Source of the DNA: a virus
Taxonomy: Duplodnaviria > Caudoviricetes
Virus record (IMG/VR): IMGVR_UViG_3300028048_000040
Location: 278,329-342,328 of that record
Reading direction: 5' to 3' (one strand)
Length of the DNA stretch: 64,000 nt
A program made the position numbers and the translations under genes. The notes under the pieces are model-generated. The model saw only the letters and a program-made list of their open reading frames with translations, made no database searches and was not told the origin of the DNA. How positions within the stretch are numbered: the first letter of the stretch is position 1; the number at the start of each line of letters is the position of its first letter. This document shows positions 1 to 64,000 of this stretch, one piece after another.

Positions 1-150
1 GTAACTGTTCTTATTGCTTCTACGCTACATGCAGATATTGTAAAGCGTGGTCAAATATGTTTATTTAAATCTGAAGGAAATTTATATGAAAAAGAAAGAA
101 TAATAGATTTATTCAAAGATAATATTAAAGCAAAGGAAGAAGATATCTAA
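1..150 (+). CDS. Partial hypothetical protein (3' end, start lies outside the window)
   Basis: Frame 1 is open from base 1 to TAA at 148-150 (VTVLIASTLHAD...KEEDI*), overlapping the next ATG. Confidence 0.6.
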   Translation, partial: VTVLIASTLHADIVKRGQICLFKSEGNLYEKERIIDLFKDNIKAKEEDI

Positions 151-422
151 TGGGTTATGGTGCTAAGAAGAAAAGATATATTGTATTGATTCATTCATAT
201 AGTTATGTAAATAAACGTACAGAATGTTTAAGGCTAGAATTATTTGATACAATAGAAGAGGCTAGAGAATTTAAAAAGAAAACTGAATCGGAACCTTGTA
301 TAACTAGGAATAGCAAATTGGACACATCGGTTAGTATATTAGAAATCAAATCAACCAATTCTGATACGGCATTAGAAAGGCTTAGAGAAGACTTTCCTAG
401 GTCAAATATTACGCTTGCATAA
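150..422 (+). CDS. Hypothetical protein
   Basis: 90-aa ORF translationally coupled to its neighbours. Confidence 0.6.
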   Translation: MGYGAKKKRYIVLIHSYSYVNKRTECLRLELFDTIEEAREFKKKTESEPCITRNSKLDTSVSILEIKSTNSDTALERLREDFPRSNITLA

Positions 423-624
423 TAAAGGAGGAAAAATAAAATTGCTTAGTTTGAAGACTTTGGAAAAATTGATGACTCATAATATCGAAGGTATGTATAT
501 CTTTGAATGGCATAATGGAGATATAGTAGATTATATCGACTTTTCAGACGAATACATCTCTAAGAAAATTGATATTGAGATGAGTACAGAAGTTGAGGTA
601 CAACAATGTTCTATTGCACAGTAA
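415..624 (+). CDS. Hypothetical protein (start probably near 442, after AAGGAGG)
   Basis: Short ORF in an overlapping run; strong SD at about 425-431. Confidence 0.55.
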   Translation: MHNKGGKIKLLSLKTLEKLMTHNIEGMYIFEWHNGDIVDYIDFSDEYISKKIDIEMSTEVEVQQCSIAQ

Positions 625-875
625 ATGTATCACAAGGCAAGATAAATCATATCTATACTATAGATAAATACTATGATGAATGTATTCACGTTGCCTATCT
701 GCTTCAGTTTAATTGGATGGCTGGTTTTAGAGTAAATGGTAAATATTATAAAAGGCAACCAGGATTACCTATGGTAATCGCTGTAGGTACTGATAATGAA
801 AGTGCGGTGAAAAATTTAGTATTTACTGGCAAATATATTGTTGTACAAGAGTACAAATATACAACTATTGTATGA
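606..875 (+). CDS. Hypothetical protein
   Basis: 89-aa ORF preceded by GAGG, overlapping both neighbours. Confidence 0.55.
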   Translation: MFYCTVNVSQGKINHIYTIDKYYDECIHVAYLLQFNWMAGFRVNGKYYKRQPGLPMVIAVGTDNESAVKNLVFTGKYIVVQEYKYTTIV

Positions 876-1558
876 TATATAAGGAGAAATGTAAAATGAA
901 GCACAAAATCTTATTGGCATCTAATTCTAAAGGAAAAATTAGAGAATATAAGGAGATGTTCTCTTCTATTCCTGATGTAGAATTAGTAACCATAAAAGAT
1001 GTATTTGGAGATAACCCTCCAGAAGAACCAGAAGAAGATGGAGCAACCTTTATGGACAATGCCCTCATTAAAGCAGCATATTATGCAGATAAGTCTGGTC
1101 TTCCTGCATTGGGAGATGACTCTGGTTTATGTGTAAAAGCACTGGATGATTTCCCCGGAGTATATTCTAAGAGATTCTGTGAGACTGAAGAAAATCCCAA
1201 TCCCACAGAAGAAGATCACAACATAGCTCTTATCAATATGCTCCATGATAAAGGAATGACAGAATCCATTGCAGAGTATCGTTGTTCCTTGGTATTATTC
1301 TTTCCTAAGACTGGTGCAATCTTTGGTACTCAAGGTATATGTAAAGGAAAATTCAAGGATAAGTATTCTGGAGAACATGGATTTGCATATGATAAGTATT
1401 TCTGGAGCAAAGATTATAATTATAATATGACTTTAGCTGATTTGGCTCCAGAGGATAAAGATCATATATCTCATAGAGGTAAAGCATTGCAAGAGATGGT
1501 AAAAGGATTGAATACAATCTTACCATTAGCTGATAATGGAGAACTGAATTTATTCTAA
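872..1558 (+). CDS. rdgB: Non-canonical purine NTP pyrophosphatase (HAM1/RdgB, ITPase family)
   Basis: Motifs LASNSKGK, EDGATFMDNALIKA, DDSGL, PGVYSKRF and SHRGKAL; probable start near 896 after AAGGAG. Confidence 0.93.
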   Translation: MIYKEKCKMKHKILLASNSKGKIREYKEMFSSIPDVELVTIKDVFGDNPPEEPEEDGATFMDNALIKAAYYADKSGLPALGDDSGLCVKALDDFPGVYSKRFCETEENPNPTEEDHNIALINMLHDKGMTESIAEYRCSLVLFFPKTGAIFGTQGICKGKFKDKYSGEHGFAYDKYFWSKDYNYNMTLADLAPEDKDHISHRGKALQEMVKGLNTILPLADNGELNLF

Positions 1559-1623
1559 GGTGACGATCAATTCTAACATATTCTCCCACAATCTTATAAA
1601 TAAATAAGAGGAGGGAGAGTAAT

Positions 1624-2622
1624 GTGATAGAATGTAGAGATCCAGCTAGTCTTACTAAACCAGATGAGAAATATCTTATTGTTGCTACTCATAGTGGCAA
1701 GTTTCATGCAGATGATGTTATGTGTTTAGCTTTAGTATCTCTATTTAGTTCTAAGCCTGTAGTGCTTATAAGAACAAGAGATGAAAATGTATTTTCAAAA
1801 TGTCATATGGTATTAGATGTAGGAAACAAAGATTTCTATGGGAAACACCATTTAAGATTAGATCATCATCAGACTTTAGAAGACTATATAGTCAATGGAA
1901 AAGTAAAATCTGGTACTAAAGATAAGTTATACTACAAGAATGGCTTAAAGAAAGCTACTTGTGGTAAACTTGCAGATTGGATGTTCTTAGGAATATCCAA
2001 TTCTTTTTTGGATTTCCTTAGATCTAAAGTATTATACTGTTTAGAAGCAAAAGATAATGGAGTATCTATTATTGGTAAAATAAATAGAGATATTAATGGA
2101 AATCCATATCCATTAGGATTTGTTTCTCTTATGAATCCATCTTCTCAAGAATGTAAAATGTATGGAACAAGTATAGCTACTAGAGCATGTTTCATAAAAG
2201 CAGAAGAAATGACTAAGAAAATTCTTATTAGAATAATAGAAGAGTTTGAAGCTAGAGAAAATAACAATAAGATTCTAGATGAGATGATTAAGGAAGTATC
2301 TTCACAAAAAGTAAGATATTTTATTAATGAAGGCGTACCAATGTCTAATCTAGAAGAATATATAGTATCTTGGAACAATTCTGTATCTAATAAGAAAAGA
2401 ATAATCTCTTTAATGCAAAGAGCATTTGGAGAAGATGATTTATGGGTAGTAAAAACTATAGCAGGATATAGCATTCCTCTTGATTGGAGAAACAAAGATA
2501 AACTTTATCTTCAGAAGCAATCTGGATATACTAGTATACAAAAAGTTATTTGTAATCTAGCTGTATTTTCAGATAAGACTGAAGCAGAAGATTTTGTTAA
2601 AAAACTAGCCAATAAGAAATAA
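1624..2622 (+). CDS. MYG1-family (DHH-like) hydrolase/exonuclease
   Basis: N-terminal THSGKFHADDV, RTRD, VLDVG and DHHQ motifs. Confidence 0.85.
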   Translation: MIECRDPASLTKPDEKYLIVATHSGKFHADDVMCLALVSLFSSKPVVLIRTRDENVFSKCHMVLDVGNKDFYGKHHLRLDHHQTLEDYIVNGKVKSGTKDKLYYKNGLKKATCGKLADWMFLGISNSFLDFLRSKVLYCLEAKDNGVSIIGKINRDINGNPYPLGFVSLMNPSSQECKMYGTSIATRACFIKAEEMTKKILIRIIEEFEARENNNKILDEMIKEVSSQKVRYFINEGVPMSNLEEYIVSWNNSVSNKKRIISLMQRAFGEDDLWVVKTIAGYSIPLDWRNKDKLYLQKQSGYTSIQKVICNLAVFSDKTEAEDFVKKLANKK

Positions 2623-2656
2623 AGAACAGTAGGCTTTTGCCTACTGTTCTATTTTT
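2623..2656 (+). terminator. Intrinsic terminator
   Basis: AGAACAGTAGGC-TTTT-GCCTACTGTTCT followed by a T-run. Confidence 0.8.
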
Positions 2657-3620
2657 GCCGTTTCACATCAGAATAATGGGAGGTATATATATGTTTAAAA
2701 TAGATACTCTTATAGAATCTAATACTGAAGTTAAAATAGATAAAGATATACCAATAAGACTAGAAAAGTCTTATTATGAGATGCAAAAAGAAAATCATAA
2801 GAAATATATAGAATTACAAAAAGAAAACCTAAGAGGATTTGCTAAAGTCCAATACCAACATAAGATGATGGTTAAAGTATTGATGGGTAAAAAGATATCT
2901 GATCTAGGAAGACAGATATGGACTAATAAAGCTGGTCAATGGGTGTTAGAAGAGATAATCAAAAATAATACTAATGTAGAAGATCAATTAGCTGTTATAA
3001 AGAGATTTTGGAAAAAAGATAACTCTCATTCATTATTAGGATATAAAGTAAAGATACAAGATTGTTTTATTCCTAGATTAGAGATACCATCAATGAGTTA
3101 TGAAATGCTTAAGAACTCATATGACCTTAGTGATGAACTTACATGGCAAAATGGAATAACTCCTCGATTAGGTATGTTTATTAGACTATTTCCAGATTGG
3201 ATGAAAGGTAAACCTGGAGCATTAGAAAGAGAATTGAGCAGATTCCAAAGTCCTATACCCAGTGTTAGATATAAAAGACATGGGTATAGTATACCAGAAA
3301 TGATAGACTATGTTACTGCTATAAATAAAGAGTATAAAGATAAGCTAGATAAATATAGAGAAGATTATCATAACTTAATGAAAGATATAGAAATGTATGA
3401 ATCTCAATTTGAACAATTTACTCTTACTTATAATGCTGAAGAGATAATACAAATATATATGCATGATAGAGAAGTATTATGTAATTCTCTTGTATTTGCG
3501 TATAAAGAGTTATGTAAGAAAGCATATGAATCTCATGTTAAGATAGCAGAAGCAGTAAATGAGGTATACCAAAAGATAGTAAATAATAGTGCCATATCTA
3601 AGAATGATTGGGAGGATTAA
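2637..3620 (+). CDS. Hypothetical protein, probably virion-associated (start probably 2691)
   Basis: 327-aa ORF; GGAGG before ATG 2691; late-type promoter at 2664. Confidence 0.6.
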   Translation: MPTVLFLPFHIRIMGGIYMFKIDTLIESNTEVKIDKDIPIRLEKSYYEMQKENHKKYIELQKENLRGFAKVQYQHKMMVKVLMGKKISDLGRQIWTNKAGQWVLEEIIKNNTNVEDQLAVIKRFWKKDNSHSLLGYKVKIQDCFIPRLEIPSMSYEMLKNSYDLSDELTWQNGITPRLGMFIRLFPDWMKGKPGALERELSRFQSPIPSVRYKRHGYSIPEMIDYVTAINKEYKDKLDKYREDYHNLMKDIEMYESQFEQFTLTYNAEEIIQIYMHDREVLCNSLVFAYKELCKKAYESHVKIAEAVNEVYQKIVNNSAISKNDWED

Positions 3621-3882
3621 TATGTACTTTACTACCATAAATGAAGATAAACTAGTTGCTAAAGAGAGAAACTCATTAGATGATTCTACATTTGGTATTC
3701 CTTCTCAAAGAAGATATCCATTAAATGATAAATCTCACGTACTAGCAGCAATAAGAATGTTTAACCATGTGGATTCTGCTCATGAAGCAGAATTAGCAAG
3801 AAATATAAAAAAGAAAATGAAAGAATATGGAATCTCTCCGGATCAAGTAGGTGAGAATAATAGATTAAAGAAATATATTTGA
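3589..3882 (+). CDS. DUF6582-like small phage protein
   Basis: RNSLDDSTFGIPSQRRYPLNDKSHVLAAIRMF pattern; start probably 3622. Confidence 0.65.
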   Translation: MPYLRMIGRINMYFTTINEDKLVAKERNSLDDSTFGIPSQRRYPLNDKSHVLAAIRMFNHVDSAHEAELARNIKKKMKEYGISPDQVGENNRLKKYI

Positions 3883-3891
3883 GGTGAGAAT

Positions 3892-4356
3892 ATGGGTTAT
3901 CTGAGTTTTAATGAAGGGTTATTTGATTCTATAGGAAAATTTATGGATAAAAGAAAATCAGAATCAGAAAAAATGGAAATAAGAAAAGCTATTAATTATA
4001 ATGCTTATCCTCCAGCATTTTGTGTTGTACCAGAAAATGCAACACATGTTGAATTTTTCTTATGTGATTTTAAACATGCATTGAATGACTATTTTATTAT
4101 CAACCATTCTAAAGAGATAAAAAAACATCAGCCTCAACCAAAAGTATCGGATAAATTAAAAATTGATAAGGACGATTGGGAGAAAATAAAACATCAACGA
4201 GTAAAAATATTCATAGCTAGTTTACATAAAAAGTTTCCAAAAAATACAATGATTCCTGCAGATCTTATCATTGATACATATCATATGCATGTTAGACAAG
4301 AAGGCCCATATTCTATTGAAGAGCTTGCTAATGCTATGAATATAAAATATCTATAA
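3892..4356 (+). CDS. Hypothetical protein, possible head-internal protein
   Basis: N-terminal FNE/GLFDSI resembles protease-cleaved propeptides of jumbo-phage head proteins. Confidence 0.55.
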   Translation: MGYLSFNEGLFDSIGKFMDKRKSESEKMEIRKAINYNAYPPAFCVVPENATHVEFFLCDFKHALNDYFIINHSKEIKKHQPQPKVSDKLKIDKDDWEKIKHQRVKIFIASLHKKFPKNTMIPADLIIDTYHMHVRQEGPYSIEELANAMNIKYL

Positions 4357-4373
4357 GGAGTGAAAATCACCAT

Positions 4374-5354
4374 ATGAGCTATTTAAAAACAGATACCAGT
4401 GTAGATGATAAGCTATTCACTGATTTTTTGGATATTGCAGGAAAAGAGTTTCAGAATTCTCCTTGGGTGCCTAAATCTGACGACGTAAGGGTTAAAAATT
4501 TTGGCATATTTAATCCAGAGAAAGTAAAACATGATGAAAATGGTTATCCAGTATTTACACCAGTGCAAATAGAATTTTTCGAATGTTGGTTAACTGGATA
4601 TTTGTATGGTCATCTATTAGGATTATTAAATACTGGTTTAATGATTGCTTTTGATAGATTTTCTATAGGAAAGATACAGCAAAGTTTACATAATAAAGAG
4701 CTTATAGAATATATGGATAAGCAAGTAGAAGAAGTATATCAAAAGCACCCCAACTATAGAAGATGTACTAGAAAAGAATTTAACAAGTCTAGTCTATTTA
4801 ACTATTTCATGTCTGAATTTAGAGATAAGAAAGCTAAGGATATAGCTAAACAAGTAGGAAAAGAGTTTATAGATAAAGCTATAGAATATAATCTTATACC
4901 ATTCATTCTAGATAAGACTTTTACTAAATTAGATATAGGAAGAGTATATGGTCCTATAAATCCATATACTAAACAAAGAATAGTTGGCAATATGGTTAAT
5001 AAAGGAACTATAAAGTCTTTGAAATATCTATTCTCTAGACCTTTAAAGATATTAGCTAGTAGACATGGATTGAGTATGATGCTAGGATCAGTTTATGAAC
5101 AAGCTATAATGTATAATGGAACTATTGTATTTATAGGTCTTGAATGGAGTCCTACTGGATTTAGATTTGTAAATATGAGAGTATTGTCAGTAAAAGAAAA
5201 TGGTAAACTAGTACAAACTTCTATTAAGAATCCCCCTCCAAATTTATTTAAACCATCTAAAGAATCATGGGCAACTATTATAAAAAGAGTTGCTAGAATA
5301 CCAAAAAAACAAATACAAAAGGAGATGGATAAAGTTGGACGTGGACAAAACTAA
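4374..5354 (+). CDS. Hypothetical protein
   Basis: 326-aa ORF with AAGGAG SD. Confidence 0.7.
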   Translation: MSYLKTDTSVDDKLFTDFLDIAGKEFQNSPWVPKSDDVRVKNFGIFNPEKVKHDENGYPVFTPVQIEFFECWLTGYLYGHLLGLLNTGLMIAFDRFSIGKIQQSLHNKELIEYMDKQVEEVYQKHPNYRRCTRKEFNKSSLFNYFMSEFRDKKAKDIAKQVGKEFIDKAIEYNLIPFILDKTFTKLDIGRVYGPINPYTKQRIVGNMVNKGTIKSLKYLFSRPLKILASRHGLSMMLGSVYEQAIMYNGTIVFIGLEWSPTGFRFVNMRVLSVKENGKLVQTSIKNPPPNLFKPSKESWATIIKRVARIPKKQIQKEMDKVGRGQN

Positions 5355-6612
5355 TTTAGAATATGATCCTATTATAGATGGGATAATTCAAGAAGCTATG
5401 ATAGATATAGCAATGCAAAATGAGGAGTTTAAACAATGGCTTATAGAGAATGGATATGTTACTTTATCTGAGGAAACTCAAAGCCAAGGATATCTTAAAT
5501 GGAAACAAGCTACTGCTACTGGTATGAAAGCTACACTAGATAAATTCTTAGCTTATTCTAATAAGCAAATTAATAAGAATAGAGCTTTCTTAGAGCAGAA
5601 TAAAGAGATGATATTAAACTCTAAAAAGTATCCAGTAAAAGGATCTACTGTAATACAGAATGCTCCACTTTATGATCAAGCTATACAGAGAATTTCCCGT
5701 CCTGTATCTAATGGATTAATAGGTATTAATCTGGAAAAAGTAGAAGTATCTGGACAACAAGAGAATCAAGTATCTATGGGAGAAGCTCAAGTACAGCAAC
5801 AGCCACAACAAGCTCAAGGAGGAACTGTATCTCAAGCTACTGCTAATAGTCAACAGACTACTACAGAAGGAGAGAATTTATGGCTAAAGAAAATGCTAGT
5901 CCCTGGATATAATGGTAAAGTTAGTTTTACTGAAGGAGCTAAAGCATATTTCTATGGATCTGATAGCAGAACTAATATGAATATAAAGATGGTACAACAG
6001 TTACTTCCCAAAGCATATCAGTACTGCTATAATTATAATAGAAATGCCCATTCTACTCAGACTGATTTGAATGGGATTATATCTTTTATAAATAAAGATC
6101 CATTAACTAATCAACAACAGACTCAAGCTGCTACAGCACAACAAGCTCAACAGGCAGGTCAGACTAATGGTATGGCATCTACTAATCCTACTGCCAATAC
6201 TGCAGTAAATGCATCAGTAGAAGCTGAATATTTCTTTAATAGATATGGGTTACAAGAAGTAGATCAAGCAACAGTATCTACTGTAAATAGACCTATAGCT
6301 CCAGCTAGATCTGTTAATACAGCTCAACAATCTAATCAAACCAAACAATCTTATACTCAGAATAGAGTAGATACTACTACTAACCAACAAGATCAAAATA
6401 ATCAACAGTCTGAAGATGATAAAGCTAAGAAGAATGAAAAAGCTAAAGAGAAACAAGCTAAATCTCAAGCACAATTATTAGCTAAAAAGAAACAAGCTGC
6501 TGTAGAACTAGTAAGAGATGCATTTAATGCTAAACTTACTGCTATGGGATTAGTATATAGAGACTTTATAAAGATAATGAATAATCATGTAATGTCATAT
6601 AGACAGAAATAA
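5290..6612 (+). CDS. Gln-rich putative virion protein
   Basis: 440-aa ORF with Q/T/N-rich linkers; followed by a hairpin terminator. Confidence 0.65.
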   Translation: MLEYQKNKYKRRWIKLDVDKTNLEYDPIIDGIIQEAMIDIAMQNEEFKQWLIENGYVTLSEETQSQGYLKWKQATATGMKATLDKFLAYSNKQINKNRAFLEQNKEMILNSKKYPVKGSTVIQNAPLYDQAIQRISRPVSNGLIGINLEKVEVSGQQENQVSMGEAQVQQQPQQAQGGTVSQATANSQQTTTEGENLWLKKMLVPGYNGKVSFTEGAKAYFYGSDSRTNMNIKMVQQLLPKAYQYCYNYNRNAHSTQTDLNGIISFINKDPLTNQQQTQAATAQQAQQAGQTNGMASTNPTANTAVNASVEAEYFFNRYGLQEVDQATVSTVNRPIAPARSVNTAQQSNQTKQSYTQNRVDTTTNQQDQNNQQSEDDKAKKNEKAKEKQAKSQAQLLAKKKQAAVELVRDAFNAKLTAMGLVYRDFIKIMNNHVMSYRQK

Positions 6613-6640
6613 TTGTCAAGACCTATATGGTCTTGACAAT
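6612..6640 (+). terminator. Intrinsic terminator
   Basis: 12-bp perfect stem directly after a stop codon. Confidence 0.75.
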
Positions 6641-6656
6641 CTTCTTTTATATATCT

Positions 6657-6672
6657 ATATATTATATAGGTG
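6657..6672 (+). promoter_or_regulatory. Early-type phage promoter ATATAYYAT-N5-TG (representative of 15 copies)
   Basis: Plus-strand copies at 6657, 25672, 25751, 25819, 32382, 37143, 37317, 41924, 56093; minus-strand 9-mers at 17601, 21731, 22048, 22197, 47483, 53699. Confidence 0.8.
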
Positions 6673-6692
6673 AATGAAAGGAGAGATGTAAA

Positions 6693-6914
6693 ATGACACC
6701 GTTATTAGATCTTTTGTTTGAATGTGTTTTGGATCCAAAACACAAAGTAGACGTTGTGAAAAAGGAGATCAAAGATGATCTCACTTACGCAAAAACAGGA
6801 TTGGATGTAGTTACAGGAAAGGAAAAATATCTTATGACCGCTTATATGAAAGCGGATCAAAAAGTATCAGCTGAGGTGGATAAAGCCTTCAGCTGGAGTG
6901 AAAAATTGTGGTAA
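6693..6914 (+). CDS. Early hypothetical protein
   Basis: Follows early-type promoter at 6657 and AAGGAG. Confidence 0.65.
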   Translation: MTPLLDLLFECVLDPKHKVDVVKKEIKDDLTYAKTGLDVVTGKEKYLMTAYMKADQKVSAEVDKAFSWSEKLW

Positions 6915-7164
6915 AGGAGTGACAATCATGGCAACTAGATTTATAGATATTAATGCAGGTTTAAATGAGATTGAGATTATCCATTCTAATACTGATGATA
7001 TTGATGAAAGATTGTTATATGAGACAATTCAAGAAGTGAAAACTTCTAGAGATGTTATGATAGAAGCAGGAATATCTGATTCTGAATTCGACTCTGATTT
7101 GCGTAAAGCAATAAACCTTTACATGGAGTATTATGAAAAACATGGTTTCATATACAAAATGTAA
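6898..7164 (+). CDS. Early hypothetical acidic protein (start probably 6928)
   Basis: AAGGAG before ATG 6928; followed by a terminator hairpin with T-run. Confidence 0.65.
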   Translation: MKNCGKGVTIMATRFIDINAGLNEIEIIHSNTDDIDERLLYETIQEVKTSRDVMIEAGISDSEFDSDLRKAINLYMEYYEKHGFIYKM

Positions 7165-7235
7165 AGGTTTATCTGACAGGCTTTGCCTGTCTTTTTTTGT
7201 TGAAAACAAATCAATAAGAATAGGAGGAGATATTA

Positions 7236-10046
7236 ATGCCAAGAACTTATGCTTGTTGTTATTGTAACCAGAAATTTAACAGAGGGAAACTTCCCAAACA
7301 TATGGAATCCCATGAGTCAGAGATTCCAGAAAATTTAACACCATATCAAGTTGCTTATGATATTATAAATGACCATCCAGATCATCATGGAAGGTGCACT
7401 ATATGTGGAAAAATCACAAATTGGTCTACCAAGAATCAAAAATACCACAGGATTTGCCGAGACAAACGCTGTGCCGAAGCTATAAAGAAAACTTACCAAG
7501 AACGTATGATAAAGGTCTATAATAAACCTCATCTGATGGATGATGTAAATCATTTAGAAAAGATGTTAGCCAGTAGAAAAATATCTGGTAAGTATAAATG
7601 GTCTGATGGTACTGAATTTACATATACTGGATCTTATGAAAAGAACTTCTTAGAATTCTTAGATAAAGTAATGAATTATGAATCTAGAGAAATTATATCT
7701 CCTGGTCCTGTATTGGAATATGATTATAAAGGAAAGAAGCATAAATGGATCACTGATGTAATGATTCTTCCATATAATCTTATAGTAGAAATTAAAGATG
7801 GTGGGGATAATAAGAATGGTAATAAAGCATGGAAAGGTACTAGAGAGAAAACCATTGCTAAAGAAGTAATGATTACTAATCTAGGAAAGTATAATTATAT
7901 TAGATTAACTAATAATGACTTTGCTCAATTCTTAGGTATTATTGCAGAACTAAAAATGCAAATAGTAGATGATACTGTATCTCCATTATATAGAATACAT
8001 GAGAGTACTAATTTATTTTTAGATTCTAAAGAAGATAGAGAAAAGCTATTAGACTTTACTCAAAATGAAATTAGAGAACTTCCTAGAGAAAAAGATACAA
8101 AATTTATTTGGCCAGATCAATTAATGCAATCTAAAAGAGGAAATTGTGTAGATGTTGCATTATTATGGTATGACTATTGTAAAAAGAGAAATAGAGAGGC
8201 TTGTTTGATAAGAATAGGATATTCATATAAGCATTCTAACAGTAACAATACATCTTTAAGTCATCAATTTCATGTAATGTGTATGTATAAAGAAGATGGT
8301 GGAAATTGGTGTATTGTGAATAATGTTGGTCCAAATAAACTTAGTAAAGAATTATTTATTGGTAATAAGAGTAAAGAATCTACTATATCTCTATTTGCCA
8401 AAGAATTTTTACCATGTTTAAAAGGATATATAGAATCTATCTATCCAGATGCTATAATGGTAGAACCTATTACACAAATAGCTCCAGATGATAAAATGGA
8501 TAAGTTCTATTCTACATATTTCAATAAATATAATGGAAACAAACAACTCTTTATGAAAAATATATTTACTGAAGATACTAGTTTAGATGAAGGATTTATT
8601 AAAGATACTGTTATATCAACGATAAATGGAATAAGAAAAATTGGCAATAGTATAGAAAGATTAAATAAAAAACAACAACAGATACCAGATCATAGTAATC
8701 AAAATATTCATAAAGTAAGAATAAATGAAAAAGCCATTCAAGTAAAAAATACTATTCTTCAAATGAAACCTTCTGATGGATTTGATTTTGAAGAATGTAT
8801 GTCTTTATCTAAAGTTATAGATTCTATTTCAGAAGAAAAACTAATTAAATATTTATATAAATATGGGGGTTATACATTAAAAGAATTATTAGATGATTAT
8901 AATGAAACTTGTGATATACCAATTAAGAATTTTTTTAAAGGTAAAAAAGTAACCAAAACCATAGGAAATGAAGGAGAATATGATTTATATTTCTATTGTT
9001 ATGATACCAAAAAATGGTATCAATATCATCATGAAGATGAACCTTTAATATCTATTAATAAAGGTATGGACTATAGCACTATGAAGCAAGAATTTAAAAA
9101 ATCATATTCATCAGATTCTTTAGAAGAAGATTCTCTTCCAGAAGCTATAGATAATTCATATACTATATTAGAAGAAAATGACTTAGATAAAGAATTAGAA
9201 TATCTTCATGAAGGATTTTTAGATACTATTAAAGGATTAACCCCATCTACACAAAGAGCAATAGAGAATATCAAAGCTCCTCTAAAAGCAATGGTTACTG
9301 GAGAACATAATGGCAAAAAATTGGATAATGTCACAAGATTTATAGGAGCTTCTGCAGATGCATTGACTTCAGCAGTGATATATCTTCCAGCAGGAGTATT
9401 ATTAGATGCACTTCTACTTATCACCATAGGATGGTTAAAATTTTTAACTAGAAATGAAAAAGAGATTAAGCCAGAAGATTTACCAAAGATAAAACAGCAA
9501 ATTCTAAAAATACAATCATCTATGCAAAAATGTAAAACAACATCAAATCATAAAAGGTATAATGACCTATATTGGAAATTAGAATTTCTAAAAGGAAAAT
9601 ACAATGCTTGTGCTAAGGCTAATGGAATTAAACCTCTACCTGTTAAAGGACCTATTAAAGAAGATTCTCTTCCAGAAGCTATAGATAATCCATATATGCT
9701 AAGAGAAGCACAAGAGTGGGAGCATCTAACTCATATGTGGAGTAATGCTATAGATGATATAATTGGTAATGTGACTAATTCTCCATTTGAGGTAGCTAAA
9801 GGTTCTTATATAGACCATGATCCTGAAACAGGAAAAGAAGTCTGTGTTATGAGAACTATTAGACCTAAGGCAGAATTAAAGAATAGAGAATATAGAGATA
9901 GATTAAAGAAACAGATGTATCATCTACAGCAGAAGATAAATAAAGCTTATAATGTACATCCATCTGTGATGTTTATTCAGTATCCTATAGATAATACTAA
10001 TCTTACAGAAGGGCTAATTATAGGTATAACTAAAACATCAAGATAA
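7236..10046 (+). CDS. Multidomain (polyvalent) protein: Zn fingers, TnsA-like PD-(D/E)xK nuclease, transglutaminase/papain-like domain, further modules
   Basis: CCYC..H..H and CTIC..C..C; TDVMILPYNLIVEIKDGG; WPDQL..KRGNCVD with a downstream His; repeated EDSLPEAIDN linker. Confidence 0.7.
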   Translation: MPRTYACCYCNQKFNRGKLPKHMESHESEIPENLTPYQVAYDIINDHPDHHGRCTICGKITNWSTKNQKYHRICRDKRCAEAIKKTYQERMIKVYNKPHLMDDVNHLEKMLASRKISGKYKWSDGTEFTYTGSYEKNFLEFLDKVMNYESREIISPGPVLEYDYKGKKHKWITDVMILPYNLIVEIKDGGDNKNGNKAWKGTREKTIAKEVMITNLGKYNYIRLTNNDFAQFLGIIAELKMQIVDDTVSPLYRIHESTNLFLDSKEDREKLLDFTQNEIRELPREKDTKFIWPDQLMQSKRGNCVDVALLWYDYCKKRNREACLIRIGYSYKHSNSNNTSLSHQFHVMCMYKEDGGNWCIVNNVGPNKLSKELFIGNKSKESTISLFAKEFLPCLKGYIESIYPDAIMVEPITQIAPDDKMDKFYSTYFNKYNGNKQLFMKNIFTEDTSLDEGFIKDTVISTINGIRKIGNSIERLNKKQQQIPDHSNQNIHKVRINEKAIQVKNTILQMKPSDGFDFEECMSLSKVIDSISEEKLIKYLYKYGGYTLKELLDDYNETCDIPIKNFFKGKKVTKTIGNEGEYDLYFYCYDTKKWYQYHHEDEPLISINKGMDYSTMKQEFKKSYSSDSLEEDSLPEAIDNSYTILEENDLDKELEYLHEGFLDTIKGLTPSTQRAIENIKAPLKAMVTGEHNGKKLDNVTRFIGASADALTSAVIYLPAGVLLDALLLITIGWLKFLTRNEKEIKPEDLPKIKQQILKIQSSMQKCKTTSNHKRYNDLYWKLEFLKGKYNACAKANGIKPLPVKGPIKEDSLPEAIDNPYMLREAQEWEHLTHMWSNAIDDIIGNVTNSPFEVAKGSYIDHDPETGKEVCVMRTIRPKAELKNREYRDRLKKQMYHLQQKINKAYNVHPSVMFIQYPIDNTNLTEGLIIGITKTSR
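9124..9689 (+). repeat. 32-bp exact direct repeat (9124-9155 and 9658-9689) flanking an in-frame 178-codon module
   Basis: AAGAAGATTCTCTTCCAGAAGCTATAGATAAT occurs twice, 534 bp apart. Confidence 0.9.
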
Positions 10047-10087
10047 TGAATTGAATATAAACTTTACTGTGAAAGGTGAGATAATAA

Positions 10088-10738
10088 ATGGCAACATTAG
10101 ATACTACTAAATTTAAATGGGTTAGAGTTTGGTCTCCTGGTGGAGTTGTTATTAATTTCCAAGGTCAGACTGGTCTCTCTAAACCAATGGCTCTTTCTGT
10201 AGAAACTATTAAGAAATATCTTGATCAGAAATCTATCGTAGAAGAAATTAAAGATGATGAAACTACTCTTCGTCTTACTCTTGAAAACTATAATACAAAT
10301 AATGGTGGTAAAGCTGTAGAAGATACAGTTATTTTCCCTGCCGATATTGAAAAGATTCATGCTGATGCTAGAGCAGCAGAACAGCAAGCTAGAATTGATA
10401 GAATAGAGAAAGAATATAAAGAATATTTTGAGGCTAACGATGCTAAAGATATTGTTCTTCTCACTATTGCTACAACTGAACTTGTTGTAAATAAAGGTAC
10501 TATTGTAGAAGATGTTAAACTGCCAATGAAAGCAACTGCTACATTGGATGACGAATCTGAAGTAGAAGTAAAGCTTACTTGGGATACTTCTGACTTTGTT
10601 GCCAATACTGTTGGTGAATATGAACTAGTTGGTACTCCTGTACTTACTAAAGGTATTTACAATTCCGGTGGCGAAACTGTAACATTTACTCTTAAAGTAA
10701 TTGAACCTCCTGTTGCTGAAGAGCCAGAGGGTGAATAA
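10088..10738 (+). CDS. Putative virion decoration protein with C-terminal bacterial Ig-like (Big_4-type) domain
   Basis: LPMKATATLDDESEVEVKLTWD..GEYELVGT pattern; N-terminal domain paralogous to 48362..48889; late-type promoter at 10034. Confidence 0.7.
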   Translation: MATLDTTKFKWVRVWSPGGVVINFQGQTGLSKPMALSVETIKKYLDQKSIVEEIKDDETTLRLTLENYNTNNGGKAVEDTVIFPADIEKIHADARAAEQQARIDRIEKEYKEYFEANDAKDIVLLTIATTELVVNKGTIVEDVKLPMKATATLDDESEVEVKLTWDTSDFVANTVGEYELVGTPVLTKGIYNSGGETVTFTLKVIEPPVAEEPEGE

Positions 10739-10809
10739 TAGTTTAATAAAACAATTTAAGCTAGGCTGAATTATCAGCCTAGCTTTAGATTTTGAACACA
10801 ATCCTATAA

Positions 10810-13290
10810 TTGAAGGAAGGAGGATACCAGATGCAAGACTGGAAGTTTAGAATATCAGGAAAGATAATCATTCCTGGTATGGAGAATCAAACACTAAATA
10901 TATATCCAGAGAATATAAAGAGTATAGTAAGAATATCAGATTACATAGGTAGAAATGAACCTATGATGATGGCTAGAATGAATCTAGATAAGAACTTTTT
11001 TGATATTATAGTTAAGAATGCTAAAGATGCTACTTTATATCTTAAGATAGATAAGTATAATGCTAATGAAGAATTACCAAATAAAACTACTATAAAATAT
11101 ATAGAAGAAGAATTCACTATGGTAGTATCTAGTGATGTCAATTATACCAAAGATCTAGATTATATGAAATCTGGAAAAGAAGCTAATGATAAAGCTAAAT
11201 TTAATCCTAATGATGATGCTAAGGATAAATATAGAGAACTTATACTAGGATTGATGAGTAAGAAAGCTATAGATGCTAATAAGGTAGTAGCAAATAATGT
11301 ATTTAGAGATACTGATATGATGAGTATGGCATGTACTTATATGACTGATCTTCATTTATTGTTAGAACCATTTGACTATAATAAAACTAAAGATCAGTTT
11401 GTTATGCCTCCTAAAGATACTCTATCTACTACTATAGAATATCTCAATTCAGTAGAAGTATTCTATTCTACACAGTATCTATTTTTTATAGATGAACCAT
11501 ATTGTACTTATCTTATATCTAGATCTGGTAAAGGGATACAGAAAAAAGATGAGAAATATAAAGATGTATTTATCCACTTAAGAAAATCTACTGATAATAT
11601 GATGGCTGCTCCTGGTATGTATGAAGATGATCAAAATCAAAGATATGCTGTAGATGTACCAGCAGTAAGATCTAAATACAATATAGATCATGATTCTGCT
11701 AAATTATACAGTGAATTACAAGCTGTGATTAATCCAAATCAGTTAAATAACGTAGACAAGAGTAATGATGTATTAAAAATACAGAATTATATAAACAAGA
11801 CAGTTGGCACATTCAGACAATATGTGCATAACTTTGCTAAGAATATAGGTAATATAGGAGAAAGAGTATCTGTATTAAAGACTGCTTTTACTTCTAAACT
11901 AATGGATGAAGTAACTCCTAAAACCAACATAATAAACAATATACAGTCTTACTCTATGGCATCGGAACTAATGCCAACGCCTACATCTGTTGATGTTACT
12001 CAAGGAGAAATAAGCTTCCCAGTAGATTTAGTTTCTGGAGGATTTACTTCTGCAATTGCATCAGCAGTATCTTCTTACATGTCATCTGCTTATTCTCAAA
12101 TAGCAGGTTTAGGAACAATGAATGGATGTTTTGGCCAAGTATCAGATAATCTTATTCCAGCATATTATAAAGCTACTAACTTAGATAATTTTTTAGGATC
12201 TGTAACTCATATAAATGCTCAGGATGTTATAGCTAAGACTACTAAAATGGGATCAGGAATTGGATCGGCTTCTAATAGTATAACTAGTTATTTCTCTTCT
12301 AATGTATCAGGAAAGATTAATACCATATCAAATGCAGCCTCATCTGTTTCTGCTGTATCTAATCAAATGCAAAGTGCTAAATCTACTATAGAGACAATAC
12401 AGGCTGGAGCTAGTTATGGATTAGTAATGGAACAACATGCTGGAGCAGATACAAATCTTAACTATGTTAAAGAGAATGCTGATAGAGTAACTAAATGGAG
12501 TAATGAAATCAATTCTGCTTGTAATGCTATGAAGTCTACTGTATCTGCTTGTGGATCTATTGTATCTACTTATGGTAATTTTGCTAATAATGTAACCACC
12601 TTTACTAATGGATTAAATTCTATAGTAAATGTAGATTTGAAATCCAAGTTCTGTAATATAACTCCAGTAGCTAATCAGATTCAAGGCATAGGAAATACAT
12701 TGAACAAAGTAACTAATGCTATGAGTGTATTCTCTAATATATCTAGTATCTTAAGCTCAGGTTCTTTAAACTTAGATTCTCTTAGAGCTATATCTCAGAA
12801 CCTTAATAAGATTAAAGATATAACAGCTATAGGAAAGACAGGAATACCTGCTATAAATGTAGCTTTACAATTGGGTAATCTAGCAAATGTATTTAAACCT
12901 GGTACTAAACTAATTAAGACTAGGAATGATAATCCTAATCAGATAAAAAATATAAAATCTGAAATAGAAACTATGGTCAATCAAGTATCATTTAGCAAAC
13001 CAGGATTAGATCCGTCTGTATTTACTCCTAATAAGAGATATACTATAAAGAACTTTGATGGTCATTCAGAGAAGGATGGTATATTTATCTTAAATAAGAA
13101 AATAGAAGCATATGTAAGAGAAGGAGATAGTTTTGTATGTACTCTCACATTGTACTTCTCTAAGATATTAGAGGAGTCCAATACAGATAAGTCAGAAAAT
13201 AATGCTAAAAATGAATCCGCTACATCTAAATCATCTGATTCTCTTTCTGCTTCACAAGCACTTCAAATGCAAAATATTATTATGTACTAA
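10810..13290 (+). CDS. Putative baseplate hub/tail structural protein with Ser/Asn-rich insertion
   Basis: 826 aa; late-type promoter at 10797; C-terminal FTPNKRYTIK..DGIFIL..K resembles hub-type beta domains. Confidence 0.45.
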   Translation: MKEGGYQMQDWKFRISGKIIIPGMENQTLNIYPENIKSIVRISDYIGRNEPMMMARMNLDKNFFDIIVKNAKDATLYLKIDKYNANEELPNKTTIKYIEEEFTMVVSSDVNYTKDLDYMKSGKEANDKAKFNPNDDAKDKYRELILGLMSKKAIDANKVVANNVFRDTDMMSMACTYMTDLHLLLEPFDYNKTKDQFVMPPKDTLSTTIEYLNSVEVFYSTQYLFFIDEPYCTYLISRSGKGIQKKDEKYKDVFIHLRKSTDNMMAAPGMYEDDQNQRYAVDVPAVRSKYNIDHDSAKLYSELQAVINPNQLNNVDKSNDVLKIQNYINKTVGTFRQYVHNFAKNIGNIGERVSVLKTAFTSKLMDEVTPKTNIINNIQSYSMASELMPTPTSVDVTQGEISFPVDLVSGGFTSAIASAVSSYMSSAYSQIAGLGTMNGCFGQVSDNLIPAYYKATNLDNFLGSVTHINAQDVIAKTTKMGSGIGSASNSITSYFSSNVSGKINTISNAASSVSAVSNQMQSAKSTIETIQAGASYGLVMEQHAGADTNLNYVKENADRVTKWSNEINSACNAMKSTVSACGSIVSTYGNFANNVTTFTNGLNSIVNVDLKSKFCNITPVANQIQGIGNTLNKVTNAMSVFSNISSILSSGSLNLDSLRAISQNLNKIKDITAIGKTGIPAINVALQLGNLANVFKPGTKLIKTRNDNPNQIKNIKSEIETMVNQVSFSKPGLDPSVFTPNKRYTIKNFDGHSEKDGIFILNKKIEAYVREGDSFVCTLTLYFSKILEESNTDKSENNAKNESATSKSSDSLSASQALQMQNIIMY

Positions 13291-13298
13291 AAAAGATA

Positions 13299-13323
13299 TC
13301 CCTGATGCTATTAGCATCAGGGA
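13299..13323. terminator. Bidirectional terminator between convergent genes
   Basis: TCCCTGATGC/GCATCAGGGA stem. Confidence 0.75.
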
Positions 13324-13328
13324 AACTA

Positions 13329-14408
13329 TTACATTAGTTTATCTATACTAAGAGGACAATCTTTAAAATATTTACTATTAATATCCCATAAAGTTTGCAT
13401 ATCAGGTTTCTGAGCTATCCATCCAAACTCTTTAGATTCTGGTAATACACTATATTCAGCTAATTGATGATAGATATCTAAACACTTATATCTATTTTGT
13501 ATATCCTCTAAAGTAATAACTTTATTACCACCATATATAGTCTTGAATCCTTGATATATCTCTTCAGGACTAAAGTTACTATGAAGAGATGCCAATCCAC
13601 ATATAAGTTGTAATACTCTTTCATATGATAATAATGGATGCACACCATACTTAGCAGGATATTTTCCTAAACCTCCTAATATCATATATGGAGTCATCCA
13701 TATAGGATTTAGTGGTTCTTGTACTTCTACATTTCTTATATACCTAATATATTCATTAAGACAATTGTTATAGTTGAAACTAAATGAACAATCTAATCCA
13801 TTCATTTTATACTGTTTAAAGAATACAACTACATTAGGCATAACTGCTGGTAACTGAAAAGCATATGGATCTCTAGTTACATATACACATGGTCTATCAA
13901 ATCCATTATTCACTAATTGCCTTATTATATCGAATGATATAACAACAGGACTAGCAGTTCCTATCTTTAGAAACATATCTGGTATAGATGGCATTAGAGT
14001 ATTCATAAGATCTAATGCTGCTTTTATGTTATTTAAAGCATTAGGATTAGCCATCATTCTATTACTATATTCAATATACCAATCTTTAACATACTTTCTA
14101 TTATTCTGAGACATGTTAGGAGAGAATATAAAGAATATATTAGAATATAATCCTCTCTTACCAAAGAAGTTTCTATAATGTATACCCATATTTATAATAG
14201 CACTAGCTATTCTTATTGGGCTACCTTGAGCTGTAATTGTAACTCTATATAGATCGCTTAATAATGAGAATAGATCTATATACACATTCACATAGTCAGA
14301 TTTATCACCAGTAAACTCTTTCTTAAATAACACATCTAAAGTATCAAACTTTATGTAGTTCTTAAATACTAATAGTTCTGGTGATGGTTGTTCTGTTTCA
14401 TACCCCAT
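13329..14408 (-). CDS. Hypothetical protein, possibly divergent 5'-3' exonuclease/flap (PIN-like) fold
   Basis: VYIDL start followed by helix and FFIFS strand; catalytic residues not convincingly present. Confidence 0.4.
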   Translation of the reverse strand: MGYETEQPSPELLVFKNYIKFDTLDVLFKKEFTGDKSDYVNVYIDLFSLLSDLYRVTITAQGSPIRIASAIINMGIHYRNFFGKRGLYSNIFFIFSPNMSQNNRKYVKDWYIEYSNRMMANPNALNNIKAALDLMNTLMPSIPDMFLKIGTASPVVISFDIIRQLVNNGFDRPCVYVTRDPYAFQLPAVMPNVVVFFKQYKMNGLDCSFSFNYNNCLNEYIRYIRNVEVQEPLNPIWMTPYMILGGLGKYPAKYGVHPLLSYERVLQLICGLASLHSNFSPEEIYQGFKTIYGGNKVITLEDIQNRYKCLDIYHQLAEYSVLPESKEFGWIAQKPDMQTLWDINSKYFKDCPLSIDKLM

Positions 14409-14428
14409 TTTACTACCCCTTTATTTGA

Positions 14429-14998
14429 TTAATGAAATGACGGTGTATCACTCATATCTTTTCTATGATAATCACAATCATGTCTACCATGACAGTAACA
14501 TTCTACTTTGTATTGATCATTAAATAATTCATGATTAAAACAATCATCACATATGCCAGAGAATGGTATAACAGCAGGATGATGTTGTTTACGACCACAA
14601 TGCACACAGGTGAATGGCAATACTTCTCTAGCATGAATTCTATCTAGACAACTTTGACACCAATATTCTCTCATCTCTCTAGGATCCACACTAAACTTTT
14701 CTTTGCATATAGAACAGATAGTCCAATACTTCTTAGTTAATGGAGCAGTTTCTTCCTGATCAAACATACAATTCTCTGCCATGCAATTACCATAAAGATC
14801 TATATACTTACATGCTTCTTTATGATATTTACATTCTTCAAACTGAAGCATTTGTCTATCAGCATTGTCTCCTTTAACTTCTTTAGTACCATTCTTACTA
14901 AATGCAGCTTTTTTATTCTGTTCATATGCTAAAGATTCTGTATTATCAGAAGTTCTAACAGATCCATCAGGATTGGTTATACCATCAACACTAGGCAT
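14429..14998 (-). CDS. Cys-rich multi-zinc-finger protein
   Basis: CSIC, CQSC, CVHC and CDDC pairs plus extra Cys/His clusters. Confidence 0.7.
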   Translation of the reverse strand: MPSVDGITNPDGSVRTSDNTESLAYEQNKKAAFSKNGTKEVKGDNADRQMLQFEECKYHKEACKYIDLYGNCMAENCMFDQEETAPLTKKYWTICSICKEKFSVDPREMREYWCQSCLDRIHAREVLPFTCVHCGRKQHHPAVIPFSGICDDCFNHELFNDQYKVECYCHGRHDCDYHRKDMSDTPSFH

Positions 14999-15057
14999 AC
15001 TTATTCATCTCCTTTAAAAAATATACTGATGGGAGGCCGAACCCATCAGTATATATT

Positions 15058-15477
15058 TCATTCCATATTAATGAAACTAGCAGGATCATAATAATCCTCA
15101 TCTGATATTTCTATCTCAGAATCTTTAGCTTCATTAACCTTTGCTTTACCAATAGCCTTAACTAAAGCTTGATCAAAGTCTTCTCTACTCTTAAGGTTAT
15201 TAAGTATTACGTCTGTCTTACCAAATCCTAATTTAGTCATTGTATGAACTAAGTTATGTGGACCATCTTCTGTCAAGAATGAAACTCCTTTAAGAGGTTT
15301 ATCTCCATTCTCTTCAACTACCCATCTTCTTAGTTCTAGCTTATAATTCTCTCTACCACCCCAAGCTACTTCCCTAAGCATAATAGTAGAATTATTCTTC
15401 TCATCTATTAACTCGTTGATACCATCTTTCTTGATATCAAAAGTTATTACTCCGTCTTTCTTAAACATAGATATCAC
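15058..15477 (-). CDS. YdbC/PC4-like ssDNA-binding protein
   Basis: LREVAWGG..KLELRRW..PLKGVSF pattern; acidic C-terminal tail. Confidence 0.75.
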   Translation of the reverse strand: MISMFKKDGVITFDIKKDGINELIDEKNNSTIMLREVAWGGRENYKLELRRWVVEENGDKPLKGVSFLTEDGPHNLVHTMTKLGFGKTDVILNNLKSREDFDQALVKAIGKAKVNEAKDSEIEISDEDYYDPASFINME

Positions 15478-15492
15478 CTTTTTTAAAAATAA

Positions 15493-15520
15493 TTGAGTAG
15501 GGGATTTCTCCCCTACTCAA
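15493..15520 (-). terminator. Intrinsic terminator
   Basis: TTGAGTAGGGGA/TCCCCTACTCAA stem. Confidence 0.75.
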
Positions 15521-15542
15521 CTGTTACTCTTGTGATAACTAA

Positions 15543-16319
15543 TTAGTTGCAAACAACAATACCAAGATTGTTGGCAGTGCCGAAACCAAACTTACGAATC
15601 AGAGCCTGTACATCATCAGCGTCCACACGATAAATGAACATAATCCAATTCTGATTGATGTTATAACCACCAGCAGTCATCAGATTGTTCACAACAGGAT
15701 TACCAATCTGGATGAGATAGCTGTATTTGGTGTGCTTATCATCAGCATAAATACGACGAACCAGTTTGGTGAAATCAATCGTAACTGCAAAAGCAGTAAT
15801 GCTACGACCAAAACCATCAGGGATAGCTTGTTCAGCAGTAATAGCATCCCAATTGATCTTACCATTCTTCTGATTAATAGCCTGAGACGGAACGAATTCA
15901 CTCAAGATGGATTTACCTTCTTCAGTGAGTTTGAACTGCTTAGGACGAGTACCATTATTATGGATGAAGTTATATGCCTTCATACGGCTAATAGCACTCT
16001 TGTTGTTGTCAGAAGTCAGAATAGGAGTGATAGCCTTGAATGGACCATTCTCTTCATCATAACCCATTTCAACATCAGTATGCTGACCATCATCAGTGAA
16101 ATAGATAGTGGTCATAACACGACGGTTCTGAACCACTTCGATTTTGCTACCATAGAACTGAGGAAGAGCAGGGCTGAAAACATTGTTAATCAGCTGAGCA
16201 AAAGTGTCAGTATCTGCAATAGCAGTCTCTAACAGTTTCGGGAATTCAAGATTACCCAATTCAAGTTTTGCTACGCTCTTCTTTGCCTGTTCCTGATTGT
16301 TGTTGTTAATTTGTGACAT
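15543..16319 (-). CDS. Hypothetical protein, probably highly expressed
   Basis: 258 aa; GAGGAGG SD; codons richer in C-endings; own terminator. Confidence 0.75.
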   Translation of the reverse strand: MSQINNNNQEQAKKSVAKLELGNLEFPKLLETAIADTDTFAQLINNVFSPALPQFYGSKIEVVQNRRVMTTIYFTDDGQHTDVEMGYDEENGPFKAITPILTSDNNKSAISRMKAYNFIHNNGTRPKQFKLTEEGKSILSEFVPSQAINQKNGKINWDAITAEQAIPDGFGRSITAFAVTIDFTKLVRRIYADDKHTKYSYLIQIGNPVVNNLMTAGGYNINQNWIMFIYRVDADDVQALIRKFGFGTANNLGIVVCN

Positions 16320-16422
16320 AATTAATGTCCTCCCTCTATAATTATAGATTGTTTTGAGTGTATACTGCAGCGGCCTATCTGCAACACTCGCTTATATATT
16401 AAAGTGTTTCCACTCTAATACC

Positions 16423-17526
16423 TTAATTGGATTTCTTGGTTAGAAATGTTTTCAATTCATCTACAGATAATGCTGTTTCTTTATTCTCTAAAGTATCTTC
16501 TATTATCTGTCTAACCACTGGTTTATTTCTATATATCAAAACATAGATCTTATTATCTTTCATTGTCTTAACAAGTACTATGTTGTCTTTTGGGTTTTTA
16601 ATTCTTAACTGATCTAGATTTACATAATCTGTATATTCCATAGTTCTTATAGATACTGGATCTATTGTACTATTTGAATTATGCATCTTATCAAGTGTTG
16701 TTCCATGGTCATATGTCTCTATTATTCGTAAAAGAGAAGGATATTCATTAAGACCTTTATTCATTTCATAGATTGACTCTATGAAATGATCTCCTCTTCT
16801 ATTTTCTGGAAACATTGTATCTGGGATTATATTCATTACATTACAGATTGGATAACTCATTCTCTCTATCTGTTTAATGAATCCCAACAATGATTTTGTT
16901 GTAAACACTTTTTTATCTATACCTAAATCATAGATACCATTGATACTCATAGATAGACTTCTTAATATTTCTAACCATCTCTTTCTATCTATGAACTTGA
17001 ACAGATCTACTAAGTTATCTTCTTTATATCCATATACAATAAACCTCTTTTCTTGATGTACTCCTTTTGTAAAATCTTTATCCTTAGGAATACATATACA
17101 ACAATCTTGATCTAATGGTACTGCTAATGCTGATACCTTTTCATGTCTATTTACCTCCTTTACTGCTTCTATACTATTTGACTTCATATATCTCAAATAC
17201 ATACCCAATATATCCACACATTGGAAGTATGTCATGAATGTTCCGTTTTTATATGTAGGCTCATACTCATTGACTGTTATTACTAAAGATCTTCTTATAT
17301 CTACATCTGTTATATATCTTATAGCAAATGTAATATCTGGTTTGATAGTCGTATAGAATTTGTGCAAGTTTATCTTATCAATAGTTATTCTCTTAGATCC
17401 TTTCTTTACTACCACATTATCTGCATCTTCTTCTAATACTCTTATATCGTCTGGTAATGGAAAATCTTCTTTGACTGTTTCTGATAGATAGAACTTTCTA
17501 CCTATTAGACTATTCATACCGACCAT
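16423..17526 (-). CDS. Early hypothetical protein
   Basis: 367 aa; early-type promoter at 17594-17609 (minus strand). Confidence 0.7.
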   Translation of the reverse strand: MVGMNSLIGRKFYLSETVKEDFPLPDDIRVLEEDADNVVVKKGSKRITIDKINLHKFYTTIKPDITFAIRYITDVDIRRSLVITVNEYEPTYKNGTFMTYFQCVDILGMYLRYMKSNSIEAVKEVNRHEKVSALAVPLDQDCCICIPKDKDFTKGVHQEKRFIVYGYKEDNLVDLFKFIDRKRWLEILRSLSMSINGIYDLGIDKKVFTTKSLLGFIKQIERMSYPICNVMNIIPDTMFPENRRGDHFIESIYEMNKGLNEYPSLLRIIETYDHGTTLDKMHNSNSTIDPVSIRTMEYTDYVNLDQLRIKNPKDNIVLVKTMKDNKIYVLIYRNKPVVRQIIEDTLENKETALSVDELKTFLTKKSN

Positions 17527-17623
17527 AAGAAAAAATCTCCCTTCAGAAATAGATTAAAATATAACTGATAGGATTTACATCCTATCAGTTATTCATATTA
17601 ATAGTATATGCCTGAAAATTTTT

Positions 17624-19153
17624 TTACTTTACAGAAAATCCATTAAGTGTATCGCTGAATTCTTTATAGTTTACTCTATTGAATCCAGTTTTATCTATTG
17701 TTGTAGAATCATTAGATTCTAATAAAACTTGTAGATCTAATTTAGGCATTCTGAAATATCCTTCTTGTAAGTGAGAAGTATCTATATCTTTACTAGAATA
17801 AATATTAAGTTTGGAATACATCTTAGCTCTATCATAACTATCTGCTTCTCCTCTATATAGTATATAACTATATATAGGTTTGTTTGGGAGAAGATTTATT
17901 TCTTCTCCTCTGACAAGAGTTATTAAACAATGAGCAAGATGAATATAGAATAGTTTGTCATTAGCAACTACAGGACAATCTATATCTAATTTATCACAAA
18001 TGTCTTGAACAAAGTTTTTAGGTGTAGAGTTTTTTTCATTCATCTCTTTTATTCCAGACGATATGTTGTTGTAAAGCTCATCTGACATTGGTAAGAAATA
18101 TACACATAAGAAATCATCTTCATCATTCTTAAGATCCTTAATTGTTATCTTTCTTCCAATTTTACCTCTAGTAAATTCATACAGAGTATCAGATAATGGA
18201 TCTAATCCTATAGCTATTCTAGTAGCTAATTCATTATTAATCATAGTATGAAGGAAGAATACAGATATTCCTTTAGTACTTTGAGCAGCTTCTTCTGTAA
18301 TTACACCATACTCATTTATATAAGATAAGTCTATAAAGTATCTATTGGTAAATACTTCTTTAGATAAAGCTTCATTAACTCTATCAGAGTAGATACTTCT
18401 ATCTTTGTATACTTGCTCATCTAATATACCAAAAAGCGCTTTATCTGGTTTTTCTGATATATCGAGTTTATAAGTATTTACTCCATAACATCTCATTTTG
18501 AAATCTTCGAACCATGCTTTAGGAACTTCTAAATGATTATCCTCAATCTCTTTAGGAGTAAAGAATGATTCTTTAAAATATCCTATTGGATATACTTCAT
18601 CATCATCTCTTTTTAACAATCCTTCTTGAATATTTCTAGCATAGCTTTTAACTTCTTTAGCTATAATAGAATCTCCAGTATCTAGATTTTGCATAGCTTC
18701 TATAAGATATAACTGCTCTAGAATATCATAACTTTTTTCTATAGCTCTAAGATAATAAAATGGTTTATTCCAAGATTCAGATAATCTTAAAGCTTGATTA
18801 AAGTCATCATGATAATTAGGAAAGTTTTCATTAAATGTTTTATCTGATGGAGAATACACTTTAGGAATTTCTGTATTCTTAATATCAGCTTTAGTAAACT
18901 TAGCTTTTAATCTAGGATATCTTTCTTCATTATTAGACCCAAAAAGGCTAATCGATTTTTCATTTGCTACTAGTCTTTGATCATATCCCATCATATCCCA
19001 TTTAGCTTTATCTTTTTCTAATTCAGCTTCAGAGTTATATGACTGCTTGAATACAATCATATTAGGATATTCCATTCTAAATCGATTTACTTCTTTATCT
19101 TTGAAATTATCATCTGTAAATCTAGCAGGTGTGTTTAAATTGCTTAACTTCAT
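17624..19153 (-). CDS. Hypothetical protein
   Basis: 509-aa ORF coupled to the upstream gene. Confidence 0.7.
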   Translation of the reverse strand: MKLSNLNTPARFTDDNFKDKEVNRFRMEYPNMIVFKQSYNSEAELEKDKAKWDMMGYDQRLVANEKSISLFGSNNEERYPRLKAKFTKADIKNTEIPKVYSPSDKTFNENFPNYHDDFNQALRLSESWNKPFYYLRAIEKSYDILEQLYLIEAMQNLDTGDSIIAKEVKSYARNIQEGLLKRDDDEVYPIGYFKESFFTPKEIEDNHLEVPKAWFEDFKMRCYGVNTYKLDISEKPDKALFGILDEQVYKDRSIYSDRVNEALSKEVFTNRYFIDLSYINEYGVITEEAAQSTKGISVFFLHTMINNELATRIAIGLDPLSDTLYEFTRGKIGRKITIKDLKNDEDDFLCVYFLPMSDELYNNISSGIKEMNEKNSTPKNFVQDICDKLDIDCPVVANDKLFYIHLAHCLITLVRGEEINLLPNKPIYSYILYRGEADSYDRAKMYSKLNIYSSKDIDTSHLQEGYFRMPKLDLQVLLESNDSTTIDKTGFNRVNYKEFSDTLNGFSVK

Positions 19154-19165
19154 ACAAATATCCCC

Positions 19166-19897
19166 TTAAATAATATCTTCAAAGTATATATCTTTCATCT
19201 CATGTACAGATTCTGTTCTCTTATGAGTAATCTCATTATACCCATAGAATCCTTTATAATCTTCAAAGATTAGTATGCTCTTATTATCTAATTTAGATAA
19301 GATATCTTCTGCTAGTCTTTTATCTCTCTTATTGAGAATAGGAATGTGATTCTCTAGAGTATTAAATGGAGATTTAGAATCAGGAATATATTCACTATCC
19401 TTTTCTCTCTTTTCTTTTTTAAAATGCTCAAAAGATGTCATTGTATCTTGACCAGCAGAACTTATAGCTTTACTCATCTTATCTAGCTCTATTTCTTCTA
19501 ACATAGGATCATATTTAGCTTGATCAGGAACTAATAATTTATGACCAGTGAAAGCTTCATATATATAGTTTCTATCATGTACAGGTCTATCTTCATAATC
19601 TATGTTAGTTTCCTCCAATAGACTATCAAATATTTCATCTGCTTTAGGATTAAGAGAGTAAAATCCTGTAATATAATCTTCTCCTAATGTAGTAGCTACT
19701 GTATTCTTAATTACTTTACCTTTACCATCTATACTTAAAGAAGTACTATCCTTATCTAAAGATTTAGATACACTATAGTCTCCCCAACCACCACTTAAAT
19801 CTTTATCATTAGATAAAGAGTTTACTATCATATTACCTCTTCCTGTACCAGGACCTACCATAGGATTCATAGAGGCTAAACCCATTGCTTCATTCAT
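19166..19897 (-). CDS. Hypothetical protein
   Basis: 243-aa ORF with AAGGAGG SD. Confidence 0.7.
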   Translation of the reverse strand: MNEAMGLASMNPMVGPGTGRGNMIVNSLSNDKDLSGGWGDYSVSKSLDKDSTSLSIDGKGKVIKNTVATTLGEDYITGFYSLNPKADEIFDSLLEETNIDYEDRPVHDRNYIYEAFTGHKLLVPDQAKYDPMLEEIELDKMSKAISSAGQDTMTSFEHFKKEKREKDSEYIPDSKSPFNTLENHIPILNKRDKRLAEDILSKLDNKSILIFEDYKGFYGYNEITHKRTESVHEMKDIYFEDII

Positions 19898-19949
19898 TTT
19901 AAAACCTCCTTATACCAATTACATAAAAGTTTATCTAAGGAATAATGCT

Positions 19950-19983
19950 AAAAAAACACTGGCGGGATAAACCCACCAGTGTT
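19950..19983 (-). terminator. Terminator of the TpsB gene
   Basis: GC-rich stem with an A-run on its plus-strand 5' side. Confidence 0.75.
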
Positions 19984-20002
19984 ACTTTGTGTAATATTAC
20001 TA

Positions 20003-21634
20003 TTACCAAGTTTTACCTAAGATAAACCACAGTCTTCCATTAGCTTTAGCTTCTTCAGACATTCCATCATAACCACCAATACGTCTAGCATAATCAAGAC
20101 GAGCAAACCAATTATTAGGAGCTTTATAGAATGCTCCTACACCCCATCCTAAGAGAGAAGTGTGTTCATTATCACTCTTGCGTAAGCGTACTTCACCACC
20201 ATCTAAATAGCAGCTAAGAGTCAATCCACTGACTGGTGTATACCAACGCAATTCCGCAGTTCCTAAAAATCCTTCATCACCAGAACATTCTCCCTGAGGA
20301 TATGCTCTTACACCTTGAGCACCACCTAAATAGAATCTTTCAGAACTATCTAGATTCTTGCTTGCTAATTGACCCTGTGCTTTAATCAGAATATCAGAGC
20401 TATGACCTAAAGACTGAATAAATGTAAAATCTGCATTTCCTTTAGTAAATCCACCAGAGAAATGGTTAACACTATCCATTAATTCTGCATCTGCTGAATC
20501 GGTTCCCATAACACCATGAGTTAATATCACATTATAACAGAATGATGATTTCTGATGTTGGTTTATAGAACCAGATAATCCTATATATCCAGAATGGGAA
20601 TGTCGGTCACTATCCCAATTTGGACTTGTGATACTATCTTCCAAAGATCTATAATTATATCCATACAAAATATCTAAATTTTTCTTAGAAGTTTTATAGA
20701 TAGGAGTTTTACCATATACAGATATAGTATTTGCTTTACCCTCCATACCAACAGATGCTAAATATGAATCCAAATCATAATTCATATGGCTAAGACCAAT
20801 ACCAATAGTAGAACTGCTTCTTCCAACATTCATCTCATAAGACATATAATAGTTCTGCATGAGTTTATTGGAAATAGAAGTTCCTATTCTAAGTAAATCC
20901 CCCTTATGACTGATATTGTTTATAGTTTCTTGAGCAGCATACTGATATCTACCAGAATACTTGCTTCCATAGTTACTTACATAAGCAATACCTTCATGCT
21001 TTTTATGGTCTCTTATGTTTATAACAATATCACTAGTACCTTTATCAGTACCAGGAGATAGAACAGTAGATGCTTTTACTCCAGGAAGATTATTTAGATT
21101 ATGAATAGTAGTTTCCAAAGAAGTTGTTTTTATAATATCTCCAGAATGAAGACCTTTTGAAATACGTTCAGCTACATCATTATCAAGTTTAGACTCATTG
21201 TTTAATGTTATATTACCATATCTACCTGGAAGAATTGCAATCTTTATAGTAGAATGAATTATTTCTTGCTCAGGTACATATACCATAGCAGCAGGATATC
21301 CATTGTTACGAAGATATAGTGACATCTTCTTAGTCATTTCATTAAAATTATTTAAAGTGACAGTTTTCTTAACGTAAGTCTGAGCTATTTCTAATAACTT
21401 TTCTTCATTGAAAGATAAACCACCTTTATCAACCAATTCCACTTTATGAAGATAGAAACTAGGTGTCTCTTTAGATTCATGGGTATTAATAATTTCCCCA
21501 TTATTAATAACAGGTGTCTCTTTAGATGATGGTACATTTACCACCGGATCCTTTAATGCTGTTGCAGCATTACACTCTAATGGTGTCAATAATATTAACG
21601 TAGTGATAGCTGCCTTTGAAAGTTGTTTCTTCAT
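20003..21634 (-). CDS. TpsB/ShlB/FhaC/HecB-family outer-membrane transporter (Omp85 superfamily)
   Basis: Signal peptide, POTRA-like segments (YLRNNGYPAA.VYVPEQEI; LNNLPGV), SNYGSKYSG, LDSSERFYLGGAQGVRAY loop-6 motif, terminal aromatic residue (GKTW). Confidence 0.92.
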   Translation of the reverse strand: MKKQLSKAAITTLILLTPLECNAATALKDPVVNVPSSKETPVINNGEIINTHESKETPSFYLHKVELVDKGGLSFNEEKLLEIAQTYVKKTVTLNNFNEMTKKMSLYLRNNGYPAAMVYVPEQEIIHSTIKIAILPGRYGNITLNNESKLDNDVAERISKGLHSGDIIKTTSLETTIHNLNNLPGVKASTVLSPGTDKGTSDIVINIRDHKKHEGIAYVSNYGSKYSGRYQYAAQETINNISHKGDLLRIGTSISNKLMQNYYMSYEMNVGRSSSTIGIGLSHMNYDLDSYLASVGMEGKANTISVYGKTPIYKTSKKNLDILYGYNYRSLEDSITSPNWDSDRHSHSGYIGLSGSINQHQKSSFCYNVILTHGVMGTDSADAELMDSVNHFSGGFTKGNADFTFIQSLGHSSDILIKAQGQLASKNLDSSERFYLGGAQGVRAYPQGECSGDEGFLGTAELRWYTPVSGLTLSCYLDGGEVRLRKSDNEHTSLLGWGVGAFYKAPNNWFARLDYARRIGGYDGMSEEAKANGRLWFILGKTW

Positions 21635-21760
21635 TTCTCAAATACCTCTCCTTAAATTAAATAAATTAGTTATAGTGTCATTTGGTATATCGAAGTTTAA
21701 TCGATATCTCCTCAATACACTATCATTAAAATAGTATATCTCTAAAAAAATTTTTAATAA

Positions 21761-21790
21761 AAAGAAGAGGAGATAATTCTCCTCTTCTTT
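21761..21790 (-). terminator. Intrinsic terminator
   Basis: AAAGAAGAGGAGA/TCTCCTCTTCTTT stem. Confidence 0.75.
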
Positions 21791-21793
21791 GAC

Positions 21794-22036
21794 TTAAGCT
21801 ATTTTTGCTATTTGATGTTTGCTTAAGTCGGATAGATTGATTTCCATACTAATTGGAGTATGGCTCATCTTTGTCTTGAGCTCCCCTAGCTCTGAAGTCA
21901 TTAAACTGATCTCTTCTGATAATCCCCTAATGGATTCTACTAGATTGATGTCTTGCCTTGATAAATTGTTCCCCATACAAATTACCTCATCTTTCTTTGG
22001 AATCTGTTTAAGTGAAATAATATATACCTCACTCAT
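21794..22036 (-). CDS. Small early hypothetical protein (coiled-coil; start possibly 21976)
   Basis: Lies between early-type promoter 22041-22056 and terminator 21761-21790. Confidence 0.55.
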   Translation of the reverse strand: MSEVYIISLKQIPKKDEVICMGNNLSRQDINLVESIRGLSEEISLMTSELGELKTKMSHTPISMEINLSDLSKHQIAKIA

Positions 22037-22078
22037 CCCTCAATAAAATAATATATATTTATTTTTTATATTACTTTG

Positions 22079-22190
22079 CAAAAAAGAAAGCAAGTACAGT
22101 TTGCGGTTGAAACTTGCTTTCTTTTCACCCATATTGGAGGACGGGTATGAAGAAAAGTGTAATGATGGGTCATCACTCCATCACTCACTC
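22079..22190 (-). ncRNA. Candidate small RNA (about 112 nt) with a CCUCC loop
   Basis: Early-type promoter at 22190-22205, three hairpins, terminator with U-run, no ORF. Confidence 0.6.
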
Positions 22191-22268
22191 ACTATAATAA
22201 TATATAACTATAAAAAAATTTACTTGTATAAATTCATAGATTTCACACTTAGATAATCAAATAAAGGG

Positions 22269-22700
22269 GTGGTGAAATTGCCTGTAACATTTGATGATGA
22301 AGCTAATGTACGAGATTATCTATTAGCTGTTAATGATATTAATAGACCTAAAGTAGTAGATATGAAGGATATAAAACCTAATAAATATAATTCTGCTATT
22401 ACTATGATTAGTAGACTTATATTGATTAGGAAGGGTACATATCCTGATCATCCTGATATGGGAATAGATATTGTAGGAAGATATAGATTTGCTTTTGAAG
22501 AAGAAGCTAAAACACTATCTAGAGAGATAGAAGAGCAGGCAAATAAATATCTTCCAGAATTTAGTCCTATTCAAGTTTATTGTGAATTGATTCAAGACAA
22601 TGAAAAGCATAAGATTAATATCCATATCATAATAAATGAAGTTGAGTATCTTTTAGTTTACAATATCTCTGATAATACATTAGAGGGATTATTAGAGTAG
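22269..22700 (+). CDS. Baseplate wedge protein, gp25/GPW-like
   Basis: LILIRKGTYPDHPDMGIDI..YLPE pattern; late-type promoter at 22244. Confidence 0.75.
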   Translation: MVKLPVTFDDEANVRDYLLAVNDINRPKVVDMKDIKPNKYNSAITMISRLILIRKGTYPDHPDMGIDIVGRYRFAFEEEAKTLSREIEEQANKYLPEFSPIQVYCELIQDNEKHKINIHIIINEVEYLLVYNISDNTLEGLLE

Positions 22701-22712
22701 GGGTGAATGTAG

Positions 22713-23072
22713 TTGAAACTAATTAAGGTGAGATATAAAGAAGGTCAAGGATATCCATTAGATAGAGATTACTATATAATGGATTTTAGATTTGATGAAT
22801 CTAAAATGATCTATGTGGGGGAAAATGAACCACCTAAACATCCAGAAATTTGGAAATCTGGAGAATGTCCTGGTATAATCACTACTGATTATTCTAAATT
22901 TAGAGATAGTCATCATGGTACTATGCATAATGGCAAACTAGATTCAGGAGCAGTAGAAGAATTATTAGATAAGGGTATAGAAGGGGCTAAAGGAAGAGCT
23001 GATGAAAGACAAAAGAAAATAGGGAGCTCTTTCAGAAAAATAAAACATTTAAAAAGAAAGAAGAAGAACTAG
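22713..23072 (+). CDS. Hypothetical protein with basic C-terminus
   Basis: 119-aa ORF within the late operon. Confidence 0.6.
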   Translation: MKLIKVRYKEGQGYPLDRDYYIMDFRFDESKMIYVGENEPPKHPEIWKSGECPGIITTDYSKFRDSHHGTMHNGKLDSGAVEELLDKGIEGAKGRADERQKKIGSSFRKIKHLKRKKKN

Positions 23073-23083
23073 GAGGTTTAGTA

Positions 23084-25099
23084 ATGGCTGAAAAAGAACA
23101 ACTGTCTCTTGCTGATCTTGGTTTAGAAAAGGAAGAGACACCAGCACAGAAAGCAGAAAAAACAGTAACAGAATCTGTTCAGGATAATGGTGTTGCTGTT
23201 AAGAAAGCAACAGTACGAGATATGAGCGAGGTTCAGCAAGTAGTTACATCTAGTCCTGCTAAGAAACCTGTATCATATGCTCCTGTACATAATAATCAGG
23301 AGAGAAGAAAATCAGAAGATCTTTCTCAGGCAAGAGTAATTACTGATGTAAATGAAATTGCTAAGATCAAATATAATCCCACTGATAAATACGTTCAGAA
23401 GGTAAAGAAGAATCAGCAAGATCTATTAGAATTAGCTGATAAGGGTATTGAACGTACTATCAAAGAGATGACAGCTCCTGATGGTAGAATTACTCAGGCT
23501 AAGCATGAGTATGTTAGAACTAAATATGAAGAGCTCTTAAATAGAGCAAAGAAAAGCAAACAGCTTGCTGGAAAAATTAAAGCGCTTCAGGATATGATGG
23601 ATTCTGATGCTAGATTTGATGATTGCAATGAATATGAGAAACATGGATACATTCTCTGGAATATAGCTCATGATGATACAGTAGAAACAAATGATGACTA
23701 CTTTGGTATCAAAGCAAATAAAGAAGCTAAGAAACAGAGAATGGTTCGCAATTCTCGTGATGCTAAGTTAGAATTGGATAAGATGAATGAAGAACCAGTA
23801 GATGATATTTATAATGATGATCAGACTATTGTGGTTTCTTCTAATGATCCAGTTCTTCCATTTAAAGATACTACTAAGAAAAAAGAAGTTAAGAAAGAGG
23901 ATACTTCTCTTAAACTAGAAGATCCTACCAATCTTGATTCTGATTTAGTACTAGATGATGAACCAGAAGAAAAAGAAGAAGTTAAAGAAGAACCCACTTC
24001 TACTCTAAAAGAAGAAAAATCTGAAATTGAGTTAGAAGAAGATGATACTGAAGACGATTTCCAGTTATCTGATGAAGATCAGAAAAAGATTCTTACTAAC
24101 TATAAAGAACAGTTAGAATATAGCCTTGGTATTAATAATATTACTAACCTTAAAGGATTCACCATCTCTAATAAAAGTATTAAACTTAGTAATGCTCTTC
24201 AGGGTGGTACTTATAAGAAGACTGCTACTTGGGGATTGCAGTTTGCAGGTCAAGCTATTGAAATGACTCCTCTTTCTGGTGAAGAGTTGATTACTCTTAA
24301 TCCACAACAGACAGCATATGATACTGTAGCAGGTTTAAGAACAGTATTCTCCATTATCTATCGTCATATTGCAGATTCTAAGAAACCTGAATTTGAAACT
24401 TGGTTAAAACAGATTTCAGATTATGATGTAGATTCTCTATTGTTTGCAGTCTATGTAGCTAACTTTAAAGATACTAATATTGTCACTTATCAGTGCACCA
24501 ATAAGAAGTGTCAGAATGTATTCATCAAGAAGTTAGATGTAATGGATATGCTTAAGTTCCCGAATGATGAAGTAAAAGAATCTTTCTTAAAAGTATTAAG
24601 AAAAGATACTCAGGGAACTAATCTCTTTAGAACTAATCCTGTTGCTATCAATAATAGATATGCATTCGGTTTTGTTACTCAGTCTGCATATTCTTCTCTA
24701 TTTGAACCTGCAGCTCTATCTGAAGAGTTCAGTAAGAAATTTAAGCCTATTCTTGATATCATGCCTAATATTGATACAATATATAAGATTGATCAAGAGA
24801 ATAGAACTCTCTTACCAATTACTTTTGGTGAAGCAGATACTTTCCAGAAGACTGTAATGAGAAAAGTTAAAGGTATTGCATCTATCATGAAGAGCTTTAC
24901 TCCAGATGAAAGAGCATTAGTAGTTTCTGAAGCAGGTAGGATTTCACTTACATTTAGTAGTGATAAGATTACTTATCATATTCCTGAATCTAAGTGCCCT
25001 GTATGTGGTGAGCATATTGAAGAAACCACTACTACTCCTCTTGATCTACTTTTTACGCGTGCCCAATTACCGATCATAGCAGCCTCTATTCAAGAGTAA
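23084..25099 (+). CDS. Tail/baseplate assembly chaperone (T4 gp26-like C-terminal region with Zn ribbons)
   Basis: EMTPLSGEE, YQCTNKKC and CPVCGEH motifs; long acidic N-terminal region; next to the gp25-like gene. Confidence 0.6.
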   Translation: MAEKEQLSLADLGLEKEETPAQKAEKTVTESVQDNGVAVKKATVRDMSEVQQVVTSSPAKKPVSYAPVHNNQERRKSEDLSQARVITDVNEIAKIKYNPTDKYVQKVKKNQQDLLELADKGIERTIKEMTAPDGRITQAKHEYVRTKYEELLNRAKKSKQLAGKIKALQDMMDSDARFDDCNEYEKHGYILWNIAHDDTVETNDDYFGIKANKEAKKQRMVRNSRDAKLELDKMNEEPVDDIYNDDQTIVVSSNDPVLPFKDTTKKKEVKKEDTSLKLEDPTNLDSDLVLDDEPEEKEEVKEEPTSTLKEEKSEIELEEDDTEDDFQLSDEDQKKILTNYKEQLEYSLGINNITNLKGFTISNKSIKLSNALQGGTYKKTATWGLQFAGQAIEMTPLSGEELITLNPQQTAYDTVAGLRTVFSIIYRHIADSKKPEFETWLKQISDYDVDSLLFAVYVANFKDTNIVTYQCTNKKCQNVFIKKLDVMDMLKFPNDEVKESFLKVLRKDTQGTNLFRTNPVAINNRYAFGFVTQSAYSSLFEPAALSEEFSKKFKPILDIMPNIDTIYKIDQENRTLLPITFGEADTFQKTVMRKVKGIASIMKSFTPDERALVVSEAGRISLTFSSDKITYHIPESKCPVCGEHIEETTTTPLDLLFTRAQLPIIAASIQE

Positions 25100-25101
25100 C
25101 T

Positions 25102-25266
25102 ATGATAGTGGATAATTCTAAGGGCAAAACAACATATGAAGAAGCTTTGAAGTATGATGTTGGATTCTTAAATTATTTATGGTATAAAACTATCAGAGAA
25201 AATAAAGCTCGTTCTAAGGATCCAAAAATGCAAAAAATGGCTGAACTGATGGAAGACGAAATGTAG
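25102..25266 (+). CDS. 54-aa ORF not in the track; probable -1 frameshift extension of 23084..25099
   Basis: MIVDNSKGKTTYEEALKYDVGFLNYLWYK...; frame open from 25045; weak SD; CTTTTTA at 25049-25055. Confidence 0.55.
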   Translation: MIVDNSKGKTTYEEALKYDVGFLNYLWYKTIRENKARSKDPKMQKMAELMEDEM

Positions 25267-25289
25267 AATAACGAGGAGGATATCATATT

Positions 25290-25601
25290 ATGAATCTCTT
25301 AGATTTTCGTAGTAAAATAATATCCTCTGATTCAGATAGAATAGAAACAGATAACTTTTTCTCTGAAGAGGTTACAATGTTCAATATCTTAAATGGTTCA
25401 TTTAGAACAGAAGACATTGAATCTATCAGAGTAGATAAAATAAATAGAAATGTTTCTGTAGATATATCTTCAGAAGATATAGCTAGAAATGCAGAGTTCA
25501 ATCTAGATAAACAAATTGTTCCTGGAAGTTATGTTCCTCTTTATAGAGTTAATGTAACTAGAAACAATAAAACTCTTAACTTTACTTTAGATGAAGTATA
25601 A
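25290..25601 (+). CDS. Hypothetical protein
   Basis: GAGGAGG SD; followed by terminator at about 25612-25640. Confidence 0.7.
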   Translation: MNLLDFRSKIISSDSDRIETDNFFSEEVTMFNILNGSFRTEDIESIRVDKINRNVSVDISSEDIARNAEFNLDKQIVPGSYVPLYRVNVTRNNKTLNFTLDEV

Positions 25602-25667
25602 CAGAAAAGTTACCAGAGTACCTAATTGGTACTCTGGTATCAATTTTTGCAAAGTAAAAAATTTTTC

Positions 25668-25834
25668 AGTTATATACCATTCCTATGAGTATAAGTCTGA
25701 GGAAGGAATAGATAAAATGATATTTTTGAAGAGGGTTCAAAATTTTAGTTATATACTATTCTATTGAGGTGAGTCTGAGGGAGGAATAGTCAAAATGAAT
25801 ATCTTTCTTTTTTTATAAATATATTATATATATG
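25668..25834 (+). promoter_or_regulatory. Three tandem early-type promoters, the first two in an imperfect direct repeat of about 52 bp
   Basis: ATATAYYAT-N5-TG at 25672, 25751 and 25819; shared AGTCTGAGGRAGGAATAG after the first two. Confidence 0.75.
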
Positions 25835-25856
25835 AATAAAGAAAGGAGGAATTAAG

Positions 25857-25916
25857 ATGGAAGATGAAAGCATTGATATTGGACTTTGGGATGTTGATGA
25901 TTTTGAGGAGGAATAA
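25857..25916 (+). CDS. 19-aa acidic micropeptide MEDESIDIGLWDVDDFEEE
   Basis: AAAGGAGG SD, triple promoter upstream, paralogous to the next ORF. Confidence 0.75.
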   Translation: MEDESIDIGLWDVDDFEEE

Positions 25917-25918
25917 AA

Positions 25919-25999
25919 ATGGAACTAGAGATTGTAGAAGATAGTGAATTTGACGTTGGTTTATGGAGTGATGATGAATTTGAAACTGATGAAGAATAA
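25919..25999 (+). CDS. 26-aa acidic micropeptide MELEIVEDSEFDVGLWSDDEFETDEE
   Basis: GAGGAGG SD inside the previous ORF; terminator follows. Confidence 0.75.
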   Translation: MELEIVEDSEFDVGLWSDDEFETDEE

Positions 26000-26024
26000 A
26001 TATCAGTTTCAAATTCAAAAAATA

Positions 26025-26055
26025 ATAGAACAGGAATAACTCCTGTTCTATTTTT
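26025..26055 (+). terminator. Terminator of the micropeptide unit
   Basis: TAGAACAGGA/TCCTGTTCTA followed by a T-run. Confidence 0.8.
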
Positions 26056-26097
26056 CTGCAGAAACAATATGATAAGAAAAAATCTTAATTTATAGGA

Positions 26098-27855
26098 GTG
26101 TTGAATATGCAAAATTCTAAAAAACCAGTAAAACATTTAAAACTAGAACCATTGGATGCTAATAAGTTTATTAAAGTAAATAAACTAAAGGTTATTACTA
26201 ATCCAGTTTATTTTGATAGAACTGGCATTCCTACTCCAGATGGTTTACTCTCTAATGAAATCTTTGGTGTTACATCCAATGATAGAACAGAGATATTTGC
26301 ATATATACCATTAGCAGGTGAATCTTTTTTACATCCATTAGCATATAAAACCTGGTGTAGATTAGATTCTAATGTTAAGATGTGTGTATTTGAATTAGAT
26401 ACTTTTAGATTAGATAAAGAAACAGGAAAACTAGTACCAGATCCTAATGGTGGTACTGGTCTTAAATTTTTGAAAAAGATAATTAAAGATGTGGATTTTA
26501 AGAGAACTCAATCTCTAAAGAGAGAAGTTAAGATTAATTTCTTAGAGACCTATAAAGACAAACTCTTTATGGATAATCTCATTGTTATGCCTGCAGGATA
26601 TAGAGATGTTAATACAGAACAATCTAGAATGGGTGTAGGTGAGATTAATAAGTTATATGATAACGTCTTAAGAGATGTAAATGCTCTTAAAGAATCAGAA
26701 GATTATGGTCTTTCTATGAATGGAGCACTTAGAGGAAGAATCCAAGAAGGATTAGTTGCTATTTATGATTGGATTTGTTTTGGTAGATTTAATGGAGTAG
26801 ATTCTCCTGCTACAGGTCTATCTAGAAAACTAGGTCTTATTCGTAGAGCTGGTATGAGAAGAACATTTGACTGGGGTGCTAGACTTGTTATTTGTTCACA
26901 GAATTTAAGAGTAGAATCTCTAGATGATCTAGAAATAGATACAGATTCTATTGGATTACCATTAGCAGCATTATGTGCCAACTTCTATCCATATATGATC
27001 TATCATATTAGACAATTCTTTGAAAATAACTTCTCATCTGTTAAATATATGCAAGTTATGTATATGAGTGAAAAGGATAAATCTAAACCACCATTCTATG
27101 CAGATATTATTAGTTGGAGAGAAGAATTCTCTGACGAAAGAATTAAGAAAGAACTAGATAGATTCATGCATGGTTCTTCTAATAGATTTGTTCCTATAGA
27201 ATTGCCTATACCTTCTCAATATGAAAGAATGGGTAATAGACAATACAAAGCATATATTAAATTCAGAGGTAGACAAGTAACAACTAAAGAAGCAGCTGAA
27301 GCATTGGCTAAAGGAACAGAATTTAACTTTGAATCATTGCCTCTTGTTCTTAGACCTCTTACATGGGCAGATATAATTTATATGGCTGCAAAAGAGATAG
27401 TCAAAGATAAGATGACTCTTATCACTCGTTATCCTATGGATTCTTATTGGAATCAATTTCCTGCTAGAATAGTAGTCTTATCTACTATTGAAACTGAACC
27501 AATGATAATAAATGGCAAACTATATAAAAAGTATCCAAAGATTAGAAAGTCTGATATTTTAAAGAATAGTTCAAATAAATGGATAGATGTTGCTACACCA
27601 AATAATGCTAGACTTGGAACATTTGGAGCTGACTTTGATGGAGATACAATCAGTTCTAAAACTCCCTTCTCAATTGAAGCAAATAAGGAATTATATGATA
27701 TTACTAATAGTAAAATGAATTACATTGGTCTTACTGGTATTAATGAAATTACCACTTCTAAAGAAGGATTACAAGCTCTTTATAATCTTACTTTAGTATT
27801 ACCAGAAGATAAAGATAAAATGACTAAACTTACATTAGCTGACTTTGGTTATTAA
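26098..27855 (+). CDS. Phage multisubunit RNA polymerase beta-prime subunit (catalytic; probably virion RNAP)
   Basis: DGLLSNEIFG, VMPAGYRD, RYP and GADFDGD catalytic motif; preceded by late-type promoter at 26063. Confidence 0.92.
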   Translation: MLNMQNSKKPVKHLKLEPLDANKFIKVNKLKVITNPVYFDRTGIPTPDGLLSNEIFGVTSNDRTEIFAYIPLAGESFLHPLAYKTWCRLDSNVKMCVFELDTFRLDKETGKLVPDPNGGTGLKFLKKIIKDVDFKRTQSLKREVKINFLETYKDKLFMDNLIVMPAGYRDVNTEQSRMGVGEINKLYDNVLRDVNALKESEDYGLSMNGALRGRIQEGLVAIYDWICFGRFNGVDSPATGLSRKLGLIRRAGMRRTFDWGARLVICSQNLRVESLDDLEIDTDSIGLPLAALCANFYPYMIYHIRQFFENNFSSVKYMQVMYMSEKDKSKPPFYADIISWREEFSDERIKKELDRFMHGSSNRFVPIELPIPSQYERMGNRQYKAYIKFRGRQVTTKEAAEALAKGTEFNFESLPLVLRPLTWADIIYMAAKEIVKDKMTLITRYPMDSYWNQFPARIVVLSTIETEPMIINGKLYKKYPKIRKSDILKNSSNKWIDVATPNNARLGTFGADFDGDTISSKTPFSIEANKELYDITNSKMNYIGLTGINEITTSKEGLQALYNLTLVLPEDKDKMTKLTLADFGY

Positions 27856-27916
27856 TCACATTCAAGTAAATCAATATTATGCTTAATCTTTTAATTAGAG
27901 AGGAGAGCTTAGAGTC

Positions 27917-29413
27917 ATGCAATATATTCCTATTTCGGAAGTACAGCGCAGAAAAAACACATTTAATTACCAGCTATTTATTCCAGAATCGTATCCATTG
28001 TTTGAATCTTACCAAGATATATATAACTATGATAACCTAAGACATTCAGTTTATAAGTGGGATTCTTATTCTAATAATGCAGAAAAGAATATTAATCAAG
28101 CATTATCTTTATTAGAAGTGGTGTTTAAAGAAGGAGTAGATTATGAGCAAGAAGAATTAACTCAGATGATTAGTGACAGAGTTATTTCTCATCTAGGTTC
28201 TCCTGTTATATTTAAGAAGATCCTTCCAAAACATACCGGAATATCTGAAAGTGCTAAAGAAACTTTAATAGAATCTACAAATAAACTTATTGAATGTGAT
28301 AGAGTACTAGAGAATCACTCTCTAGTATCTAAAAGATTTAATATAGATAAATTTGTATCTCGTAATATTATATATGAAGATGCATTTACTGAAACAGTAT
28401 ATACACTTTGTTCTCTTATTGATACTTATAATATGGATATGAAGTCTAAGTTTGCTACTAGTGCTGAACTTGCTTTATACTGTATTAATGAATCAGGAGA
28501 GAATATACCAGAACAAAAGATCATAGAATCAGTTATAGATTATTTTGCTATTTATCACAGAGATAATGATATGCAGAAGTTTGCTGATAATATCTATACA
28601 GCTACAAAGAAAGATCCATTTATTCAAGATTCTATTGTAGAGAACTATCTGAACTACCTTATGGATGTGAATGATAAGATTCAAGAAGAACTACAGAACT
28701 TTGATGAAGAAGTCATTAAGAAATATAATGATGACAGCACTTCTATTTTTGAAACATGTAAAGTATTAGATGGATCTTTAAGAAGTTTATGTGAACTAGC
28801 ATTCTTAGATAAAGCAAAAGAAGTTATTACTAAGATTAAATTAGCTCCAGCTAAATCAGTTGCTATGATTAAAGAAGGTATACGTTCTTTATTAGTTCCT
28901 ACTAGATTACAGGATATCAAAGAAGGAACTAAGAATGCTCTTTCTTTAATTTTTTATTCTGCAATTACAATTGCATGTATTCCTACTGGAGGTCCAGTAG
29001 CTGCTTTATTAGGTGCAGCATCTAGTATTATCATTGCTAAGCATATGGATAAACAGTATCTTAGAGATGCTATGCAAGAATGGAGAGAACATAAGTATTC
29101 TGTAGAAAGAAAACTTAAAGAATGTACTGATCCAGATAAGAAGAGAAAACTAGAGCAATACCTAGATGAAGTAGATAAAAATATTGAAACTCTAGAAAAA
29201 GAATATGAAAAATCTAGAGATAAGACTTTGCCAGAGCTTAGAACTGAACATGAAAAGAGAATAGCATCTCCAGATTATAAGATTAAATCTTTCCAAGTAA
29301 ATCCTCATGGTCAAGAAATTGGCACCAAGAGTCCAGATGATGTATTTAACCAGGTTAAGAAAACTGGTACTACAGATATAAATATAAACCATAATATGGA
29401 TGATGATGAATAA
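27917..29413 (+). CDS. Putative virion (head) structural protein
   Basis: Late-type promoter at 27857; upstream of the scaffold-like and capsid genes; coiled-coil C-terminus. Confidence 0.55.
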   Translation: MQYIPISEVQRRKNTFNYQLFIPESYPLFESYQDIYNYDNLRHSVYKWDSYSNNAEKNINQALSLLEVVFKEGVDYEQEELTQMISDRVISHLGSPVIFKKILPKHTGISESAKETLIESTNKLIECDRVLENHSLVSKRFNIDKFVSRNIIYEDAFTETVYTLCSLIDTYNMDMKSKFATSAELALYCINESGENIPEQKIIESVIDYFAIYHRDNDMQKFADNIYTATKKDPFIQDSIVENYLNYLMDVNDKIQEELQNFDEEVIKKYNDDSTSIFETCKVLDGSLRSLCELAFLDKAKEVITKIKLAPAKSVAMIKEGIRSLLVPTRLQDIKEGTKNALSLIFYSAITIACIPTGGPVAALLGAASSIIIAKHMDKQYLRDAMQEWREHKYSVERKLKECTDPDKKRKLEQYLDEVDKNIETLEKEYEKSRDKTLPELRTEHEKRIASPDYKIKSFQVNPHGQEIGTKSPDDVFNQVKKTGTTDININHNMDDDE

Positions 29414-29425
29414 GGAGGTGAAGAA

Positions 29426-30178
29426 ATGGGATTATTTGAACAGATGATCTTAGGTGAAGCAGCTCCTAAACAGAAACCTTCTCCTATGGTTCAACCACAA
29501 GAAAAAGAAGAAGAACCTCCTGATTTTACACAGAGGGAACCTGATCCAGAACCAGATCAAGCTCTTGTTCCTCCAGGTCAAGAACCAGAACAACCAATGC
29601 CTCCACAAGAGGGTGGTGAAGAAGCACCATCTGAAGAAGGAGAAGAAGTTCCTCCAGAAGAACAAGGAATGGAAGAACAGCCTCCTATGGAAGGAGATCC
29701 TAATGCAATGATGGGTGGAGAACCATCAGATGCAGAAGAATTGGATCAGGCTGAAGGTGAGATATTTAAAGATATCAAACCTGAACAGATGAATATTAAG
29801 ATAGAGGAGCTAAAGCAACAGTTTAAGAAGTTTAATTCTGTTGTAGTTGCTGCTATGGAGAAATTAGATGATGTATCTCATACTACATATGATGATGCAC
29901 TTCTAGAGTTCATTGCTAGAAAATTATTAGAGCTTAAAGAACTCTCTAGAGATTATCTACTCAAGACTTTCAATACTAGAACCTATATACAGAATCAGAT
30001 AGAGTTACAAAGAATGATAGTAGCATTTAATTTAGTAACTAATCTGATCTCTGAAATAAGACAATCTAGAATTAAGAGAAAGACTGCTATAGAAGAAAGA
30101 AATGATAAGCTCTTTAAGATAAAAGATAAGACTGAAAAGTTCCCAAATCAGTACCCTAGAGGGTTCGAAGAAGCCTAA
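29426..30178 (+). CDS. Putative scaffold/head assembly protein
   Basis: Pro/Glu-rich disordered N-terminus, ILGE/AAP putative cleavage site, directly upstream of the capsid gene. Confidence 0.55.
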   Translation: MGLFEQMILGEAAPKQKPSPMVQPQEKEEEPPDFTQREPDPEPDQALVPPGQEPEQPMPPQEGGEEAPSEEGEEVPPEEQGMEEQPPMEGDPNAMMGGEPSDAEELDQAEGEIFKDIKPEQMNIKIEELKQQFKKFNSVVVAAMEKLDDVSHTTYDDALLEFIARKLLELKELSRDYLLKTFNTRTYIQNQIELQRMIVAFNLVTNLISEIRQSRIKRKTAIEERNDKLFKIKDKTEKFPNQYPRGFEEA

Positions 30179-30208
30179 ATCTGTAGTCCCTAGAATATTA
30201 ATATATTC

Positions 30209-30221
30209 AACATATTGATAA
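30209..30221 (+). promoter_or_regulatory. Late-type phage promoter HACA-N6-TAR (representative of 21 copies)
   Basis: Copies at 1587, 2664, 7205, 10034, 10797, 22244, 26063, 27857, 30209, 35117, 35876, 40997, 45630, 45737, 47888, 48324, 48925, 50593, 53726, 57164, 59083. Confidence 0.8.
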
Positions 30222-30326
30222 TCAGAGAGGTTTCTTATAACCTTCATATTATATTAATGAAAACTAACTCAACGTTTGATAAAAATTCCTTTAAGTTGAG
30301 ATAGATCCAAAAAGGAGGAAAACTAA

Positions 30327-32306
30327 ATGGCAGTTGTTGGAACTTCTTCCGCCCAAGAACTAGATACAGTTCTTCGTGGCTATGAAAAAAATCCAATGCA
30401 TAAACTTGCTGAGCAGTTCTCCGATATTGCTCAGGCTGGTTTAAGTGAACAGGTTGATATTTTTAGCGAGCCAGGTAAGTTCTTTATGTCTAACCTGCTT
30501 TCTAATAAAATGAAAAACTTCTTCATGCAGGAAACTTATGATGTTAATGATCCTGACATGACTGCAGATGTTGTAAATGAACACAACGCTATGCTTTCTG
30601 CTCTTTATGATAATGACGTAAAGGGTCTTTGCGAAGCTGCTCCTCTGGGTGCCTATAACCCAGTAGTAGGTATCACCTTCCCAATGCATAAGAATCTTCT
30701 TATGACAACAGTATTTGATAAAGGTGCTATTCCTAAAGATGTAGCAGCTGGTCCTCAGTTCACACTGACCATGGAGACTCGTACTCTCTATGCTCCAGAT
30801 GGTACTGAGATCGATATGTTCCTGGAACAGAATAAGATTAAAGACATCGTTGAGTCTGCAATTCCTCGTAAGGATATTATTATGGAACTTCCAGAAGATC
30901 AGCAGACTAATGTTCTTAAACTTCTTGGTGCTGTTAATCAAACTATTGCCAATATCTCTCGTTCTACCAAAGTTACTAAACTAGTTTGCCCAGGTGTTTA
31001 CTGCGTTGCAGGTGACGAATATTTTGATCCTATTGATAATACTATTAAAGTAGTAGCAGCTGGTGCTGATGGCGTTAAGGCCAAAGTTGTTCCTATTGAA
31101 CCAATTCGTTTCGTATCCAGCTATGGTCAGTATGATAGAACTTTCCAGAAGAGAATTGACCTAGTTCTTCCAAAGAATGCAGCAGGTGACACTAAACAGC
31201 TTATCTTCCAGATTGCTGGTTCTATGCATAAGAATAGATTCACCTTCCTCTGCAGTCTTCCACAAACTGAGGTATCTCACCTGATTCTTTCTGCAGCTCT
31301 TGATGTATCTAGCGCAGCATATGAAACTCCAAAAGTAAAATGGTCTGCACGTACAGACTTCTTCGAGATTCCAGAGGCTCCGCACATTACTGTGACCATC
31401 AGCCCTGAAGAAACTCGTGATATCCAGGCTATGTATAACATTAATCAGCTTACAAAGATCATGTCCATGATCAAGCTGACTCTTGTTAATTATAAAGATG
31501 ACAAGATTCTCGAAAATCTTGATGAATCCTTCCTGAACCTCCCAGTTCAGAATAAGATTTCCAGTGCTTTCAACTTCGTACCTCCTGATGGGTTCCTTGG
31601 TTCCCACATCACTTGGAGATACGAAACCTTCATGGATCACCTTGATACTCAGGTTACTAACCTGCTTCAGATTCTTAATGATGAGAATATGACTGTTACT
31701 ATCTTTGGTCGTCCTGAACTGATTCGTAAGATTACTCCAAAACAGTATACTTACAGCACTCCTGCAAGCATTGGTCCTGTTATGCTCGACTACAAGAAGA
31801 CTATTGTAAATACTTCTGATAATCGTGTATATCAGTTCATTAGCTCTAATAAACTCCGTAATGATAACAACCTGATTGTTATTCTTTGCCCACGCAACAG
31901 CAATCGTGTTATCTATAAGATTTTCGATTATCAGCTCTATGTTGGTAACGAAATCCGCGACACTGTAAACTATCAGCTCCCAGCTGTAACTGCATTCGAA
32001 CGTTTCCTGTTCGTTCAGTATCAGCCTGTACAGGGTCGTATCAGAATCGTTAATCCTTCTGGTCTTAAAGAAGACATTGAAAACAACGAGCCAATTGGTG
32101 ATCGTGCTCTCAATGACTACACTGCTAATAAGCATGAATATGATTTCGGTGGCAATTGGGCTCCTAAAGAAGATCTGCCTGGCACTTCCAGAAGCGCTAT
32201 TCTTCCTGCATCCAACGCAGCTAACGAATTCAAGGATGTTGCTCCACGTAACAACCAGTACGTTTATGCTCCGAACTATGCAGTTGATCAGCCTGACAAC
32301 TTCTAA
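30327..32306 (+). CDS. Major capsid protein precursor
   Basis: 659 aa, strong codon bias, late promoter, perfect SD, own terminator; GLCE/AAP propeptide site; HK97-like pattern (PEETRDIQAMYNIN..DDKILE.L). Confidence 0.8.
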   Translation: MAVVGTSSAQELDTVLRGYEKNPMHKLAEQFSDIAQAGLSEQVDIFSEPGKFFMSNLLSNKMKNFFMQETYDVNDPDMTADVVNEHNAMLSALYDNDVKGLCEAAPLGAYNPVVGITFPMHKNLLMTTVFDKGAIPKDVAAGPQFTLTMETRTLYAPDGTEIDMFLEQNKIKDIVESAIPRKDIIMELPEDQQTNVLKLLGAVNQTIANISRSTKVTKLVCPGVYCVAGDEYFDPIDNTIKVVAAGADGVKAKVVPIEPIRFVSSYGQYDRTFQKRIDLVLPKNAAGDTKQLIFQIAGSMHKNRFTFLCSLPQTEVSHLILSAALDVSSAAYETPKVKWSARTDFFEIPEAPHITVTISPEETRDIQAMYNINQLTKIMSMIKLTLVNYKDDKILENLDESFLNLPVQNKISSAFNFVPPDGFLGSHITWRYETFMDHLDTQVTNLLQILNDENMTVTIFGRPELIRKITPKQYTYSTPASIGPVMLDYKKTIVNTSDNRVYQFISSNKLRNDNNLIVILCPRNSNRVIYKIFDYQLYVGNEIRDTVNYQLPAVTAFERFLFVQYQPVQGRIRIVNPSGLKEDIENNEPIGDRALNDYTANKHEYDFGGNWAPKEDLPGTSRSAILPASNAANEFKDVAPRNNQYVYAPNYAVDQPDNF

Positions 32307-32333
32307 TTTGGATTTTAAAATAAATAAAAACTT

Positions 32334-32361
32334 TCCAGTAGAGCAGAAATGCTCTACTGGA
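32334..32361 (+). terminator. Terminator of the major capsid gene
   Basis: TCCAGTAGAGCA-GAAA-TGCTCTACTGGA. Confidence 0.8.
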
Positions 32362-32438
32362 TCTTATTCGAAATTTCAATTATATACTATATATGTGGAG
32401 AGGAGTAATAAACAAAAAAAAAGAAAGGAGAGAATCAT

Positions 32439-34082
32439 ATGGGAATGACACGGTGTAATAATCCTTACGTTGATGAATTCTTCTCAATGATGGAGAAAGC
32501 TGATAGACCTGATGGAGGTTTTACATATGTAGAGTTGCATTCTATGTATGTAGAATTCATGTCATTCTTCTATCCAGATGAAAAACCTTTGGGTAAAGAG
32601 TCAATTAGAAGAAAATTGATATTCGGTGGATTACCGTATATTGAGTCTAATGATGGAAAGGGAAAGAAACCATATTTGGTAAAACCATCTCCAGTTTTAC
32701 TGGAGATAGAGGGTATCAGAAAGATAGTATTTGAGGCCAAAGGAGTGAATTTAGAGACTATCAAACAAGTAAAGAAGGAGGTAAAAGATATGGAACATAG
32801 TTACAACACAATTTACAAAAATTCGGACAGAAAGTTCGAATCAAAACATTATAAAGCTGATACAGGATCCATAGAAAAGTTTATGTATGACAAAGGCTAT
32901 TCTTTAGTCTTCGATAAGAAAGATTGGATTAAATTTTCCGATTTTTATCGGGACTATTTGAAGTATTGCGCCGATTCTATATACGTTCCTCTTAACCAGT
33001 TAACGGTTAAGAAGTTTTTACAGGATTCGACATATAGGGTCATAAAATTAGTTGAATCAAGGCACGATTCAAAAAATTTATATGTAAACGTCAATAAAAA
33101 GACCTCTCCAAAACCAAAAGTGGTTCCTATTCAACCTGTACAGCAGCCAGTCCAATCTATCATGACCAAGCCTATTCCTATTACAGCAGAATTGTCTGGT
33201 TCTGTTAAGGTGAAACCTATGTTCAAATTGGAACCGTTTACTACATTAAGCGGTGACTTTGGGCAAAAAGTGAACGATAGTGTTCGTGAGTTTATTCACC
33301 GTCGTACGTCTTATGATGAAGACGGTATTCCGTATGATACCAAAATGCTGTATGCAGCATATCGGTATTATATGAGAGACAAGGATATTTATTCCTTCAA
33401 TCAATTTAGATATGTTATCAGCTGTATTCCAGCTGCAAGATTGGAATCAGATTATGATAACAATACCGAAGTATCTCGAATCATTCCAGAATTTGAATAT
33501 CTTTCACGTATGGAAGAGAAAAATAAAGCTGGATTGATTCAAATGAATATTAATAACTATTATAAACGAGTCACCAAAGCATCAGAAGAGACCAAGAAGA
33601 TCTACAACCAGCTTGAGTCTGAAAATGCATGGTATCCTGCTGTAGTTGAAGAAGAAAAGGAGGACAAAGTTGAAGAAGTAAATAAAAACTTTGCTGAAAT
33701 TCAGCATAATATTAAGTCAGCATTCGGAGGTGAACAGAAAGCAGTTAAGGAAATCGTCTCTACTCCTATCGAAATGAAAATGATAGAGACAAAAGAAGAT
33801 TTCGATTCTAAAGCGATGAAATCAGTTGATTCTGCTATGCAGAATATCGAGGAGCAATATGCTCCAATACTGATGAAGTATAAAGCTTTAGAAGAGATTA
33901 AACAAACCATCAAAGAAGAGAGAGCAAAAGTTCATGAAGAACTTAAGCCAATCTTCGATATGATGGTATCAACTTCGTTGAGTAAGTTGGAAAGCTTAGA
34001 TCCGACAACGGCAGGCTTCCATACTGAAGTAGATTCAATTAAAGATTCTCTTAAGAATCTTACTCAATTCACGAAGAAGTAA
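32439..34082 (+). CDS. Early protein with three D5-C-terminal-like winged-helix repeats
   Basis: Repeats like WIKFSDFYRDYLKYC..PLNQ; early-type promoter at 32382. Confidence 0.55.
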   Translation: MGMTRCNNPYVDEFFSMMEKADRPDGGFTYVELHSMYVEFMSFFYPDEKPLGKESIRRKLIFGGLPYIESNDGKGKKPYLVKPSPVLLEIEGIRKIVFEAKGVNLETIKQVKKEVKDMEHSYNTIYKNSDRKFESKHYKADTGSIEKFMYDKGYSLVFDKKDWIKFSDFYRDYLKYCADSIYVPLNQLTVKKFLQDSTYRVIKLVESRHDSKNLYVNVNKKTSPKPKVVPIQPVQQPVQSIMTKPIPITAELSGSVKVKPMFKLEPFTTLSGDFGQKVNDSVREFIHRRTSYDEDGIPYDTKMLYAAYRYYMRDKDIYSFNQFRYVISCIPAARLESDYDNNTEVSRIIPEFEYLSRMEEKNKAGLIQMNINNYYKRVTKASEETKKIYNQLESENAWYPAVVEEEKEDKVEEVNKNFAEIQHNIKSAFGGEQKAVKEIVSTPIEMKMIETKEDFDSKAMKSVDSAMQNIEEQYAPILMKYKALEEIKQTIKEERAKVHEELKPIFDMMVSTSLSKLESLDPTTAGFHTEVDSIKDSLKNLTQFTKK

Positions 34083-34140
34083 AACTTTAAGAACTGGTGT
34101 TGTTTCCACCAGTTCTTTTTTACTATTAGGGGGTAAAATA

Positions 34141-34839
34141 ATGGAAAATCCAGAAAAGATGGCAGGATTGCAAGATTTTATTACTAATGCTTGTAATCAA
34201 GATGCTGGTACGAAAGTGAGGTTAGTCGACCTATACAAGTCTTATAATCTGTTTACTAAGGAGATATCTATGCAACCGTATTCTAGAACTACTTTTAGAG
34301 AACACATTAATCATCTATTTAAGATTAAGAAAGATCCAGAAACTAATACTATGATAGTATCTGGTATTAAGCCTAAAGATGAGCAACAAAAAGAGTTTAA
34401 ACTTGATCCAGATGAAGTTGCTAAAGCTAGTATAGAGGAGGCTAAAGCAGATATGGTTGTAGAACAAGCAGAGACTAAAGTATTTCCAGATGAAGAATGG
34501 GCAGAAAAGATGAAAAACCAAATAGAAGGTATAAAGAAAGAAGATTTGATTGTCACAGTACATCCAGAAACAATATCTGTTGAATACAAACCAAAGCAAC
34601 AAGAAGAAATAAAATCTTCAAATACGAAAGATTATATAAATAGTCTTAAAGAACAAAGAAAGCTTATAGATAAGAAGATATCTGTTATGTATAAGCTTGA
34701 TGCTCTTAAAGAGATTACAGATAAGCTATTCTCTGGTACTATGACTAACATGGCTATGTTGAATGACAGTAAATCTATAGATTCAATATCTGCAAAAATA
34801 TCTGATGCTATTAAAATCATTTCTGATGTAAAAATTTGA
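34141..34839 (+). CDS. Winged-helix (D5/P4-alpha C-terminal-like) DNA-binding protein
   Basis: FITNAC..KVRLVDLYKSYNLF..PYSRTTFREH..VSGIKPK. Confidence 0.6.
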   Translation: MENPEKMAGLQDFITNACNQDAGTKVRLVDLYKSYNLFTKEISMQPYSRTTFREHINHLFKIKKDPETNTMIVSGIKPKDEQQKEFKLDPDEVAKASIEEAKADMVVEQAETKVFPDEEWAEKMKNQIEGIKKEDLIVTVHPETISVEYKPKQQEEIKSSNTKDYINSLKEQRKLIDKKISVMYKLDALKEITDKLFSGTMTNMAMLNDSKSIDSISAKISDAIKIISDVKI

Positions 34840-34904
34840 CAAGGAGATGCTCTAGAGGATTTCTCCTCTAGAGCGTAGCATTTTGGAAACCAGTTAGTTC
34901 TGAA

Positions 34905-35081
34905 CTACTTATCTGTTAGTTTCTTTTTCTTTTTTAATTCTATTGGTTCCATAGGAGAATTACATCCTATACACATTGCTACTTTCTTTGGTTCAACCCA
35001 TTTCTTAGGTTGAGGATTTACTACTCTATTAGCAGTATAATCATTTAAAGCTCTTGGACCAATAAAGTCTTCATCTTTCAT
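34905..35081 (-). CDS. 58-aa protein not in the track, carrying a capsid C-terminal motif
   Basis: MKDEDFIGPRALNDYTANRVVNPQPKKWVEPKKVAMCIGCNSPMEPIELKKKKKLTDK; AAGGAGG SD at 35091-35097. Confidence 0.75.
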   Translation of the reverse strand: MKDEDFIGPRALNDYTANRVVNPQPKKWVEPKKVAMCIGCNSPMEPIELKKKKKLTDK

Positions 35082-35200
35082 TTTATTCTACCTCCTTTAT
35101 ATTTTATTTTGAAGTCAACAATATATTAGTCCCAGAGAATGTTTTCTCTGAGATTCCCCATACTAAAGAACGTCTAAATTTATTAAAGGAGGCATTTATT

Positions 35201-35770
35201 ATGTCACTAGGTGGTTGGGAAGTAAAAGTATCTACAAACTTTCCTCAGAAAGTAGCAACTGGTATTGCTCAGTTTGAAGAGCAGATTATCGGTGCTGAGT
35301 ATGAAGCTATTGCTTATCTTGGTAGCCAGGTTGTTAATGGTACAAACCATGCAGTCCTTGCTGAACAGACTATTCTGTCTGGTCGTGATACTAAGAATGC
35401 AGTAGTTATGGTGTTCAATGAGAAACTGAAATCCATGGATGTTTCTCTCGTATCTATCAATAGTGTTGTTATTGGTGGCCATGGCCCTGGTTCTATTGAA
35501 GTAGATATGAGCACTGAAATTCCAGTTGAAGCTAAAGCAGCTTTTTCTAAAGCTATGGAAGGTTTCGTTGGTTCTAAGGTTGAACCATTTGCTTACATTG
35601 GTAAGCAGGTAACAAAGGGTATTGACTATATTCTGGCTTGTGAAGTTACTCCAGTAACTCAGAATCCAACTAAGGCTATCTCCATTGTTACTGTTCATTC
35701 CTTTGATAATACTCTGAGCTTTAAGGCTCTTATGAGTGCTATCCAGGAAAATAAAGTTACTGAAGAGTAA
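35201..35770 (+). CDS. Tandem cystatin-like repeat protein
   Basis: LGGW ... YLGSQVVNGTNH and second repeat YIGKQVTKGIDY; late-type promoter at 35117. Confidence 0.6.
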   Translation: MSLGGWEVKVSTNFPQKVATGIAQFEEQIIGAEYEAIAYLGSQVVNGTNHAVLAEQTILSGRDTKNAVVMVFNEKLKSMDVSLVSINSVVIGGHGPGSIEVDMSTEIPVEAKAAFSKAMEGFVGSKVEPFAYIGKQVTKGIDYILACEVTPVTQNPTKAISIVTVHSFDNTLSFKALMSAIQENKVTEE

Positions 35771-35918
35771 TATTTAACCAGGTATTCTGCACCTATTTTT
35801 CTTACACACACATTAATTTAAAACTTATACAATTTAGTCTACAACTCACCTAGGGATTCATTTCCCTAGGTGTTTTACATTTCAATAATGAGATATTATC
35901 TAGTAAGGAGGATATATA

Positions 35919-37091
35919 ATGAACGATAATTCTAGACTCAATAGATTAGAAGACTTATTTGATGAAGTAAGCGAATCTATTGGTATTGTTAAAATAGACC
36001 ATTGCTTAAAAAATTTAGATAGTCTAGCACAATCTTTAAACAAGTTCTTTGCAGGTACTAACTGCAATAGGGTTATTTATACTTATAATCCAGACAAGAT
36101 TCCATTTGGTGTAAGTGTAATGCCAATATTAGATGCTGATGATGTAATCAGAACTATTCAATCTGATTATAAACTTATTGTAAAAGAATATAATGTAGAA
36201 TTAGATTCTAGACTATTTGAAGAAGATGTAAAACTAACCGATGATGAAATTACTGCATTACTGATTCATGATATTGCTGCTATGACATCTGATTCTTCTC
36301 CAGCAGAAGAAGTAAAAAGAGCTCTTGATAAATATTTGCAAGATAATCATGAAGTATTAAAACTCTCTGATTCTATTCATTATAAAGAAATGCTTTCTTA
36401 TGGATTTAGAGATGCTATGAGAAAGGTTACTACTGCATTTGAGAAAGCAGAGACTACAGATACTGATATTACTTTATTTGAATTACTCCCACCAACTTAT
36501 GCAGGATATTATAAGTCTGGTTTTGAGAAGGTAGAAAAACAGTTATTAGTATATAATGCTGTAGCAAATACTAAGTTCTTAGTACTCTCTTGGGTAATGA
36601 GATTATATAATGATGTTCTTCACAATAGAATTGCAGCATTGCATACTATTGCTAAATGTATGGAAATGACTCCATCTCAATTGGAAAAGAAAGAACTGTC
36701 TAATCTTGCTAGAAGATTAAATAGAATTGATGATGATTCTCTATTAGAATCTTCTTCTTTACTCACTGAAGCAAGAAATAGTTTGTATGATAAACTTACT
36801 ATGCCATTAGAGAAGAGTGAAGATACTTGTAATAAGCTCAAACTAATGGTAGATGGTTGTAATGATGATGAAGAAGCAGCAGATATTACCCACTCTATCA
36901 ATAATCAACTTACTCTAATAGATGATTATGTGAAGAATGATCCTACAATGGGTAAAGATGAATATAACCAATGGAATGGTATGTTTAAAGATATGGTTAG
37001 AGCTAGACATCAGCTTACTGGTTCTAGAGCTACATTCTTTGCTAAACAACAAAAAATGTTGAATACTTGGAAAGGCCAAGATGCCCAATAA
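35919..37091 (+). CDS. Putative virion structural protein
   Basis: 390 aa; late-type promoter at 35876; own terminator. Confidence 0.55.
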   Translation: MNDNSRLNRLEDLFDEVSESIGIVKIDHCLKNLDSLAQSLNKFFAGTNCNRVIYTYNPDKIPFGVSVMPILDADDVIRTIQSDYKLIVKEYNVELDSRLFEEDVKLTDDEITALLIHDIAAMTSDSSPAEEVKRALDKYLQDNHEVLKLSDSIHYKEMLSYGFRDAMRKVTTAFEKAETTDTDITLFELLPPTYAGYYKSGFEKVEKQLLVYNAVANTKFLVLSWVMRLYNDVLHNRIAALHTIAKCMEMTPSQLEKKELSNLARRLNRIDDDSLLESSSLLTEARNSLYDKLTMPLEKSEDTCNKLKLMVDGCNDDEEAADITHSINNQLTLIDDYVKNDPTMGKDEYNQWNGMFKDMVRARHQLTGSRATFFAKQQKMLNTWKGQDAQ

Positions 37092-37157
37092 TTAAATTCA
37101 CCAAGGCTATTAGCCTTGGTGAAATTCTATTTATTTTTAACCATATATTATATAAAT

Positions 37158-37295
37158 GAAGTAGTGTGAAATTTAGAACTACTTCCATACTCCTTTCAAC
37201 GTCCTTAGTATTTTATCCTATGTGTACTAAGGAAATAAGCATCATCCCTTTTGGGAGACTGATAACAAGCCAATCTTCATCAGTCTCTATTTTTT
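37158..37295 (+). ncRNA. Candidate small RNA (about 138 nt) with single-stranded ACUCCUUUC
   Basis: Early-type promoter at 37143; hairpin begins at predicted +1; three stems; terminal T-run; no ORF. Confidence 0.6.
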
Positions 37296-37481
37296 ATAGT
37301 AAACCAAAAAATAGAGATATACTATATAAGTGAATCAGTAAAGCTTAGGCTTTACTGATATTCTATTCTCTTTATGAGATTAGATATTTTTTCTTTGAAG
37401 ATAAGTATGTTTAGGATTCTACTATTCCTAAAACATCTTATTGATACAATCATCTATATTATTTAAGGAGGTCATATTATT

Positions 37482-38243
37482 ATGGCAGCATTTGAAGGTT
37501 TCCAAGGTTCTAACGAGTCCAGATTTTCTCCGACAGTTTATGGTTACTCTTTCAGTAACTCAGAGTCAGTTGTAGACAAATCCAACATTCAGTTTTCTAT
37601 GTGGAAGACTACTATCAAGATTTCTATTTCTCCGTTGATTGATACCGGCACGAATGAATGGAGAGTAGATCGTAAGAATGCTATTTCTGCATATCTTATT
37701 CCTGCTAAAGCAATGATGTTTGCTAATATCCTCAAGAGATATAAAGAAGATCCTGAGAAGTATAATAACTGGGGTGTTGCATCTGGTTCTGCATATATCT
37801 CTGTTATTAATCCTAAATCTATCAAACCTGATGCTGAAGGATTTGCGATTATTAATATTCGTCGTATTTCTACTGAAGGTGTAGTAGAAGCCTCTTATTC
37901 CTATGAAGTCAAAGCTGGTGGTACATATAATGCTGTTATTGGCTTTGATGAAAAGAAAGGCACTTTCTCTCAGGACTTCGATACTTATGCAGCTACTGAA
38001 CTTGATTTGATCGCTATTCAGCTTATGCAGTATGCTAAGGCTATGAGCAATGCTGTAGCATTTACAGTAACTCATAATCAGTATGATTATCTCGATAAGA
38101 TTGCTCAGAAAGTTGGTGCAGACTTCTCTGGCGGTTATGCTAAGACTTATACTAACCAGTCTTATTTCAGCCAAGCTGGAGCACAGCAACAGCCAACTCA
38201 GCCTCCTATGAGTGCAGGACTTGAATCTCTGATTGGTCAGTAA
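37482..38243 (+). CDS. Hypothetical protein, probably abundant (possible ssDNA-binding protein)
   Basis: Biased codon usage, beta-rich core, long structured leader from promoter 37317. Confidence 0.6.
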   Translation: MAAFEGFQGSNESRFSPTVYGYSFSNSESVVDKSNIQFSMWKTTIKISISPLIDTGTNEWRVDRKNAISAYLIPAKAMMFANILKRYKEDPEKYNNWGVASGSAYISVINPKSIKPDAEGFAIINIRRISTEGVVEASYSYEVKAGGTYNAVIGFDEKKGTFSQDFDTYAATELDLIAIQLMQYAKAMSNAVAFTVTHNQYDYLDKIAQKVGADFSGGYAKTYTNQSYFSQAGAQQQPTQPPMSAGLESLIGQ

Positions 38244-38311
38244 ACCAAATAAAGAAATTTGTAAGTAGAGTACTTTCGAGTACTCTACTTATTTTTTCGT
38301 GAGGAAACATT

Positions 38312-39016
38312 ATGCTTTCAGATTTAATACATGAAGCATCTATACAAGTAGATCCTACTAGAAAAGGAAGAGAATTTAAAAATATTCTTTGTTCTTTTGA
38401 GAGTCTATTTGATATAGACATTGGTTGCATTGCTTATATCTTGATTTCTTTAAAAGATAGTAAGTATATAAAACCAGAAGCATACAACTATACTCCTTTA
38501 TTCGTTCAATACAAATTAGTACATAGAGATACTCTTAACCCATTATCTATCATCTTCAAAGATGAATATAAGGACCAAATAGATAATCTGTATATTGAAC
38601 TATTAGAAAAGAAGAGAGAAGATATAATAAAACTATCATATCAAACTTATCTAGCAGTTCTAGTAGATCAATTAAGGATTATGGGTGGTTATACTATTGA
38701 AGTAGAATGTGATTCAGAACTTGAAAAAGAAAAAGTATCTGAATTAGGTTTATCTCCAGTAGACTACCAAGAAAATTTAGATGAGTATTTTACTCTAATC
38801 TTAAGATCTCCAAAGGATTTAAAAGATAGATTACAGTTTACCGGCAAGACTGTATATTTATGGAATACCTCTATCAATTATTTTGATATGAAGAAAGGTG
38901 TAGAGAATGAAATACTCACAGATGAAATTATAGCTCTTATGGGACAAAAGAATGTGATAAAGATGATAGATCCTTATCAGTATACAGAAGAGCTTGATGA
39001 TAATAAGGAGGATTAA
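38312..39016 (+). CDS. Hypothetical protein, possibly HAD-fold-like
   Basis: NILCSFESLFDIDIG resembles a degenerate HAD motif I. Confidence 0.4.
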   Translation: MLSDLIHEASIQVDPTRKGREFKNILCSFESLFDIDIGCIAYILISLKDSKYIKPEAYNYTPLFVQYKLVHRDTLNPLSIIFKDEYKDQIDNLYIELLEKKREDIIKLSYQTYLAVLVDQLRIMGGYTIEVECDSELEKEKVSELGLSPVDYQENLDEYFTLILRSPKDLKDRLQFTGKTVYLWNTSINYFDMKKGVENEILTDEIIALMGQKNVIKMIDPYQYTEELDDNKED

Positions 39017-40979
39017 CAACATGGCTTTTAATCTAGTAACTAATGTAGTAGATGAAACGCAATTAAGAAAAGCTCAGTTAAGAGCTCTAAAACTATTTGC
39101 AGATACTGTTAAAGGTACTTATGGTCCTATGGGTGAGTATACTGCTTATAGTATGCAAGATCCTAACAATAAACTTAAAGCTATTGTGTCTTATTATACT
39201 AAAGATGGTTTTACTGTATTGAAACATGTAGATACGGATAAACCAATTGAATCTCTTTTAAGAGATGATATCCGCACTATCTGTACTCATGTTATTAAGA
39301 CTATTGGTGATGGTACTACATCTGCTACAATGCTTTCTTATTATATCTTTAAAGGACTTCTTGAACTTCAGTACAAGAGAAAGCTTCCTAAGAGACGTAT
39401 TATAAAAGCATTCAAAGAGATTATCAAAGAAGGTATTTCTGAGATTGAATCCAAAGCAAGAGAATGCACAGTTGATGATATCTATAATATTGCTTATACT
39501 TCTCTTAATGGTAATGAAGAGATGGCAAATATCATCAAAGGTATCTATGAAGAAAGTGGCATGGATGTATTTATTGATGTAAGTGCATCTAATACTAAAG
39601 ATACTATTGTTAAGACTTATAACTCTCTTGTATATGAGGCAGGTTATATTGATTCTTGCTTTATCAATAATGAACAGGATAATACTGTAGATTACCATAA
39701 TCCACATATCTATGTATTTGAATCCCCTATTGATACTCCAGATATGATCAATACTCTTAAACTTATCTTTACTAAAGAGATTACAGAACCAATTCAACAA
39801 TATCAAAAATTGATAGCTAAAGGTAAACAGCCTGATCAACCTCTTTCTCCAGTATTGGTAATCTGTCCTCATATTTCTAGAGATGCTAATAGCTTTATTG
39901 ATCAACTCATTGTAGAGTTTACCAATATGAAGATGGCTCAGCGTCCTCAATTCTGTATTGTATCTAATATTGATAACGATAATGGTTATCTCTTAGATAT
40001 TATGAAACTTACAGAAGCCAAGTTCATCAAGAAGTATATTGATAAAGAATCTTATGAGATTGATAAGAATATTGGTCTAGCTCCTAATGAAATGAATATT
40101 AGAACATTTGCAGGTACTGCTGAACGTATAGTGGTAGATGCTCTTACTACTAAGATTATCAATCCAAAACAGATGTATGATGAGAATGGTGAGTATACTG
40201 AGTTCTATACTAACTATATTAAACAGTTAGAAGATCTTCTCAAAAAGTATGAAGAAACTAGAGAAGAAATAGTTAAGATTGGTAAGCTTAAGAGACGTAT
40301 CAATATTATTAAAGCAAATATGGTAGATCTATATGTAGGTGGTATTGGTACTACAGATAGAATGGCTTTGTCTGATTCTGTAGAAGATGCTGTTCTTAAC
40401 TGTCGTTCTGCTGCTGCTGATGGTGTTGGTTATGCAGCAAACTATGAAGGTTTAAGAGCTTTCAATAAGCTTCTTACTAAGTATGATGCTGAGTTTAAAG
40501 AAGCTGATGAAGCTTATGAACAAGATAAAGAAAATAATAATTTCATTAAAGAGAGAATTCGCACCTTCATCAATAAAGAAGTTGCTACAGTAATCACCAA
40601 ATCTTATATAGAACTCTGTTCACAGATTTATGTTCCCTATTGTGATGATGATCACAAAGATGCTCTTGGTATCGTTGGATTATCCTTAGCTAATAAAGAT
40701 CAATCTAAGAGAAAGCCATTCAATATTTTGACAGAGGAGTATGATGATCTTGTGCTCACTTCTATCAAAACTGAGCCAGCTATCCTAGAAGCTATCTCTC
40801 GTATCATTACTACTCTTTACAATACTAATCAGTTCCTGGTTCCTGATCCAAGATTCAATATCTACCAGATGGATAAAGATGATGAAGAGTATAAGAAACA
40901 GAAAATGCAATCAAAAGAATCAGCAAAAGAAAAAACCGTAGACGTTACTGAATTTATTGATGATGAATCTGAAAAGTAA
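38994..40979 (+). CDS. groEL: GroEL-like chaperonin (start probably 39021)
   Basis: TVKGTYGPMG, TKDGFTVLK, GDGTTSAT, VEDAV motifs; no GGM tail. Confidence 0.9.
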   Translation: MMIIRRINNMAFNLVTNVVDETQLRKAQLRALKLFADTVKGTYGPMGEYTAYSMQDPNNKLKAIVSYYTKDGFTVLKHVDTDKPIESLLRDDIRTICTHVIKTIGDGTTSATMLSYYIFKGLLELQYKRKLPKRRIIKAFKEIIKEGISEIESKARECTVDDIYNIAYTSLNGNEEMANIIKGIYEESGMDVFIDVSASNTKDTIVKTYNSLVYEAGYIDSCFINNEQDNTVDYHNPHIYVFESPIDTPDMINTLKLIFTKEITEPIQQYQKLIAKGKQPDQPLSPVLVICPHISRDANSFIDQLIVEFTNMKMAQRPQFCIVSNIDNDNGYLLDIMKLTEAKFIKKYIDKESYEIDKNIGLAPNEMNIRTFAGTAERIVVDALTTKIINPKQMYDENGEYTEFYTNYIKQLEDLLKKYEETREEIVKIGKLKRRINIIKANMVDLYVGGIGTTDRMALSDSVEDAVLNCRSAAADGVGYAANYEGLRAFNKLLTKYDAEFKEADEAYEQDKENNNFIKERIRTFINKEVATVITKSYIELCSQIYVPYCDDDHKDALGIVGLSLANKDQSKRKPFNILTEEYDDLVLTSIKTEPAILEAISRIITTLYNTNQFLVPDPRFNIYQMDKDDEEYKKQKMQSKESAKEKTVDVTEFIDDESEK

Positions 40980-41102
40980 AATTTTATATTAGAACGTACA
41001 AAATAATAGTGCGTTATCTGCTGTTTACTCTTAACTATTGTGGAGTAGCTTTGGTCGGCTACTCCACAATCTAGTCAAAGAGGTATAAGAAGGTGTTAAG
41101 GA

Positions 41103-41897
41103 ATGACTAAGATCACATTTGATAATTGGATTAAGAATCCTACTGGTGCTAGACCTATGATGGTTCAGCAAAGAGAAATGGCTAAACAGATTTATACTGA
41201 TAAGTATAATAAGATGATGCTGGCTTCTGCTGGAGCTATGAATTATACTTTATGGAAATCACAAAAGGGAGATAGATTTATTATCTTCTTTACCATACCA
41301 TCAGAATCTACTCAGAAGATATTCTATGATGTAGCTGTTGAATTCTATACTAGGGATACAATAGAAACACAGAAAAATAATTTGAATGGATATTATGTTA
41401 GATTCTTCTCTAATGATCCTAACTTTACATTCACTTTTGCTTATGTATATAATAAGCAAGGTCTAATTATCCAAGATCTGAAAAAGAAATTATCTGCTCA
41501 GTCTATAACAGACAAACCAAAAGTTACCAATCCTAATAAAGTAGTAGGATGGGTAAAAGTGTTCTATTTTGCATACTTGTATATGGTTGATCATGGTCTA
41601 TTCAATAAATTGAATTGGTTAAATGCATATACTCTGCAATCTCAACTTACAACTTGCATCAGTAAAGTAATGGATGCTCAAAAGAAACTAGTTCAAGTTC
41701 AATCTTTGAAAGAACTCCAGGATTCTAAAAAGAATCCAAAGATTCCTAATATTGGAAACACTTCTGATCTAGAATCTCTAAAATATAAAGCTAAAAGCAC
41801 TAAGAATGTAGATAAAATGAAGAGTGTTATCAGCAAGATATCTAGAGATAATGTTAAAAGAGCCAACAAAGTCAAATATTCAAAAAGAATAAAATGA
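41103..41897 (+). CDS. Hypothetical protein
   Basis: 264 aa, between the chaperonin and the gp226-like gene. Confidence 0.7.
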   Translation: MTKITFDNWIKNPTGARPMMVQQREMAKQIYTDKYNKMMLASAGAMNYTLWKSQKGDRFIIFFTIPSESTQKIFYDVAVEFYTRDTIETQKNNLNGYYVRFFSNDPNFTFTFAYVYNKQGLIIQDLKKKLSAQSITDKPKVTNPNKVVGWVKVFYFAYLYMVDHGLFNKLNWLNAYTLQSQLTTCISKVMDAQKKLVQVQSLKELQDSKKNPKIPNIGNTSDLESLKYKAKSTKNVDKMKSVISKISRDNVKRANKVKYSKRIK

Positions 41898-41980
41898 CAT
41901 TAAGGAGGTTTCTAAAAATAGGCATATACTATTAAATTGGTATAGGGAGAAAGTAGCATTAAGGAAGAAGGAGAAACAAG

Positions 41981-43780
41981 ATGAACTACAAAAATGCCAA
42001 TGAACTTCATAACGAGGGTATAGGGGATGTTCCTTATGGAGATGATAGATTCTATAGACCTAGAATCAAACTTAATCGGGCATTGTATAAAGAGGGGGAA
42101 TTAATACCTGTAGTAGATTTTGTTGACCACAGTATCTTTAAAGAAGGAGATAGCATAGCAAAGCATGACTTTGCTAATGCTCTAAAAGGTCAACCTGCAA
42201 CTAATGTTGTTTTTAATGCAACAAAACCACCTATTGATCAATGGCAACCAACGTGTGCTGAAGACATGGTCTTCACTCACATTAGAGGAGCTATTATAGC
42301 ACCAGTTCACAAATTTTTTAATATGTCAGATGACGATAGAGCAAATGACATGTTTGACTATTTCTATGTGACAGCTAAGAGATGCTATAATTCTGATACT
42401 AAAGTGAAACCAGATGGAGAAGTATCTATCGGATTTAGAGATCATTGTACTAGCTATCTGAACTATTTTGAAAAGTACTATGATACAGATTTACAGTTGT
42501 TAGGACTGTATAAGGAAATCAAATACATGATAGATTGTGTTCCTAACTATTCTTTAGAAGCATTCAAGTCTGACCTTTGGAAATACTTTATCAATCCAAA
42601 TATGTCTTATGTGGCTTGGAAACTGAACTATGCTTTGGATAAGATGACTTTGGAACAGTTCTCCTTAGACTTGAACTATAAGAACAACAAGTCTCCAGTA
42701 TTAGAATACTCTCCTTTCCATGCTAAGATCATGTTAAAGGTGTCAGTTCAACAGAATATGATCATACCTCTTCTGACTCATTTCATAGTAAAGAAGAAAT
42801 ATGATCAATCGGAAACTAAGAATATACTTCTTTCTACTTTTGATTTGTTGTTTCAAGCAGCTGATCTTATATATGGGGTGGATCTCAATTCTAAGATCCT
42901 TGAAACAACATCTTCTAACGTCGAGAAGAATGTATCAAACAATTTGACTCTTTGGGAAATGCAGACTATAAGAGCAAGAAACACTACTACTCATTCTATG
43001 GAGACAGTAGAAAATATAATCATGCAGATAATCCCAAAGTATACCTATTCAAAGAACATCATTCACTTCAATTACAATGCCATCAATAGGGACATTAAGT
43101 TTAAAGTAACTGGAGTACCATATGAGTTTGGTTTTGTTATGCTATCATCTTCTATAAGAGATGATGATAACAACTCTGAATGTGATAAGTTTGAAGCTCA
43201 TTCTGCTAAACTTAATGAGGCTACTATGATTCAAACACTCACTAATTGTCAAGAAACAATGAAGAGAATCATACTCAAATATGGTCCATTTGATGAGAAT
43301 GAAATCATGTTCTATTATAAGAGAATGTGTAAGAATGGTAAGTTTGTTGTTAATAAACTGCAGAATGTGCTTATTACATATCTCTTTGCTAAAGAGTTTG
43401 ATGATCCTCAAGCAGTTAAGATTGTAAATATAAAGAACTATATCATTCTTTGCATTACTGCTAGAAGAATGCTTCAATCTTATAACATGTTCCAGTTACC
43501 ATTCATGATTGGTGGTAAAGTCAATAGAATTGTTACTAAAAAGAATATCAATAAGAAAGAACTTCAAAAGATCAAAGCATCTAAGTTCTTCCCATTGATT
43601 CATGAGAAGTATAATAATGAGAAGATAGAGAACGATACTATATTCTCACTTATTGCACAAGTACTATCTTCTGAGTATGAAACTATTGACTATTGTCATA
43701 GAGAGAATGATGGTTTACAAATCAATATTATTCCTGATTTAGTATCAGAGGAGTTGTTAAGACTAGTGATGCTTATATGA
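41981..43780 (+). CDS. Probable non-virion RNAP promoter-specificity subunit (AR9 gp226/phiKZ gp68-like)
   Basis: Motif order recalled from AR9 gp226 (KRCY, LDLN, K.SV...IIP.L..F, I.PK, DD...SE..E, terminal EELL.L..LI); two genes from the chaperonin as in AR9; early-type promoter at 41924. Confidence 0.7.
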   Translation: MNYKNANELHNEGIGDVPYGDDRFYRPRIKLNRALYKEGELIPVVDFVDHSIFKEGDSIAKHDFANALKGQPATNVVFNATKPPIDQWQPTCAEDMVFTHIRGAIIAPVHKFFNMSDDDRANDMFDYFYVTAKRCYNSDTKVKPDGEVSIGFRDHCTSYLNYFEKYYDTDLQLLGLYKEIKYMIDCVPNYSLEAFKSDLWKYFINPNMSYVAWKLNYALDKMTLEQFSLDLNYKNNKSPVLEYSPFHAKIMLKVSVQQNMIIPLLTHFIVKKKYDQSETKNILLSTFDLLFQAADLIYGVDLNSKILETTSSNVEKNVSNNLTLWEMQTIRARNTTTHSMETVENIIMQIIPKYTYSKNIIHFNYNAINRDIKFKVTGVPYEFGFVMLSSSIRDDDNNSECDKFEAHSAKLNEATMIQTLTNCQETMKRIILKYGPFDENEIMFYYKRMCKNGKFVVNKLQNVLITYLFAKEFDDPQAVKIVNIKNYIILCITARRMLQSYNMFQLPFMIGGKVNRIVTKKNINKKELQKIKASKFFPLIHEKYNNEKIENDTIFSLIAQVLSSEYETIDYCHRENDGLQINIIPDLVSEELLRLVMLI

Positions 43781-44835
43781 CACAAACTAATACTATCCAG
43801 GACCAACTCAGGGAACAGCTCAAGCAGCTGTTCCCTGATTATAAAGAGTCTGGAAATAGAAAAGAATTTATGATTAATTGTCCACTATGTGAAAAAGAAG
43901 GAAGACCTGATCATGGATATCATATGTATATCTCTCTAGGATATGATGATAAACCTCCTATGTATAATTGTTTCAAAAACCATAATCATAGAGGTGTATT
44001 AACAAAATCCTTTCTAGAGCAAAATTCTAGATATCCCCAGTACATGGATACAGGTGTTCTCTCTCAAGTGGCAAAACGTAATTCTGCCTTGTCAGATTTA
44101 GGCAGGTACCGGCAAATTAGACAAGGAAAATATGAATTTTATACACCTTTGTCAAATAGTGAGATAAAAACTAATACAAAATTAGGATATCTCAATAAAC
44201 GTTTAGGCTGCAATCTATCATTGATAGATTTGCAGTCTCTTAAGGTTATATTGAATATTAAAGATTTTTTAGTATATAACAATATAACCAGAATATCTAG
44301 AAGTCAGTATACAGTAGATCTTCTAGATCAGTACTTCATAGGATTTCTTACTAATAACAACTCTACTATCATTCTGAGGAATTTGGTAAAAGAAAGAAAC
44401 AAGTTACCAGAAGTAGTACAAGATAGATATATCAAGTATTCTATAGTAGAAGGAGGATTTAGTGGTTATTATACTATTCCTTCTACTGTAGATATATATC
44501 AGCCAGTTAATATTCATATAGCTGAAGGTACATTCGATATATTATCTGTATATATCAATCTATGTGGAATGAACAATGTACAGAATATCTATTCTAGTAT
44601 AGGTGGTAACTCTTATCTAAATGCTATGAAGTATTATATCCTAGAGTGTGGTATAATCGATCCTATATTCCATCTGTATATAGATAATGATATCCCTAAT
44701 CAGTTCTTAGAACAGATTAAAAGGGTTATAAAACCTCTAAACCTACAAGTCTATATACATATGAATATAGCACCAAATGAAAAGGATTTTGGTGTATCAC
44801 CTGAAAGGATAAAACACTATTATTATGCATTATAG
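43777..44835 (+). CDS. DNA primase (Zn finger plus TOPRIM)
   Basis: CPLC..YNCF, IAEGTFD, YIDND, KDFG. Confidence 0.85.
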   Translation: MTQTNTIQDQLREQLKQLFPDYKESGNRKEFMINCPLCEKEGRPDHGYHMYISLGYDDKPPMYNCFKNHNHRGVLTKSFLEQNSRYPQYMDTGVLSQVAKRNSALSDLGRYRQIRQGKYEFYTPLSNSEIKTNTKLGYLNKRLGCNLSLIDLQSLKVILNIKDFLVYNNITRISRSQYTVDLLDQYFIGFLTNNNSTIILRNLVKERNKLPEVVQDRYIKYSIVEGGFSGYYTIPSTVDIYQPVNIHIAEGTFDILSVYINLCGMNNVQNIYSSIGGNSYLNAMKYYILECGIIDPIFHLYIDNDIPNQFLEQIKRVIKPLNLQVYIHMNIAPNEKDFGVSPERIKHYYYAL

Positions 44836-45631
44836 GGAGGGAATCACAATGTGTGCTATGAGAAGCGACGAACTTAAAAAGAATATCTACATACCTTTCA
44901 CAATCTTTCACAAAGCTGAAAAGTTTGATGAAGAAGGCCATGTCATATCAATAGATGATAATATTAGCATTAAAGATGTGACCTCTGTACAATTTGACAA
45001 AGTGAAATCTGAGTTTGGTCAAGATTTTGATAGAATTAAAGATGTATCTATCAATCTCAAAATCAATGATATCACTCCATTAAGATTATATGAATATGAT
45101 CAAGATTATGGTTATATTCGTTTATTATATATGACTTATACAGATAAGATTAATGTATATCATCCTGAATCTTCTTTATATGTAGAAGAAAAAGACCAGA
45201 TTGATATAATTTGTTTAGATAATGGTACTGATAAGATGTATTCTAGTGATTCATCTATCTTCTTAGTATCTGATGTAGTATCTCTTCACCAAGAGTTTGA
45301 GAAACACATTGGATTATTAGAGAATGTATTTGAAGATGGAGAACGTGCTTATAAGAATGGCTTTGTAGAACTAGAAAGTCTATTAGAAGGAAACCTTCCA
45401 GAGTTTGAGATTTTCTATATGGATGCTGCACATGAAATTCATGATTTCCATGATGTAGCTGTAGCAAATTATCAGCACTTTAAGAAACTGGTAGATTATA
45501 ATCATCTTGAAGCTGTATTTAGACAGTTTGATTATTCTCATCCAAGTGTATTTAAAAGAGGAGAATTCTCTTGGCATAATTTGTTCATGAAGTATATTCA
45601 AGAGCAAACTAAAAATTTAACACTGAACTAA
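44825..45631 (+). CDS. Hypothetical protein
   Basis: 268-aa ORF coupled to the primase gene. Confidence 0.65.
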   Translation: MHYREGITMCAMRSDELKKNIYIPFTIFHKAEKFDEEGHVISIDDNISIKDVTSVQFDKVKSEFGQDFDRIKDVSINLKINDITPLRLYEYDQDYGYIRLLYMTYTDKINVYHPESSLYVEEKDQIDIICLDNGTDKMYSSDSSIFLVSDVVSLHQEFEKHIGLLENVFEDGERAYKNGFVELESLLEGNLPEFEIFYMDAAHEIHDFHDVAVANYQHFKKLVDYNHLEAVFRQFDYSHPSVFKRGEFSWHNLFMKYIQEQTKNLTLN

Positions 45632-45640
45632 CAATATATT

Positions 45641-45736
45641 AGTGGCGTGGTGAACCACTTTGATAAGTAATGGTGAAGTTCCTTTCGGTAAGATTCCCAG
45701 TAGCTGTAATGGCTACTGGGGTTCTTATTGTTTTTT
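45641..45736 (+). ncRNA. Candidate late small RNA (about 95 nt) with GUUCCUUUC
   Basis: Late-type promoter at 45630, 5' hairpin AGUGG/CCACU at +1, terminator 45696-45736; could instead be only a 3' UTR. Confidence 0.4.
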
Positions 45737-45776
45737 CACATCAAGGTAAGCATAACTCTAATAAGGAGGTATAATA

Positions 45777-47195
45777 ATGGGTTCTTTTACCAACAAGCAT
45801 TACAATGAGACAGTACAAAGTTTAGTACAAGGATCACAGGATCGACTTAAAAACCCGTACTATCTTTTTTCTAATAAGTCTCCAACAACTGTAATGTATT
45901 ATAATATTAACTACAAGATGTCTACATTAGACCAAGGAACTAGACAGGTATATGACCATGTAGGAGAGAACTCTCCTTTAAGATTTAACAAAATTATTGA
46001 TTTTCAGTTATATGGTATTCCTAGAATAGAAATAGATTATAACATTGGAGAGTATGGCGTAGAATCTCCAGTAGAAGGAGAAGCATTAATTCTTCCTAAT
46101 ACAGTAATACCATGTGTAGATGATATGTTTACTATCAATTATCTAGTTGATAAACCAGTAATCTTTAGAGTATCAAAAGTATCTATTGATACGTTAGATA
46201 CAGGATCTAACTTCTACAGAATACAGTACTTTATAGATCGCGTAGATTTAGATGCTATTAAGTATCTTAATGGTAAGCAGTTAGTCAATGAATATGTATA
46301 TAAACCTGGTAATATAGGTTCTAATCTAGTATCTGTTATTGCTAAAGGAGATTCAGATACTATAGAGAAGTTGTCTGAAGCAGCTACAGAGATTCTACAT
46401 TACTATGCTGACCTGTTCTTCAAACCATCTATACAGACATTCTGTTATCTCTATACAGGGATATTTATCTATGATCCGTATTTGATCGAGTTCTTAATTA
46501 GGAATAAAGTATATGCTGTGCCAGACAATGAATATTATATGTATATATCTCAAGCAGTACATACTCCTAGGACTTTTAATATAGAATATGAGCATACTAT
46601 ATTTAGAGATATAGAAAAAAGAAATCCTAAACTAAGAACAAACTCTTGTTATATGGTTCCTTGTCATGATCCTAATAGCTTGCTTATGAATAGAATGGAA
46701 GACTACTTTGAGTTGTCTATTAATCTAAAGAACAAACCATTCTCCCCACCTATCAATTGGTTGAATATGGATCTGTTTGATAGGATAGTAAATAATGATC
46801 TATATGATGAAGACGATCCAGATGCTCCTATCTATAGAAATATAATTATAAGATGGATGAATGATAAATCTTACACTGTTACTGATGAAGAATTAGAGAA
46901 TCTTATTAATATATCATATCACCCATGCAAAGATCTATTTTATGAAATTCCTATTCTACTATTCATTCTCAATGATATAGTAACTGGTTTACAAGTAGAT
47001 CTTACTAACTTACCATCTAATGGTAATGGTGCTATTGGTAATACTTCTGCTGTATCTACCACTAATGCATTAGCAGATGATATTACTGTAGATGAATATA
47101 ATAGTGGTGGTAATTGTGGTAGAACTTGTATGTGTCCTAGGGGAGATACATATACCAAACCAGGTACAGATGACTCATATATGACTGGTAGATAG
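45777..47195 (+). CDS. Putative virion structural (neck/head-completion-like) protein
   Basis: Late-type promoter at 45737; beta-rich N-half (GEALILPNTVIPCVDDMF..FRVSKV). Confidence 0.5.
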   Translation: MGSFTNKHYNETVQSLVQGSQDRLKNPYYLFSNKSPTTVMYYNINYKMSTLDQGTRQVYDHVGENSPLRFNKIIDFQLYGIPRIEIDYNIGEYGVESPVEGEALILPNTVIPCVDDMFTINYLVDKPVIFRVSKVSIDTLDTGSNFYRIQYFIDRVDLDAIKYLNGKQLVNEYVYKPGNIGSNLVSVIAKGDSDTIEKLSEAATEILHYYADLFFKPSIQTFCYLYTGIFIYDPYLIEFLIRNKVYAVPDNEYYMYISQAVHTPRTFNIEYEHTIFRDIEKRNPKLRTNSCYMVPCHDPNSLLMNRMEDYFELSINLKNKPFSPPINWLNMDLFDRIVNNDLYDEDDPDAPIYRNIIIRWMNDKSYTVTDEELENLINISYHPCKDLFYEIPILLFILNDIVTGLQVDLTNLPSNGNGAIGNTSAVSTTNALADDITVDEYNSGGNCGRTCMCPRGDTYTKPGTDDSYMTGR

Positions 47196-47476
47196 AAAAA
47201 AGAAATGGAGTTGGCATACCAAACCAACTCCTGGGAATCAGAAATGTTAATTTAAGGGGACCAAGTTATGTTAAATGATTTTGTATAAATTCAAGGAGTT
47301 TATTCACCTCTTTCATATTTATTTAATCATCATTATTCGATTGTATATACTAACAAAATGCTGTTAATATAAAATATATATAAAATTTAACATAACTTGG
47401 GAACATTTCATACCCTAATTCAAACCTTACCACCCTATTTCCTTACATTACCCATGGGAAATATTGCTTCGGTTTC
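47196..47476 (-). ncRNA. Candidate structured RNA (about 280 nt) forming a long rod
   Basis: Early-type promoter at 47476-47491; perfect 16-bp inverted repeat (47260-47275/47385-47400) plus outer 8-bp stem; minus-strand terminator 47196-47231. Confidence 0.6.
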
Positions 47477-47539
47477 ATAATAATAATATATAATTGAAAA
47501 AAAGTTTACTTTACCAGGATAGGTTTTTCCTATCCTGGT

Positions 47540-47836
47540 TTAGCGTTTGATATAAGTTCTAAGATTTGTCAAAGTGCGTTTCTTTTTTACTTGGAATATG
47601 TTATATGATGCAAATAATGTGTCTAGAGACTTAGTTCTAATACAATTACTTAATGCTACCATTGCATCTAAACTATTCATGAAATCTTCATCACTATCAA
47701 TATCCTCTATTAATTGTTTAAGACCTATGAATGCTGATGCTTCTTTTCTAATAAACTCCATTATTTGATCATAAGGAGGGTTTGCCATGTTTTGCATCTC
47801 ATTCATTGTATTATCAGGATTCAGGATTGCCACCAT
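47540..47836 (-). CDS. Hypothetical protein
   Basis: AGGAGG SD; hairpin downstream at about 47513-47539. Confidence 0.65.
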   Translation of the reverse strand: MVAILNPDNTMNEMQNMANPPYDQIMEFIRKEASAFIGLKQLIEDIDSDEDFMNSLDAMVALSNCIRTKSLDTLFASYNIFQVKKKRTLTNLRTYIKR

Positions 47837-47931
47837 CTTATTGCCCTCCTATAATTTCTATTACAAGATGGTCAACTTAATCTATAAAACAGTATGATAA
47901 TCAGACACCTTATTAGAAGGAGGTTTTATTT

Positions 47932-48135
47932 GTGAGCGCAGTTGTAGACCAAATCATGTTAGAAGACATGTTAAATGAAGATATGGCAGATATTGCCATA
48001 ACTGGTTCTTATAATGAAGCAATAGATACATTGCTGGTATATGATGAAGATACTAAATCTTATGATCCTGATAGTGGAATGATGTTTCCACCTGAGATTA
48101 AAGATTATAATGAATACTTGGATGAGGTGAAGTAA
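47932..48135 (+). CDS. Small acidic late protein
   Basis: AAGGAGG SD; late-type promoter at 47888. Confidence 0.7.
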   Translation: MSAVVDQIMLEDMLNEDMADIAITGSYNEAIDTLLVYDEDTKSYDPDSGMMFPPEIKDYNEYLDEVK

Positions 48136-48136
48136 T

Positions 48137-48325
48137 ATGGCTCAGTTTATAGATACAGATCTTTTAGATATTATGACTGACGGCAAGTATGATGATACTC
48201 TAATCGAATCAGCAGATATGTTTATCGTTGATCAACATATTGAAGATTTTAGAGAAGCTACCTATGAATTAATGGGTGGTTCTATGTCTTTTGATGAAGC
48301 AGTAGATCAGATAGTAGACGTATAA
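48137..48325 (+). CDS. Small acidic late protein
   Basis: GAGGTG SD; weak similarity to the previous ORF. Confidence 0.7.
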   Translation: MAQFIDTDLLDIMTDGKYDDTLIESADMFIVDQHIEDFREATYELMGGSMSFDEAVDQIVDV

Positions 48326-48361
48326 CAGTAATATAAAATTTATATCTTTAAGGAGGATATA

Positions 48362-48889
48362 TTGATGAAAAAGAAAGTAGATGTTTATTGTGCAGCTGCA
48401 TTTGTGATTAAGGGTGCTCCATTTGCAGGTAAATGCCTTAATGTTGTTCTTGATGTTGAAGATATTCGTATGTGTCTTTTAAATAAGGCATTTGTGTGGG
48501 AACTGACTCCAGAAGGTAAGAGAATTCCTCTTGACTTTACAAATTATCGTCTTAACAATGGTGGTGTTGTTGATGATAATGTTATCGTTTCTACTGATGC
48601 TAGAATGAGAAATAATAGTGTCACTAGAGTAATAGTAGATCCAGAAACATCTAAAGCTGTTAAGAAGACTGAAGTTGTAGTTGAGAAGATTGAAAAAGAC
48701 AAACCAAAGGTTATCAAGGAAGATAAGAAAAAAGAAGTAGTGATTGAGAAAGAAGAAGTCAAGGAAGATAAAAAAGAAGATACTAAAGTAGTTGCTGAAA
48801 TGGATGTGACTGCTAAAGTGGAAGATACCAAGGAAGAAAAAAAGTTTGATAACAACTTCAAGAATAATAATAAACACAACAAGAAGTGA
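48362..48889 (+). CDS. Putative virion protein, paralog of 10088..10738, with Lys/Glu-rich tail
   Basis: Shared L.VE.I...L..K..V.E...L...NY..NNGG domain; late-type promoter at 48324. Confidence 0.65.
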   Translation: MMKKKVDVYCAAAFVIKGAPFAGKCLNVVLDVEDIRMCLLNKAFVWELTPEGKRIPLDFTNYRLNNGGVVDDNVIVSTDARMRNNSVTRVIVDPETSKAVKKTEVVVEKIEKDKPKVIKEDKKKEVVIEKEEVKEDKKEDTKVVAEMDVTAKVEDTKEEKKFDNNFKNNNKHNKK

Positions 48890-48967
48890 TATTATAACCA
48901 TAGAGGATGGATTCCTCTATGGTTTACATTGCAGTAATATATATTATTGTAATTGAGGTGAATTTCA

Positions 48968-49870
48968 TTGGAACAAGAGAATCTAATTGGATGTATCCTA
49001 TGTGAAGAGACCTCTGCTAATGTTGAATTTAAAGTCAAAGGAGAAAATCGTAATGGTTTTCTTATTGCAGAAGGTATACTTCAGCAGGGTAATGAAGTAA
49101 ACAGAAATAGAAGATATTATCCTACAGAAGAATTGGTAGCTGCTATCAATTCTCCTAGATGTAAAGAATTGGTAGAATCTGGTAACCTTAAAGGTGAAGC
49201 TGGTCATCCAACTGATACTTCTCTTGCTAGACAGGCCAAAGTAGATCCTACTTTGGAACAGGTTTGGTATCAGAAACTTTGGATGGATGGAGATTATGTA
49301 ATGGGTCAATTTAGAGGCACTAATAATGAATTAGGCAGATCTTTTAATGAAGACCTTAGAGATGGACAAAGACCTTCATTCTCTCTTAGAGCTGTTGGTT
49401 CTTTGGTTAATGAGAATGGTAGAGCAACTGTAAAGAGAATGCAGATGATTACATATGATAGAGTTTATTTCCCATCTCATTCTAAAGCATATATGACTAA
49501 GCTTGTTACTACAGAAGCAGCAGTAGGTATGCCATCTCATGAACAGAGATATTATGATATTGATAAAGATGACTATTTCTTTGTAAAGAGTGATGAGATT
49601 AATAGATTAGCTGAACAAGGCAACTTTGTAGATTTGTCAGAGAGTGTAGTAACTCCTCTTAAACAAGAAGAAGTAAAGAACTATCTCTTATCTGAATCTG
49701 CTAATCTTAAACTTGCTTTAGATACCTTTGATCTATTATATGAATCTATGGAAGTAGCAAATGATCTAGGTACAATGAAAGTTAAGACTGCTTATGGTGA
49801 TACTCTATATCTAGATACAGAAACAGCTCTTAGAAAAGAAATGATACACGAAATCAATAACTATTTTTAA
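48968..49870 (+). CDS. Prohead core protease (T4 gp21-like)
   Basis: EGILQ..NRNRRYY, GEAGHP, SFSLRAVGS, ITYDRVYFPSH. Confidence 0.9.
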   Translation: MEQENLIGCILCEETSANVEFKVKGENRNGFLIAEGILQQGNEVNRNRRYYPTEELVAAINSPRCKELVESGNLKGEAGHPTDTSLARQAKVDPTLEQVWYQKLWMDGDYVMGQFRGTNNELGRSFNEDLRDGQRPSFSLRAVGSLVNENGRATVKRMQMITYDRVYFPSHSKAYMTKLVTTEAAVGMPSHEQRYYDIDKDDYFFVKSDEINRLAEQGNFVDLSESVVTPLKQEEVKNYLLSESANLKLALDTFDLLYESMEVANDLGTMKVKTAYGDTLYLDTETALRKEMIHEINNYF

Positions 49871-49887
49871 TCTAGGAGTTGATATAA

Positions 49888-50534
49888 GTGAAATGTATTA
49901 AGTTAGATTTTACGAAAAGTTTAAATCATAATTATGCTGATGATACAGACCTCACACTTGTGGGGGGGGGGGTAATTATCCAGTCTTAGTAGAAGATGAA
50001 GGAAGTACCTCTTTATATTTAGATCCTAGTTTACCATATCAAGGTTTAGAAGTTCCATATAGCGATAAGTATGATTTAAGTAACTATAATGATTTTTATA
50101 TAAAATTTAAATTTAAAGTAGCACCAGAAGCTATAAATTATCAATATACTACTGTATTTGGTTCTCATACTCGTAGTTACTCTTCATTAACAGCTCATTT
50201 GAATAATTCTTTTTATGGAATGGTTATGCAAGATCAATTTTCAGATGGTTTTGTATATTGGTCTGGTTGGCCAACAGATAATAAATATCATATTTATACT
50301 ATATACAGATTCAATAAAGAGATTTATTTTTATTTAGATAAGGAATTTATTGGTAAAGGATCTTCTGCTGGTAATTATTATCTAGGAACTAGTTTTGGTC
50401 TTTTCTGTATATATCCTAATGTAGGTGATCCTTGGCCGTTAAAAGGATGGGTTAAAGACTTCAGCTTCTATGTTAATGATATAGAAGGATTGATTAAAGG
50501 AAATTCTTTATTATATAACAATATTAAAACTTAA
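49888..50534 (+). pseudogene. LamG/concanavalin-like domain gene frameshifted at a G11 tract (phase-variable candidate)
   Basis: AGGAG plus GTG at 49888; stop at 49987-49989 as sequenced; G12 or G9 joins it to the frame open 49971-50534, giving about 215 aa. Confidence 0.75.
49962..49972 (+). repeat. Poly-G tract (G11)
   Basis: Eleven consecutive G in AT-rich DNA. Confidence 0.95.
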
Positions 50535-50582
50535 ATAGACAATACAACAATACCAATAGAGCATTAGCTCTATTGGTATTTA

Positions 50583-51380
50583 TTGTCTAAAAAACAATTA
50601 GATAAGATGAGAGATGAGGAGGTTACCATTATGGTAAGAGAAGGTAGAATTTATGTTATCGAAGGCCCAGATGGTTCTGGAAAATCCACTATGATTGGTC
50701 ATCTTGTTGATAGACTAAATAGTGTTGGTATTCCTTTTAAGAGTGTAGCTCTTCCTAATGAAAATTCTGAAATGTATAATCAAATAAGATTGTACTTAAG
50801 AAAAACCTATATAGATATAGATCAACTACAACAGTATATGCTTACTAATATGGATGACTGTTTTTCTAAGATAATCATTCCTACTATACAGATTGGAGAG
50901 AATGTTATCTTGGATAGATGGGCAGTATCTACTATTATCTATAATATGATTAATAATGGTAAGCTCATTACTGATGATTATCTTACATCTGATGGATGTA
51001 TTGATATGGAAAGAATAGTAAGAAAAAGCTCTTGTTTTGTTTGGCCCAATAAGATCTTTTATCTAAACACTCCTAAAAAAGTCTTAATAGATAATGCTAT
51101 TAAGAGATCTAAACTTTCAGCTGTAGAAATCTTTGATAAAGAAGAAAAGGTGGTAGCTTTATATAATGGATATCAAGATTTTTACAAAGCTATCACTAAT
51201 GAAAAACTTAAATTTAAAGGTTACCCTATATATGAATTTAAAACCTCTATAAATAAGGATAGACATATGTTGATAGATCCTAATCCTGTATATTATGCCA
51301 ATCCTTTTGATACTGGTCTATATATCTCTATGGAGGATAAGATATTTGATGAAATAGTAAAGGATGTTGGTGTAATATGA
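50583..51380 (+). CDS. tmk: Thymidylate/dNMP kinase (start probably 50631)
   Basis: VIEGPDGSGKST P-loop and VILDRW..STIIY motif. Confidence 0.88.
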   Translation: MSKKQLDKMRDEEVTIMVREGRIYVIEGPDGSGKSTMIGHLVDRLNSVGIPFKSVALPNENSEMYNQIRLYLRKTYIDIDQLQQYMLTNMDDCFSKIIIPTIQIGENVILDRWAVSTIIYNMINNGKLITDDYLTSDGCIDMERIVRKSSCFVWPNKIFYLNTPKKVLIDNAIKRSKLSAVEIFDKEEKVVALYNGYQDFYKAITNEKLKFKGYPIYEFKTSINKDRHMLIDPNPVYYANPFDTGLYISMEDKIFDEIVKDVGVI

Positions 51381-52168
51381 AGTTATCACTATCTTTAAGA
51401 ATACGCTCAAATTTAGAATTGCTAAAGATCTTTTTTAATCATATTAATAATAGATGGAAACTGACTAAAGATAAGATCGTATCTTTTAGCGTAGTTATAA
51501 TGGTGCTATTATCAGTTCCAATAATATCAAATTATCTATATTCTCCTAATACTAGAGAAGAAGCTTTGATGATAATAGTATTTTGTTTTATATTAGAACT
51601 GATAGTATTCTTACTAATGTATTGCAGTTTTAATAAAGCAAAAATAGAAGAAGTAGGAAAAGAGATAGGATATACCACTAAGACATTCAAGTTTATTCTA
51701 TCATCTTATAATAAGATTATAGATAGATATGGTTTATTTATACCAAAGTATAAGTACTTTTTTACACCTATAAGGAGAATAGAAGAGCTAGATCTTATAG
51801 TAGCAAATTTAGTATTGCTTAAAATATATGAGCTATATTTTAAGAATATAGATAAGTATGGTCCTAGTACAGTTAGATACATTCCTGCTACTGTAGTATC
51901 TGATCTTATCAACAATAAAGAATTCAGAGAGTTCTATTCTGTATTATTCTTTGATCCAAAACTTAAAGGAAAGAAGACTCATTATGATGCATTGGTAGTT
52001 AATGTATTAGATGCAGTAGTAACAGAATTGTATACTAAAGATTGGTTTACTGAATACTATGATCCAGATAAGATAGATGCTATTATAGCAAATATATTAG
52101 AGCAATGGTCTTATCTAGCTATTCAATATAATCTCAATATAGAAGATTACCTTATTTCAAAAAATTAA
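51377..52168 (+). CDS. Membrane protein (two N-terminal TM segments)
   Basis: Hydrophobic stretches IVSFSVVIMVLLSVPII and ALMIIVFCFILELIVFLLM. Confidence 0.65.
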   Translation: MKLSLSLRIRSNLELLKIFFNHINNRWKLTKDKIVSFSVVIMVLLSVPIISNYLYSPNTREEALMIIVFCFILELIVFLLMYCSFNKAKIEEVGKEIGYTTKTFKFILSSYNKIIDRYGLFIPKYKYFFTPIRRIEELDLIVANLVLLKIYELYFKNIDKYGPSTVRYIPATVVSDLINNKEFREFYSVLFFDPKLKGKKTHYDALVVNVLDAVVTELYTKDWFTEYYDPDKIDAIIANILEQWSYLAIQYNLNIEDYLISKN

Positions 52169-52169
52169 A

Positions 52170-52195
52170 AGTGAGTAGGAGAAATCCTACTCACT
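52170..52195. terminator. Bidirectional terminator between convergent genes
   Basis: GTGAGTAGGA-GAAA-TCCTACTCAC. Confidence 0.75.
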
Positions 52196-52199
52196 CATC

Positions 52200-52994
52200 T
52201 TATTTTAAAATAGTAACATGATATTCTGGTGGAGCCGATAAATATAAAGTCATCTCACACGTATCTCCATTAATAACACAACTTTTTCTATAATCATAGA
52301 TAGCTCTAGCTATAAATTGAGACATTCTGATTATAGCAGAATGAGAACATACTAGATTCTTATTTCTTATAATCTCAAATCTATCATATAAATTTTGACC
52401 AACGAATATAGATAGATTCATATTATTCACTAATGGATATTTATTAGCATATATATCCTCTTTCATTAATAATGATACACCATCTAATACTTTTTCTTTG
52501 ATAGAAGATATTTGAGGAAATACAAATATTTTTCCATTGTAAAACTTACTTTGTTCTAAATAAGACCCACACACCATTTCAGGTATTTCAAATGTGCCAT
52601 AACAGAGTTGGAGCAAATTCCAATTCTTTTTAATAAATTCTAAAGTGTTTAGATTGTTAGTATATTCCATATATCTAATATATTCTATATCATCTTGCTT
52701 ATTAGGTATAATCTTTTGATCACAATGAGATAACTCATGAGCTAGTATGAATAATAATCCACCTCTTATCTGATTATCTGTTAATCTAGCTTCATTAAAT
52801 TTCTCAAAAACATTATCTAATCTAATTTCTACATACATCATACATTGAGATCCTGCAATAGCAAAATTTTTTGGTGCATTAGGATTAGGTTCGGTAAGGA
52901 CTAATCTAATTGCAGGGACAACAGGATTTATTTCTCCATTGATTCCATTATAAACATTTTTTAAATAATCGGCACAATCAGCATAGGTTAGCAT
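52200..52994 (-). CDS. Putative zinc metallopeptidase (HExxH)
   Basis: FILAHELSH followed by a downstream Glu. Confidence 0.6.
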   Translation of the reverse strand: MLTYADCADYLKNVYNGINGEINPVVPAIRLVLTEPNPNAPKNFAIAGSQCMMYVEIRLDNVFEKFNEARLTDNQIRGGLLFILAHELSHCDQKIIPNKQDDIEYIRYMEYTNNLNTLEFIKKNWNLLQLCYGTFEIPEMVCGSYLEQSKFYNGKIFVFPQISSIKEKVLDGVSLLMKEDIYANKYPLVNNMNLSIFVGQNLYDRFEIIRNKNLVCSHSAIIRMSQFIARAIYDYRKSCVINGDTCEMTLYLSAPPEYHVTILK

Positions 52995-52995
52995 A

Positions 52996-53730
52996 CTATT
53001 TCTCCTTATTGATTGATTTTATTCCTTGATTGAATTTGTTTCTATATACTTTGACCTCTTCTGTAGACCTAGCAGCTCTTATAGTGTAAACTGCATCTAA
53101 AACGCATTTATAAATCTTTGGTTTATCTTCATCTTTAGTACTATCATAAGTCTTTTTAATATGACTTAATGCTAATAGTTTACTAGCAGAAAGAGTCTTA
53201 ACTATACTACTTATAGCAGAATTTAGTTCTTTCACTACTAAATCTTTATTTAGTTTAGCAGAATCTTTGATAAGATTAAAAGATAACTCATCTTCCAATA
53301 ATTTTGTTTTATTCTTTGTATTAGCTACTATTGTAGATAAAGTACTATCAATATCTCCTCTATAGAATAGCATAGCTTTATACAATCTTCTAGCTTCCTC
53401 TCCTTTTTCTGAATTTTCTGATAGATAGGCAAATATCTTAGGCTTTATTTCAAATTTTATTACTTTTACCTCAGAAGTTTTTTGAAATGAATGAGTCTTT
53501 ACACCTTTTTCTTTTATTAGTATTCTTCTTACGTTTGCAGAACTATAGATAAGATCTTTATTGGTTATCAAAGCAAGATATAACCCATAGACACTAGACA
53601 ACTCTAATCCTTCTTTGTCATATTGCATTGACTCCATGAACATATCAAATTGTTGTCTTTTTTCCAAATCAATTGCCATCTTAATCCCCTCCATAGTAAT
53701 AATATATCTTTGAATCGAAATTTGATACAC
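52996..53730 (-). CDS. Early hypothetical protein, winged-helix-like N-terminus (start probably 53679)
   Basis: Early-type promoter at 53692-53707; GGAGG SD; N-terminus resembles the repeats of 32439..34082. Confidence 0.55.
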   Translation of the reverse strand: MYQISIQRYIITMEGIKMAIDLEKRQQFDMFMESMQYDKEGLELSSVYGLYLALITNKDLIYSSANVRRILIKEKGVKTHSFQKTSEVKVIKFEIKPKIFAYLSENSEKGEEARRLYKAMLFYRGDIDSTLSTIVANTKNKTKLLEDELSFNLIKDSAKLNKDLVVKELNSAISSIVKTLSASKLLALSHIKKTYDSTKDEDKPKIYKCVLDAVYTIRAARSTEEVKVYRNKFNQGIKSINKEK

Positions 53731-53763
53731 AACAGTAACGGATTGTCAAAAGGAGTGTGAAAC

Positions 53764-56043
53764 ATGAATGATCCAAATGAAGTAAGACTAGTGGAGAACA
53801 CTCAAATAGTAAGATACTATCAGAAATCCACTACTAATACATCCTTTGTTGAGATGAGTAACTATCTCAAATCTGTTGGTATAAAGAACAATAGATTTAT
53901 GCTTACTCTATTAGATCCAGATCTAGCAAATATAGATCCCCATGATCCTAATTTACCATTAATATATAAACAGAAAGTTCTATGTGAGATATACAATAAC
54001 TTCTGGTATTATCTAAGAGAAGTTGTAAGAGTTCCTAGTGTTGGTGAACCATCTAAGTTTATTCTAAATAGAGGTAATATGGCCTTCCTCTATCTAGCTA
54101 CTATGAATTTTAACTGTTATCTTATGCAGCCTCGTCAGACTGGTAAGACTATTGCAGCAGTCGCATTCTATCTATATATCTATAACTTTAGAACTAAGAA
54201 TACTATTATTCCTCTACTAAACAAAGAGTTCAAAGATTCTAAGGAAAACTTATCTCGTATTAGAGCAATGAGAGATTTGTTACCACCATATTTGAGATTT
54301 GACTCTGTATTCTCTATTATCAATGGTAAGAAAAAGAAAGTAACCAATACTGCTATCTTGATGAAGCATGCAGTTAACTTAAATGAATTAAGAACTTATG
54401 CTAAAGCAAGAAATGATATGCATGCATCTAATCTGTTGCGTGGTCAAACATTCCCATTACTATGGGCAGACGAGTTTGCATTTATACCATTTATGAAAGT
54501 AATCTATGCAGGTATGATCCCTGCTATGTCTAAGGCTACAGAAATAGCCAAAAGAAATAATGTTCCATATGGTATTCTATATACAACAACACCTGGATTC
54601 TTAACTACAGAAGAAGGACAATATGCATATAAAGTTCTATGTAATGCTAGTAAGTTTAGTGAACAATGGTATGACTTACAGTATTATCAGATTAGAGATA
54701 TAGTCACTTCTAATAAGCTTTCATCTTTTATTCATATAGAATTTAATTATCAAGAATTAGGATATTCTGAGGAATGGTTCTATGAGAGATGTAAAGAAGC
54801 AGAATGGGATTGGCTTACCATTAGAAGAGAATATCTATTAGAGTGGTCTGATGAAGCAGAGAACTGTCCATTTACTAAAGAAGAACTAGATATAGTTAAG
54901 AAGTTCTGTAAGAAACCTAAAAAGACTATATTGATCTTTAATAGATATGAACTTAGAGTATTTGAAGAGATACCATTGAATACTAACTTAGTTCCTAAAT
55001 ATCCACCTATAATTGGTGTCGACGTATCTGGTGGTGTATCTAAAGATAGTTCTGCTATAACTATTATAGATTCTAAGACTACAAGAGTATTCGCAGAGTT
55101 GAATTGTAATGTTATATCTCCAATAGACTTAGCTAGAGTAATAGAATTTATAGTTCTAAATATGACACCTAATGCTATAGTAAATATCGAATCTAACTCT
55201 CTTGGTTTGTCCGTGATTGCCAAACTTAAAGAAACTAAAGTAAAGAGAAACCTTTATTACGAGATAAAAGAAAAGGTGTTAGAAGAATCTACTATAGATG
55301 GTAAGATATATAGATCTAAGAAGATAGTTAAGTGCTATGGGTTAAACAACAACAAAGATACTCGTGAAGAACTAATAGATCTTTTAAGACAGAGAATGAA
55401 TCTTCATAAAGATAAGTTTATCTCTGAAACTCTATATAGAGAACTTAGAGGATTAGAAGTAAAGAAGAATGGTAGAGTAGAACATTCAGACTTAGGTCAT
55501 GATGACCAGATATTCTCTTATCTAATGGCTATCTATGTATGGTATGATGGTAAGAACTTAAGAGAAAACTTTGGTATAGAAAAAGGATCTATTAAAACAG
55601 AAGAAGATGTAGATGATGTATTAGAGATGGCTACTGCTGCTAAGAATGATATAATTACTAAAGACTTAGCAAGAGTAACTAGATTAAATACAGAAGATAC
55701 AGCTAAACTTGAGCAACAAATAATGATGATGCAAAAAGCTCAAGGTATAATGTATAGTGACTTTGTAAAACAACAAAGAATGATGGAACAACAGAGATTG
55801 ATGGAAATGCTTAAGCATGATAATATCAAACAAGCATATGCTAATAAGTTTGGTGTAAATGCTGAGGATATATCTGTTGAAGATAACTATACTAATGGTG
55901 TATTACAGAATCTGCCTTCTTCTCTATTCCTAGACTTCAATAAGAATGAAGAAGAACTAGATCAAATGAGTATTTATAACAATCTAAATCCATATAATTA
56001 CAATGGTAATAATAGCGAATATGATGATAACAGTTTACAATGA
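53764..56043 (+). CDS. terL: Terminase large subunit
   Basis: PRQTGKT Walker A, LLWADEF Walker B, TTTPG, IGVDVSGG and HDD nuclease motifs; late-type promoter at 53726. Confidence 0.93.
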   Translation: MNDPNEVRLVENTQIVRYYQKSTTNTSFVEMSNYLKSVGIKNNRFMLTLLDPDLANIDPHDPNLPLIYKQKVLCEIYNNFWYYLREVVRVPSVGEPSKFILNRGNMAFLYLATMNFNCYLMQPRQTGKTIAAVAFYLYIYNFRTKNTIIPLLNKEFKDSKENLSRIRAMRDLLPPYLRFDSVFSIINGKKKKVTNTAILMKHAVNLNELRTYAKARNDMHASNLLRGQTFPLLWADEFAFIPFMKVIYAGMIPAMSKATEIAKRNNVPYGILYTTTPGFLTTEEGQYAYKVLCNASKFSEQWYDLQYYQIRDIVTSNKLSSFIHIEFNYQELGYSEEWFYERCKEAEWDWLTIRREYLLEWSDEAENCPFTKEELDIVKKFCKKPKKTILIFNRYELRVFEEIPLNTNLVPKYPPIIGVDVSGGVSKDSSAITIIDSKTTRVFAELNCNVISPIDLARVIEFIVLNMTPNAIVNIESNSLGLSVIAKLKETKVKRNLYYEIKEKVLEESTIDGKIYRSKKIVKCYGLNNNKDTREELIDLLRQRMNLHKDKFISETLYRELRGLEVKKNGRVEHSDLGHDDQIFSYLMAIYVWYDGKNLRENFGIEKGSIKTEEDVDDVLEMATAAKNDIITKDLARVTRLNTEDTAKLEQQIMMMQKAQGIMYSDFVKQQRMMEQQRLMEMLKHDNIKQAYANKFGVNAEDISVEDNYTNGVLQNLPSSLFLDFNKNEEELDQMSIYNNLNPYNYNGNNSEYDDNSLQ

Positions 56044-56050
56044 ATAAGTA

Positions 56051-56078
56051 TTCCTGTATGGACACATCCATACAGGAA
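56051..56078 (+). terminator. Terminator after the terminase gene
   Basis: TTCCTGTATGGA/TCCATACAGGAA stem. Confidence 0.75.
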
Positions 56079-56105
56079 ACTTTTATTTAGAGATATATTA
56101 TATAA

Positions 56106-56360
56106 ATGGAGGTGAATAAGTTGGAAGTAGATTATGATATGAGTAATATGCTAAATTTTACTTATCTAATGCTAGTTCCAGGTGAGGAGAAAGATAAACA
56201 AAGGTGTTTAAAGACAATGAAAAAATTCTCAAAATCTAATTTCTATTATTGTCAACCAGATGCACCTGAGAATATCTTAAAGTTTCAACCAATAGTGAAA
56301 GGAGAGAATTATAATCTAGAAATGTTGATTACTCTAAATAAAGAATATATGGCGTCATAA
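56106..56360 (+). CDS. Early hypothetical protein
   Basis: Early-type promoter at 56093; true start probably 56121 after GGAGGTG. Confidence 0.6.
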   Translation: MEVNKLEVDYDMSNMLNFTYLMLVPGEEKDKQRCLKTMKKFSKSNFYYCQPDAPENILKFQPIVKGENYNLEMLITLNKEYMAS

Positions 56361-56375
56361 AGAAGGTAAGTTAAG

Positions 56376-57146
56376 ATGAGACCAGATAAAACCAAATCAC
56401 AAATCCAAGCAATTAATCACACAGCAGCAATGGCTAAAAAATATTCTGATGAAATACAGAATTGTATATACTATTCTAAGGTGTATACAAAATATAACAA
56501 ATTTCAAGATAAACCAATTTCGGAAAATAAAGCACAACAAAAAGTTGTAAAAATGGACTCTGTTGAAGCAGGAAAGGTGATGAGTAAAGAGGGTAAGGTT
56601 TGTATATTAAACTTCGCATCATATAAACATTCAGGAGGTGGATTTATTACAGGATCAATTGCACAAGAAGAATGCTTGTGCCATGAATCAATATTGTATA
56701 ATGTATTATCGTCAAACAATCTAAAACCATTCTACGAATATAATCTGGATCATTTAAATGGTGGCTCTTATGAAGATAGAGCTATATACACTCCAGATGT
56801 ATTATTTGTAGATAATAATAATCTTCCTAAATTTAAGGCAGATGTATTAACATGTGCTTCTCCTAATTATGGATATTATATAGCTCAAAGAGTGTCAAAA
56901 GAGAAGAACTATAAAGCTCTTGAATCTAGGATAAATTTTGTTAAAAATATATTAGTAGATAATAATGTAGATATTGCTATATTAGGGGCTTATGGTTGTG
57001 GAGTGTTCCATCAAGATCCATTTGTTGTAGCTAAATTATTCTCTGAAGCTTTCTCTAAAAATACTGGTAGTATTAAGAAAGTATATTATGCTATTCCAGG
57101 TGGACATAACTATTTCGCATTTGAAAGAACTATAAGATGCTACTAA
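56376..57146 (+). CDS. TIGR02452-family macrodomain (bacterial-type PARG, ADP-ribose glycohydrolase)
   Basis: LNFAS..GGGF..GSIAQEECLC, IYTPDV, ILGAYGCGVF. Confidence 0.9.
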   Translation: MRPDKTKSQIQAINHTAAMAKKYSDEIQNCIYYSKVYTKYNKFQDKPISENKAQQKVVKMDSVEAGKVMSKEGKVCILNFASYKHSGGGFITGSIAQEECLCHESILYNVLSSNNLKPFYEYNLDHLNGGSYEDRAIYTPDVLFVDNNNLPKFKADVLTCASPNYGYYIAQRVSKEKNYKALESRINFVKNILVDNNVDIAILGAYGCGVFHQDPFVVAKLFSEAFSKNTGSIKKVYYAIPGGHNYFAFERTIRCY

Positions 57147-57227
57147 ATAATTAATTAAATCTTAACAAGAATGTAGGAAGGGTGTTTATTCCCTTCCTCC
57201 ATTCTTAATATTTTTTATAAGGAGAGA

Positions 57228-58025
57228 TTGTGTATGCTAGACTTTTTAATGAATGACAAAGAATATGAAATCCAGGCTAATGGTCAGGTTGCTACTATTT
57301 TATCACAGTTCAATTCAGATTATGTAATGGATGTAGTACGAAATACTTTATCAGAACAGTTTAATCATTTTGATACAGTTCCTAAACCAAATATCGCTGA
57401 ATCATTTGAAACTTACTTTAAAGAACTTCTAAGAACTTATCCTACAGATGAAACTAATATTCTGGAGACTCGTCATCAAACTTATATGGATATTAGAGAT
57501 ATCATTTGTAGACAGTTTGCTCTAGGATTCATAAATGAAGATGATGTAGATATGTATTCTATTACAACTCTTCTTTATGATTTCTTTGTAGCTAAGTTTA
57601 ATTTTTATATGGTAAATTTCTATTGCAGATATATTGCTACAGAGAAATCTGCTTTGTTTATGAATATGGGATTAGAAAAAGCTTCTAAAGAAGATAACTC
57701 TAGTATGAACTATGCTAGACATGCATTTGGAGATGATGAAGAACTAGCAGCAGTTATTGCTAATCTTCCTGTTGTATTAGGAGCTCTTAAGAGTATGGAT
57801 GTTCCTGATAGATTTGTGTATCAAACAGCTTACGGCAATAACCAATTATTAATAGATCTTCTTGATTCTCATATTCAACCATCTACTTCTATTTTTAATA
57901 TCTATAACTCTATTCTATTTAATCCAGCTCTATATCCAATCATTGTAACACAGATTAGACTAAAGATCCAAATGCAAAACACTAATATAGATCCTACCCA
58001 AATTAAAGGAGCCTTTGGAAAATGA
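57228..58025 (+). CDS. Putative late/structural protein
   Basis: 265 aa; late-type promoter at 57164. Confidence 0.6.
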   Translation: MCMLDFLMNDKEYEIQANGQVATILSQFNSDYVMDVVRNTLSEQFNHFDTVPKPNIAESFETYFKELLRTYPTDETNILETRHQTYMDIRDIICRQFALGFINEDDVDMYSITTLLYDFFVAKFNFYMVNFYCRYIATEKSALFMNMGLEKASKEDNSSMNYARHAFGDDEELAAVIANLPVVLGALKSMDVPDRFVYQTAYGNNQLLIDLLDSHIQPSTSIFNIYNSILFNPALYPIIVTQIRLKIQMQNTNIDPTQIKGAFGK

Positions 58026-58234
58026 TCACGGTTTATGTTTTTTGGTTTATAATATTCGTAGTAGTTGCTGTTATTATATTTAATATAATGCTTGAATCAT
58101 ATAGATTTAATAATGGTATTTGTCGTAAGTGTGGTAATAAACTCACACCAAGAACAGGTTTAGTTGATGGACAAATAATTTATGAATGTAAAAAATGCCA
58201 TAATACAGTTACGATTAGTGGTAGAAAGGTATAG
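58022..58234 (+). CDS. Small membrane-anchored Zn-ribbon protein
   Basis: N-terminal TM helix, CRKC and CKKC. Confidence 0.65.
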   Translation: MITVYVFWFIIFVVVAVIIFNIMLESYRFNNGICRKCGNKLTPRTGLVDGQIIYECKKCHNTVTISGRKV

Positions 58235-58243
58235 GTGATTAAA

Positions 58244-58345
58244 ATGTTAGAACCTATCTTGCTTTGCTTGGCATATTTTTTAATTCCATCTGATGTAGTA
58301 AAAGCACTTATCTTTTTATATTTAATATACAAACTATATGCATAA
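58244..58345 (+). CDS. 33-aa hydrophobic membrane peptide (not in the track)
   Basis: AGGTG SD; MLEPILLCLAYFLIPSDVVKALIFLYLIYKLYA fills the gap between genes. Confidence 0.55.
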   Translation: MLEPILLCLAYFLIPSDVVKALIFLYLIYKLYA

Positions 58346-58362
58346 TTAGGGGATGAACTAAG

Positions 58363-59082
58363 ATGAAAGAACTGGAACTAGATAAACCACAGCAGAATAT
58401 GTTTTATAAAGCTATCAATCCTGAATATGGGAAACTTTTTCAAGATGTATTCGATGCTGGATTAGATGATAGAGATAGATTAATGTTAGAAATATATGAG
58501 AAGTCTAAGGATGATGAATCCTTAGACGAGAAGAAAAAGAAAATTATAGCTGGATGTTATCTAGCTCATATCAATGCTGTATGTGATGGATGTTTCTGTG
58601 GTCCTCTTATGTTCTTCTATGATAAGAAACAACCTAATTTAAAGAAATTTTATGGTGAGAAGAGATTGGTAAGATGTGTAGATGATTTATATACAATAGT
58701 AAAAAGATCTGGATTTGATTGTAGACCAGAATTAATGCCAGATCTGACTAAAGCATTATTAGCATCTTATGGATATGGAGCTAAAGTACCATTTGTAGAA
58801 GATAAAGATGCCATCTTAATGATCCTCTTATCTAGATTTGCTAGAGCTATATCTCCAACAGACTATAAGAACATGTGGTTTGTGGTAGATATGATTAAGA
58901 ATATATCTCTTAATGCCTATGCTACTCCAGAGTATCTAGCGAATAATATGAAGATTCATGATCAGAGAATGAATCTTGTTAAATTTATTATTACAATCTA
59001 TAATACTTACTTCAAAGACAACCCTATTGTACCTGATATAGATATAGCAGAAACTCCTGAATCTGCCGAGAGAGAAATCTAA
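58363..59082 (+). CDS. Hypothetical protein
   Basis: 239-aa ORF. Confidence 0.65.
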   Translation: MKELELDKPQQNMFYKAINPEYGKLFQDVFDAGLDDRDRLMLEIYEKSKDDESLDEKKKKIIAGCYLAHINAVCDGCFCGPLMFFYDKKQPNLKKFYGEKRLVRCVDDLYTIVKRSGFDCRPELMPDLTKALLASYGYGAKVPFVEDKDAILMILLSRFARAISPTDYKNMWFVVDMIKNISLNAYATPEYLANNMKIHDQRMNLVKFIITIYNTYFKDNPIVPDIDIAETPESAEREI

Positions 59083-59120
59083 CACATCAAGGTAAAGATT
59101 TTTATAAGGAGGTTTAAAGA

Positions 59121-60593
59121 ATGGGAAATAGATGTCATTGCCCTTGCCCTCCAGGATATACTCATATATTAGAGCATATGGAGTTTGGTAATTGCATTCC
59201 TAATCATATATTCGATCCCAATCCACCACAGTATTATGGTAGTGGATGGGTTTTTAATCCGCCAGAATTTCATACCTTGTATAACCAGATTTCTAACTGC
59301 CAACCTGGTATGACATCTGGTCTATATAATCCCAATGGTCCTCTCAAGATTTGTCCTGCTAAATGTGCTGCTACAATGCTTACCGGTGTTTCTACATCAA
59401 CTAAGATTGTTCTTTCTCTTACTTTTACTTATACCAATGATAAGTTTAATAAGACTGTAGATATAGAACAAGGGAAAGTGTATACATTTACTTATCTTGA
59501 GAATGGTACTATTAAAAAATGTACTGGTCTTGTTAACAATATCTATAAAGTAAACTCTATTGAAGAGAATGCTAATATTTATAAGATTAAGATAGATTGT
59601 TCTGCTAATTATGCTAATAGTGTAGTAGTAATCAAATCTGATCAAGTAAGAGATGTTGTTCTATATCAAGAATATGCTGAAGAAGATATGACTATTGAAT
59701 CTTCTTTACATAGAAATGGTACAACTGCTGCAGCAGCTATCAAAGATGCTGTTATTAAAGATGCATCTATTGATGCTGCTGGTAATATTCTTAAAGGTAC
59801 TATTGTAGCTGGTACTATTACTAATGGTACAACTGTAGATGGCGTAGCTGAAGGTATGAATAATCAAAACCATAAAGTTTATGTTATTAATGCCCTTACT
59901 ACTGGTGGTATTATTCAGGATGGTTTCATTCTTTATGGTATGCTACGTTCTGGAGATGTAGATGGTCAAAAGAATGATGAAACTGGTATTGTAGAAAATG
60001 CTACTATTAATGGTATTATTGCTAATACCCTTATCATTAATTCTGAAGTATTTGGTGGTAAGACTGAAAATGGCGAATATATTAATCCAGTTATAGAAGA
60101 TTCTATTGTAGAAGATGCTCTTATTACTGGTACTGATATGGTTACTACTGGTGGAGTTACTATTGGTAATATTACTACTGGTGGTGTTACTATAGGTGGT
60201 ACTGCTACTGGTGGATATGCTAGTGGTGTAAAAGATGGAATTATCTATCATATTCTAAATGGTCAAACTGTTGCTAAAACAGGTGGACAGCTTAGAACTA
60301 CTGGTGGTGTATTAACTGGTGGTACTCTTATGGGTGGTCAGAAAGTAGGTAATATGACTATTGGTGGAGTTATTACTGGTGGTACATTAACAGGAGGCAA
60401 AACTACTGGTGGTATTACTAGTGGTGGAACTTTCTATACAGAACCTGCTACTGAGATAGCATTACAGAATTTAAAAGTTGAACAAGTAAGTAAGTCTGGA
60501 TCGACTGCTGTAACATCTAATCCAAGAAGGAGTGTTCTTAAACCACCTCCTCCATTATCTAATGATGCTCAGTTTGGAATACAGATGAATTAA
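59121..60593 (+). CDS. Putative virion protein with Cys/Pro-rich N-terminus and Gly/Thr repeat region
   Basis: Repeats such as TGGVTIGNITTGGVTIGG; late-type promoter at 59083. Confidence 0.6.
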   Translation: MGNRCHCPCPPGYTHILEHMEFGNCIPNHIFDPNPPQYYGSGWVFNPPEFHTLYNQISNCQPGMTSGLYNPNGPLKICPAKCAATMLTGVSTSTKIVLSLTFTYTNDKFNKTVDIEQGKVYTFTYLENGTIKKCTGLVNNIYKVNSIEENANIYKIKIDCSANYANSVVVIKSDQVRDVVLYQEYAEEDMTIESSLHRNGTTAAAAIKDAVIKDASIDAAGNILKGTIVAGTITNGTTVDGVAEGMNNQNHKVYVINALTTGGIIQDGFILYGMLRSGDVDGQKNDETGIVENATINGIIANTLIINSEVFGGKTENGEYINPVIEDSIVEDALITGTDMVTTGGVTIGNITTGGVTIGGTATGGYASGVKDGIIYHILNGQTVAKTGGQLRTTGGVLTGGTLMGGQKVGNMTIGGVITGGTLTGGKTTGGITSGGTFYTEPATEIALQNLKVEQVSKSGSTAVTSNPRRSVLKPPPPLSNDAQFGIQMN

Positions 60594-60626
60594 GTTTTAA
60601 ATAAAAGGTGAAAGGATGAATTCCTA

Positions 60627-61220
60627 ATGACTAAAGCGCAATATCTTGCCGCTATGGCGAAGTACAAAACTAAAGAAGATACCTTTAACGAGAATAAGTT
60701 TGTCCAGAAAGTAGCTGGCAAAGGTCTCTCCACTGAAGATTATACCACTGCAGAACAGACCAAACTTTCTGGCGTTGAGACTGGTGCACAGGTTAACGTA
60801 ATTGAATCTATTTCTGTTAATAGTACTGCACTGACTGTTACTTCTAAGGGTGTAAATATCGATCTGTCTGCTTATGCTCTTGCAACCGATATTAGCTCTG
60901 TATATAAATACAAAGGTTCTCTTGGTTCTTATGCTCTGCTTCCTACCACTGGTCAGGAAGTCGGCGATGTTTACAATATCGAAGCTGCTGATGCTACTAA
61001 TGGCATCAATGCTGGTGACAATGTAGCATGGAATGGTACTGCATGGGATGTACTTGCTGGTACTGTTGACCTGTCTGGTTATGTACAGGCTGAAACTGGT
61101 AAGGGTCTGTCTCATATCGATGTAACTCAGGCTATGAAAGATGCTTGGGATGCAGCCGCTACTGGTGAAGATGTTACTCAGGCTGAAATTAATGCACTCT
61201 TTGGTGAAGTTTCCAGCTAA
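60627..61220 (+). CDS. Head/tail fibre protein
   Basis: KVAGKGLSTEDYTTAEQTKLSGVETGAQVNVIE and YKYKGS..GDVYN..GDNVAWNGTAWDVL fibre motifs. Confidence 0.75.
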   Translation: MTKAQYLAAMAKYKTKEDTFNENKFVQKVAGKGLSTEDYTTAEQTKLSGVETGAQVNVIESISVNSTALTVTSKGVNIDLSAYALATDISSVYKYKGSLGSYALLPTTGQEVGDVYNIEAADATNGINAGDNVAWNGTAWDVLAGTVDLSGYVQAETGKGLSHIDVTQAMKDAWDAAATGEDVTQAEINALFGEVSS

Positions 61221-61246
61221 TATAAATATTTGATTAGCTATAAGAT

Positions 61247-61280
61247 GTTAGAGCCTCTTTTGAGGCTCTAACTTTATTTT
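61247..61280 (+). terminator. Terminator after the fibre gene
   Basis: GTTAGAGCCTC-TTTT-GAGGCTCTAAC followed by T-rich tail. Confidence 0.8.
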
Positions 61281-61300
61281 ATTAAAAAGGAGAGGAATTC

Positions 61301-63334
61301 ATGCCTAAGAATATAGACGAGAAAGTCTTATCTTGTTTGGTTGTGAACAACGCTGACGCATTTACAGACTTAGCTAGTGTTGTTACATGGAATAACTCTG
61401 CTCAGTTAGTAACTGGCGGTGTATATGGTAACAAGTGTTTGTATTTTGATAATAGCACAACCAATACTAAATCTAAAAATGGTGCAGACGTATTTGAATT
61501 CTATGAAACTCCAGACGATCCTGCAATGGTTGAGATTACCTCAACACAAATTATCTTTAAAGACTTTAGAAATCTTACAGTGACCAGTGGTGTTACTGAA
61601 ACTATCGATCCATCTAAATATAAAAATGTGATCGAAATAGATACTACTAATGCTACTATTACAGCAGTACCTAAAGATGCTATTTTTATTACTAAAGAAC
61701 CAATTGAGTTTACTTCTAGTAATTACTTCTCTGGTGTAAACTTTACTAAATCTGCTACATCTATCACTACCAAATTCCTGTTATCTGTAGATAATGGTAA
61801 TACTTGGTATACATTTAAGAATAGTGTATGGACTGCTTGTACTGTAGCCAATATTGATGCTGACGGTATTGATGATATTACAGCAGTGGCCTATTCTGAT
61901 ATCTCTACCTTCCTTTCTGGTAAAACAGAAGTAATGGTATTGATGAAAGCTGGTGTAGAATGTCCTGATGCTGGTACATATACTGTAGGTAATAAAACTC
62001 TTAGTAGCATATCTTATGCGTTTGGTTCTGGCCATACAGTAGATGCTAACTCTTATACAGCATTCAATGTGACTAACAAACTATACTCCAATCCTATTGC
62101 TGCTGCTAATAACTTTGGTGCATTTGTTCAGTCTTCTGCTTGGACAATCTCTTTCTGGTTTAAATTTAATTATACTCAGCGTACTGTATATAGTTCTACT
62201 GATTATACTGCATCAGCTACTACTAGTGCTCTGACTAATTATGTATTAAGCCTGAATAATGATTTGCTAAGAGTAAACTTTTCTGTTAATCTTACCAGTG
62301 GTGCATCTACTCCTATTTCTATTAGCAATCTGAAATTGTTTGGCAAAGATCTAGTAGAATCTGGCACAGACACTTTCTCTGCTACATCTAATATTTCTAG
62401 CCTTGCAGATGTATCTAATAGGTGGATTCACTTTGCTCTTGTAAAGAACAGTGGTACTATCCATGCATATATTGATGGTAAGAAAGCCCTTGGCTATACT
62501 GTTGGTGGTACGCCTAGAATTGGCTGCTCTTATAGCAACTGGGTATCTTCTCAGAGTCCATCCTTCTCTACAGTTGAAGCAAATACTCTAACTGTTGAAA
62601 AACATGATAGAGGATTTGATACTGAAGATATCAAGTATAAGACCTATTTTGATGAAATGGTTTATACTAAAGAAGCTCTGTGGACAGATGAGTTTACTGT
62701 TCCTGTAGATTATATTTACAATATTCTTGGTAACATTGGTAATATCACTAAGGAACAGTATCTTGCTGCAATGGCTAAATACCTTGCTAAAGAGCATACC
62801 TTCAATGACAATAAGTTTGTTCAGAAAGTTACAGGGAAAGGTTTGTCTACCAATGACTTCTCTACTGCAGAACAAACTAAACTTAGTGGTATCGAAACTG
62901 GTGCACAAGTCAATATAATTGAAACTGTATCTGTTAATAGTACTGCTCTTAGTCCAGATTCTAATGGTAATATCAATATTGACATGTCTACTTATGCTAC
63001 TTCTTCTGATATTACATCTGGCTTAACTTACAAAGGTTCTGTTGCTACTTATTCTGCACTTCCTTCTAGTAATCTTGCTGTTGGTGATGTTTACAACATC
63101 GAAACAGCTGATACTACTAATGCTATTAAAGCTGGCGATAATTTAGTATGGACTGGTACTACATGGGATAATCTCGGTGGAAGCATAGACCTGTCTGGTT
63201 ATGTACAGGCTGAAGCTGGTAAAGGTCTGTCTCATATCGATGTAACTCAAACTATGAAAAATACTTGGGATAACATTGATGCTAATGACGACGTATTAGA
63301 CAGTGATTTTGATTCCATGTTTCCCTCTTCTTAA
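61301..63334 (+). CDS. Fibre protein with LamG-like domain plus a duplicated fibre module
   Basis: WTISFWF..WIHFALVK..YIDG..YFDEM LamG pattern; last about 195 aa duplicate 60627..61220. Confidence 0.75.
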   Translation: MPKNIDEKVLSCLVVNNADAFTDLASVVTWNNSAQLVTGGVYGNKCLYFDNSTTNTKSKNGADVFEFYETPDDPAMVEITSTQIIFKDFRNLTVTSGVTETIDPSKYKNVIEIDTTNATITAVPKDAIFITKEPIEFTSSNYFSGVNFTKSATSITTKFLLSVDNGNTWYTFKNSVWTACTVANIDADGIDDITAVAYSDISTFLSGKTEVMVLMKAGVECPDAGTYTVGNKTLSSISYAFGSGHTVDANSYTAFNVTNKLYSNPIAAANNFGAFVQSSAWTISFWFKFNYTQRTVYSSTDYTASATTSALTNYVLSLNNDLLRVNFSVNLTSGASTPISISNLKLFGKDLVESGTDTFSATSNISSLADVSNRWIHFALVKNSGTIHAYIDGKKALGYTVGGTPRIGCSYSNWVSSQSPSFSTVEANTLTVEKHDRGFDTEDIKYKTYFDEMVYTKEALWTDEFTVPVDYIYNILGNIGNITKEQYLAAMAKYLAKEHTFNDNKFVQKVTGKGLSTNDFSTAEQTKLSGIETGAQVNIIETVSVNSTALSPDSNGNINIDMSTYATSSDITSGLTYKGSVATYSALPSSNLAVGDVYNIETADTTNAIKAGDNLVWTGTTWDNLGGSIDLSGYVQAEAGKGLSHIDVTQTMKNTWDNIDANDDVLDSDFDSMFPSS

Positions 63335-63412
63335 TTAAGATAAAATAACCTGTAGACTTTTAATTAGTCTACAGGTTTTATTTAGAAATAACTTATAAAG
63401 AGGGGTGTAAAA

Positions 63413-63823
63413 ATGCCAGAGCAACAACAACCGGTATATAAAAGATGGCCAAAAGCTATATGGGAACAATTCTGTGAAGAATTTACCATATTCTTTTCTA
63501 TGGCAGTTTCCAATTTAGTTCTTGTGGATGGTGTACAAATAGATAGTTTAGACCATGTATCTCATTTTGGTGTATGTAGTACTGCTGGCAATGTACAGGC
63601 TAAGACTGTTAATATTCCTCAGTATAATTTAGTTACTGGGGCAAGAGTAACAGTTAAGTTTGAGAATGAAAACACTTCTACTAATCCAACTTTAAATGTT
63701 AGTGATACTGGTGCTAAAACTATTATATATAAAGGCAGTAATATATCAGCAAATGCGATAACAGCTAATACTGTTTTAGAACTTGTTTATGATGGAACCA
63801 ATTATTTAGTAATTGGTTTATAA
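63413..63823 (+). CDS. Tail fibre-related protein
   Basis: GVCSTA..AKTV..LVTGARVTVKF..PTLNV..TGAK..YDGT pattern. Confidence 0.65.
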   Translation: MPEQQQPVYKRWPKAIWEQFCEEFTIFFSMAVSNLVLVDGVQIDSLDHVSHFGVCSTAGNVQAKTVNIPQYNLVTGARVTVKFENENTSTNPTLNVSDTGAKTIIYKGSNISANAITANTVLELVYDGTNYLVIGL

Positions 63824-63873
63824 TAGGAATTAATGAAATGAATTTTGAAAATAAAATAACTCTTGCTCATATA

Positions 63874-63885
63874 GGGGGGGGGGGG
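63874..63885 (+). repeat. Poly-G tract (G12) in a short ORF starting at 63838
   Basis: ATG at 63838 reads MNFENKITLAHIGGGG then TAA; G11 would extend the frame to TAG at 63977-63979. Confidence 0.9.
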
Positions 63886-64000
63886 TAATAATTATCAATC
63901 TCTCTTATCTATATGGGTAAATAGATCATCATTCATTCTAAATAATAATTGGAATTATTGCCCTCCGATTATTGTTTAGGATGGTGTGAACTAATGAATT

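What the first reader, a model, noticed from the sequence alone, without database searches (positions are those of the whole stretch)
20003..21739. Stand-alone phage-encoded TpsB/Omp85 outer-membrane transporter under a phage early promoter
Seen: an intact 543-aa protein with signal peptide, POTRA-like domains, the VRAY loop-6 motif and a terminal Trp. It is flanked by terminators on both sides and preceded by the phage's own early-type motif (21724-21739), so it is wired into the phage programme. Established: TpsB proteins secrete large TpsA passengers and are normally encoded next to them. No TpsA is present in this window. Inference: the phage remodels the host outer membrane, for example by exporting a phage or host passenger, excluding superinfection or altering adhesion. 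It also implies a diderm host for an AR9-like phage, possibly Negativicutes given the strong Firmicutes-style SDs.
Basis: partly seen in the sequence, partly recalled or inferred. Interest (0 to 1): 0.8.

Follow-up and report, generated by a model that had tools for sequence, protein, structure and literature searches.

The report
Phage-encoded two-partner secretion system
A 342-kb rumen jumbo phage that probably infects Selenomonas carries an outer-membrane export pore and, 74 kb away in the same genome, a lectin-like cargo protein for it, so the virus appears to bring a complete surface-protein secretion system.

Summary
Window 20003-21634 (-) is an intact 543-aa ShlB/FhaC-type TpsB. It has a signal peptide, two POTRA domains, a 16-strand barrel, the L6 VRAY motif and a terminal Trp. 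It sits between two strong terminator hairpins, behind a phage promoter motif (ATATACTAT-N6-G) that closely matches the AR9 early consensus.

It is not an assembly chimera. The locus is syntenic in six or more independent assemblies, its composition matches the phage, and it is under purifying selection (dN/dS about 0.2).

"Stand-alone" is wrong at genome scale. The same phage encodes one TPS-domain exoprotein (823 aa, G000:C1:226073-228544), about 74 kb upstream and outside the window. A related 333-kb phage keeps the same spacing.

That TpsA is a shortened version of Selenomonas TpsAs. It consists of a TPS domain, a short beta-helix, a helical region, a C-type-lectin-like domain (EPN...WAD), a variable proline-rich stalk and a conserved C-terminal domain.

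The phage TpsB clade nests inside Selenomonas ruminantium TpsBs (62% identity to the nearest). This supports a diderm Negativicutes host.

The best reading is a phage-borne, unlinked type Vb secretion pair that displays a lectin-like protein on infected cells. Pairing, timing and biological role are inferred, not shown. I found no description of such a system in the papers searched.

The parts
20003..21634 (-). tpsB: 543-aa ShlB/FhaC-type outer-membrane transporter. Signal peptide is about res 1-23, linker 24-57, POTRA1 58-136, POTRA2 137-210 and the 16-strand barrel 211-543, with L6 VRAY at 442-445.
21645..21653 (-). Shine-Dalgarno AAGGAGAGG, 10 nt before the ATG
   Evidence: read. AAGGAG-type SDs dominate the phage's upstream regions.
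21724..21739 (-). Phage early-type promoter ATATACTAT-N6-G. The predicted start is the G at 21724, giving a leader of about 90 nt.
   Evidence: The AR9 early consensus is AAATATATATTAT-N6-G(+1) (PMC5312081).
21761..21790 (-). Terminator hairpin plus T-run that closes the upstream 80-aa gene and insulates tpsB
   Evidence: dG -19.9, z -5.3; conserved in three phages
19955..19983 (-). Terminator hairpin plus T7 directly after the tpsB stop codon
   Evidence: dG -22.4, z -6.1

Best explanation
The window's gene is the transporter half of a phage-encoded two-partner (type Vb) secretion system whose two genes are unlinked.

Shown:
- tpsB is an intact, constrained Omp85/TpsB gene that has been resident in a clade of 330-350-kb AR9-like rumen phages long enough to take on phage composition.
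- It descends from a Selenomonas ruminantium tpsB.
- The same phage genomes encode a single Sec-targeted TPS-domain exoprotein about 74 kb away. This is a phage-specific, shortened derivative of Selenomonas TpsAs that carries a C-type-lectin-like domain.

Inferred mechanism:
- Early in infection the virion-type RNA polymerase transcribes tpsB from the ATATACTAT-N6-G promoter.
- The protein crosses the inner membrane through Sec and is inserted into the Selenomonas outer membrane by the host BamA/TamA machinery.
- TpsA has no early motif but does have an AACA-N6-TA late-like element, so it is probably made later. It is exported by Sec, its TPS domain is recognised by the TpsB POTRA domains, and it is threaded through the barrel.
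- The lectin-like head then sits on a proline-rich stalk at the cell surface or is released.
- The likely purpose is to change what the infected cell binds or what can bind to it, for example by masking glycan receptors against superinfection, clumping infected cells with fresh hosts, or promoting adhesion. Which of these applies is unknown.
For: TpsB family and fold:
-.

TpsA in the same genome:
- PF05860 scores 88 bits in the genome search and 84 bits (2e-23) on the protein itself.
- It has a signal peptide and the LNRV and NPNGI motifs.

Conservation across phages:
- Both genes are kept in the related phage G001, at about 74 kb spacing once circular permutation is allowed for.
- The tpsB locus is syntenic in four further assemblies.

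Selection and composition:
- dN/dS is 0.18-0.23 for TpsB and 0.23 for TpsA. The barrel alone is 0.08-0.11.
- GC3 is 0.19 (TpsB) and 0.18 (TpsA), like the phage, against 0.48-0.57 in the Selenomonas homologues.

Origin:
- The phage TpsBs are monophyletic (SH-aLRT 100) and sister to the S. ruminantium WP_026765309 cluster.
- The phage TpsAs are monophyletic (98) among longer Selenomonas-type TpsAs.

Passenger domain:
- The family profile hits mannose-binding protein, conglutinin, SP-D and mincle over the EPN...WND core (best E 5e-5).
- EPNN and W-A-D are invariant in the phage family.

Promoter:
-.

Presence in an RNA library:
- 100%-identical short contigs inside tpsB occur in a bovine metatranscriptome. 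This is weak, because DNA carry-over is not excluded.

Host capacity:
- Negativicutes have BamA/TamA, Skp and working TpsA/TpsB pairs (PMC5491611).
Against: - The two genes are about 74 kb apart and are not co-transcribed, unlike nearly all known TPS pairs.
- They come from different host lineages. The Selenomonas TpsA most like the phage TpsA is paired with a TpsB only 26% identical to the phage TpsB. The closest cellular TpsB (62%) serves a different 1526-aa TpsA.
- Four smaller phage contigs (55-148 kb; CheckV completeness 52-100%) carry the TpsA homologue but no ShlB gene. The cargo can therefore exist without a phage transporter.
- No N-terminal plug helix is predicted in TpsB.
- The lectin-like domain lacks the canonical cysteines and has Ala in place of the WND Asn. 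Its fold could not be modelled (pLDDT about 25).
- The timing of tpsA transcription and any secretion are untested.
Confidence: 0.62

Rival explanations
1. The phage TpsB works on host cargo rather than the phage TpsA. It would keep up, hijack or block secretion of the S. ruminantium TpsA family whose own transporter is its closest relative, and the phage TpsA would use a host TpsB.
For: - The nearest cellular TpsB (62% identity) sits in a tpsA-tpsB operon with a 1526-aa YDG/MBG-type TpsA.
- The phage TpsA's TPS domain is about equally distant from both host TpsA families (34% and 37%).
- Smaller phages carry the TpsA with no TpsB.
Against: - Both phage genes are retained together under purifying selection, at fixed spacing, in two complete genomes.
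- The POTRA domains have diverged much more than the barrel since acquisition and within the phage clade. This fits retargeting away from the ancestral cargo.
- AR9-type phages strongly reduce host mRNA (PMC5312081). Host cargo supply would therefore fall during infection.
Confidence: 0.2
2. TpsB acts without a TPS cargo. It could serve as a pore or decoy in the outer membrane, a superinfection-exclusion factor, or a helper of outer-membrane disruption at lysis.
For: - It forms its own insulated transcription unit.
- No cargo gene is adjacent.
- Cargo-less or non-canonical TpsB modules exist in bacteria according to earlier unchecked notes from this scan.
Against: - All the cargo-handling features are conserved: two POTRA domains, the L6 Arg and the D478/G480 motif.
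- A TPS-domain protein is present in the same genome.
- An early-type promoter does not fit a role in lysis.
Confidence: 0.1
3. The gene is an artefact: bacterial DNA mis-joined to a phage contig, or a recently captured passenger gene that is now decaying.
For: It is clearly of bacterial origin. One divergent contig in the source sample may lack the cassette, though that match is weak and short.
Against: - The same neighbours flank it in G001 and in four other assemblies from different samples.
- Its composition and GC3 match the phage, not Selenomonas.
- A phage promoter and phage terminators are conserved around it.
- dN/dS is about 0.2 and the frames are intact in six phage variants.
Confidence: 0.02

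Closest known systems
Classical two-partner (type Vb) secretion: FhaC/FHA (Bordetella), HMW1B/HMW1 and HxuB/HxuA (Haemophilus), EtpB/EtpA (ETEC), CdiB/CdiA
   Same: TpsB has a signal peptide, two POTRA domains, a 16-strand barrel, the L6 VR(G/A)Y motif and a terminal aromatic residue. TpsA has a signal peptide and an N-terminal TPS beta-helix with NPNGI. The best fold matches are CdiB and FhaC for TpsB, and HMW1, EtpA and HxuA for TpsA.
   Different: - It is encoded by a virus.
- The two genes are about 74 kb apart in separate transcription units, probably of different temporal classes.
- TpsA is very short (823 aa, with about 300 aa of beta-helix).
- No plug helix is predicted in TpsB.
Selenomonas/Mitsuokella chromosomal TPS loci (S. 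ruminantium GCA_000424065.1 tpsA-tpsB; Selenomonas sp. 1646-aa TpsA P0226 with its 567-aa TpsB)
   Same: These are the direct evolutionary sources. TpsB is 62% identical to WP_026765309. TpsA shares the TPS domain (37%), the helical plus lectin-like region (40%) and the C-terminal domain (31%) with P0226.
   Different: - The host genes are adjacent and about 50% GC.
- The host TpsAs are 1100-1770 aa.
- The phage pair combines a TpsB from one host lineage with a TpsA from another.
Phage-encoded outer-membrane or surface proteins that alter the host surface (lambda Lom and Bor, phage PA-2 Lc porin, T5 Llp; Streptococcus mitis phage SM1 PblA/PblB adhesins). Recalled from my own knowledge.
   Same: A phage product is placed on the host surface to change adhesion or phage susceptibility.
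   Different: Those are single small barrels, lipoproteins or virion proteins. None is an Omp85-family translocator with its own secreted cargo.
C-type lectin domains (mannose-binding protein, SP-D, mincle)
   Same: The profile similarity covers the Ca/sugar-binding core, with an invariant EPN and W-x-D.
   Different: There are no cysteines. The WND Asn is Ala in the phage and the nearest Selenomonas proteins. The fold is not confirmed. The domain is embedded in a TpsA.
AR9/PBS1-type jumbo phages of Firmicutes
   Same: The phage has a split multisubunit RNAP (30-32% identity to Listeria LPJP1, Staphylococcus S6 and Bacillus Goe21). Its early promoter ATATA(C/T)TAT-N6-G resembles the AR9 AAATATATATTAT-N6-G.
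   Different: The host is a diderm Firmicute. The major head protein has no tblastn match in 50,697 GenBank phage records. No listed AR9-type phage carries a TPS system.

Membership tests
TpsB (Omp85 superfamily, ShlB/FhaC/HecB, type Vb transporter) | Pfam ShlB barrel and POTRA_2 above curated cut-offs | tested here: met
   PF03865 scores 79.7 bits (cut-off 22.7) and PF08479 scores 40 bits (cut-off 24).
TpsB (Omp85 superfamily, ShlB/FhaC/HecB, type Vb transporter) | Two periplasmic POTRA domains followed by a 16-strand beta-barrel | tested here: met
   The AF2 model has pLDDT 80 and pTM 0.74 and shows 16 strands. Foldseek's best hits are CdiB 6wim (1.7e-25) and FhaC 4qky (5.9e-25).
TpsB (Omp85 superfamily, ShlB/FhaC/HecB, type Vb transporter) | L6 loop VRGY/F tetrad with conserved Arg, and the (F/G)xDxG motif on the facing strand | tested here: met
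   VRAY lies at 442-445. R443, Y445, D478 and G480 are invariant in 40 homologues.
TpsB (Omp85 superfamily, ShlB/FhaC/HecB, type Vb transporter) | Sec signal peptide and C-terminal aromatic beta-signal | tested here: met
   The signal peptide is read from the sequence and has the highest 19-residue hydrophobicity window, at res 9. The terminal residue is W543.
TpsB (Omp85 superfamily, ShlB/FhaC/HecB, type Vb transporter) | N-terminal H1 plug helix inside the barrel (as in FhaC and CdiB) | tested here: inconclusive
   Residues 24-55 are Pro-rich, have pLDDT below 50 and no predicted helix.
TpsB (Omp85 superfamily, ShlB/FhaC/HecB, type Vb transporter) | Cognate TpsA gene adjacent in one operon | tested here: not met
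   The neighbours have no TPS domain and no signal peptides. The only TPS gene is about 74 kb away.
TpsB (Omp85 superfamily, ShlB/FhaC/HecB, type Vb transporter) | Exports a TPS-domain protein | not testable with these tools
   This needs a secretion assay.
TpsA exoprotein (P0122, G000:C1:226073-228544) | Signal peptide plus N-terminal TPS domain with the NPNG(I) motif and beta-helix fold | tested here: met
TpsA exoprotein (P0122, G000:C1:226073-228544) | Long beta-helical passenger (typically over 1500 aa) | tested here: not met
   The protein is 823 aa and the beta-helix ends near res 330. It is a condensed form of a 1646-aa Selenomonas TpsA.
C-type lectin-like domain (passenger res ~495-645) | Sequence-profile similarity to CTLDs, including the EPN and WND Ca/sugar motifs | tested here: inconclusive
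   A 20-sequence profile hits MBP 1hup at 5.2e-5, and about 45 of the top hits are C-type lectins. EPN is present, but WND reads WAD. Pfam Lectin_C is not hit. The Atlas lead scores only 0.87-0.88.
C-type lectin-like domain (passenger res ~495-645) | Conserved disulfide-forming cysteines of the canonical CTLD | tested here: not met
   Res 495-650 contain no Cys.
C-type lectin-like domain (passenger res ~495-645) | CTLD fold | tested here: inconclusive
   AF2 gave pLDDT of about 25 for res 438-700 with a 9-row alignment.
AR9/phiKZ-type jumbo phage | Phage multisubunit RNAP and an AT-rich early promoter with a start 6 nt downstream | tested here: met
   The RNAP subunit matches phrog_2986. The nearest relatives are AR9/PBS1-like phages. 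Motif statistics are, and the AR9 consensus is from PMC5312081. The transcription start itself is not measured.

The most novel reading that the evidence does not exclude
This would be the first virus-encoded Omp85-family translocator acting with its own virus-encoded cargo. A lytic AR9-like jumbo phage of a diderm Firmicute would install a type Vb secretion pore early in infection. It would then use the pore to coat the infected Selenomonas cell with a miniaturised, lectin-headed TpsA. Smaller rumen phages that carry only the TpsA would borrow the host pore. Phages would then reprogram host surface glycan-binding as part of infection, for exclusion of competitors or for cell-to-cell spread.
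Probability: 0.5. Interest if true: 0.78.

Novelty: new variant of a known kind. Interest (0 to 1): 0.68.

Why it matters
- Secretion systems of the outer membrane are treated as cellular property. A complete, constrained type Vb pair in a lytic-type jumbo phage would show that viruses can bring their own outer-membrane export route.
- It would add a new class of phage "surface-remodelling" genes.
- It gives a sequence-based host assignment (Selenomonas ruminantium, a major rumen bacterium) for an uncultured AR9-like phage lineage, and it extends that lineage to diderm Firmicutes.
- It offers a compact (823 aa) TpsA with a transporter from a different lineage. This is a natural experiment on TPS-POTRA specificity.
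- The lectin-like head points to a testable ligand.

Tried and rejected
- Complex prediction of the TpsB (56-543) with the TpsA TPS region (27-330) returned "no answer" (score 0.00). It says nothing for or against binding.
- The ten neighbours of tpsB had no meaningful Pfam or PHROG hit: one sub-threshold Pfam match and one PHROG of unknown function. None has a signal peptide. No adjacent cargo was found.
- A single-sequence scan of IMG/VR with TpsB found nothing. The alignment-based scan found only G001.
- tblastn of TpsA and of the major head protein against 50,697 GenBank phages gave no match.
- tblastn of TpsB gave only weak hits (21-25% identity) in unannotated faecal contigs and in very large "Acinetobacter phage MD-2021a" records. 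I did not examine these further.
- BFVD fold search with the TpsA model gave no convincing viral match.
- The phage-only profile of the lectin-like region gave no PDB or Pfam hit. Only the broader 20-sequence profile reached C-type lectins.
- The C-terminal domain (res 695-823) gave only insignificant lipocalin hits (E 0.05) and nothing usable in the Atlas. Its function is open. No immunity-like ORF follows tpsA, so I did not pursue a CDI-toxin reading.
- The helical region 335-500 had no PDB hit.
- Sigma-70-type promoter scanning around tpsB gave no excess over shuffles: 12 found against 13.9 expected.
- A k-mer search for a second (late) promoter class gave only SD-like words. AACA-N6-TA is only mildly orientation-biased (31 against 19), so the late class of tpsA is tentative.
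- Rfam and tRNA scans of the 475-nt ORF-free stretch after tpsA found nothing above threshold.
- I could not search the contigs of L012/L013 outside their IMG/VR parts.
- Literature searches for phage-encoded TPS/TpsB or Selenomonas jumbo phages found no description.
Full report
**What is at the coordinates**

Window 20003-21634 (-) is an uninterrupted 543-codon ORF. Pfam places it in ShlB/FhaC/HecB (PF03865, 3.4e-22) with a ShlB-type POTRA domain (PF08479, 3.5e-10). The nearest solved sequences are CdiB 6wil and 6wim.

An AlphaFold2 model built on 40 homologues (pLDDT 80, pTM 0.74) shows a signal-peptide helix, a disordered Pro-rich linker (res 24-55), two POTRA domains and 16 barrel strands. 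Foldseek ranks CdiB and FhaC first (about 1e-25), ahead of BamA and TamA.

The functional hallmarks are present and invariant across homologues: the L6 VRAY motif (R443, Y445), D478/G480 on the facing strand, and the terminal Trp. No plug helix is predicted. I leave that open.

**Transcription unit**

tpsB sits between two strong hairpin-plus-T-run terminators. One is at 21761-21790, after the upstream 80-aa gene, and the other is at 19955-19983, after the tpsB stop. Their z-scores against shuffles are -5.3 and -6.1.

At 21739-21724 lies ATATACTAT-N6-G, followed by a leader of about 90 nt and the SD AAGGAGAGG. Genome-wide, TATACTAT occurs 92 times, and 51 of these fall in the 9% of the genome that is intergenic. 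Thirty-seven lie within 150 nt upstream of a same-strand start, against 4 for the reverse complement. The hits share an extended consensus, AGTAAAC-N13-TATACTAT-N6-G.

The AR9 early (virion RNAP) consensus is AAATATATATTAT-N6-G(+1) (PMC5312081). Its early class is an inference by analogy. The motif and the upstream terminator are conserved upstream of tpsB in three phage variants.

**Is it really phage DNA?**

- The window is the last 64 kb of a 342,328-bp IMG/VR virus record that CheckV rates 100% complete.
- The window itself carries a phiKZ/AR9-type RNAP subunit, a major head protein, a GroEL-like chaperonin and a large terminase.
- The RNAP subunit is closest (30-32%) to AR9/PBS1-like Firmicutes jumbo phages: Listeria LPJP1, Staphylococcus S6 and PALS_2, and Bacillus Goe21.
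- The tpsB locus has the same neighbours in a second complete genome (G001, 332,775 bp; TpsB 80% identical) and in four assemblies from other samples.
- tpsB has GC 0.34 and GC3 0.19, like the phage. The Selenomonas homologues have GC3 of 0.48-0.57.
- Pairwise dN/dS is 0.18-0.23, within the range of the neighbouring phage genes. The barrel alone is 0.08-0.11.

**The missing partner exists**

A search of the whole phage genome with the TPS-domain model finds exactly one hit, at G000:C1:226073-228544 (+), about 74 kb upstream of tpsB and outside the window. It encodes an 823-aa protein with these features:

- a Sec signal peptide;
- a TPS domain (PF05860, 84 bits) with the LNRV and NPNGI motifs;
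- PDB sequence matches to EtpA, HxuA and HMW1;

It has its own upstream terminator and no early motif. It does have an AACA-N6-TA element like the AR9 late consensus, and the same arrangement precedes the RNAP gene and others. That motif is only weakly orientation-biased here, so a late class is tentative.

G001 has the orthologue (926 aa, with a longer proline stalk) at the same roughly 74-kb distance once circular permutation is allowed for. dN/dS for TpsA is 0.23, and every domain lies at 0.16-0.32.

**Anatomy and origin of the cargo**

Full-length relatives of the TpsA are confined to eight phage-type sequences. A profile of the passenger (res 335-650), searched against 1.8 billion representatives, finds the same module inside longer TpsAs of 1100-1770 aa. 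Two of these clusters carry names, Selenomonas sp. and Mitsuokella.

Against one of them (P0226, 1646 aa, in a bacterial context next to its own tpsB), the phage protein aligns in three blocks: TPS domain 37%, middle region 40% and C-terminal domain 31%. It is a condensed host-type TpsA. In a tree of the shared module, the eight phage sequences form one clade (SH-aLRT 98) nested among the bacterial ones.

No Pfam family covers the passenger in any relative. A 20-sequence alignment of the res 450-650 module shows the pattern W..A..A...YLATIT..LEN...WLGG...W.WVTGPEG...F..W...EPNN...W(N/D/A)D...E. Its profile hits mannose-binding proteins, conglutinin, SP-D and mincle in the PDB (best E 5e-5), and about 45 of the top hits are C-type lectins.

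In the phage family, E572-P573-N574-N575 and W596-A597-D598 are invariant. There are no cysteines, the WND Asn is Ala, and the fold could not be modelled. I therefore call the domain C-type-lectin-like, not a proven lectin.

After it come a proline-rich stalk of very variable length (about 30 to 400 aa among the phages) and a conserved 120-aa C-terminal domain with no recognisable relatives.

**Origin of the transporter and the host**

The closest cellular TpsB (62% identity) belongs to a cluster that includes S. ruminantium WP_026765309. It is encoded in isolate assembly GCA_000424065.1, directly after a 1526-aa tpsA.

In a 44-sequence tree the six phage TpsBs are monophyletic (SH-aLRT 100) on a long stem (0.42). 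They are sister to that cluster (97) and sit inside a ladder of Selenomonas sequences. Runs that hold the locus are mostly bovine gut metagenomes.

Negativicutes have BamA/TamA, Skp and expressed TpsA/TpsB pairs (PMC5491611), so the machinery needed to insert a phage TpsB exists in such hosts.

**Do the two phage genes work together?**

This is the main inference.

In favour:
- both genes are kept at fixed spacing in two complete genomes;
- there is only one TPS protein in the genome;
- all cargo-handling features of TpsB are conserved;
- both genes are under purifying selection.

Against:
- they are unlinked;
- they derive from different host TPS lineages, since the bacterial partner of the TpsA-like protein is only 26% identical to the phage TpsB;
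- four smaller phage contigs (55-148 kb; CheckV completeness 52-100%) have the TpsA without any ShlB gene, and there it follows tail-fibre-like genes.

One reading reconciles these facts. The mini-TpsA is the effector and circulates among rumen Selenomonas phages. The jumbo lineage transcribes with its own RNAPs and, by analogy with AR9, probably depresses host mRNA. It therefore added its own transporter and expresses it early.

The POTRA domains, which bind cargo, have diverged far more than the barrel, both since capture and within the phage clade. Between G000 and G001, POTRA1 is 59.5% identical and the barrel 90.7%. In the closest bacterial pairs (P0007, P0009 and P0010) the regions differ much less. 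This fits retargeting or an arms race but proves neither.

A bovine metatranscriptome contains 100%-identical short contigs inside tpsB at low depth, and a contig ten times deeper over the adjacent 80-aa gene. That is a hint of transcription, not proof.

**Verdict**

It is wrong on "stand-alone". I found no description of a phage-encoded TPS system or Omp85-family transporter in the papers searched, and no counterpart in the GenBank phages apart from weak hits I did not examine. I rate it a new variant of a known kind. The biological role (receptor masking, aggregation or adhesion) remains open.

Noticed in passing
window 21794-22036 (-): The 80-aa ORF just upstream of tpsB has its own TATATTAT-type motif. 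A contig covering 21808-22022 has depth 34 in a bovine metatranscriptome, about ten times the depth of the neighbouring pieces. This may be a highly expressed small early gene with no known family.
   Followed up: partly
window 19857-19898 and 22455-22505: In the probable source sample, a 19-kb contig at lower depth matches only these two short flanks (about 85% identity), with 292 other letters in between. This hints at a divergent co-occurring phage that lacks the tpsB and 80-aa cassette. The matches are weak and short.
   Followed up: no
window 21000-21460 (tpsB residues 58-210): The POTRA domains, POTRA1 above all, are hypervariable among the phage TpsBs. Between G000 and G001, POTRA1 is 59.5% identical and the barrel 90.7%. 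POTRA1 has dN 0.16-0.29 and raised dS, which suggests recombination or diversifying pressure on the cargo-binding part.
   Followed up: partly
L012/L013 (JGI 3300026549, 3300032007), L021-L024: Phage contigs of 55-148 kb (CheckV 52-100% complete) carry a TpsA homologue (46-50% identity) but no ShlB gene. In the two contigs whose gene context was read (L012, L013) it lies directly after tail-fibre-like genes with CBM_5_12 and Laminin_G_3 domains. One of the contigs is flagged as a provirus.
   Followed up: partly
whole genome G000; example at window 21724-21760: The early promoter appears bipartite: AGTAAAC-N13-TATACTAT-N6-G, with 37 oriented copies. The spacing is too short for a sigma-70 -35/-10 pair.
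   Followed up: partly
G000:C1:226073-228544 (TpsA residues ~645-690) and homologues: The proline-rich stalk (PxDPxP-type repeats) ranges from about 30 to about 400 residues among otherwise near-identical phage TpsAs. It is a length-variable spacer.
   Followed up: no
L003:10546-11021 (G000:C1:228545-229020): An ORF-free stretch of about 475 nt lies between the tpsA stop and the next early promoter. tRNA and Rfam scans found nothing above threshold.
   Followed up: partly
window 38994-40979 (+); L003:5242-7617 (+): The phage encodes a GroEL-like chaperonin (phrog_5725, 1.7e-54). It also encodes a GyrA-type topoisomerase subunit (PF00521, 8.9e-80), and this gene lies just upstream of tpsA.
   Followed up: no

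Follow-up and report, generated by a model that had tools for sequence, protein, structure and literature searches.

The 342-kb genome of an AR9-like jumbo phage carries at least 12 orphan promoter-to-terminator units, which are plausibly short phage RNAs. Four of these, units 1 to 4, lie in the window, the 64-kb stretch of the phage record in which they were first noticed, and the set is not confined to it; unit positions below are window coordinates, while positions marked 'genome' refer to the full 342-kb record. Each of the four loci has the phage promoter, the terminator and the absence of a credible open reading frame (ORF) that an earlier note on this DNA had described, together with a folded RNA body and no conserved ORF. 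From this anatomy we infer that the four loci are separate short non-coding transcription units, each of which would yield a discrete RNA species.

The best explanation, which we hold tentatively and as possible rather than probable, is that the units are short non-coding early or late RNAs whose C/U tracts act on ribosome-binding sites. The virion RNA polymerase would synthesize units 1, 2 and 4 early from consensus early promoters, unit 3 would start at a late-type promoter lying over the stop codon of the preceding gene and share the terminator of that operon, and a strong intrinsic terminator would end the transcripts at 95–280 nt. The 5′ hairpin would probably stabilize the RNA, the exposed C/U-rich tract may pair with Shine–Dalgarno (SD) regions of phage or host mRNAs and thereby lower translation, and the cassettes would be gained, lost and swapped by recombination at repeated promoter and terminator modules.

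Promoters and anatomy of the units

In phage AR9, dRNA-seq mapped an early consensus consisting of a core 8-mer, 6 nt and a G at +1, and a late word consisting of AACA, 6 nt and TA or TG (PMC5312081). The phage studied here has the same early core, spacing and G at +1 and the same late word; unlike in AR9, its early core also occurs in a C-form and an upstream GTAAAC element is present. Units 1, 2 and 4 match the AR9-type early (virion RNA polymerase) promoter exactly, with the core followed by 6 nt and then a G at +1. Genome-wide this pattern has 86 matches, 77 of which fall in the 9.8% of the genome that is non-coding, often directly 3′ of a terminator hairpin, and the orphan units favour the consensus T form of the core (Fisher P 0.011). 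Unit 3 carries an AR9-type late (non-virion RNA polymerase) word, AACA, 6 nt and TA, at 45630–45641, within a 13-mer found in four exact copies and one variant in the genome against about 0.1 expected, once 12 nt upstream of the phage's only tRNA. Sigma-70-like promoter sites are not enriched (54 versus 65 expected). A hairpin at or next to +1, to which the earlier note had drawn attention, is present in the units but is not specific to them and characterizes the early transcripts of this phage in general: a hairpin of −8 kcal/mol or better stands at +1 in 35% of early starts, compared with 2.6% of shuffles. The AR9 phage polymerases terminate strongly at predicted terminators (PMC5312081), and in AR9 none of 30 consensus early promoters has a terminator before its gene. 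AR9 has no such unit, and its dRNA-seq therefore cannot vouch for the class.

Compared with shuffled sequences, units 1, 2, 3 and 4 fold with z-scores of −5.9, −4.3, −4.3 and −4.2, and the RNAs predicted from promoter to terminator are about 95–138 nt long for units 1–3 and 281 nt for unit 4. A consensus scan picked up the terminators of units 3 and 4; in units 1 and 2 the terminator loops are long, and folding alone revealed the terminators.

Unit 1 is on the minus strand. Its early promoter (22191..22226) has a GTAAA element upstream, a T-run and the core 8-mer at 22204–22197, with the predicted +1 G at 22190. The 112-nt RNA body (22079..22190; −40 kcal/mol) comprises a 5′ hairpin (22190–22155), a small hairpin (22146–22127) with CCUCC in its loop (22140–22136), and a terminator (22126–22081 plus U-run), all located from the fold. 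On the same strand 3′ of the unit stands a second early promoter (22041..22056, core 22055–22048) that serves a small gene ending at 21794; unit 1 is thus flanked by two promoter copies and is therefore best read as a separate transcription unit.

Unit 2 is on the plus strand, with its early promoter at 37122..37157 (core 37144–37151) and the predicted +1 G at 37158. The fold of its 138-nt body (37158..37295) gives a 5′ hairpin (37158–37185), an unpaired linker with the conserved motif CUCCUUUC (37190–37197), a middle hairpin (37202–37233), a second unpaired pyrimidine tract (37245–37252) and a terminator (37254–37288 plus U-run). Directly downstream, a second early promoter for a 253-aa gene, with a covarying 5′ hairpin, occupies 37298..37359 (+; C-form core 37318–37325, +1 at 37332), and a late-type word, AACA, 6 nt and TG, lies at 37432..37443 (+) inside an invariant leader block before the gene.

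Unit 3, also on the plus strand, begins with the late-type 13-mer (45630..45642), which overlaps the stop codon (45629–45631) of a 268-aa gene. Its body of about 96 nt (45641..45736) doubles as the 3′ UTR and terminator of the operon upstream. It contains a small hairpin (45647–45658, from the fold), a conserved UCCUUUC (45680–45686) and an extended terminator (45686–45730 plus U-run) seen both in the fold and in the consensus scan. Directly after the U-run comes the probable true late promoter of a 472-aa virion gene, CACA, 6 nt and TA at 45737..45748 (+), conserved in all relatives including those of 61% identity. A single terminator lies between the unit 3 promoter and this next promoter.

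Unit 4 is on the minus strand, with its early promoter at 47477..47512 (core 47490–47483) and the predicted +1 G at 47476. Its 281-nt body (47196..47476) folds into a 5′ domain (47475–47422) and a long-range 16-bp stem pairing 47400–47385 with 47276–47261, and ends in a terminator (47231–47207 plus U-run) supported by fold and consensus scan; it contains ACUCCUU near 47298–47293 and an unpaired C-rich tract at 47260–47254. The unit has no gene downstream and runs into a convergent gene. An early promoter that fires into a 16-bp inverted repeat with a spacer of 79% A+T, and that is kept with its terminator while the body varies, would also suit a transcription-primed replication origin of the T4 oriF and oriG kind, in which the promoter drives transcription into an AT-rich unwinding region. 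This is scarcely credible here: the extremes of the cumulative GC skew fall near 89 kb and at the end of the record rather than at 325.6 kb, the element is absent from relatives of 61% identity, and no origin-type repeats are seen at unit 4.

In every tandem case a dedicated second promoter lies directly 3′ of the unit's terminator, within about 15–40 nt. This arrangement bears on whether the units are cis-acting leaders or attenuators, in which transcription would normally stop at the terminator but conditional read-through would yield a long leader whose anti-SD tract masks the SD of the gene downstream, tuning early versus late expression. The AR9 authors suggested a possible role in translational control for long leaders, which reach 491 nt (PMC5312081), and units 1 and 2 do lie directly upstream of same-strand genes. 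Furthermore, the 253-aa gene has a perfectly conserved SD to which the unit 2 tract is complementary, and a segment of unit 3 in the relative G001 is complementary to the SD–AUG of a small gene inserted just downstream. We nevertheless regard a leader role as quite unlikely because of the second promoter after each terminator and because unit 4 meets a convergent gene; in addition, the folds show no alternative antiterminator pairing, and in relatives that do not have unit 2 the 253-aa gene retains its own early and late promoters.

The ORFs that can be drawn in the units have no SD, cross terminators or promoters, and are not preserved in relatives. It is very improbable that the units encode micro-proteins on either strand, or that their C/U tracts are merely mirrored SDs. 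A 16-codon frame opposite unit 1 does have GGAGGA 5 nt before its ATG. In a 48-codon frame opposite unit 2, the ATG lies next to an SD-like word; this frame was rejected since the spacing is only 1 nt and the ATG is absent in L071 and L072; the 55-codon sense frame of the same unit was likewise rejected, having a stop in L071 and indels in G001. A pyrimidine tract elsewhere in the genome mirrors a plus-strand SD–ATG, but for units 2 and 3 the mirrored reading was rejected, and the unit 3 antisense strand has no start codon. In unit 4, indels relative to G001 of lengths 1, 2, 1, 1, 11, 3, 2 and 1 break every reading frame, and G001 does not retain the ATG of the unit's 16-codon frame. Finally, sigma-70-like words occur at shuffle level, and no phage promoter word stands in front of the antisense frames opposite the units.

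The Rfam search that the earlier note had proposed assigned no unit to a family: across the whole genome at gathering score it returned a tRNA only, at E values up to 1 the 15 unit loci examined gave only sub-threshold, terminator-like chance matches, and the RsaE and RoxS covariance models matched none of the units. No near relative emerged when the phage collection was searched by megablast.

Turnover of units among relatives

The units sit in variable slots with rapid gain and loss. Six of the 12 are missing from G001, a relative whose flanks are about 89% identical, and G001 in turn has two private units. Overall the units behave as repeated promoter plus stem–loop modules in variable regions, with indels between close relatives bounded by the motif; at genome 152239, for example, the alignments of the two flanks share 23 nt of the promoter repeat. 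In close relatives, units 1 and 4 have other sequence in place of their bodies.

Unit 1 is absent from G001, L077 and L076, and a different unit occupies the same slot in L078. Its promoter persists in relatives and directly drives a gene there; the content of the slot in relatives ranges from a direct promoter-to-gene join to another gene or another unit. Unit 2 keeps its promoter in G001, L071 and L072, and is absent from L073–L075; its slot has 1–2-kb insertions upstream. For unit 3, the 13-mer is retained in G001, L065 and L066 and lost in L067, and in G001 and L068 the slot holds gene cassettes of 72–75 aa; its terminator stem is changed in sequence in L066 and L067 and still forms a hairpin in the alignment. 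Unit 3 and the unit at genome 23238 have the promoter and a similar terminator in common, and the 7-mer and/or the terminator persist where the promoter is gone (L067; the 23238 locus of G001). The unit 4 promoter is conserved in five relatives; in L066 and L067 the body is replaced while promoter and terminator are kept.

This turnover is the substance of the main rival explanation, in which the genome is assembled from modules of terminator, early promoter and 5′ hairpin, recombination between these repeats inserts, deletes and exchanges small cassettes, and the units are by-products of such cassette shuffling, that is, empty or decayed cassettes, perhaps transcribed, that have no function in trans and whose terminator at most insulates the neighbours. 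It would account for the hyperplastic slots of units 1, 2 and 3, for the losses and private units in G001, for the promoter overlap at genome 152239 and for the exchange of the unit 4 body between a constant promoter and terminator, and the same logic is established for the T4-type PeSL cassettes. Sequence comparison cuts both ways: apart from the pair formed by unit 3 and genome 23238, every unit is unique, as shuffling would have it, yet in neither genome does any unit resemble a gene or UTR at another location. Moreover, the decay of a gene cassette should leave behind an SD rather than an exposed anti-SD, the units prefer the strongest promoter form, and in units 2, 3 and 4 the C/U tracts, like the unit 2 stem, are conserved or covarying amid drifting neighbours. 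We consider shuffling without function somewhat unlikely.

Pyrimidine tracts and possible targets

The tracts are more conserved than their flanks in units 2, 3 and 4 and not in unit 1. The linker motif of unit 2 is kept in four relatives despite different upstream genes and is lengthened in two relatives to a 10-nt perfect anti-SD word. Covariation across relatives, a check that the earlier note had suggested, is found in the 5′ stem of this unit, where all cells are paired and three of nine pairs are changed on both sides among four sequences. In unit 3 the 7-mer UCCUUUC is invariant in five relatives while its flanks diverge, and the C-rich tract of unit 4 keeps its place even where the body is unalignable. 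In contrast, the CCUCC of unit 1 is unpaired here and not conserved in relatives.

The earlier note had assigned an anti-SD-like word to each unit and placed those of units 1–3 in loops or linkers. The words are present, though their incidence is at chance level, with at least one anti-SD-like 5-mer in 9 of 12 units compared with 8.1 expected (P 0.41). Their placement holds for units 1 and 2, where a C- or CU-rich word is unpaired, whereas in unit 3 the word is paired or unpaired according to the fold ends chosen. In unit 4 the proposed ACUCCUU is paired and not conserved; the unpaired word of that unit is the tract at 47260–47254. The total of anti-SD-like 5-mers in the 12 units is raised (29 versus 17.6 expected, P 0.008), as is the number of C-containing pyrimidine tracts (21 versus 12.2 in shuffles, P 0.0005), but purine tracts are nearly as frequent, with 17 on the reverse complement against the 21 pyrimidine tracts. 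The units at genome 184841 and 211136 have no exposed C/U tract. Separately, a 19 of 20 match was confirmed for a pyrimidine tract at genome 211211–211230, the plus strand of which reads as an SD plus ATG, making a mirror reading possible.

The host appears to use strong SDs of a Firmicutes-like kind. An anti-SD word fits almost every phage SD and therefore confers no target specificity. When the seeds of the units were scanned against all phage start regions, unit 3 was the sole outlier, at marginal significance, and the other units paired with the SD only. In both phages unit 3 is predicted to pair over 17 bp with the region around the SD and AUG of a single early gene, which starts at genome 162712 (z −5.1; P about 0.03 in flank shuffles), and an A-to-U change in the G001 unit has no compensating change in this best target.

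Taken together, the layer of multiple small RNAs that the earlier note envisaged finds backing in the independent anatomy of the units and in the conserved tracts of units 2–4, while the drifting motif of unit 1, the fast gain and loss and the lack of an Rfam family weigh against it. A bolder version, that a dozen or more fast-evolving, cassette-borne RNAs synthesized by the phage's own RNA polymerases mimic the 3′ tail of 16S rRNA through their exposed tracts, seems improbable; such RNAs would provide programmable translation control, either shutting off host or early phage messages or acting as decoys that shield the ribosomal anti-SD from host defence.

Comparison with known systems

In phages with their own RNA polymerases, the infection timetable is thought to be set mainly by promoter classes. 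If the units are real RNAs that target ribosome-binding sites, the AR9/PBS1-like lineage would gain a layer of translational control based on RNA, none having been reported in the AR9 transcriptome paper. The turnover also shows that jumbo phages exchange small non-coding cassettes, besides ORFans, at promoter and terminator modules, which carries the PeSL concept of T4 over to another promoter system. If the units are instead shuffling debris, they serve as a warning that a promoter, a hairpin and a terminator with no ORF are insufficient for calling a small RNA.

RsaE/RoxS and the Staphylococcus aureus Spr RNAs of Firmicutes have their own promoter, a Rho-independent terminator and unpaired C- or CU-rich words that pair with G-rich SDs. 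The present units would share with them an own promoter and terminator, as predicted here, and have unpaired C- or CU-rich words. They differ in carrying a single main tract each, not repeated C-rich loops, in belonging to a lytic-type jumbo phage, in being poorly conserved outside close relatives and in having no match in Rfam. Type I 3′ UTR-derived small RNAs such as DapZ and MicL start from a promoter of their own at the end of the preceding ORF and share its terminator. This is the layout of unit 3 and genome 23238, where the promoter overlaps or abuts the stop codon and the operon terminator is shared, except that here the promoter is a phage late-type word, and one that is lost in L067 and, at 23238, in G001.

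The PeSLs of T4-type phages are promoter plus stem–loop terminator modules in hyperplastic regions, which use host sigma-70 promoters and flank ORFans (PMC2839356, PMC4122927). In both systems repeated composite modules bound the indels and replacements between close relatives. In contrast to PeSLs, the modules described here use phage virion-polymerase promoters, and several of the cassettes carry, in place of an ORF, a structured RNA that includes a conserved tract.

An experimental counterpart is found in Pseudomonas jumbo phages, where ONT-cappable-seq revealed 11 TSS-to-terminator small RNAs in 201phi2-1 (PMC11512511). The earlier note had seen no description of a layer of such RNAs for AR9-like phages; since short TSS-to-terminator RNAs are known from Pseudomonas jumbo phages (PMC11512511), what is new is confined to the AR9-like setting and the anti-SD reading. 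The units resemble those of 201phi2-1 and phiKZ in coming from a jumbo phage that has multisubunit RNA polymerases of its own, in having a terminator predicted within 250 nt of the start, in their intergenic or 5′ UTR positions, in numbering about a dozen per genome and in one of them adjoining a tRNA (PMC11512511). The 201phi2-1 and phiKZ RNAs were seen experimentally, whereas the present units are predicted, from AR9-type promoters, and it is here that exposed C/U-rich tracts and a rapid turnover of presence and absence are found, features not reported for 201phi2-1 or phiKZ.

Early promoters and anatomy of the units

The phage (342,328-bp record, of which the window is the terminal 64 kb; 31.6% G+C) is placed by its proteins as a distant relative of the AR9/PBS1-like jumbo phages: its RNAP beta subunit is split, it encodes a chaperonin, and its virion proteins share ∼32% identity with their AR9 counterparts. 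No near relative was found in the phage collection searched, and the close relatives are two IMG/VR contigs (the 332,775-bp G001 and a 57-kb piece identical to it) together with several metagenome contigs. The early (virion-RNAP) promoter of AR9 consists of an AT-rich core, 6 nt and G+1 (PMC5312081). Searching genome-wide for this pattern with T or C allowed at core position 5 gave 86 matches, 77 of them within the 9.8% left non-coding by our ORF map, and for 60 of these 77 a same-strand gene starts at most 400 nt away. Intergenic cores carry T at position 5 in 32 cases and C in 45, forms that may represent different temporal or strength classes. Across the genome, many core copies have a GTAAAC element upstream and are accompanied by a run of T or A, and host-type sigma-70 sites are not enriched in the genome.

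The earlier note described four loci with a phage promoter, a hairpin at or near +1, a terminator and no credible ORF, a description that promoter matches, folding and an ORF check bore out at each. Units 1 (22190–22079, −), 2 (37158–37295, +) and 4 (47476–47196, −) have perfect T-form early cores, with G+1 at 22190, 37158 and 47476, respectively. These three and unit 3 (45641–45736, +) all fold with one hairpin at or close to the +1 and another, followed by a U-run, at the 3′ end (z −4.2 to −5.9 against shuffles), and a consensus terminator scan confirms units 3 and 4. ORFs within the units were rejected since they lack an SD, run through the terminators, are interrupted in relatives by stops or by indels that break the frame, or lose the start codon. 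The 5′ hairpin is no distinguishing mark of these units: one of −8 kcal/mol or lower occurs in the first 40 nt at 35% of all early starts versus 2.6% of shuffles, and a covarying 5′ hairpin is also present in the leader of the mRNA that follows unit 2. Unit 4 contains a perfect 16-bp inverted repeat (47400–47385 with 47276–47261; spacer ∼108 nt, 79% A+T), whose outermost pair is altered in both arms in G001, without compensation.

Recurrence and late-type promoters

Counting as an orphan unit any early promoter that is followed within ∼400 nt by a terminator, with no SD-led ORF in between, we found 10–13 in the genome, the number depending on thresholds, typically in a tandem array of promoter, unit, terminator, second promoter and gene. 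Orphan units favour the T-form core (9/30 versus 3/44, Fisher P = 0.011). None occurs among the 30 consensus early promoters of AR9, and comparison of the units with each other and with the rest of the phage and G001 gave no matches. Separate short transcripts, not leaders, are predicted for the units from the second promoters, the strength of the terminators and the lack of a gene after unit 4. Upstream of a 443-aa gene, a structured, GC-rich sequence of ∼190 nt, either a leader or an RNA, runs from early promoter to terminator (133446–133640 of the whole record, +); it has no Rfam family, and G001 retains the first 155 nt, followed by a 154-nt insertion.

AR9 late (non-virion-RNAP) promoters read AACA, 6 nt, TA or TG (PMC5312081), and the unit 3 promoter is a late-type word within an extended 13-mer, not an early core. 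This 13-mer has four exact copies and one variant in the genome against ∼0.1 expected (window 45630–45642 and 35117–35129; whole-record 23238 (+), 210275 (+) and 65461 (−)). Two of the copies stand ahead of genes, and a third is 12 nt upstream of the sole tRNA (Arg-tct). The other two overlap or adjoin a stop codon and lead into a gene-less unit of ∼90 nt that ends in a terminator, namely unit 3 and its paralogue at 23238; the 13-mer may mark a special strong-promoter class, or a class for stable RNAs. Directly after the terminator U-run, a CACA, 6 nt, TA word (45737–45748) precedes a 472-aa virion gene, is kept in every relative, even at 61% identity, and is probably the real late promoter of that gene. 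A leader block of the 253-aa gene (37411–37450), made up of a small hairpin and the word AACA, 6 nt, TG, does not vary among seven relatives, its conservation exceeding that of the coding flanks, and this gene would therefore have early and late promoters in series.

Turnover of the unit slots

Against G001, whose flanks are ∼85–94% identical, 6 of 12 units compared are absent, unit 1 among them, unit 2 is partly kept, and units 3 and 4 plus one further unit are kept. At whole-record 152239, the two flank alignments to G001 share 23 nt at the promoter, a hallmark of an indel between repeats of the promoter. In G001 and relative L077 the unit 1 promoter directly drives a gene; in L076 it serves another gene, and in L078 a gene-less unit that differs from unit 1. 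Unit 2 travels with the downstream 253-aa gene module, its upstream neighbour varying, and is missing in three relatives, while the unit 3 slot has gained 72–75-aa gene cassettes in G001 and relative L068. The extra G001 cassette (2631–2952 of the G001 piece L011; early promoter, gene of ∼71–75 aa, terminator) separates unit 3 from the virion gene, with terminator tail and late promoter duplicated at both ends. The promoter and terminator of unit 4 are kept in five relatives and its body can be aligned in no more than three; relatives at 61% protein identity lack the unit. The slots are hyperplastic, in parallel with the promoter/stem-loop (PeSL) cassettes of T4-type phages (PMC2839356, PMC4122927), and this rapid turnover favours an alternative in which the units are by-products of cassette shuffling.

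Conserved pyrimidine tracts and candidate pairing

All pairs of the 5′ stem of unit 2 form in four sequences; both sides have changed at 3 of 9 pairs, and the loop is conserved. The unpaired linker of this unit keeps a C/U word, which in relatives L071 and L072 is a perfect 10-nt anti-SD word. Unit 3 has a 7-nt pyrimidine word that is unchanged in five relatives, including L067 despite loss of the promoter and 5′ part, and the terminator hairpin still forms in L066 and L067 from a different stem sequence. The anti-SD words of the earlier note are upheld as conserved C/U words in units 2 and 3; the word it quoted for unit 4 is paired and not kept, but another, unpaired C-rich tract (47260–47254) has C's that are invariant and identically placed across the five variants. 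Statistics on enrichment are mixed. Anti-SD 5-mers number 29 versus 17.6 in shuffles (P = 0.008), so the total is raised, but units that carry at least one of them are no more numerous than chance predicts; C-containing pyrimidine tracts number 21 versus 12.2 (P = 0.0005), but purine tracts are nearly as common.

A target scan gave a single outlier, unit 3 segment 45670–45686, which forms 17 bp (3 G-U) across the SD and AUG of an early gene that starts at whole-record 162712, and does so with its G001 orthologue as well; other members of this leader family rank high as targets, and 6 of 200 control trials with the core fixed and flanks shuffled were equally good. The family shares a start region of SD, short spacer and CUUUAUCAUGG (162712, 29825 (−), 9094 (−), 80138 (−), 24568 (−) and G001 orthologues). 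Its leader 5′ end can pair with its own start region, and the unit 3 seed resembles that 5′ end.

Since the exposed tracts are conserved, we argue for putative pairing with SD regions by at least units 2–4. The by-product reading, which the missing target specificity also favours, stands close behind. For Pseudomonas jumbo phages, short RNAs running from TSS to terminator have already been described (PMC11512511).

Follow-up and report, generated by a model that had tools for sequence, protein, structure and literature searches.

A stacked-promoter early cassette beside the RNA polymerase beta' gene of an AR9-like jumbo phage carries micro-ORFs with a conserved 11-residue core and may encode a short competitor peptide

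Why should a phage place three early-type promoters one behind another in front of reading frames for peptides of only 19 and 26 amino acids, and do so among its late genes? The locus that raises this question lies in a 64-kb window (the whole stretch of DNA analysed here), which is the last part of a 342,328-bp virus record (31.6% G+C). To judge from its sequence, the phage is an AR9-like jumbo phage. The gene downstream of the locus encodes the N-terminal part of a split RNA polymerase beta' subunit (phrog_2986, E 6.5e-75), contains the ADFDGD motif and is 30-32% identical to beta' of AR9-group jumbo phages, whose hosts are Bacillus, Staphylococcus and Listeria; as it is driven by a late promoter, it is probably a subunit of the virion RNA polymerase. 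The late promoter consensus of AR9 is AACA-N6-TA/G (PMC5312081). Here, a head-protein-like gene, beta' and one neighbour are preceded by AACA-N6-TAA or ACA-N6-TAA without the early motif, and ACA-N6-TAA precedes beta' in every relative read. The structural genes thus have late promoters whereas the cassette has early ones, so that an early unit is embedded in a late structural region. Gene order around it is kept among relatives (a gene of ~650 aa, one of 54 aa, one of ~103 aa, then beta'), and the cassette occupies the site between the ~103-aa late gene and beta'. On its 5' side a bidirectional terminator hairpin, nearly identical in three relatives (L001, L005 and L021), serves, by its sequence, both to end the late operon upstream and to insulate the cassette. 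The features are collected in Table 1.

Table 1. Features of the early cassette and its flanks (positions in the window), and peptides encoded at the same site in related loci
Feature	Position	Strand	Description
Bidirectional terminator hairpin	25611-25639		12-bp stem, 6 GC pairs
Tandem 79-nt module holding P1 and P2	25643-25800	+	Direct repeats D1, D2
Early promoter P1	core 25673-25680; +1 G 25687	+	Core TATACCAT; 34.2 bits
Early promoter P2	core 25752-25759; +1 25766	+	Core TATACTAT; 31.7 bits
Mini-ORF MNIFLFL	25795-25818	+	Overlaps T-rich element upstream of P3
Early promoter P3	core 25820-25827; +1 G 25834	+	Core TATATTAT; 19.1 bits
Shine-Dalgarno (SD) of micro-ORF 1	25843-25849	+	AAGGAGG, 7 nt before ATG
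Micro-ORF 1	25857-25916	+	19 aa, MEDESIDIGLWDVDDFEEE
SD of micro-ORF 2	25905-25911	+	GAGGAGG, inside last codons of micro-ORF 1; 7 nt to ATG at 25919
Micro-ORF 2	25919-25999	+	26 aa, MELEIVEDSEFDVGLWSDDEFETDEE
Stop-enclosing hairpin (I2)	25975-26017	+	Perfect 16-17 bp, 100% complementary; dG -19.2 kcal/mol, z -7.1
Intrinsic terminator (I4)	26021-26060	+	Hairpin 26021-26055 and T-run; ends early unit
Late-type promoter	26063-26075	+	AACAATATGATAA (AACA-N6-TAA); serves beta', outside early unit
RNA polymerase beta', N-terminal part	26107-27855	+	Neighbour of the cassette, not a member
L001			Peptide MDDSEVIAGVYSEDEFGDDED
L005/L006			Peptide MDDTEVIVIAFSDEDFEDDED
L021/L022			Peptide MDDSEVIIGVWSDDDFEED
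L002			Peptide MDDSDIIIGIWDL
L018			Peptide MDDSDIIIGIWNL
L007			Peptide MDDSDIIIGIF
L019			Peptide MDDIEIIIGIF
L008			Peptide MDDTDIIVVAY
L009			Peptide M(PM)EDIGVIVY
L020			Peptide MIIESIYRCDDEDTEVTIGWFDL
L054 (distant, beta' 42%)			Peptide MWDEPLVIGIPIEESDEDDE; same site, promoter and leader (GAGUAAUAGGAAAGGAGG)

The first description of this locus, a reading of the letters alone (hereafter the sequence-only reading), had listed three stacked early-type promoters, two tiny SD-led ORFs with a shared motif and differing synonymous positions, and a terminator behind them; all of these are present in the sequence as described. Promoters were scored with a position-weight matrix derived from the sites of this genome itself, with a cut-off of at least 15 bits. 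At this threshold the 342-kb genome has 91 sites, against 0-2 (about 0.5) in ten Markov shuffles, and even the score of P3, the lowest of the three, is reached in the shuffles only about 0.1 times per genome. The early consensus of the genome is GTAAA-N10-TTTTAG-NNA-TATAYTAT-N5-TG. In AR9 the early consensus is AAATATATATTAT-N6-G(+1) and is used by the injected virion RNA polymerase (Lavysh et al. 2017, PMC5312081); P1, P2 and P3 all match that polymerase's consensus, TATAYTAT-N6-G, which supports, by homology, their assignment to the early class. Within the window no other locus has three promoters when sites within 250 nt are linked, as had been claimed. Genome-wide there is one other cluster, of four early sites at genome positions 125309-125629 (-), where the units are separated by terminators, and the cassette is the sole place at which three early sites are stacked without an intervening terminator.

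P1 and P2 lie in the two copies of a tandem module, each of which contains GTTATATAC(C/T)AT. The module occurs three times in the genome, the other occurrences being at 125.6 kb (-) and 219 kb (+) and 90-91% identical. P3 has a 23-nt leader that begins GAAUAAAGAAAGGAGG, and a promoter orthologous to it, with a GAAUAA or GAGUAA leader, was found in 12 of 12 relatives; since every locus has an early-type promoter and a conserved leader, P3 is taken as the ancestral promoter of the cassette. The mini-ORF just upstream of P3 probably represents a remnant SD and ATG that came with the promoter module. The block ATGAAYATCTTTCTTTTTTTAT at this mini-ORF is kept in four of four close relatives, and the ORF itself varies in length (7 or 14 aa). 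The sequence-only reading had overlooked the tandem module, as well as the perfect hairpin that encloses the stop codon of micro-ORF 2.

Is the arrangement more than a chance assembly in one genome? A protein search with beta' led to a large clade whose members are uncultured phages with genomes of 250-350 kb, and the DNA around beta' was compared in 14 of these and at 80 IMG/VR loci. The same cassette is present at the syntenic site in 12 related loci whose beta' is 42-90% identical, and this recurrence makes chance an inadequate explanation. It fills the gap before beta' in every examined phage with a beta' of 64-90% identity. At each locus an early-type promoter lies 23-61 nt upstream of the ORF, and the leaders begin GAAUAA, GAAUAU, GAAGAU or GAGUAA and contain AAGGAGG. 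The cassette is absent from the site in 74 other IMG/VR relatives. Phages with a beta' of 60-62% identity do not have it, their gap before beta' being merely 77-150 nt; four complete genomes of this clade have no matching SD-led ORF anywhere, and in one of its genomes, of 290 kb and scanned in full, none of the 58 early sites is followed by a similar peptide. As sister clades do without it, the cassette is a dispensable accessory element, old but patchily distributed. Broader searches added little. The DNA of the locus had no match in the phage collection, and neither did the 26-aa peptide by tblastn against phage records; the pattern SD+MDD found in IMG/VR only a known relative, all remaining matches being the N-termini of long proteins; and in JGI metagenomes the pattern promoter+SD+M[DE] matched longer genes apart from a single additional copy, which is identical to the ORF of L001. 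Micro-ORFs upstream of beta' at three further loci (L079, L083 and L085; MDEAVDKV etc.) were dropped from the set as they are antisense to a minus-strand gene. No family match was obtained for the cassette in Pfam or the PDB, Rfam gave only sub-threshold noise, and the one match in PHROGs, to an unrelated family, was below threshold too (E 0.19).

The two micro-ORFs of this phage are related by duplication: a direct repeat (D3) with a spacing of 62 nt includes the SD and ATG, and the ORFs are 68% identical in nucleotides over the aligned codons. Micro-ORF 2 is the closer of the two to the ORF of L021 (74% vs 63% nucleotide identity) and, as do the single-copy ORFs of the relatives, it carries a 3' hairpin. 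It is thus likely, from these sequence comparisons, to be the orthologue of the single ORF of the relatives, with micro-ORF 1 the extra copy. Only one relative has the 94-aa antisense ORF of the window at a similar length; the others have a much shorter one or none. The peptides have in common an N-terminal 11-mer, M-D-D-[ST]-[DE]-[IV]-I-x-G-[ILV]-[WFY], that is, an acidic start, three to four beta-branched or aliphatic residues, a Gly, which 11 of the 13 peptides have, followed by an aliphatic and an aromatic residue, the last replaced by Pro in L054. This core supersedes the motif of the sequence-only reading, D-[IV]-G-L-W-x-x-D-[DE]-F-E, which is not the conserved unit and corresponds to a local version of the 11-mer core together with an acidic, Phe-containing tail. 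That tail is confined to the clade with 88-100% identity (L054 has an acidic tail without Phe), while the more distant forms have 9-13 aa and lack it, as in MDDSDIIIGIF and MDDTDIIVVAY. As a degenerate DNA pattern the earlier motif returned no match in IMG/VR, and in other proteins of this phage it found chance matches only. The suggestion that the peptides mimic nucleic acid is, given the 9-13-aa forms without the acidic tail, unlikely to apply to the whole family.

That the peptide is under selection had been proposed from the synonymous differences between the two ORFs, and this fares well in the wider comparison. SD and ATG are retained in 13 of 13 loci. In eight MDD-type ORFs, compared over their first 11 codons, the differences at codon positions 1, 2 and 3 number 60, 71 and 150. 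L007 and L019, two of the short forms, are separated by five synonymous changes and two non-synonymous ones; between L001 and L005 one Ser is retained despite a switch from TCC to AGC, and seven of nine replacements stay within a chemical class. Replacements in general are mostly within I/V/L/A, D/E or W/Y/F, and the ORF alignment has a sole indel, a gap of 6 nt in L021 that keeps the frame. This conservatism goes with a high rate of change: between the closest relatives nucleotide identity is 63-77% for the micro-ORF, as against 93-96% for the first 900 nt of beta', and the non-coding flanks of the ORF (the P3 region, the terminator and the late promoter) are almost invariant in the 88-100% clade. 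A divergence several-fold above that of the neighbours is thus packed into ~60 nt with the chemical pattern kept. On this comparative evidence we infer that the ORFs are translated and, as a good probability, that they have a function at the level of the peptide.

The amount of product also seems to matter, to judge from the history of the locus. There are three promoters in this phage and in L021, two in L001 and in L005, and one in the distant clade. The added promoters here and in L021 are unrelated in sequence, so that at least two lineages acquired extras separately, and the ORF has been duplicated in this phage only. Repeated amplification of promoter and gene suggests that the quantity of the product is important, which is more easily understood of a binder acting stoichiometrically than of a catalyst or switch.

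We propose, as a tentative reading to which we would give not quite an even chance, that the locus is a self-contained, insulated early cassette and that its peptide acts as a stoichiometric competitor through a short motif. Once the DNA is injected, the virion RNA polymerase would initiate at up to three stacked early promoters and produce a short transcript with a strong SD near its 5' end and one or two tiny ORFs. This transcript would end in a hairpin that starts inside the last codons and then in the terminator, which would keep early transcription out of the late gene for virion RNA polymerase beta'. The functional product would be the peptide, with its acidic N-terminus (MDD[ST][DE]), hydrophobic beta-branched strand, Gly and aromatic anchor ([IV]I.G[ILV][WFY]), to which the closest relatives add a second acidic stretch containing Phe. 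We infer from the promoter class that it is made early, and it would then fill a hydrophobic peptide-binding groove of an abundant host protein, or, less probably, of a phage protein, its sequence tracking variation in the partner. Candidate partners include a hub of replication or repair (for instance the sliding clamp), the docking pocket of a protease, or a defence protein; any single named target is improbable. Peptides this short (9-26 aa) may be unstable in the cell. The sequence-only reading had likewise envisaged an immediate-early effector that jams a host enzyme, and as an interpretation it was right in outline, in the early class, in the probable strong expression and in selection on the peptide, though not in the residues taken to define the family.

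The host of this phage is probably a member of the Selenomonadaceae from the rumen or gut. The phage carries a TpsB/Omp85 gene (20003-21634, -) whose best named bacterial relatives in a protein search are Selenomonas ruminantium and other Selenomonadaceae (43-47%), and the record of one related phage is labelled gut metagenome; together these suggest a diderm Firmicute of the rumen or gut. A search of genome contigs with the phage TpsB gave no relative. Neither a DnaN-type clamp nor a bacterial-type SSB was found in the phage genome. Complex prediction with Bacillus subtilis DnaN and the 30-residue stop-to-stop translation of micro-ORF 2 (with four extra N-terminal residues, GGIK) scored 0.01, against a mark of 0.34, an outcome that speaks neither for nor against binding. 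Both phage and host are uncultured, which is the main limit on this work.

One feature of the transcript is left unexplained by a model based on the peptide. The 5' arm of the hairpin at the end of micro-ORF 2 consists of the last codons and its loop holds the stop codon. Such hairpins were counted by a strict test (a stem of at least 9 bp, a dG no higher than -10 kcal/mol, a 5' arm within the final codons and the stop inside or beside the loop), which replaced a looser version that flagged 42% of ordinary genes; by the strict test they occur in 8 of 12 terminal micro-ORFs vs 14 of 325 ordinary genes of the genome. Three further loci (L007, L009 and L019) have a weaker or displaced hairpin at or just past the stop. 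The arms differ from phage to phage (GAAACTGAT/ATCAGTTTC here, GGTGAT/ATCACC in L001), so that it is the structure and not the sequence that is conserved. This suggests that features of the RNA are also under selection. Our best guess is that the stop hairpin shields so short an mRNA, since the stretch from the last ribosome to the 3' end would then contain no RNA both untranslated and unpaired. As the Asp codon GAT is the reverse complement of the Ile codon ATC, part of the DD..II pattern could reflect RNA palindromes (as in L002, L007 and L008).

An explanation that gives this hairpin a central place is that translation itself matters and that the micro-ORF works in cis together with the stop hairpin, for instance by stabilising the mRNA, as a leader or attenuator, or as an arrest peptide; it might set the level of early leakage into beta' or stabilise a functional RNA. 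A hairpin with phage-specific arms that encloses or abuts the stop in most loci would be in keeping with this, as would the position of the cassette, always directly upstream of beta', and the richness of the ORF in Ile and Val codons, which recalls ilv-type leaders. With leader and arrest peptides in general (the trp and ilv leaders, TnaC, the Erm leaders) the cassette shares a tiny, SD-led, Ile/Val-rich ORF, a hairpin overlapping its end and a terminator. Unlike them, however, it has no antiterminator fold, its downstream gene has a promoter of its own and its constant residues are fixed from the N-terminus. The terminator is conserved in the relatives, and its hairpin was still predicted in 12 of 12 cassette transcripts when the stop region was masked as ribosome-covered; this persistent fold and the conserved late promoter of beta', which lies downstream of the terminator, rule out a classical attenuator. 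An arrest peptide was rejected because the aromatic residue, at position 11 in 9 of 13 peptides, stands anywhere from 0 to 10 residues from the C-terminus, the opposite of what the exit tunnel would need. As the terminator does not depend on the position of the ribosome and beta' has its own promoter, the cassette can be regarded as autonomous. Conservation of a physicochemical pattern across the whole 11-mer also argues against a device in cis, which we regard as unlikely.

Another possibility, to which we attach the same low weight, is that the peptide acts on the phage's own machinery, for example as a feedback inhibitor or timer of the virion RNA polymerase, or of a different early protein of the phage, that sharpens the early-to-late switch. 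The fixed site beside virion RNA polymerase beta', held across lineages down to 42% beta' identity, and the early expression signals inside a late module would suit such a role, and a tail as acidic as this might fit into a channel for nucleic acid. Proximity on the genome says little by itself, however, and sister clades with the same RNA polymerase do without the cassette. Moreover, the peptide diverges several-fold faster than the adjacent polymerase subunit, for which a variable external partner, as in the competitor model, is the better fit.

Two further explanations appear very improbable. The first is that the peptide is a signal, either a cytoplasmic mimic of a pheromone for a host receptor of the RRNPP/Rgg type or a phage-phage signal released at lysis. 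The mature short hydrophobic pheromones of streptococci have an acidic residue followed by aliphatic residues (e.g. DIIIIVGG), and the short forms MDDSDIIIGIF and MDDTDIIVVAY resemble them by analogy. No protein with an RNPP_C (PF18768), Rgg C-terminal (TIGR01716) or TPR_12 (PF13424) domain was found in the phage genome, though, nor PF18768 in two Selenomonas ruminantium genomes, nor TIGR01716 in 61 genomes of the presumed host family; the peptides start MDD or MED without a basic or hydrophobic leader for export, and the long acidic tails of the close clade are unlike a pheromone. The second, equally remote, is that the unit makes a non-coding early small RNA in which the ORFs are incidental. 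The transcript is short and structured at its 3' end, and the genome does contain several promoter-to-terminator units without credible ORFs (e.g. at genome 125.3-125.6 kb). It is difficult to reconcile a non-coding RNA with a perfect SD at ideal spacing from the ATG in all 13 loci, the excess of differences at third codon positions, a lone indel that keeps the frame and amino-acid classes that are retained as the nucleotides diverge, and no Rfam family was matched. A RiPP precursor was dismissed, as neither a radical SAM nor a PqqD-like domain was found in the phage. A peptide copying the C-terminal strand of the upstream ~103-aa protein was also considered; the likeness is only that of generic beta-strands.

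Synteny, codon-position bias, conservative replacements and the amplification of promoter and gene together make a strong case for a micro-gene from comparison alone. Gene callers omit ORFs as short as these, so that such families are missing from the annotation of phages. We would go further, with less assurance than for the competitor model as such, and suggest that these loci represent an undescribed family of phage micropeptides of 9-26 aa with a core of about 11 residues, which the virion RNA polymerase would express from the incoming genome and which would titrate, as decoys, a hub of the host or a defence protein; the family would be engaged in an arms race, its dose raised repeatedly and its mRNA built around the stop hairpin. 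If the peptide does compete for a host protein, the 11-residue core would be a ready-made minimal ligand, and the stop hairpin with its phage-specific arms provides a clean case in which to study the stabilisation of a very short mRNA or the ending of its translation.

How does the cassette compare with what is known? The early units of AR9 and PBS1-type phages have the same core motif and the same spacing to the G start, and AR9-type phages share with this one the division between early promoters and AACA-N6-TA late promoters as well as the split multisubunit RNA polymerases (30-32% identical). The present phage adds an upstream GTAAA..TTTTAG element to the AR9-type early promoter. Some AR9 genes have been reported to have two early promoters (PMC5312081). 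For AR9-type units we found no description of three early promoters stacked on a micro-ORF.

Two short motifs that bind hub proteins in bacteria offer a comparison. The sliding-clamp-binding motif has the form QL[SD]LF or QLxLxL (QLVLGL in Pol IV), and its hydrophobic spacing is, by inspection only, similar to that of [IV]-x-[IVA]-G-[ILV]-[WFY] (DIGLW here; LVIGIP in L054). The Gln of the clamp motif is absent, however, and Asp, Glu, Ile or another residue stands in its place. The C-terminal tip of SSB is an acidic run that ends [IL]-P-F with a free carboxylate, and in S. ruminantium, the presumed host, SSB ends PDEEIPF. The tail of the close clade (an aromatic, three acidic residues and Phe) looks similar, a resemblance only; a mimic of the SSB tip was rejected, as the peptides close with acidic residues, or with I-F or A-Y and no Pro, and in the close clade the Phe is internal. 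A further parallel is with the small early proteins by which phages take over the host or counter its defences, such as T7 Gp2, Ocr, T4 Stp (26 aa) and the sliding-clamp binders of staphylococcal phages. Like the cassette, as far as its sequence allows the comparison, these are early, strongly expressed, often acidic and encoded by accessory genes that evolve fast and have a promoter and a terminator to themselves. Unlike them, the present peptides have only 9-26 aa and are probably unfolded, and if they do act as decoys, few phage effectors known would be as small.

The double-promoter module formed by P1 and P2 of the early cassette, a unit of three early-type promoters (P1–P3), two micro-ORFs, a hairpin and a terminator, is a 79-nt tandem of which this genome has three copies with 83–91% identity. 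The copy at 219 kb drives a 58-aa ORF (MNKETILYT...), and the copy at 125.6 kb drives a short unit that has no ORF and ends in a terminator. The module looks like a portable block of strong promoters that has been spread by recombination.

On the minus strand at genome positions 125250–125690, outside the window, four early-type promoters occur within 320 nt. This cluster includes two units of approximately 65–100 nt each; as both lack an ORF and end in a terminator, they are candidate early small RNAs.

Upstream of P3, a mini-ORF (MNIFLFL) is preceded by an SD. The DNA block at this site, ATGAAYATCTTTCTTTTTTTAT, is unchanged across four close relatives, and despite this the ORF there is either 7 or 14 aa long. 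The T-run is probably an upstream element of P3, and the SD and ATG look like the leftover of the gene start that the module carries at 219 kb.

In three closely related phages, the MDD ORF, a micro-ORF of the cassette, lies behind a second ATG with a strong SD (MKYII...), which may serve as an alternative start. An antisense ORF of 94 aa that covers the whole cassette was rejected as a gene because it is missing or far shorter in every relative except L021 (78 aa).

Downstream of the cassette, the late-type motif (A)ACA-N6-TAA is found upstream of the gene for beta' (the N-terminal part of the split RNA polymerase subunit), the following gene and a head-protein-like gene. The copy before beta' is conserved in all relatives read, down to 42% identity.

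A second family of small early proteins, with the common motif TEQG[DN][MLF]GLG, occurs in several related phages, its members being placed behind early-type promoters.

The host lineage was inferred with a phage-encoded TpsB/Omp85-type transporter, the sole use made of this gene. PF08479 and PF03865 occur in the clusters of its homologues, and its best named bacterial relatives (43–47%) come from Selenomonas ruminantium.

Coordinates of features in the window, the full record (genome) and related phages
Feature	Position	Remark
P1–P2 module, cassette copy	window 25643–25800	
P1–P2 module, second copy	genome 125515–125675	minus strand
P1–P2 module, third copy	genome 218928–219088	plus strand
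Mini-ORF MNIFLFL	window 25795–25818	SD upstream
MKYII... ORF	L002 2783–2857	in frame with MDD ORF
MKYII... ORF	L018 991–1071	out of frame, overlaps whole MDD ORF
MKYII... ORF	L007 1271–1348	out of frame, overlaps whole MDD ORF
Antisense ORF	window 25852–26136	minus strand
Late-type motif	window 26063–26075	before beta'
Late-type motif	window 27858–27869	before gene next after beta'
Late-type motif	window 30209–30221	before head-protein-like gene
TEQG[DN][MLF]GLG member	genome 232880	51 aa
TEQG[DN][MLF]GLG member	G001 230902	39 aa
TEQG[DN][MLF]GLG members	L103, L104	46 aa
TpsB/Omp85-type transporter	window 20003–21634	minus strand

What the first reader, a model, noticed from the sequence alone, without database searches (positions are those of the whole stretch)
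47196..47491. About 280-nt early transcript folding into a long interrupted rod
Seen: CCAAGTTATGTTAAAT (47260-47275) pairs perfectly with 47385-47400. GAAATGTT (47241-47248) pairs with AACATTTC (47402-47409) across an asymmetric bulge, and ATTTTGT/ACAAAAT pair inside. A 5' hairpin and a terminator complete the unit. Only 15-16-codon ORFs without good SDs are present. Inference: a structured RNA that might act as a 6S-like RNAP decoy, a dsRNA/nuclease sponge or an antitoxin mimic; a DNA cruciform or protein-binding site is an alternative.
Basis: partly seen in the sequence, partly recalled or inferred. Interest (0 to 1): 0.7.

Follow-up and report, generated by a model that had tools for sequence, protein, structure and literature searches.

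The report
Fast-evolving early small RNA, jumbo phage
A 342-kb uncultured gut/rumen phage carries a self-contained gene for a roughly 280-base folded RNA that makes no protein; it is probably switched on at the start of infection, and it keeps its rod shape and one exposed C-rich patch while its sequence changes faster than its neighbours', but its target is unknown.

Summary
The unit lies on the minus strand.

- **Promoter:** AR9-type virion-RNA-polymerase early promoter, core 47493-47483, predicted start G47476.
- **RNA:** 281 nt with no conserved ORF.
- **Terminator:** intrinsic, stem 47231-47207, U-run to 47196.
- **Setting:** between two convergent genes, and absent from relatives at about 62% protein identity.

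Twelve versions from relatives (nine complete or nearly so) fall into three body types whose bodies show no sequence similarity to one another. All keep the same plan: 5' hairpin, outer stem, a 3'-side bulge with an unpaired UCCC(C)UU-like patch, inner stem, variable AU-rich interior and terminator. Compensatory changes and G·U pairs on the transcribed strand support selection on the RNA. The RNA diverges faster than third codon positions of its flanking genes.

There is no Rfam match. It is not 6S-like and not a ToxI-type antitoxin. My best guess, which is weak, is a trans-acting regulatory RNA that uses the C-rich patch as a seed, like the UCCC-motif RNAs of Bacillota. No target was found.

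This scan had already noted a similar early RNA cassette elsewhere in the same genome (e1-5656752). I class this as a new member of a known kind, of moderate interest.

The parts
47513..47539 (-). Upstream boundary: 11-bp hairpin just after the stop of the 98-aa minus-strand gene (47540-47836). It probably terminates that gene and, read on the plus strand, the convergent late gene.
   Evidence: Inverted repeat I17. The stem is kept in all relatives, in L005 through a compensatory G-C to A-T change.
47483..47512 (-). AR9-type virion-RNA-polymerase early promoter: an A/T-rich upstream part followed by the core TTATATATTAT (47493-47483).
   Evidence: Position-weight-matrix score 33.3 bits. The genome has 60 sites above 18 bits, against 0-2 in shuffles. 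The layout matches AR9's AAATATATATTAT-(6N)-G+1 (PMC5312081).
47196..47476 (-). Predicted 281-nt non-coding RNA, from the start G47476 to the end of the U-run.
   Evidence: G lies 6 nt after the core. There is no conserved ORF. MFE -69.5 kcal/mol, z -3.8.
47422..47475 (-). 5' hairpin domain (P1 AAACC/GGTTT; P2 TATTTCC/GGAAATA).
   Evidence: GTAAGGAAA is invariant in the type A variants.
47402..47409 (-). Outer rod stem P4, 5' strand (GAAATGTT); pairs with 47241-47248.
   Evidence: All cells are paired in 5 variants, with one G-C to A-U change and one G·U.
47385..47400 (-). Inner rod stem P5, 5' strand; pairs with 47261-47276 (16 bp, perfect).
   Evidence: Seven of 13 aligned pairs show changes on both sides. 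Each sequence's own arms pair at -14 to -20 kcal/mol, against -3 to -11.5 for arms swapped between different lineages.
47277..47384 (-). Variable AU-rich interior with small hairpins (P6 47361-47371 / 47346-47356) and conserved GTTAGTATA and AGGTGAA blocks.
   Evidence: Indels and low identity between relatives.
47249..47260 (-). Twelve-nt bulge on the 3' side, UCCCCUUAAAUU, carrying the exposed C-rich patch.
   Evidence: Unpaired probability 1.0 here and 0.98-1.0 at the same place in 8 of 9 variants. In L007 the bulge is a CU-rich UUCCUUCUC, and UUCCCUUC lies unpaired in the 5' loop instead.
47241..47248 (-). Outer stem P4, 3' strand (AACATTTC).
47261..47276 (-). Inner stem P5, 3' strand.
47196..47231 (-). 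Intrinsic terminator: a 9-bp G+C-rich stem (47223-47231 / 47207-47215) followed by AUUUCUUUUUU.
   Evidence: The terminator scan calls it on the minus strand only. It is conserved, with one compensatory pair.

Best explanation
The region is a stand-alone, ORF-less gene for a structured small RNA of about 280 nt on the minus strand.

**How it is made.** The phage's virion RNA polymerase most likely transcribes it at the very start of infection, from an AR9-type early promoter (start G47476). An intrinsic terminator ends it at about 47196-47200.

**How it folds.** The RNA forms a 5' hairpin domain and then an interrupted rod. The rod has an 8-10 bp outer stem, a 9-14 nt bulge on the 3' side and a 12-16 bp inner stem that closes a variable AU-rich interior.

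**What the rod does (inferred).** It holds out a conserved single-stranded UCCC(C)UU patch. The proposed mechanism, which is not shown, is that this patch and a second C-rich loop act as a seed. The seed would pair with G-rich, Shine-Dalgarno-like sequences of host or phage mRNAs and so change their translation or stability early in infection. The 5' hairpin and the rod would protect the RNA from degradation.

**What is shown and what is inferred.**
- Shown at sequence level: the promoter, the terminator, the structure, covariation and fast divergence.
- Inferred: the timing, by analogy with AR9, and the pairing function.
For: **Promoter**
- The motif gtAAActnatTTTtAGTTATATAyTAT-(6N)-G occurs 60 times in the genome, against 0-2 in shuffles.
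- Thirty-six of the 60 sites have a Shine-Dalgarno sequence and start codon within 100 nt downstream.
- It has the layout of the AR9 early promoter, AAATATATATTAT-(6N)-G+1.
- The genome encodes two Rpb2_6-like genes and one Rpb1_2-like gene.
- The site here scores 33.3 bits on the minus strand.

**Terminator:** it is called on the minus strand only.

**Cassette in relatives**
- The same cassette sits between the same convergent genes in 12 versions from relatives.
- It is absent where the flanking structural protein is only about 62% identical.

**Structure**
- All nine versions folded have z scores of -3.5 to -6.7.
- In the type A alignment, 85% of cells are paired, against 33-46% when partners are slid.
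- Twelve pairs carry changes on both sides (2 of 500 shuffles reach this), and 7 of the 13 inner-stem pairs do.
- Each sequence's own arms pair far better than arms taken from other lineages.

**Selection at RNA level**
- The transcribed strand is more stable than its complement in 7 of 8 versions.
- The folds have 53 G·U pairs against 2 A·C single mismatches.

**C-rich patch:** it is exposed, with unpaired probability of at least 0.98, in every version.

**Precedent**
- Unpaired UCCC motifs plus a 5' hairpin and a terminator mark RNAs of S. aureus that block ribosome-binding sites (PMC2790875).
- Short units with a transcription start followed closely by a terminator, read as sRNAs, were found experimentally in jumbo phage 201phi2-1 (PMC11512511).
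Against: - I obtained no expression data for this locus, so the start site, the timing and the polymerase all rest on analogy.
- No target was found. The best duplex of the bulge with any phage translation-initiation region (-17.4 kcal/mol) is within the range of shuffled seeds.
- The 11-nt match behind that duplex does not co-vary in the L005 genome.
- The host genome is unknown.
- CCCC pairs poorly with the phage's commonest Shine-Dalgarno sequence (GGAGG). Only about 10% of predicted phage genes have a GGGG-type sequence.
- Typical base-pairing sRNAs do not need a conserved 25-bp rod, so the rod may serve a different function.
- Concerted change of the repeat arms could come partly from template switching at DNA level.
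Confidence: 0.45

Rival explanations
1. Protein decoy or sponge. The rod with its bulge is a binding platform that ties up a host protein early in infection. Candidates are a dsRNA-specific or other nuclease, an RNA-sensing defence protein, an RNA chaperone or a polymerase. Fast, structure-preserving divergence would then reflect an arms race.
For: - The structure is conserved much more strongly than the sequence.
- The RNA diverges faster than third codon positions of the flanking genes, as counter-defence genes often do.
- The two stems together give 24-26 bp of near-continuous helix.
- No mRNA target was found.
Against: - No partner is known.
- There is no match to 6S or any other protein-binding RNA family.
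- The one sequence element conserved across all three body types is single-stranded and C-rich, which is more typical of a pairing seed.
- The helices are short and interrupted, so it would be a poor long-dsRNA mimic.
Confidence: 0.2
2. Cis-antisense or 3'-UTR element. The unit matters because it overlaps the 3' untranslated end of the convergent late virion gene (45777-47195). Either the plus-strand rod stabilises that mRNA, or early minus-strand RNA pairs with late plus-strand read-through to control it.
For: - The hairpin after the virion gene has no U-run on the plus strand.
- Late transcripts may therefore run on to the hairpin at 47513-47539 and contain the full complement of the RNA.
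- The plus strand also folds better than shuffles.
Against: - Pure antisense action needs no internal structure, yet the stems co-vary.
- G·U pairs favour the minus strand.
- The promoter and terminator are on the minus strand.
- Relatives without the cassette express the same convergent genes with only a shared terminator between them.
Confidence: 0.1
3. Mobile promoter-terminator cassette, analogous to PeSL. The promoter and hairpins are what is maintained, as recombination or regulatory modules. The transcribed body would be a passenger whose inverted repeat is kept perfect by template switching.
For: - The cassette is present in one clade and absent in the next.
- The promoter and both terminators are the best conserved parts, while the body types share no detectable sequence similarity.
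- The genome holds other units made of an early promoter, a hairpin and a terminator, some in tandem.
- PeSL cassettes are documented in T4-type phages (PMC2839356).
Against: - A passenger would not keep the same stem-bulge-stem plan and the same exposed patch in three unalignable body types.
- It would not show strand-specific G·U pairs.
- The body is single-copy in the genome.
Confidence: 0.1
4. DNA-level element: a replication origin (promoter plus AT-rich unwinding region flanked by repeats), a cruciform or a protein-binding palindrome.
For: There is a 16-bp perfect inverted repeat around a 108-bp AT-rich spacer, next to a promoter. Arm-to-arm covariation alone cannot separate a DNA reading from an RNA reading.
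Against: - By general knowledge, a 108-bp spacer makes cruciform extrusion very unfavourable.
- Arm sequences differ between close relatives, so a binding protein would have to co-evolve.
- Wobble pairs lie on one strand only.
- The element is missing from more distant relatives at this position.
Confidence: 0.05

Closest known systems
UCCC-motif (C-rich seed) regulatory RNAs of Bacillota: S. aureus Rsa RNAs, RsaE/RoxS and RNAIII (PMC2790875)
   Same: It is a stand-alone unit with its own promoter and an intrinsic terminator. It has a 5' hairpin. The conserved, unpaired UCCC(C) motif lies in the most conserved part of the RNA. Helix sequences vary while the structure is kept.
   Different: - It is phage-encoded, with no sequence or Rfam relationship to these RNAs.
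- It is longer, and the motif is presented in a bulge of a 25-bp rod rather than in a hairpin loop.
- No target was identified, and pairing to ribosome-binding sites is untested.
Short sRNA transcription units of jumbo phages found by ONT-cappable-seq (201phi2-1: 11 sRNAs, 3 of them intergenic; phiKZ) (PMC11512511)
   Same: It lies in a giant phage with its own multisubunit RNA polymerases. A promoter is followed within about 250-300 nt by a terminator, with no coding sequence, and the function is unknown.
   Different: Those RNAs are experimentally mapped in Pseudomonas phages, whereas this one is only predicted. There is no sequence similarity. This one has covariation support, a defined rod and marked hypervariability.
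AR9/PBS1 early transcription units (virion RNA polymerase promoters, PMC5312081)
   Same: The promoter layout is the same: an extended AT-rich block ending in TATAyTAT, then 6 nt, then G+1. The phage's GroEL-like protein has its best GenBank phage matches in AR9/PBS1-like Bacillus and Staphylococcus jumbo phages, at 23-25% identity.
   Different: The consensus begins AGTTATATA rather than AAATATATA. AR9 early units are described as mRNA leaders and genes, not as orphan RNA genes.
6S RNA (Rfam RF00013 and relatives)
   Same: It is an abundant-type small RNA with a long interrupted helix. The idea of a polymerase decoy is attractive for a phage that brings its own polymerases.
   Different: - There is no covariance-model match.
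- The 5' and 3' ends do not close the rod.
- There is no central open-promoter-like bubble.
- The rod encloses a 108-nt branched interior.
PeSL cassettes of T4-type phages (PMC2839356)
   Same: An early promoter with stem-loop terminators forms a small intergenic module whose presence varies between related phages.
   Different: PeSLs use sigma-70-like promoters, are multi-copy and have no conserved structured RNA body of about 250 nt.
Early RNA cassette at about 14.9 kb of the same genome
   Same: It has the same promoter class, a length of about 260 nt, no ORF, a long-range closing stem and C-rich unpaired stretches. It was reported as hypervariable.
   Different: Its sequence is unrelated (one search finds no second copy). 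It lies upstream of a gene rather than between convergent genes.

Membership tests
6S RNA | Match to the Rfam 6S covariance models | tested here: not met
   There were no hits at gathering score over the whole window. No 6S hit appeared even at E <= 10 on 47100-47600, both strands.
6S RNA | Rod closed by the 5' and 3' ends, with a central bubble that mimics an open promoter | tested here: not met
   The 5' end forms its own hairpin. The stems enclose a 108-nt branched interior, and the only large unpaired element in the rod is a one-sided 12-nt bulge.
6S RNA | Binds RNA polymerase holoenzyme and templates pRNA | not testable with these tools
   This needs biochemistry.
Type III antitoxin RNA (ToxI-like) | Tandem direct repeats of about 36 nt next to a toxin gene | tested here: not met
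   There is no direct-repeat family longer than 14 nt in 46900-47900, and no toxin-like neighbour.
UCCC-motif base-pairing sRNAs (functional class, not a homology family) | Own promoter and intrinsic terminator, with no ORF | tested here: met
UCCC-motif base-pairing sRNAs (functional class, not a homology family) | Conserved unpaired UCCC motif | tested here: met
   A UCCC(C) run has unpaired probability 0.98-1.0 in all nine variants. It lies in the rod bulge in eight of them.
UCCC-motif base-pairing sRNAs (functional class, not a homology family) | The motif pairs with the Shine-Dalgarno region of target mRNAs | tested here: inconclusive
   The best phage target is no better than shuffled seeds give. 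That candidate does not co-vary. The host genome is not available.
AR9-type virion-RNAP early transcription unit | Extended AT-rich consensus ending in TATAyTAT, with G+1 six nt downstream | tested here: met
   The site scores 33.3 bits. Sixty sites in the genome exceed 18 bits, against 0-2 in shuffles. G carries the highest information content. The AR9 consensus was read.
AR9-type virion-RNAP early transcription unit | The phage encodes two multisubunit RNA polymerases | tested here: met
   Two Rpb2_6-like open frames and one Rpb1_2-like open frame score above the Pfam cut-offs. The subunits were not assigned to the virion or non-virion enzyme.
AR9-type virion-RNAP early transcription unit | Transcript present early and independent of protein synthesis | not testable with these tools
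   This needs infection time-course RNA data.
PeSL cassettes | Multi-copy sigma-70-type early promoter plus stem-loop, mediating module exchange | tested here: not met
   The promoter is of the phage-polymerase type. The body is single-copy. Presence or absence between clades is seen, but exchange was not shown.

The most novel reading that the evidence does not exclude
The RNA is a counter-defence or host-takeover molecule made in the first minutes of infection. It would be either an anti-Shine-Dalgarno mimic that selectively shuts down host translation, or a decoy for a host RNA-sensing or nuclease defence. Its structure-preserving hypervariability would be the footprint of an arms race fought at RNA level. 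On this reading, jumbo phages would carry a repertoire of fast-evolving early 'RNA effectors', of which at least two are in this genome.
Probability: 0.2. Interest if true: 0.8.

Novelty: new member of a known kind. Interest (0 to 1): 0.55.

Why it matters
Small RNAs of virulent phages are barely explored. In jumbo phages, transcriptomics has shown short orphan transcripts with no known function.

This locus is a clean, testable example. It has a defined promoter class, defined ends, a structure backed by covariation and one invariant exposed motif. Its sequence also changes faster than nearby silent sites. That pattern is usually read as conflict with the host when it is seen in proteins, and it is rarely documented for an RNA.

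If the C-rich patch is a seed or a decoy surface, the RNA would be an early effector of host takeover or counter-defence in a poorly known group of gut and rumen phages.

Tried and rejected
- **Rfam:** scans at gathering score on the whole window and at E <= 10 on 47100-47600 gave nothing meaningful.
- **GenBank phages:** a blastn 'distant' search with 46700-48000 found no match.
- **Metagenome scan:** the pattern AGGGTNNGAAATRTTCCC was too loose. No metatranscriptome evidence was therefore obtained.
- **More distant viral contigs:** loci carrying the flanking virion gene have a different gene order and no cassette.
- **Small-protein reading:** the 16-codon ORF on the minus strand loses its ATG in L005, and the SD-like AGAGGTGA is not followed by a conserved start codon.
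- **Promoter-mimic idea:** AGTTAT occurs in the window's inner stem, but that stem differs in L041, L046, L042 and L170.
- **Specific target:** the bulge has an 11-nt match to the initiation region of the gene at 17624-19153 (-). It is within chance, and it is unchanged in the L005 genome although the L005 bulge differs.
- **Mosaic flanks as a sign of recombination at the cassette:** the 98-aa gene simply evolves faster than the virion gene, and the two trees are concordant.
- **Covariance model of the whole RNA:** not attempted, because the model would exceed the calibration limit. Covariation was instead counted on a MAFFT alignment, which mis-registers the inner stem of L042 and L046 and so undercounts, and by alignment-free duplex energies.

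Full report
**Context**

The window is the last 64 kb of a 342,328-bp IMG/VR virus record with about 31% G+C.
- Neighbouring genes are phage genes: a GroEL-like chaperonin, a primase-like protein, a virion or head-tail-joining-like protein (45777-47195, PF24214 / phrog_3013), a prohead protease and a thymidylate kinase.
- The best GenBank phage matches of the chaperonin are AR9/PBS1-like Bacillus jumbo phages and Staphylococcus jumbo phages, at only 23-25% identity.
- The genome encodes two Rpb2_6-like genes and an Rpb1_2-like gene, as expected for a phage with its own multisubunit RNA polymerases.
- The finding lies in the 344-bp gap between two convergent genes: the virion gene on the plus strand and a 98-aa gene of no known family on the minus strand (47540-47836).

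**Observation**

The pairings are real.
- GAAATGTT (47241-47248) pairs with AACATTTC (47402-47409).
- No shuffle of the window reached a 16-bp perfect repeat.
- The genome has only one other long-range perfect repeat of that length.

**Strand and transcription unit**

A search of the phage's own genome with the intergenic region showed that about 35 nt near 47475-47511 recur at three other places. This led to a genome-wide motif which, read in the direction of transcription, is gtAAActnatTTTtAGTTATATAyTAT-(6N)-G.
- The core has 31 exact copies.
- A weight matrix finds 60 sites above 18 bits, against 0-2 in shuffled genomes.
- Thirty-six of the 60 sites have a Shine-Dalgarno sequence and start codon within 100 nt downstream, often just after a terminator of the preceding gene.
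- The layout is that of the experimentally defined AR9 early promoter for the virion RNA polymerase, AAATATATATTAT-(6N)-G+1 (PMC5312081).

At this locus the motif lies on the minus strand (33.3 bits; core 47493-47483), with the predicted start at G47476. Downstream there is no ORF. A terminator-like hairpin (stem 47231-47207) followed by AUUUCUUUUUU is called only on the minus strand. The minus strand folds to -69.5/-69.8 kcal/mol (z -3.2 to -3.8), against -59.3 for the plus strand.

**Relatives**

Contigs were fetched through the two flanking proteins. Twelve versions of the cassette were found between the same two genes.

| Body type | Versions | Length |
|---|---|---|
| A | window, L005 (= L006), L041, L046 (3' end cut), L042, L170 | 266-336 nt |
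| B | L007, L043, L174 (partial) | about 140-155 nt |
| C | L008, L045, L044 (partial) | about 250-265 nt |

- The promoter, the upstream hairpin and the terminator are conserved throughout.
- Between the types, blastn detects similarity only in the terminator, and only between A and B; the bodies themselves do not match.
- Relatives whose virion protein is only 62% identical (L009-L011) have just a 31-nt gap with a single hairpin, so the cassette is a clade-specific insertion.

**Structure and covariation**

Every version folds into the same plan:
1. a 5' hairpin domain;
2. a short GGG/CCC clamp (in the type A versions);
3. an 8-10 bp outer stem;
4. a 9-14 nt pyrimidine-rich bulge on the 3' side only;
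5. a 12-16 bp inner stem;
6. a variable AU-rich interior with small hairpins;
7. the terminator.

The supporting numbers are these.
- All nine versions tested beat all 60 dinucleotide shuffles, with z from -3.5 to -6.7.
- On a five-sequence type A alignment, 85.2% of cells form standard pairs, against 33-46% when partners are slid by 1-3 columns.
- Twelve pairs show changes on both sides (2 of 500 shuffles reach this), and 7 of the 13 inner-stem pairs are compensatory. This is despite a mis-registered alignment for two sequences.
- Alignment-free duplex energies give each sequence's own arms -14 to -20 kcal/mol, against -3 to -11.5 for arms swapped between different lineages.

**RNA or DNA?**

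Arm-to-arm covariation alone would also fit a DNA palindrome or template-switch correction. Three observations favour selection on the minus-strand RNA.
- The transcribed strand is more stable than its complement in 7 of 8 versions, by 5-12 kcal/mol.
- Its folds contain 53 G·U pairs but only 2 A·C single mismatches. Folds of the complement have 44 G·U and 9 A·C.
- In the rod stems, the non-Watson-Crick pairs are G·U on the transcribed strand (L041, L046, L170, L007, L043, L008, L045). None of the single A·C mismatches lies in a rod stem.

**Rate of change**

The RNA diverges faster than nearly neutral sites next to it.

| Compared with the window | RNA identity | Third-position identity of the flanks |
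|---|---|---|
| L041 | 70% | 80-90% |
| L046 | 65% | 92% (the 98-aa protein is 99% identical) |

Three independent assemblies break at the same place or within about 17 nt of it, inside the 5' part of the RNA (L047, L048, L172). This is what strain-level variation would cause. The unit is therefore hypervariable in sequence but constrained in shape.

**Conserved features**

In type A the invariant blocks are:
- the 5' end;
- GTAAGGAAA;
- TAGGGT..GAAAT.TTCCC;
- GTTAGTATA;
- AGGTGAA;
- GGTCCC;
- the terminator.

Across all three types the only shared sequence element inside the body is the start of the bulge:
- UCCCCUU, UCCCUU or UCCCCA in type A;
- UCCCUUC or UUCCUUCUC in type B;
- UUCCCCUUU or AUCCCCUUC in type C.

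Its predicted unpaired probability is 0.98-1.0. Types A and B carry a second C-rich stretch in the 5' hairpin.

**Function**

The promoter class suggests synthesis at the onset of infection.

*Best guess.* The combination of a 5' hairpin, a conserved unpaired UCCC motif and a terminator is the signature described for the Rsa RNAs, RsaE and RNAIII of S. aureus, which pair with Shine-Dalgarno regions (PMC2790875). My best guess is a trans-acting RNA that uses the patch as a seed.

*Why this is weak.*
- The best duplex with any predicted phage initiation region (-17.4 kcal/mol, gene 17624-19153 minus) lies within the range of shuffled seeds.
- The target sequence is unchanged in the L005 genome although the L005 bulge differs.
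- Only about 10% of phage genes have GGGG-type Shine-Dalgarno sequences.
- The host is unknown.

*Rivals that remain open.*
- A protein decoy or sponge.
- A cis-antisense or 3'-UTR role for the convergent late gene.
- A PeSL-like cassette with a passenger body.

- 6S-like decoy: fails both tests that could be run, namely no model match and a different architecture.
- ToxI-like antitoxin: fails for lack of repeats.
- Cruciform or protein site: unlikely.

**Comparison and novelty**

Orphan units with a start site followed closely by a terminator, read as sRNAs, have been mapped in jumbo phage 201phi2-1 (11 sRNAs, 3 of them intergenic) and in phiKZ, with unknown functions (PMC11512511). This scan has also already reported a similar, unrelated early RNA cassette at about 14.9 kb of this same genome (e1-5656752). 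I saw that unit and several other ORF-less units made of an early promoter, a hairpin and a terminator in my own promoter survey.

The present RNA matches no catalogued family. It is best filed as a new member of the known kind 'phage-encoded small RNA'. What sets it apart is good covariation support, a rod that presents a conserved C-rich bulge, and faster-than-silent divergence.

**Verdict**
- The structured early RNA is supported.
- The mechanism remains inferred.

Noticed in passing
whole genome G000; in the window the start sites are at 6672(+), 17594(-), 17850(-), 21724(-), 22041(-), 22190(-), 25687(+), 25766(+), 32397(+), 37332(+), 47476(-) and 56108(+): There is a genome-wide early-promoter motif, gtAAActnatTTTtAGTTATATAyTAT-(6N)-G. 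It has 60 sites above 18 bits, against 0-2 in shuffles. Several sites are in tandem.
   Followed up: yes
window 22041-22190 (-); genome 149864-149981 (-), 152239-152362 (+), 125309-125629 (-), 89774 (-): Tandem early promoters are each followed by a 5' hairpin and a terminator-like hairpin before the next promoter or the gene. These could be attenuator-like or PeSL-like modules, or very short RNAs.
   Followed up: partly
genome 14886 (-), 211136 (-), 172636 (+) (outside the window): These are further ORF-less early units of 220-260 nt that end in terminators and have strong long-range stems. The first is the cassette already reported by this scan.
   Followed up: partly
window 25766-26060 (+): An early unit holds two tiny acidic ORFs with strong Shine-Dalgarno sequences, plus a 16-bp perfect hairpin (arms starting at 25975 and 26002). 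It was already noted by this scan as a micropeptide cassette.
   Followed up: no
genome-wide; for example window 34141 (+) and 58363 (+): About 10% of predicted genes use a GGGG-type Shine-Dalgarno sequence, and many are preceded by TATTATAG or TTATTAG immediately upstream. This may be a distinct promoter or leader class.
   Followed up: no
L047 and L048 (contig ends 106 nt after the 98-aa gene); L172: Independent assemblies end at the same place or within about 17 nt of it, inside the 5' part of the RNA gene. This suggests strain-level variation that breaks the assembly graph there.
   Followed up: partly
window 47540-47836 (-): The 98-aa protein has no Pfam or PHROG family and a basic C-terminal tail (KKKRTLTNLRTYIKR). 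It evolves faster than the neighbouring virion protein (47% against 62% identity in L009). It is also present in relatives that lack the RNA cassette.
   Followed up: partly
genome 163946-164156 (outside the window): This is the only other perfect inverted repeat of at least 16 bp with a long spacer (179 nt) in the genome.
   Followed up: no
window 19153-19175 (-), against RNA bulge 47249-47260: An 11-nt perfect complementarity (AUUUAAGGGGA / UCCCCUUAAAU) links the RNA bulge and the initiation region of the 509-aa gene at 17624-19153. It is within chance expectation and does not co-vary in the L005 genome.
   Followed up: yes
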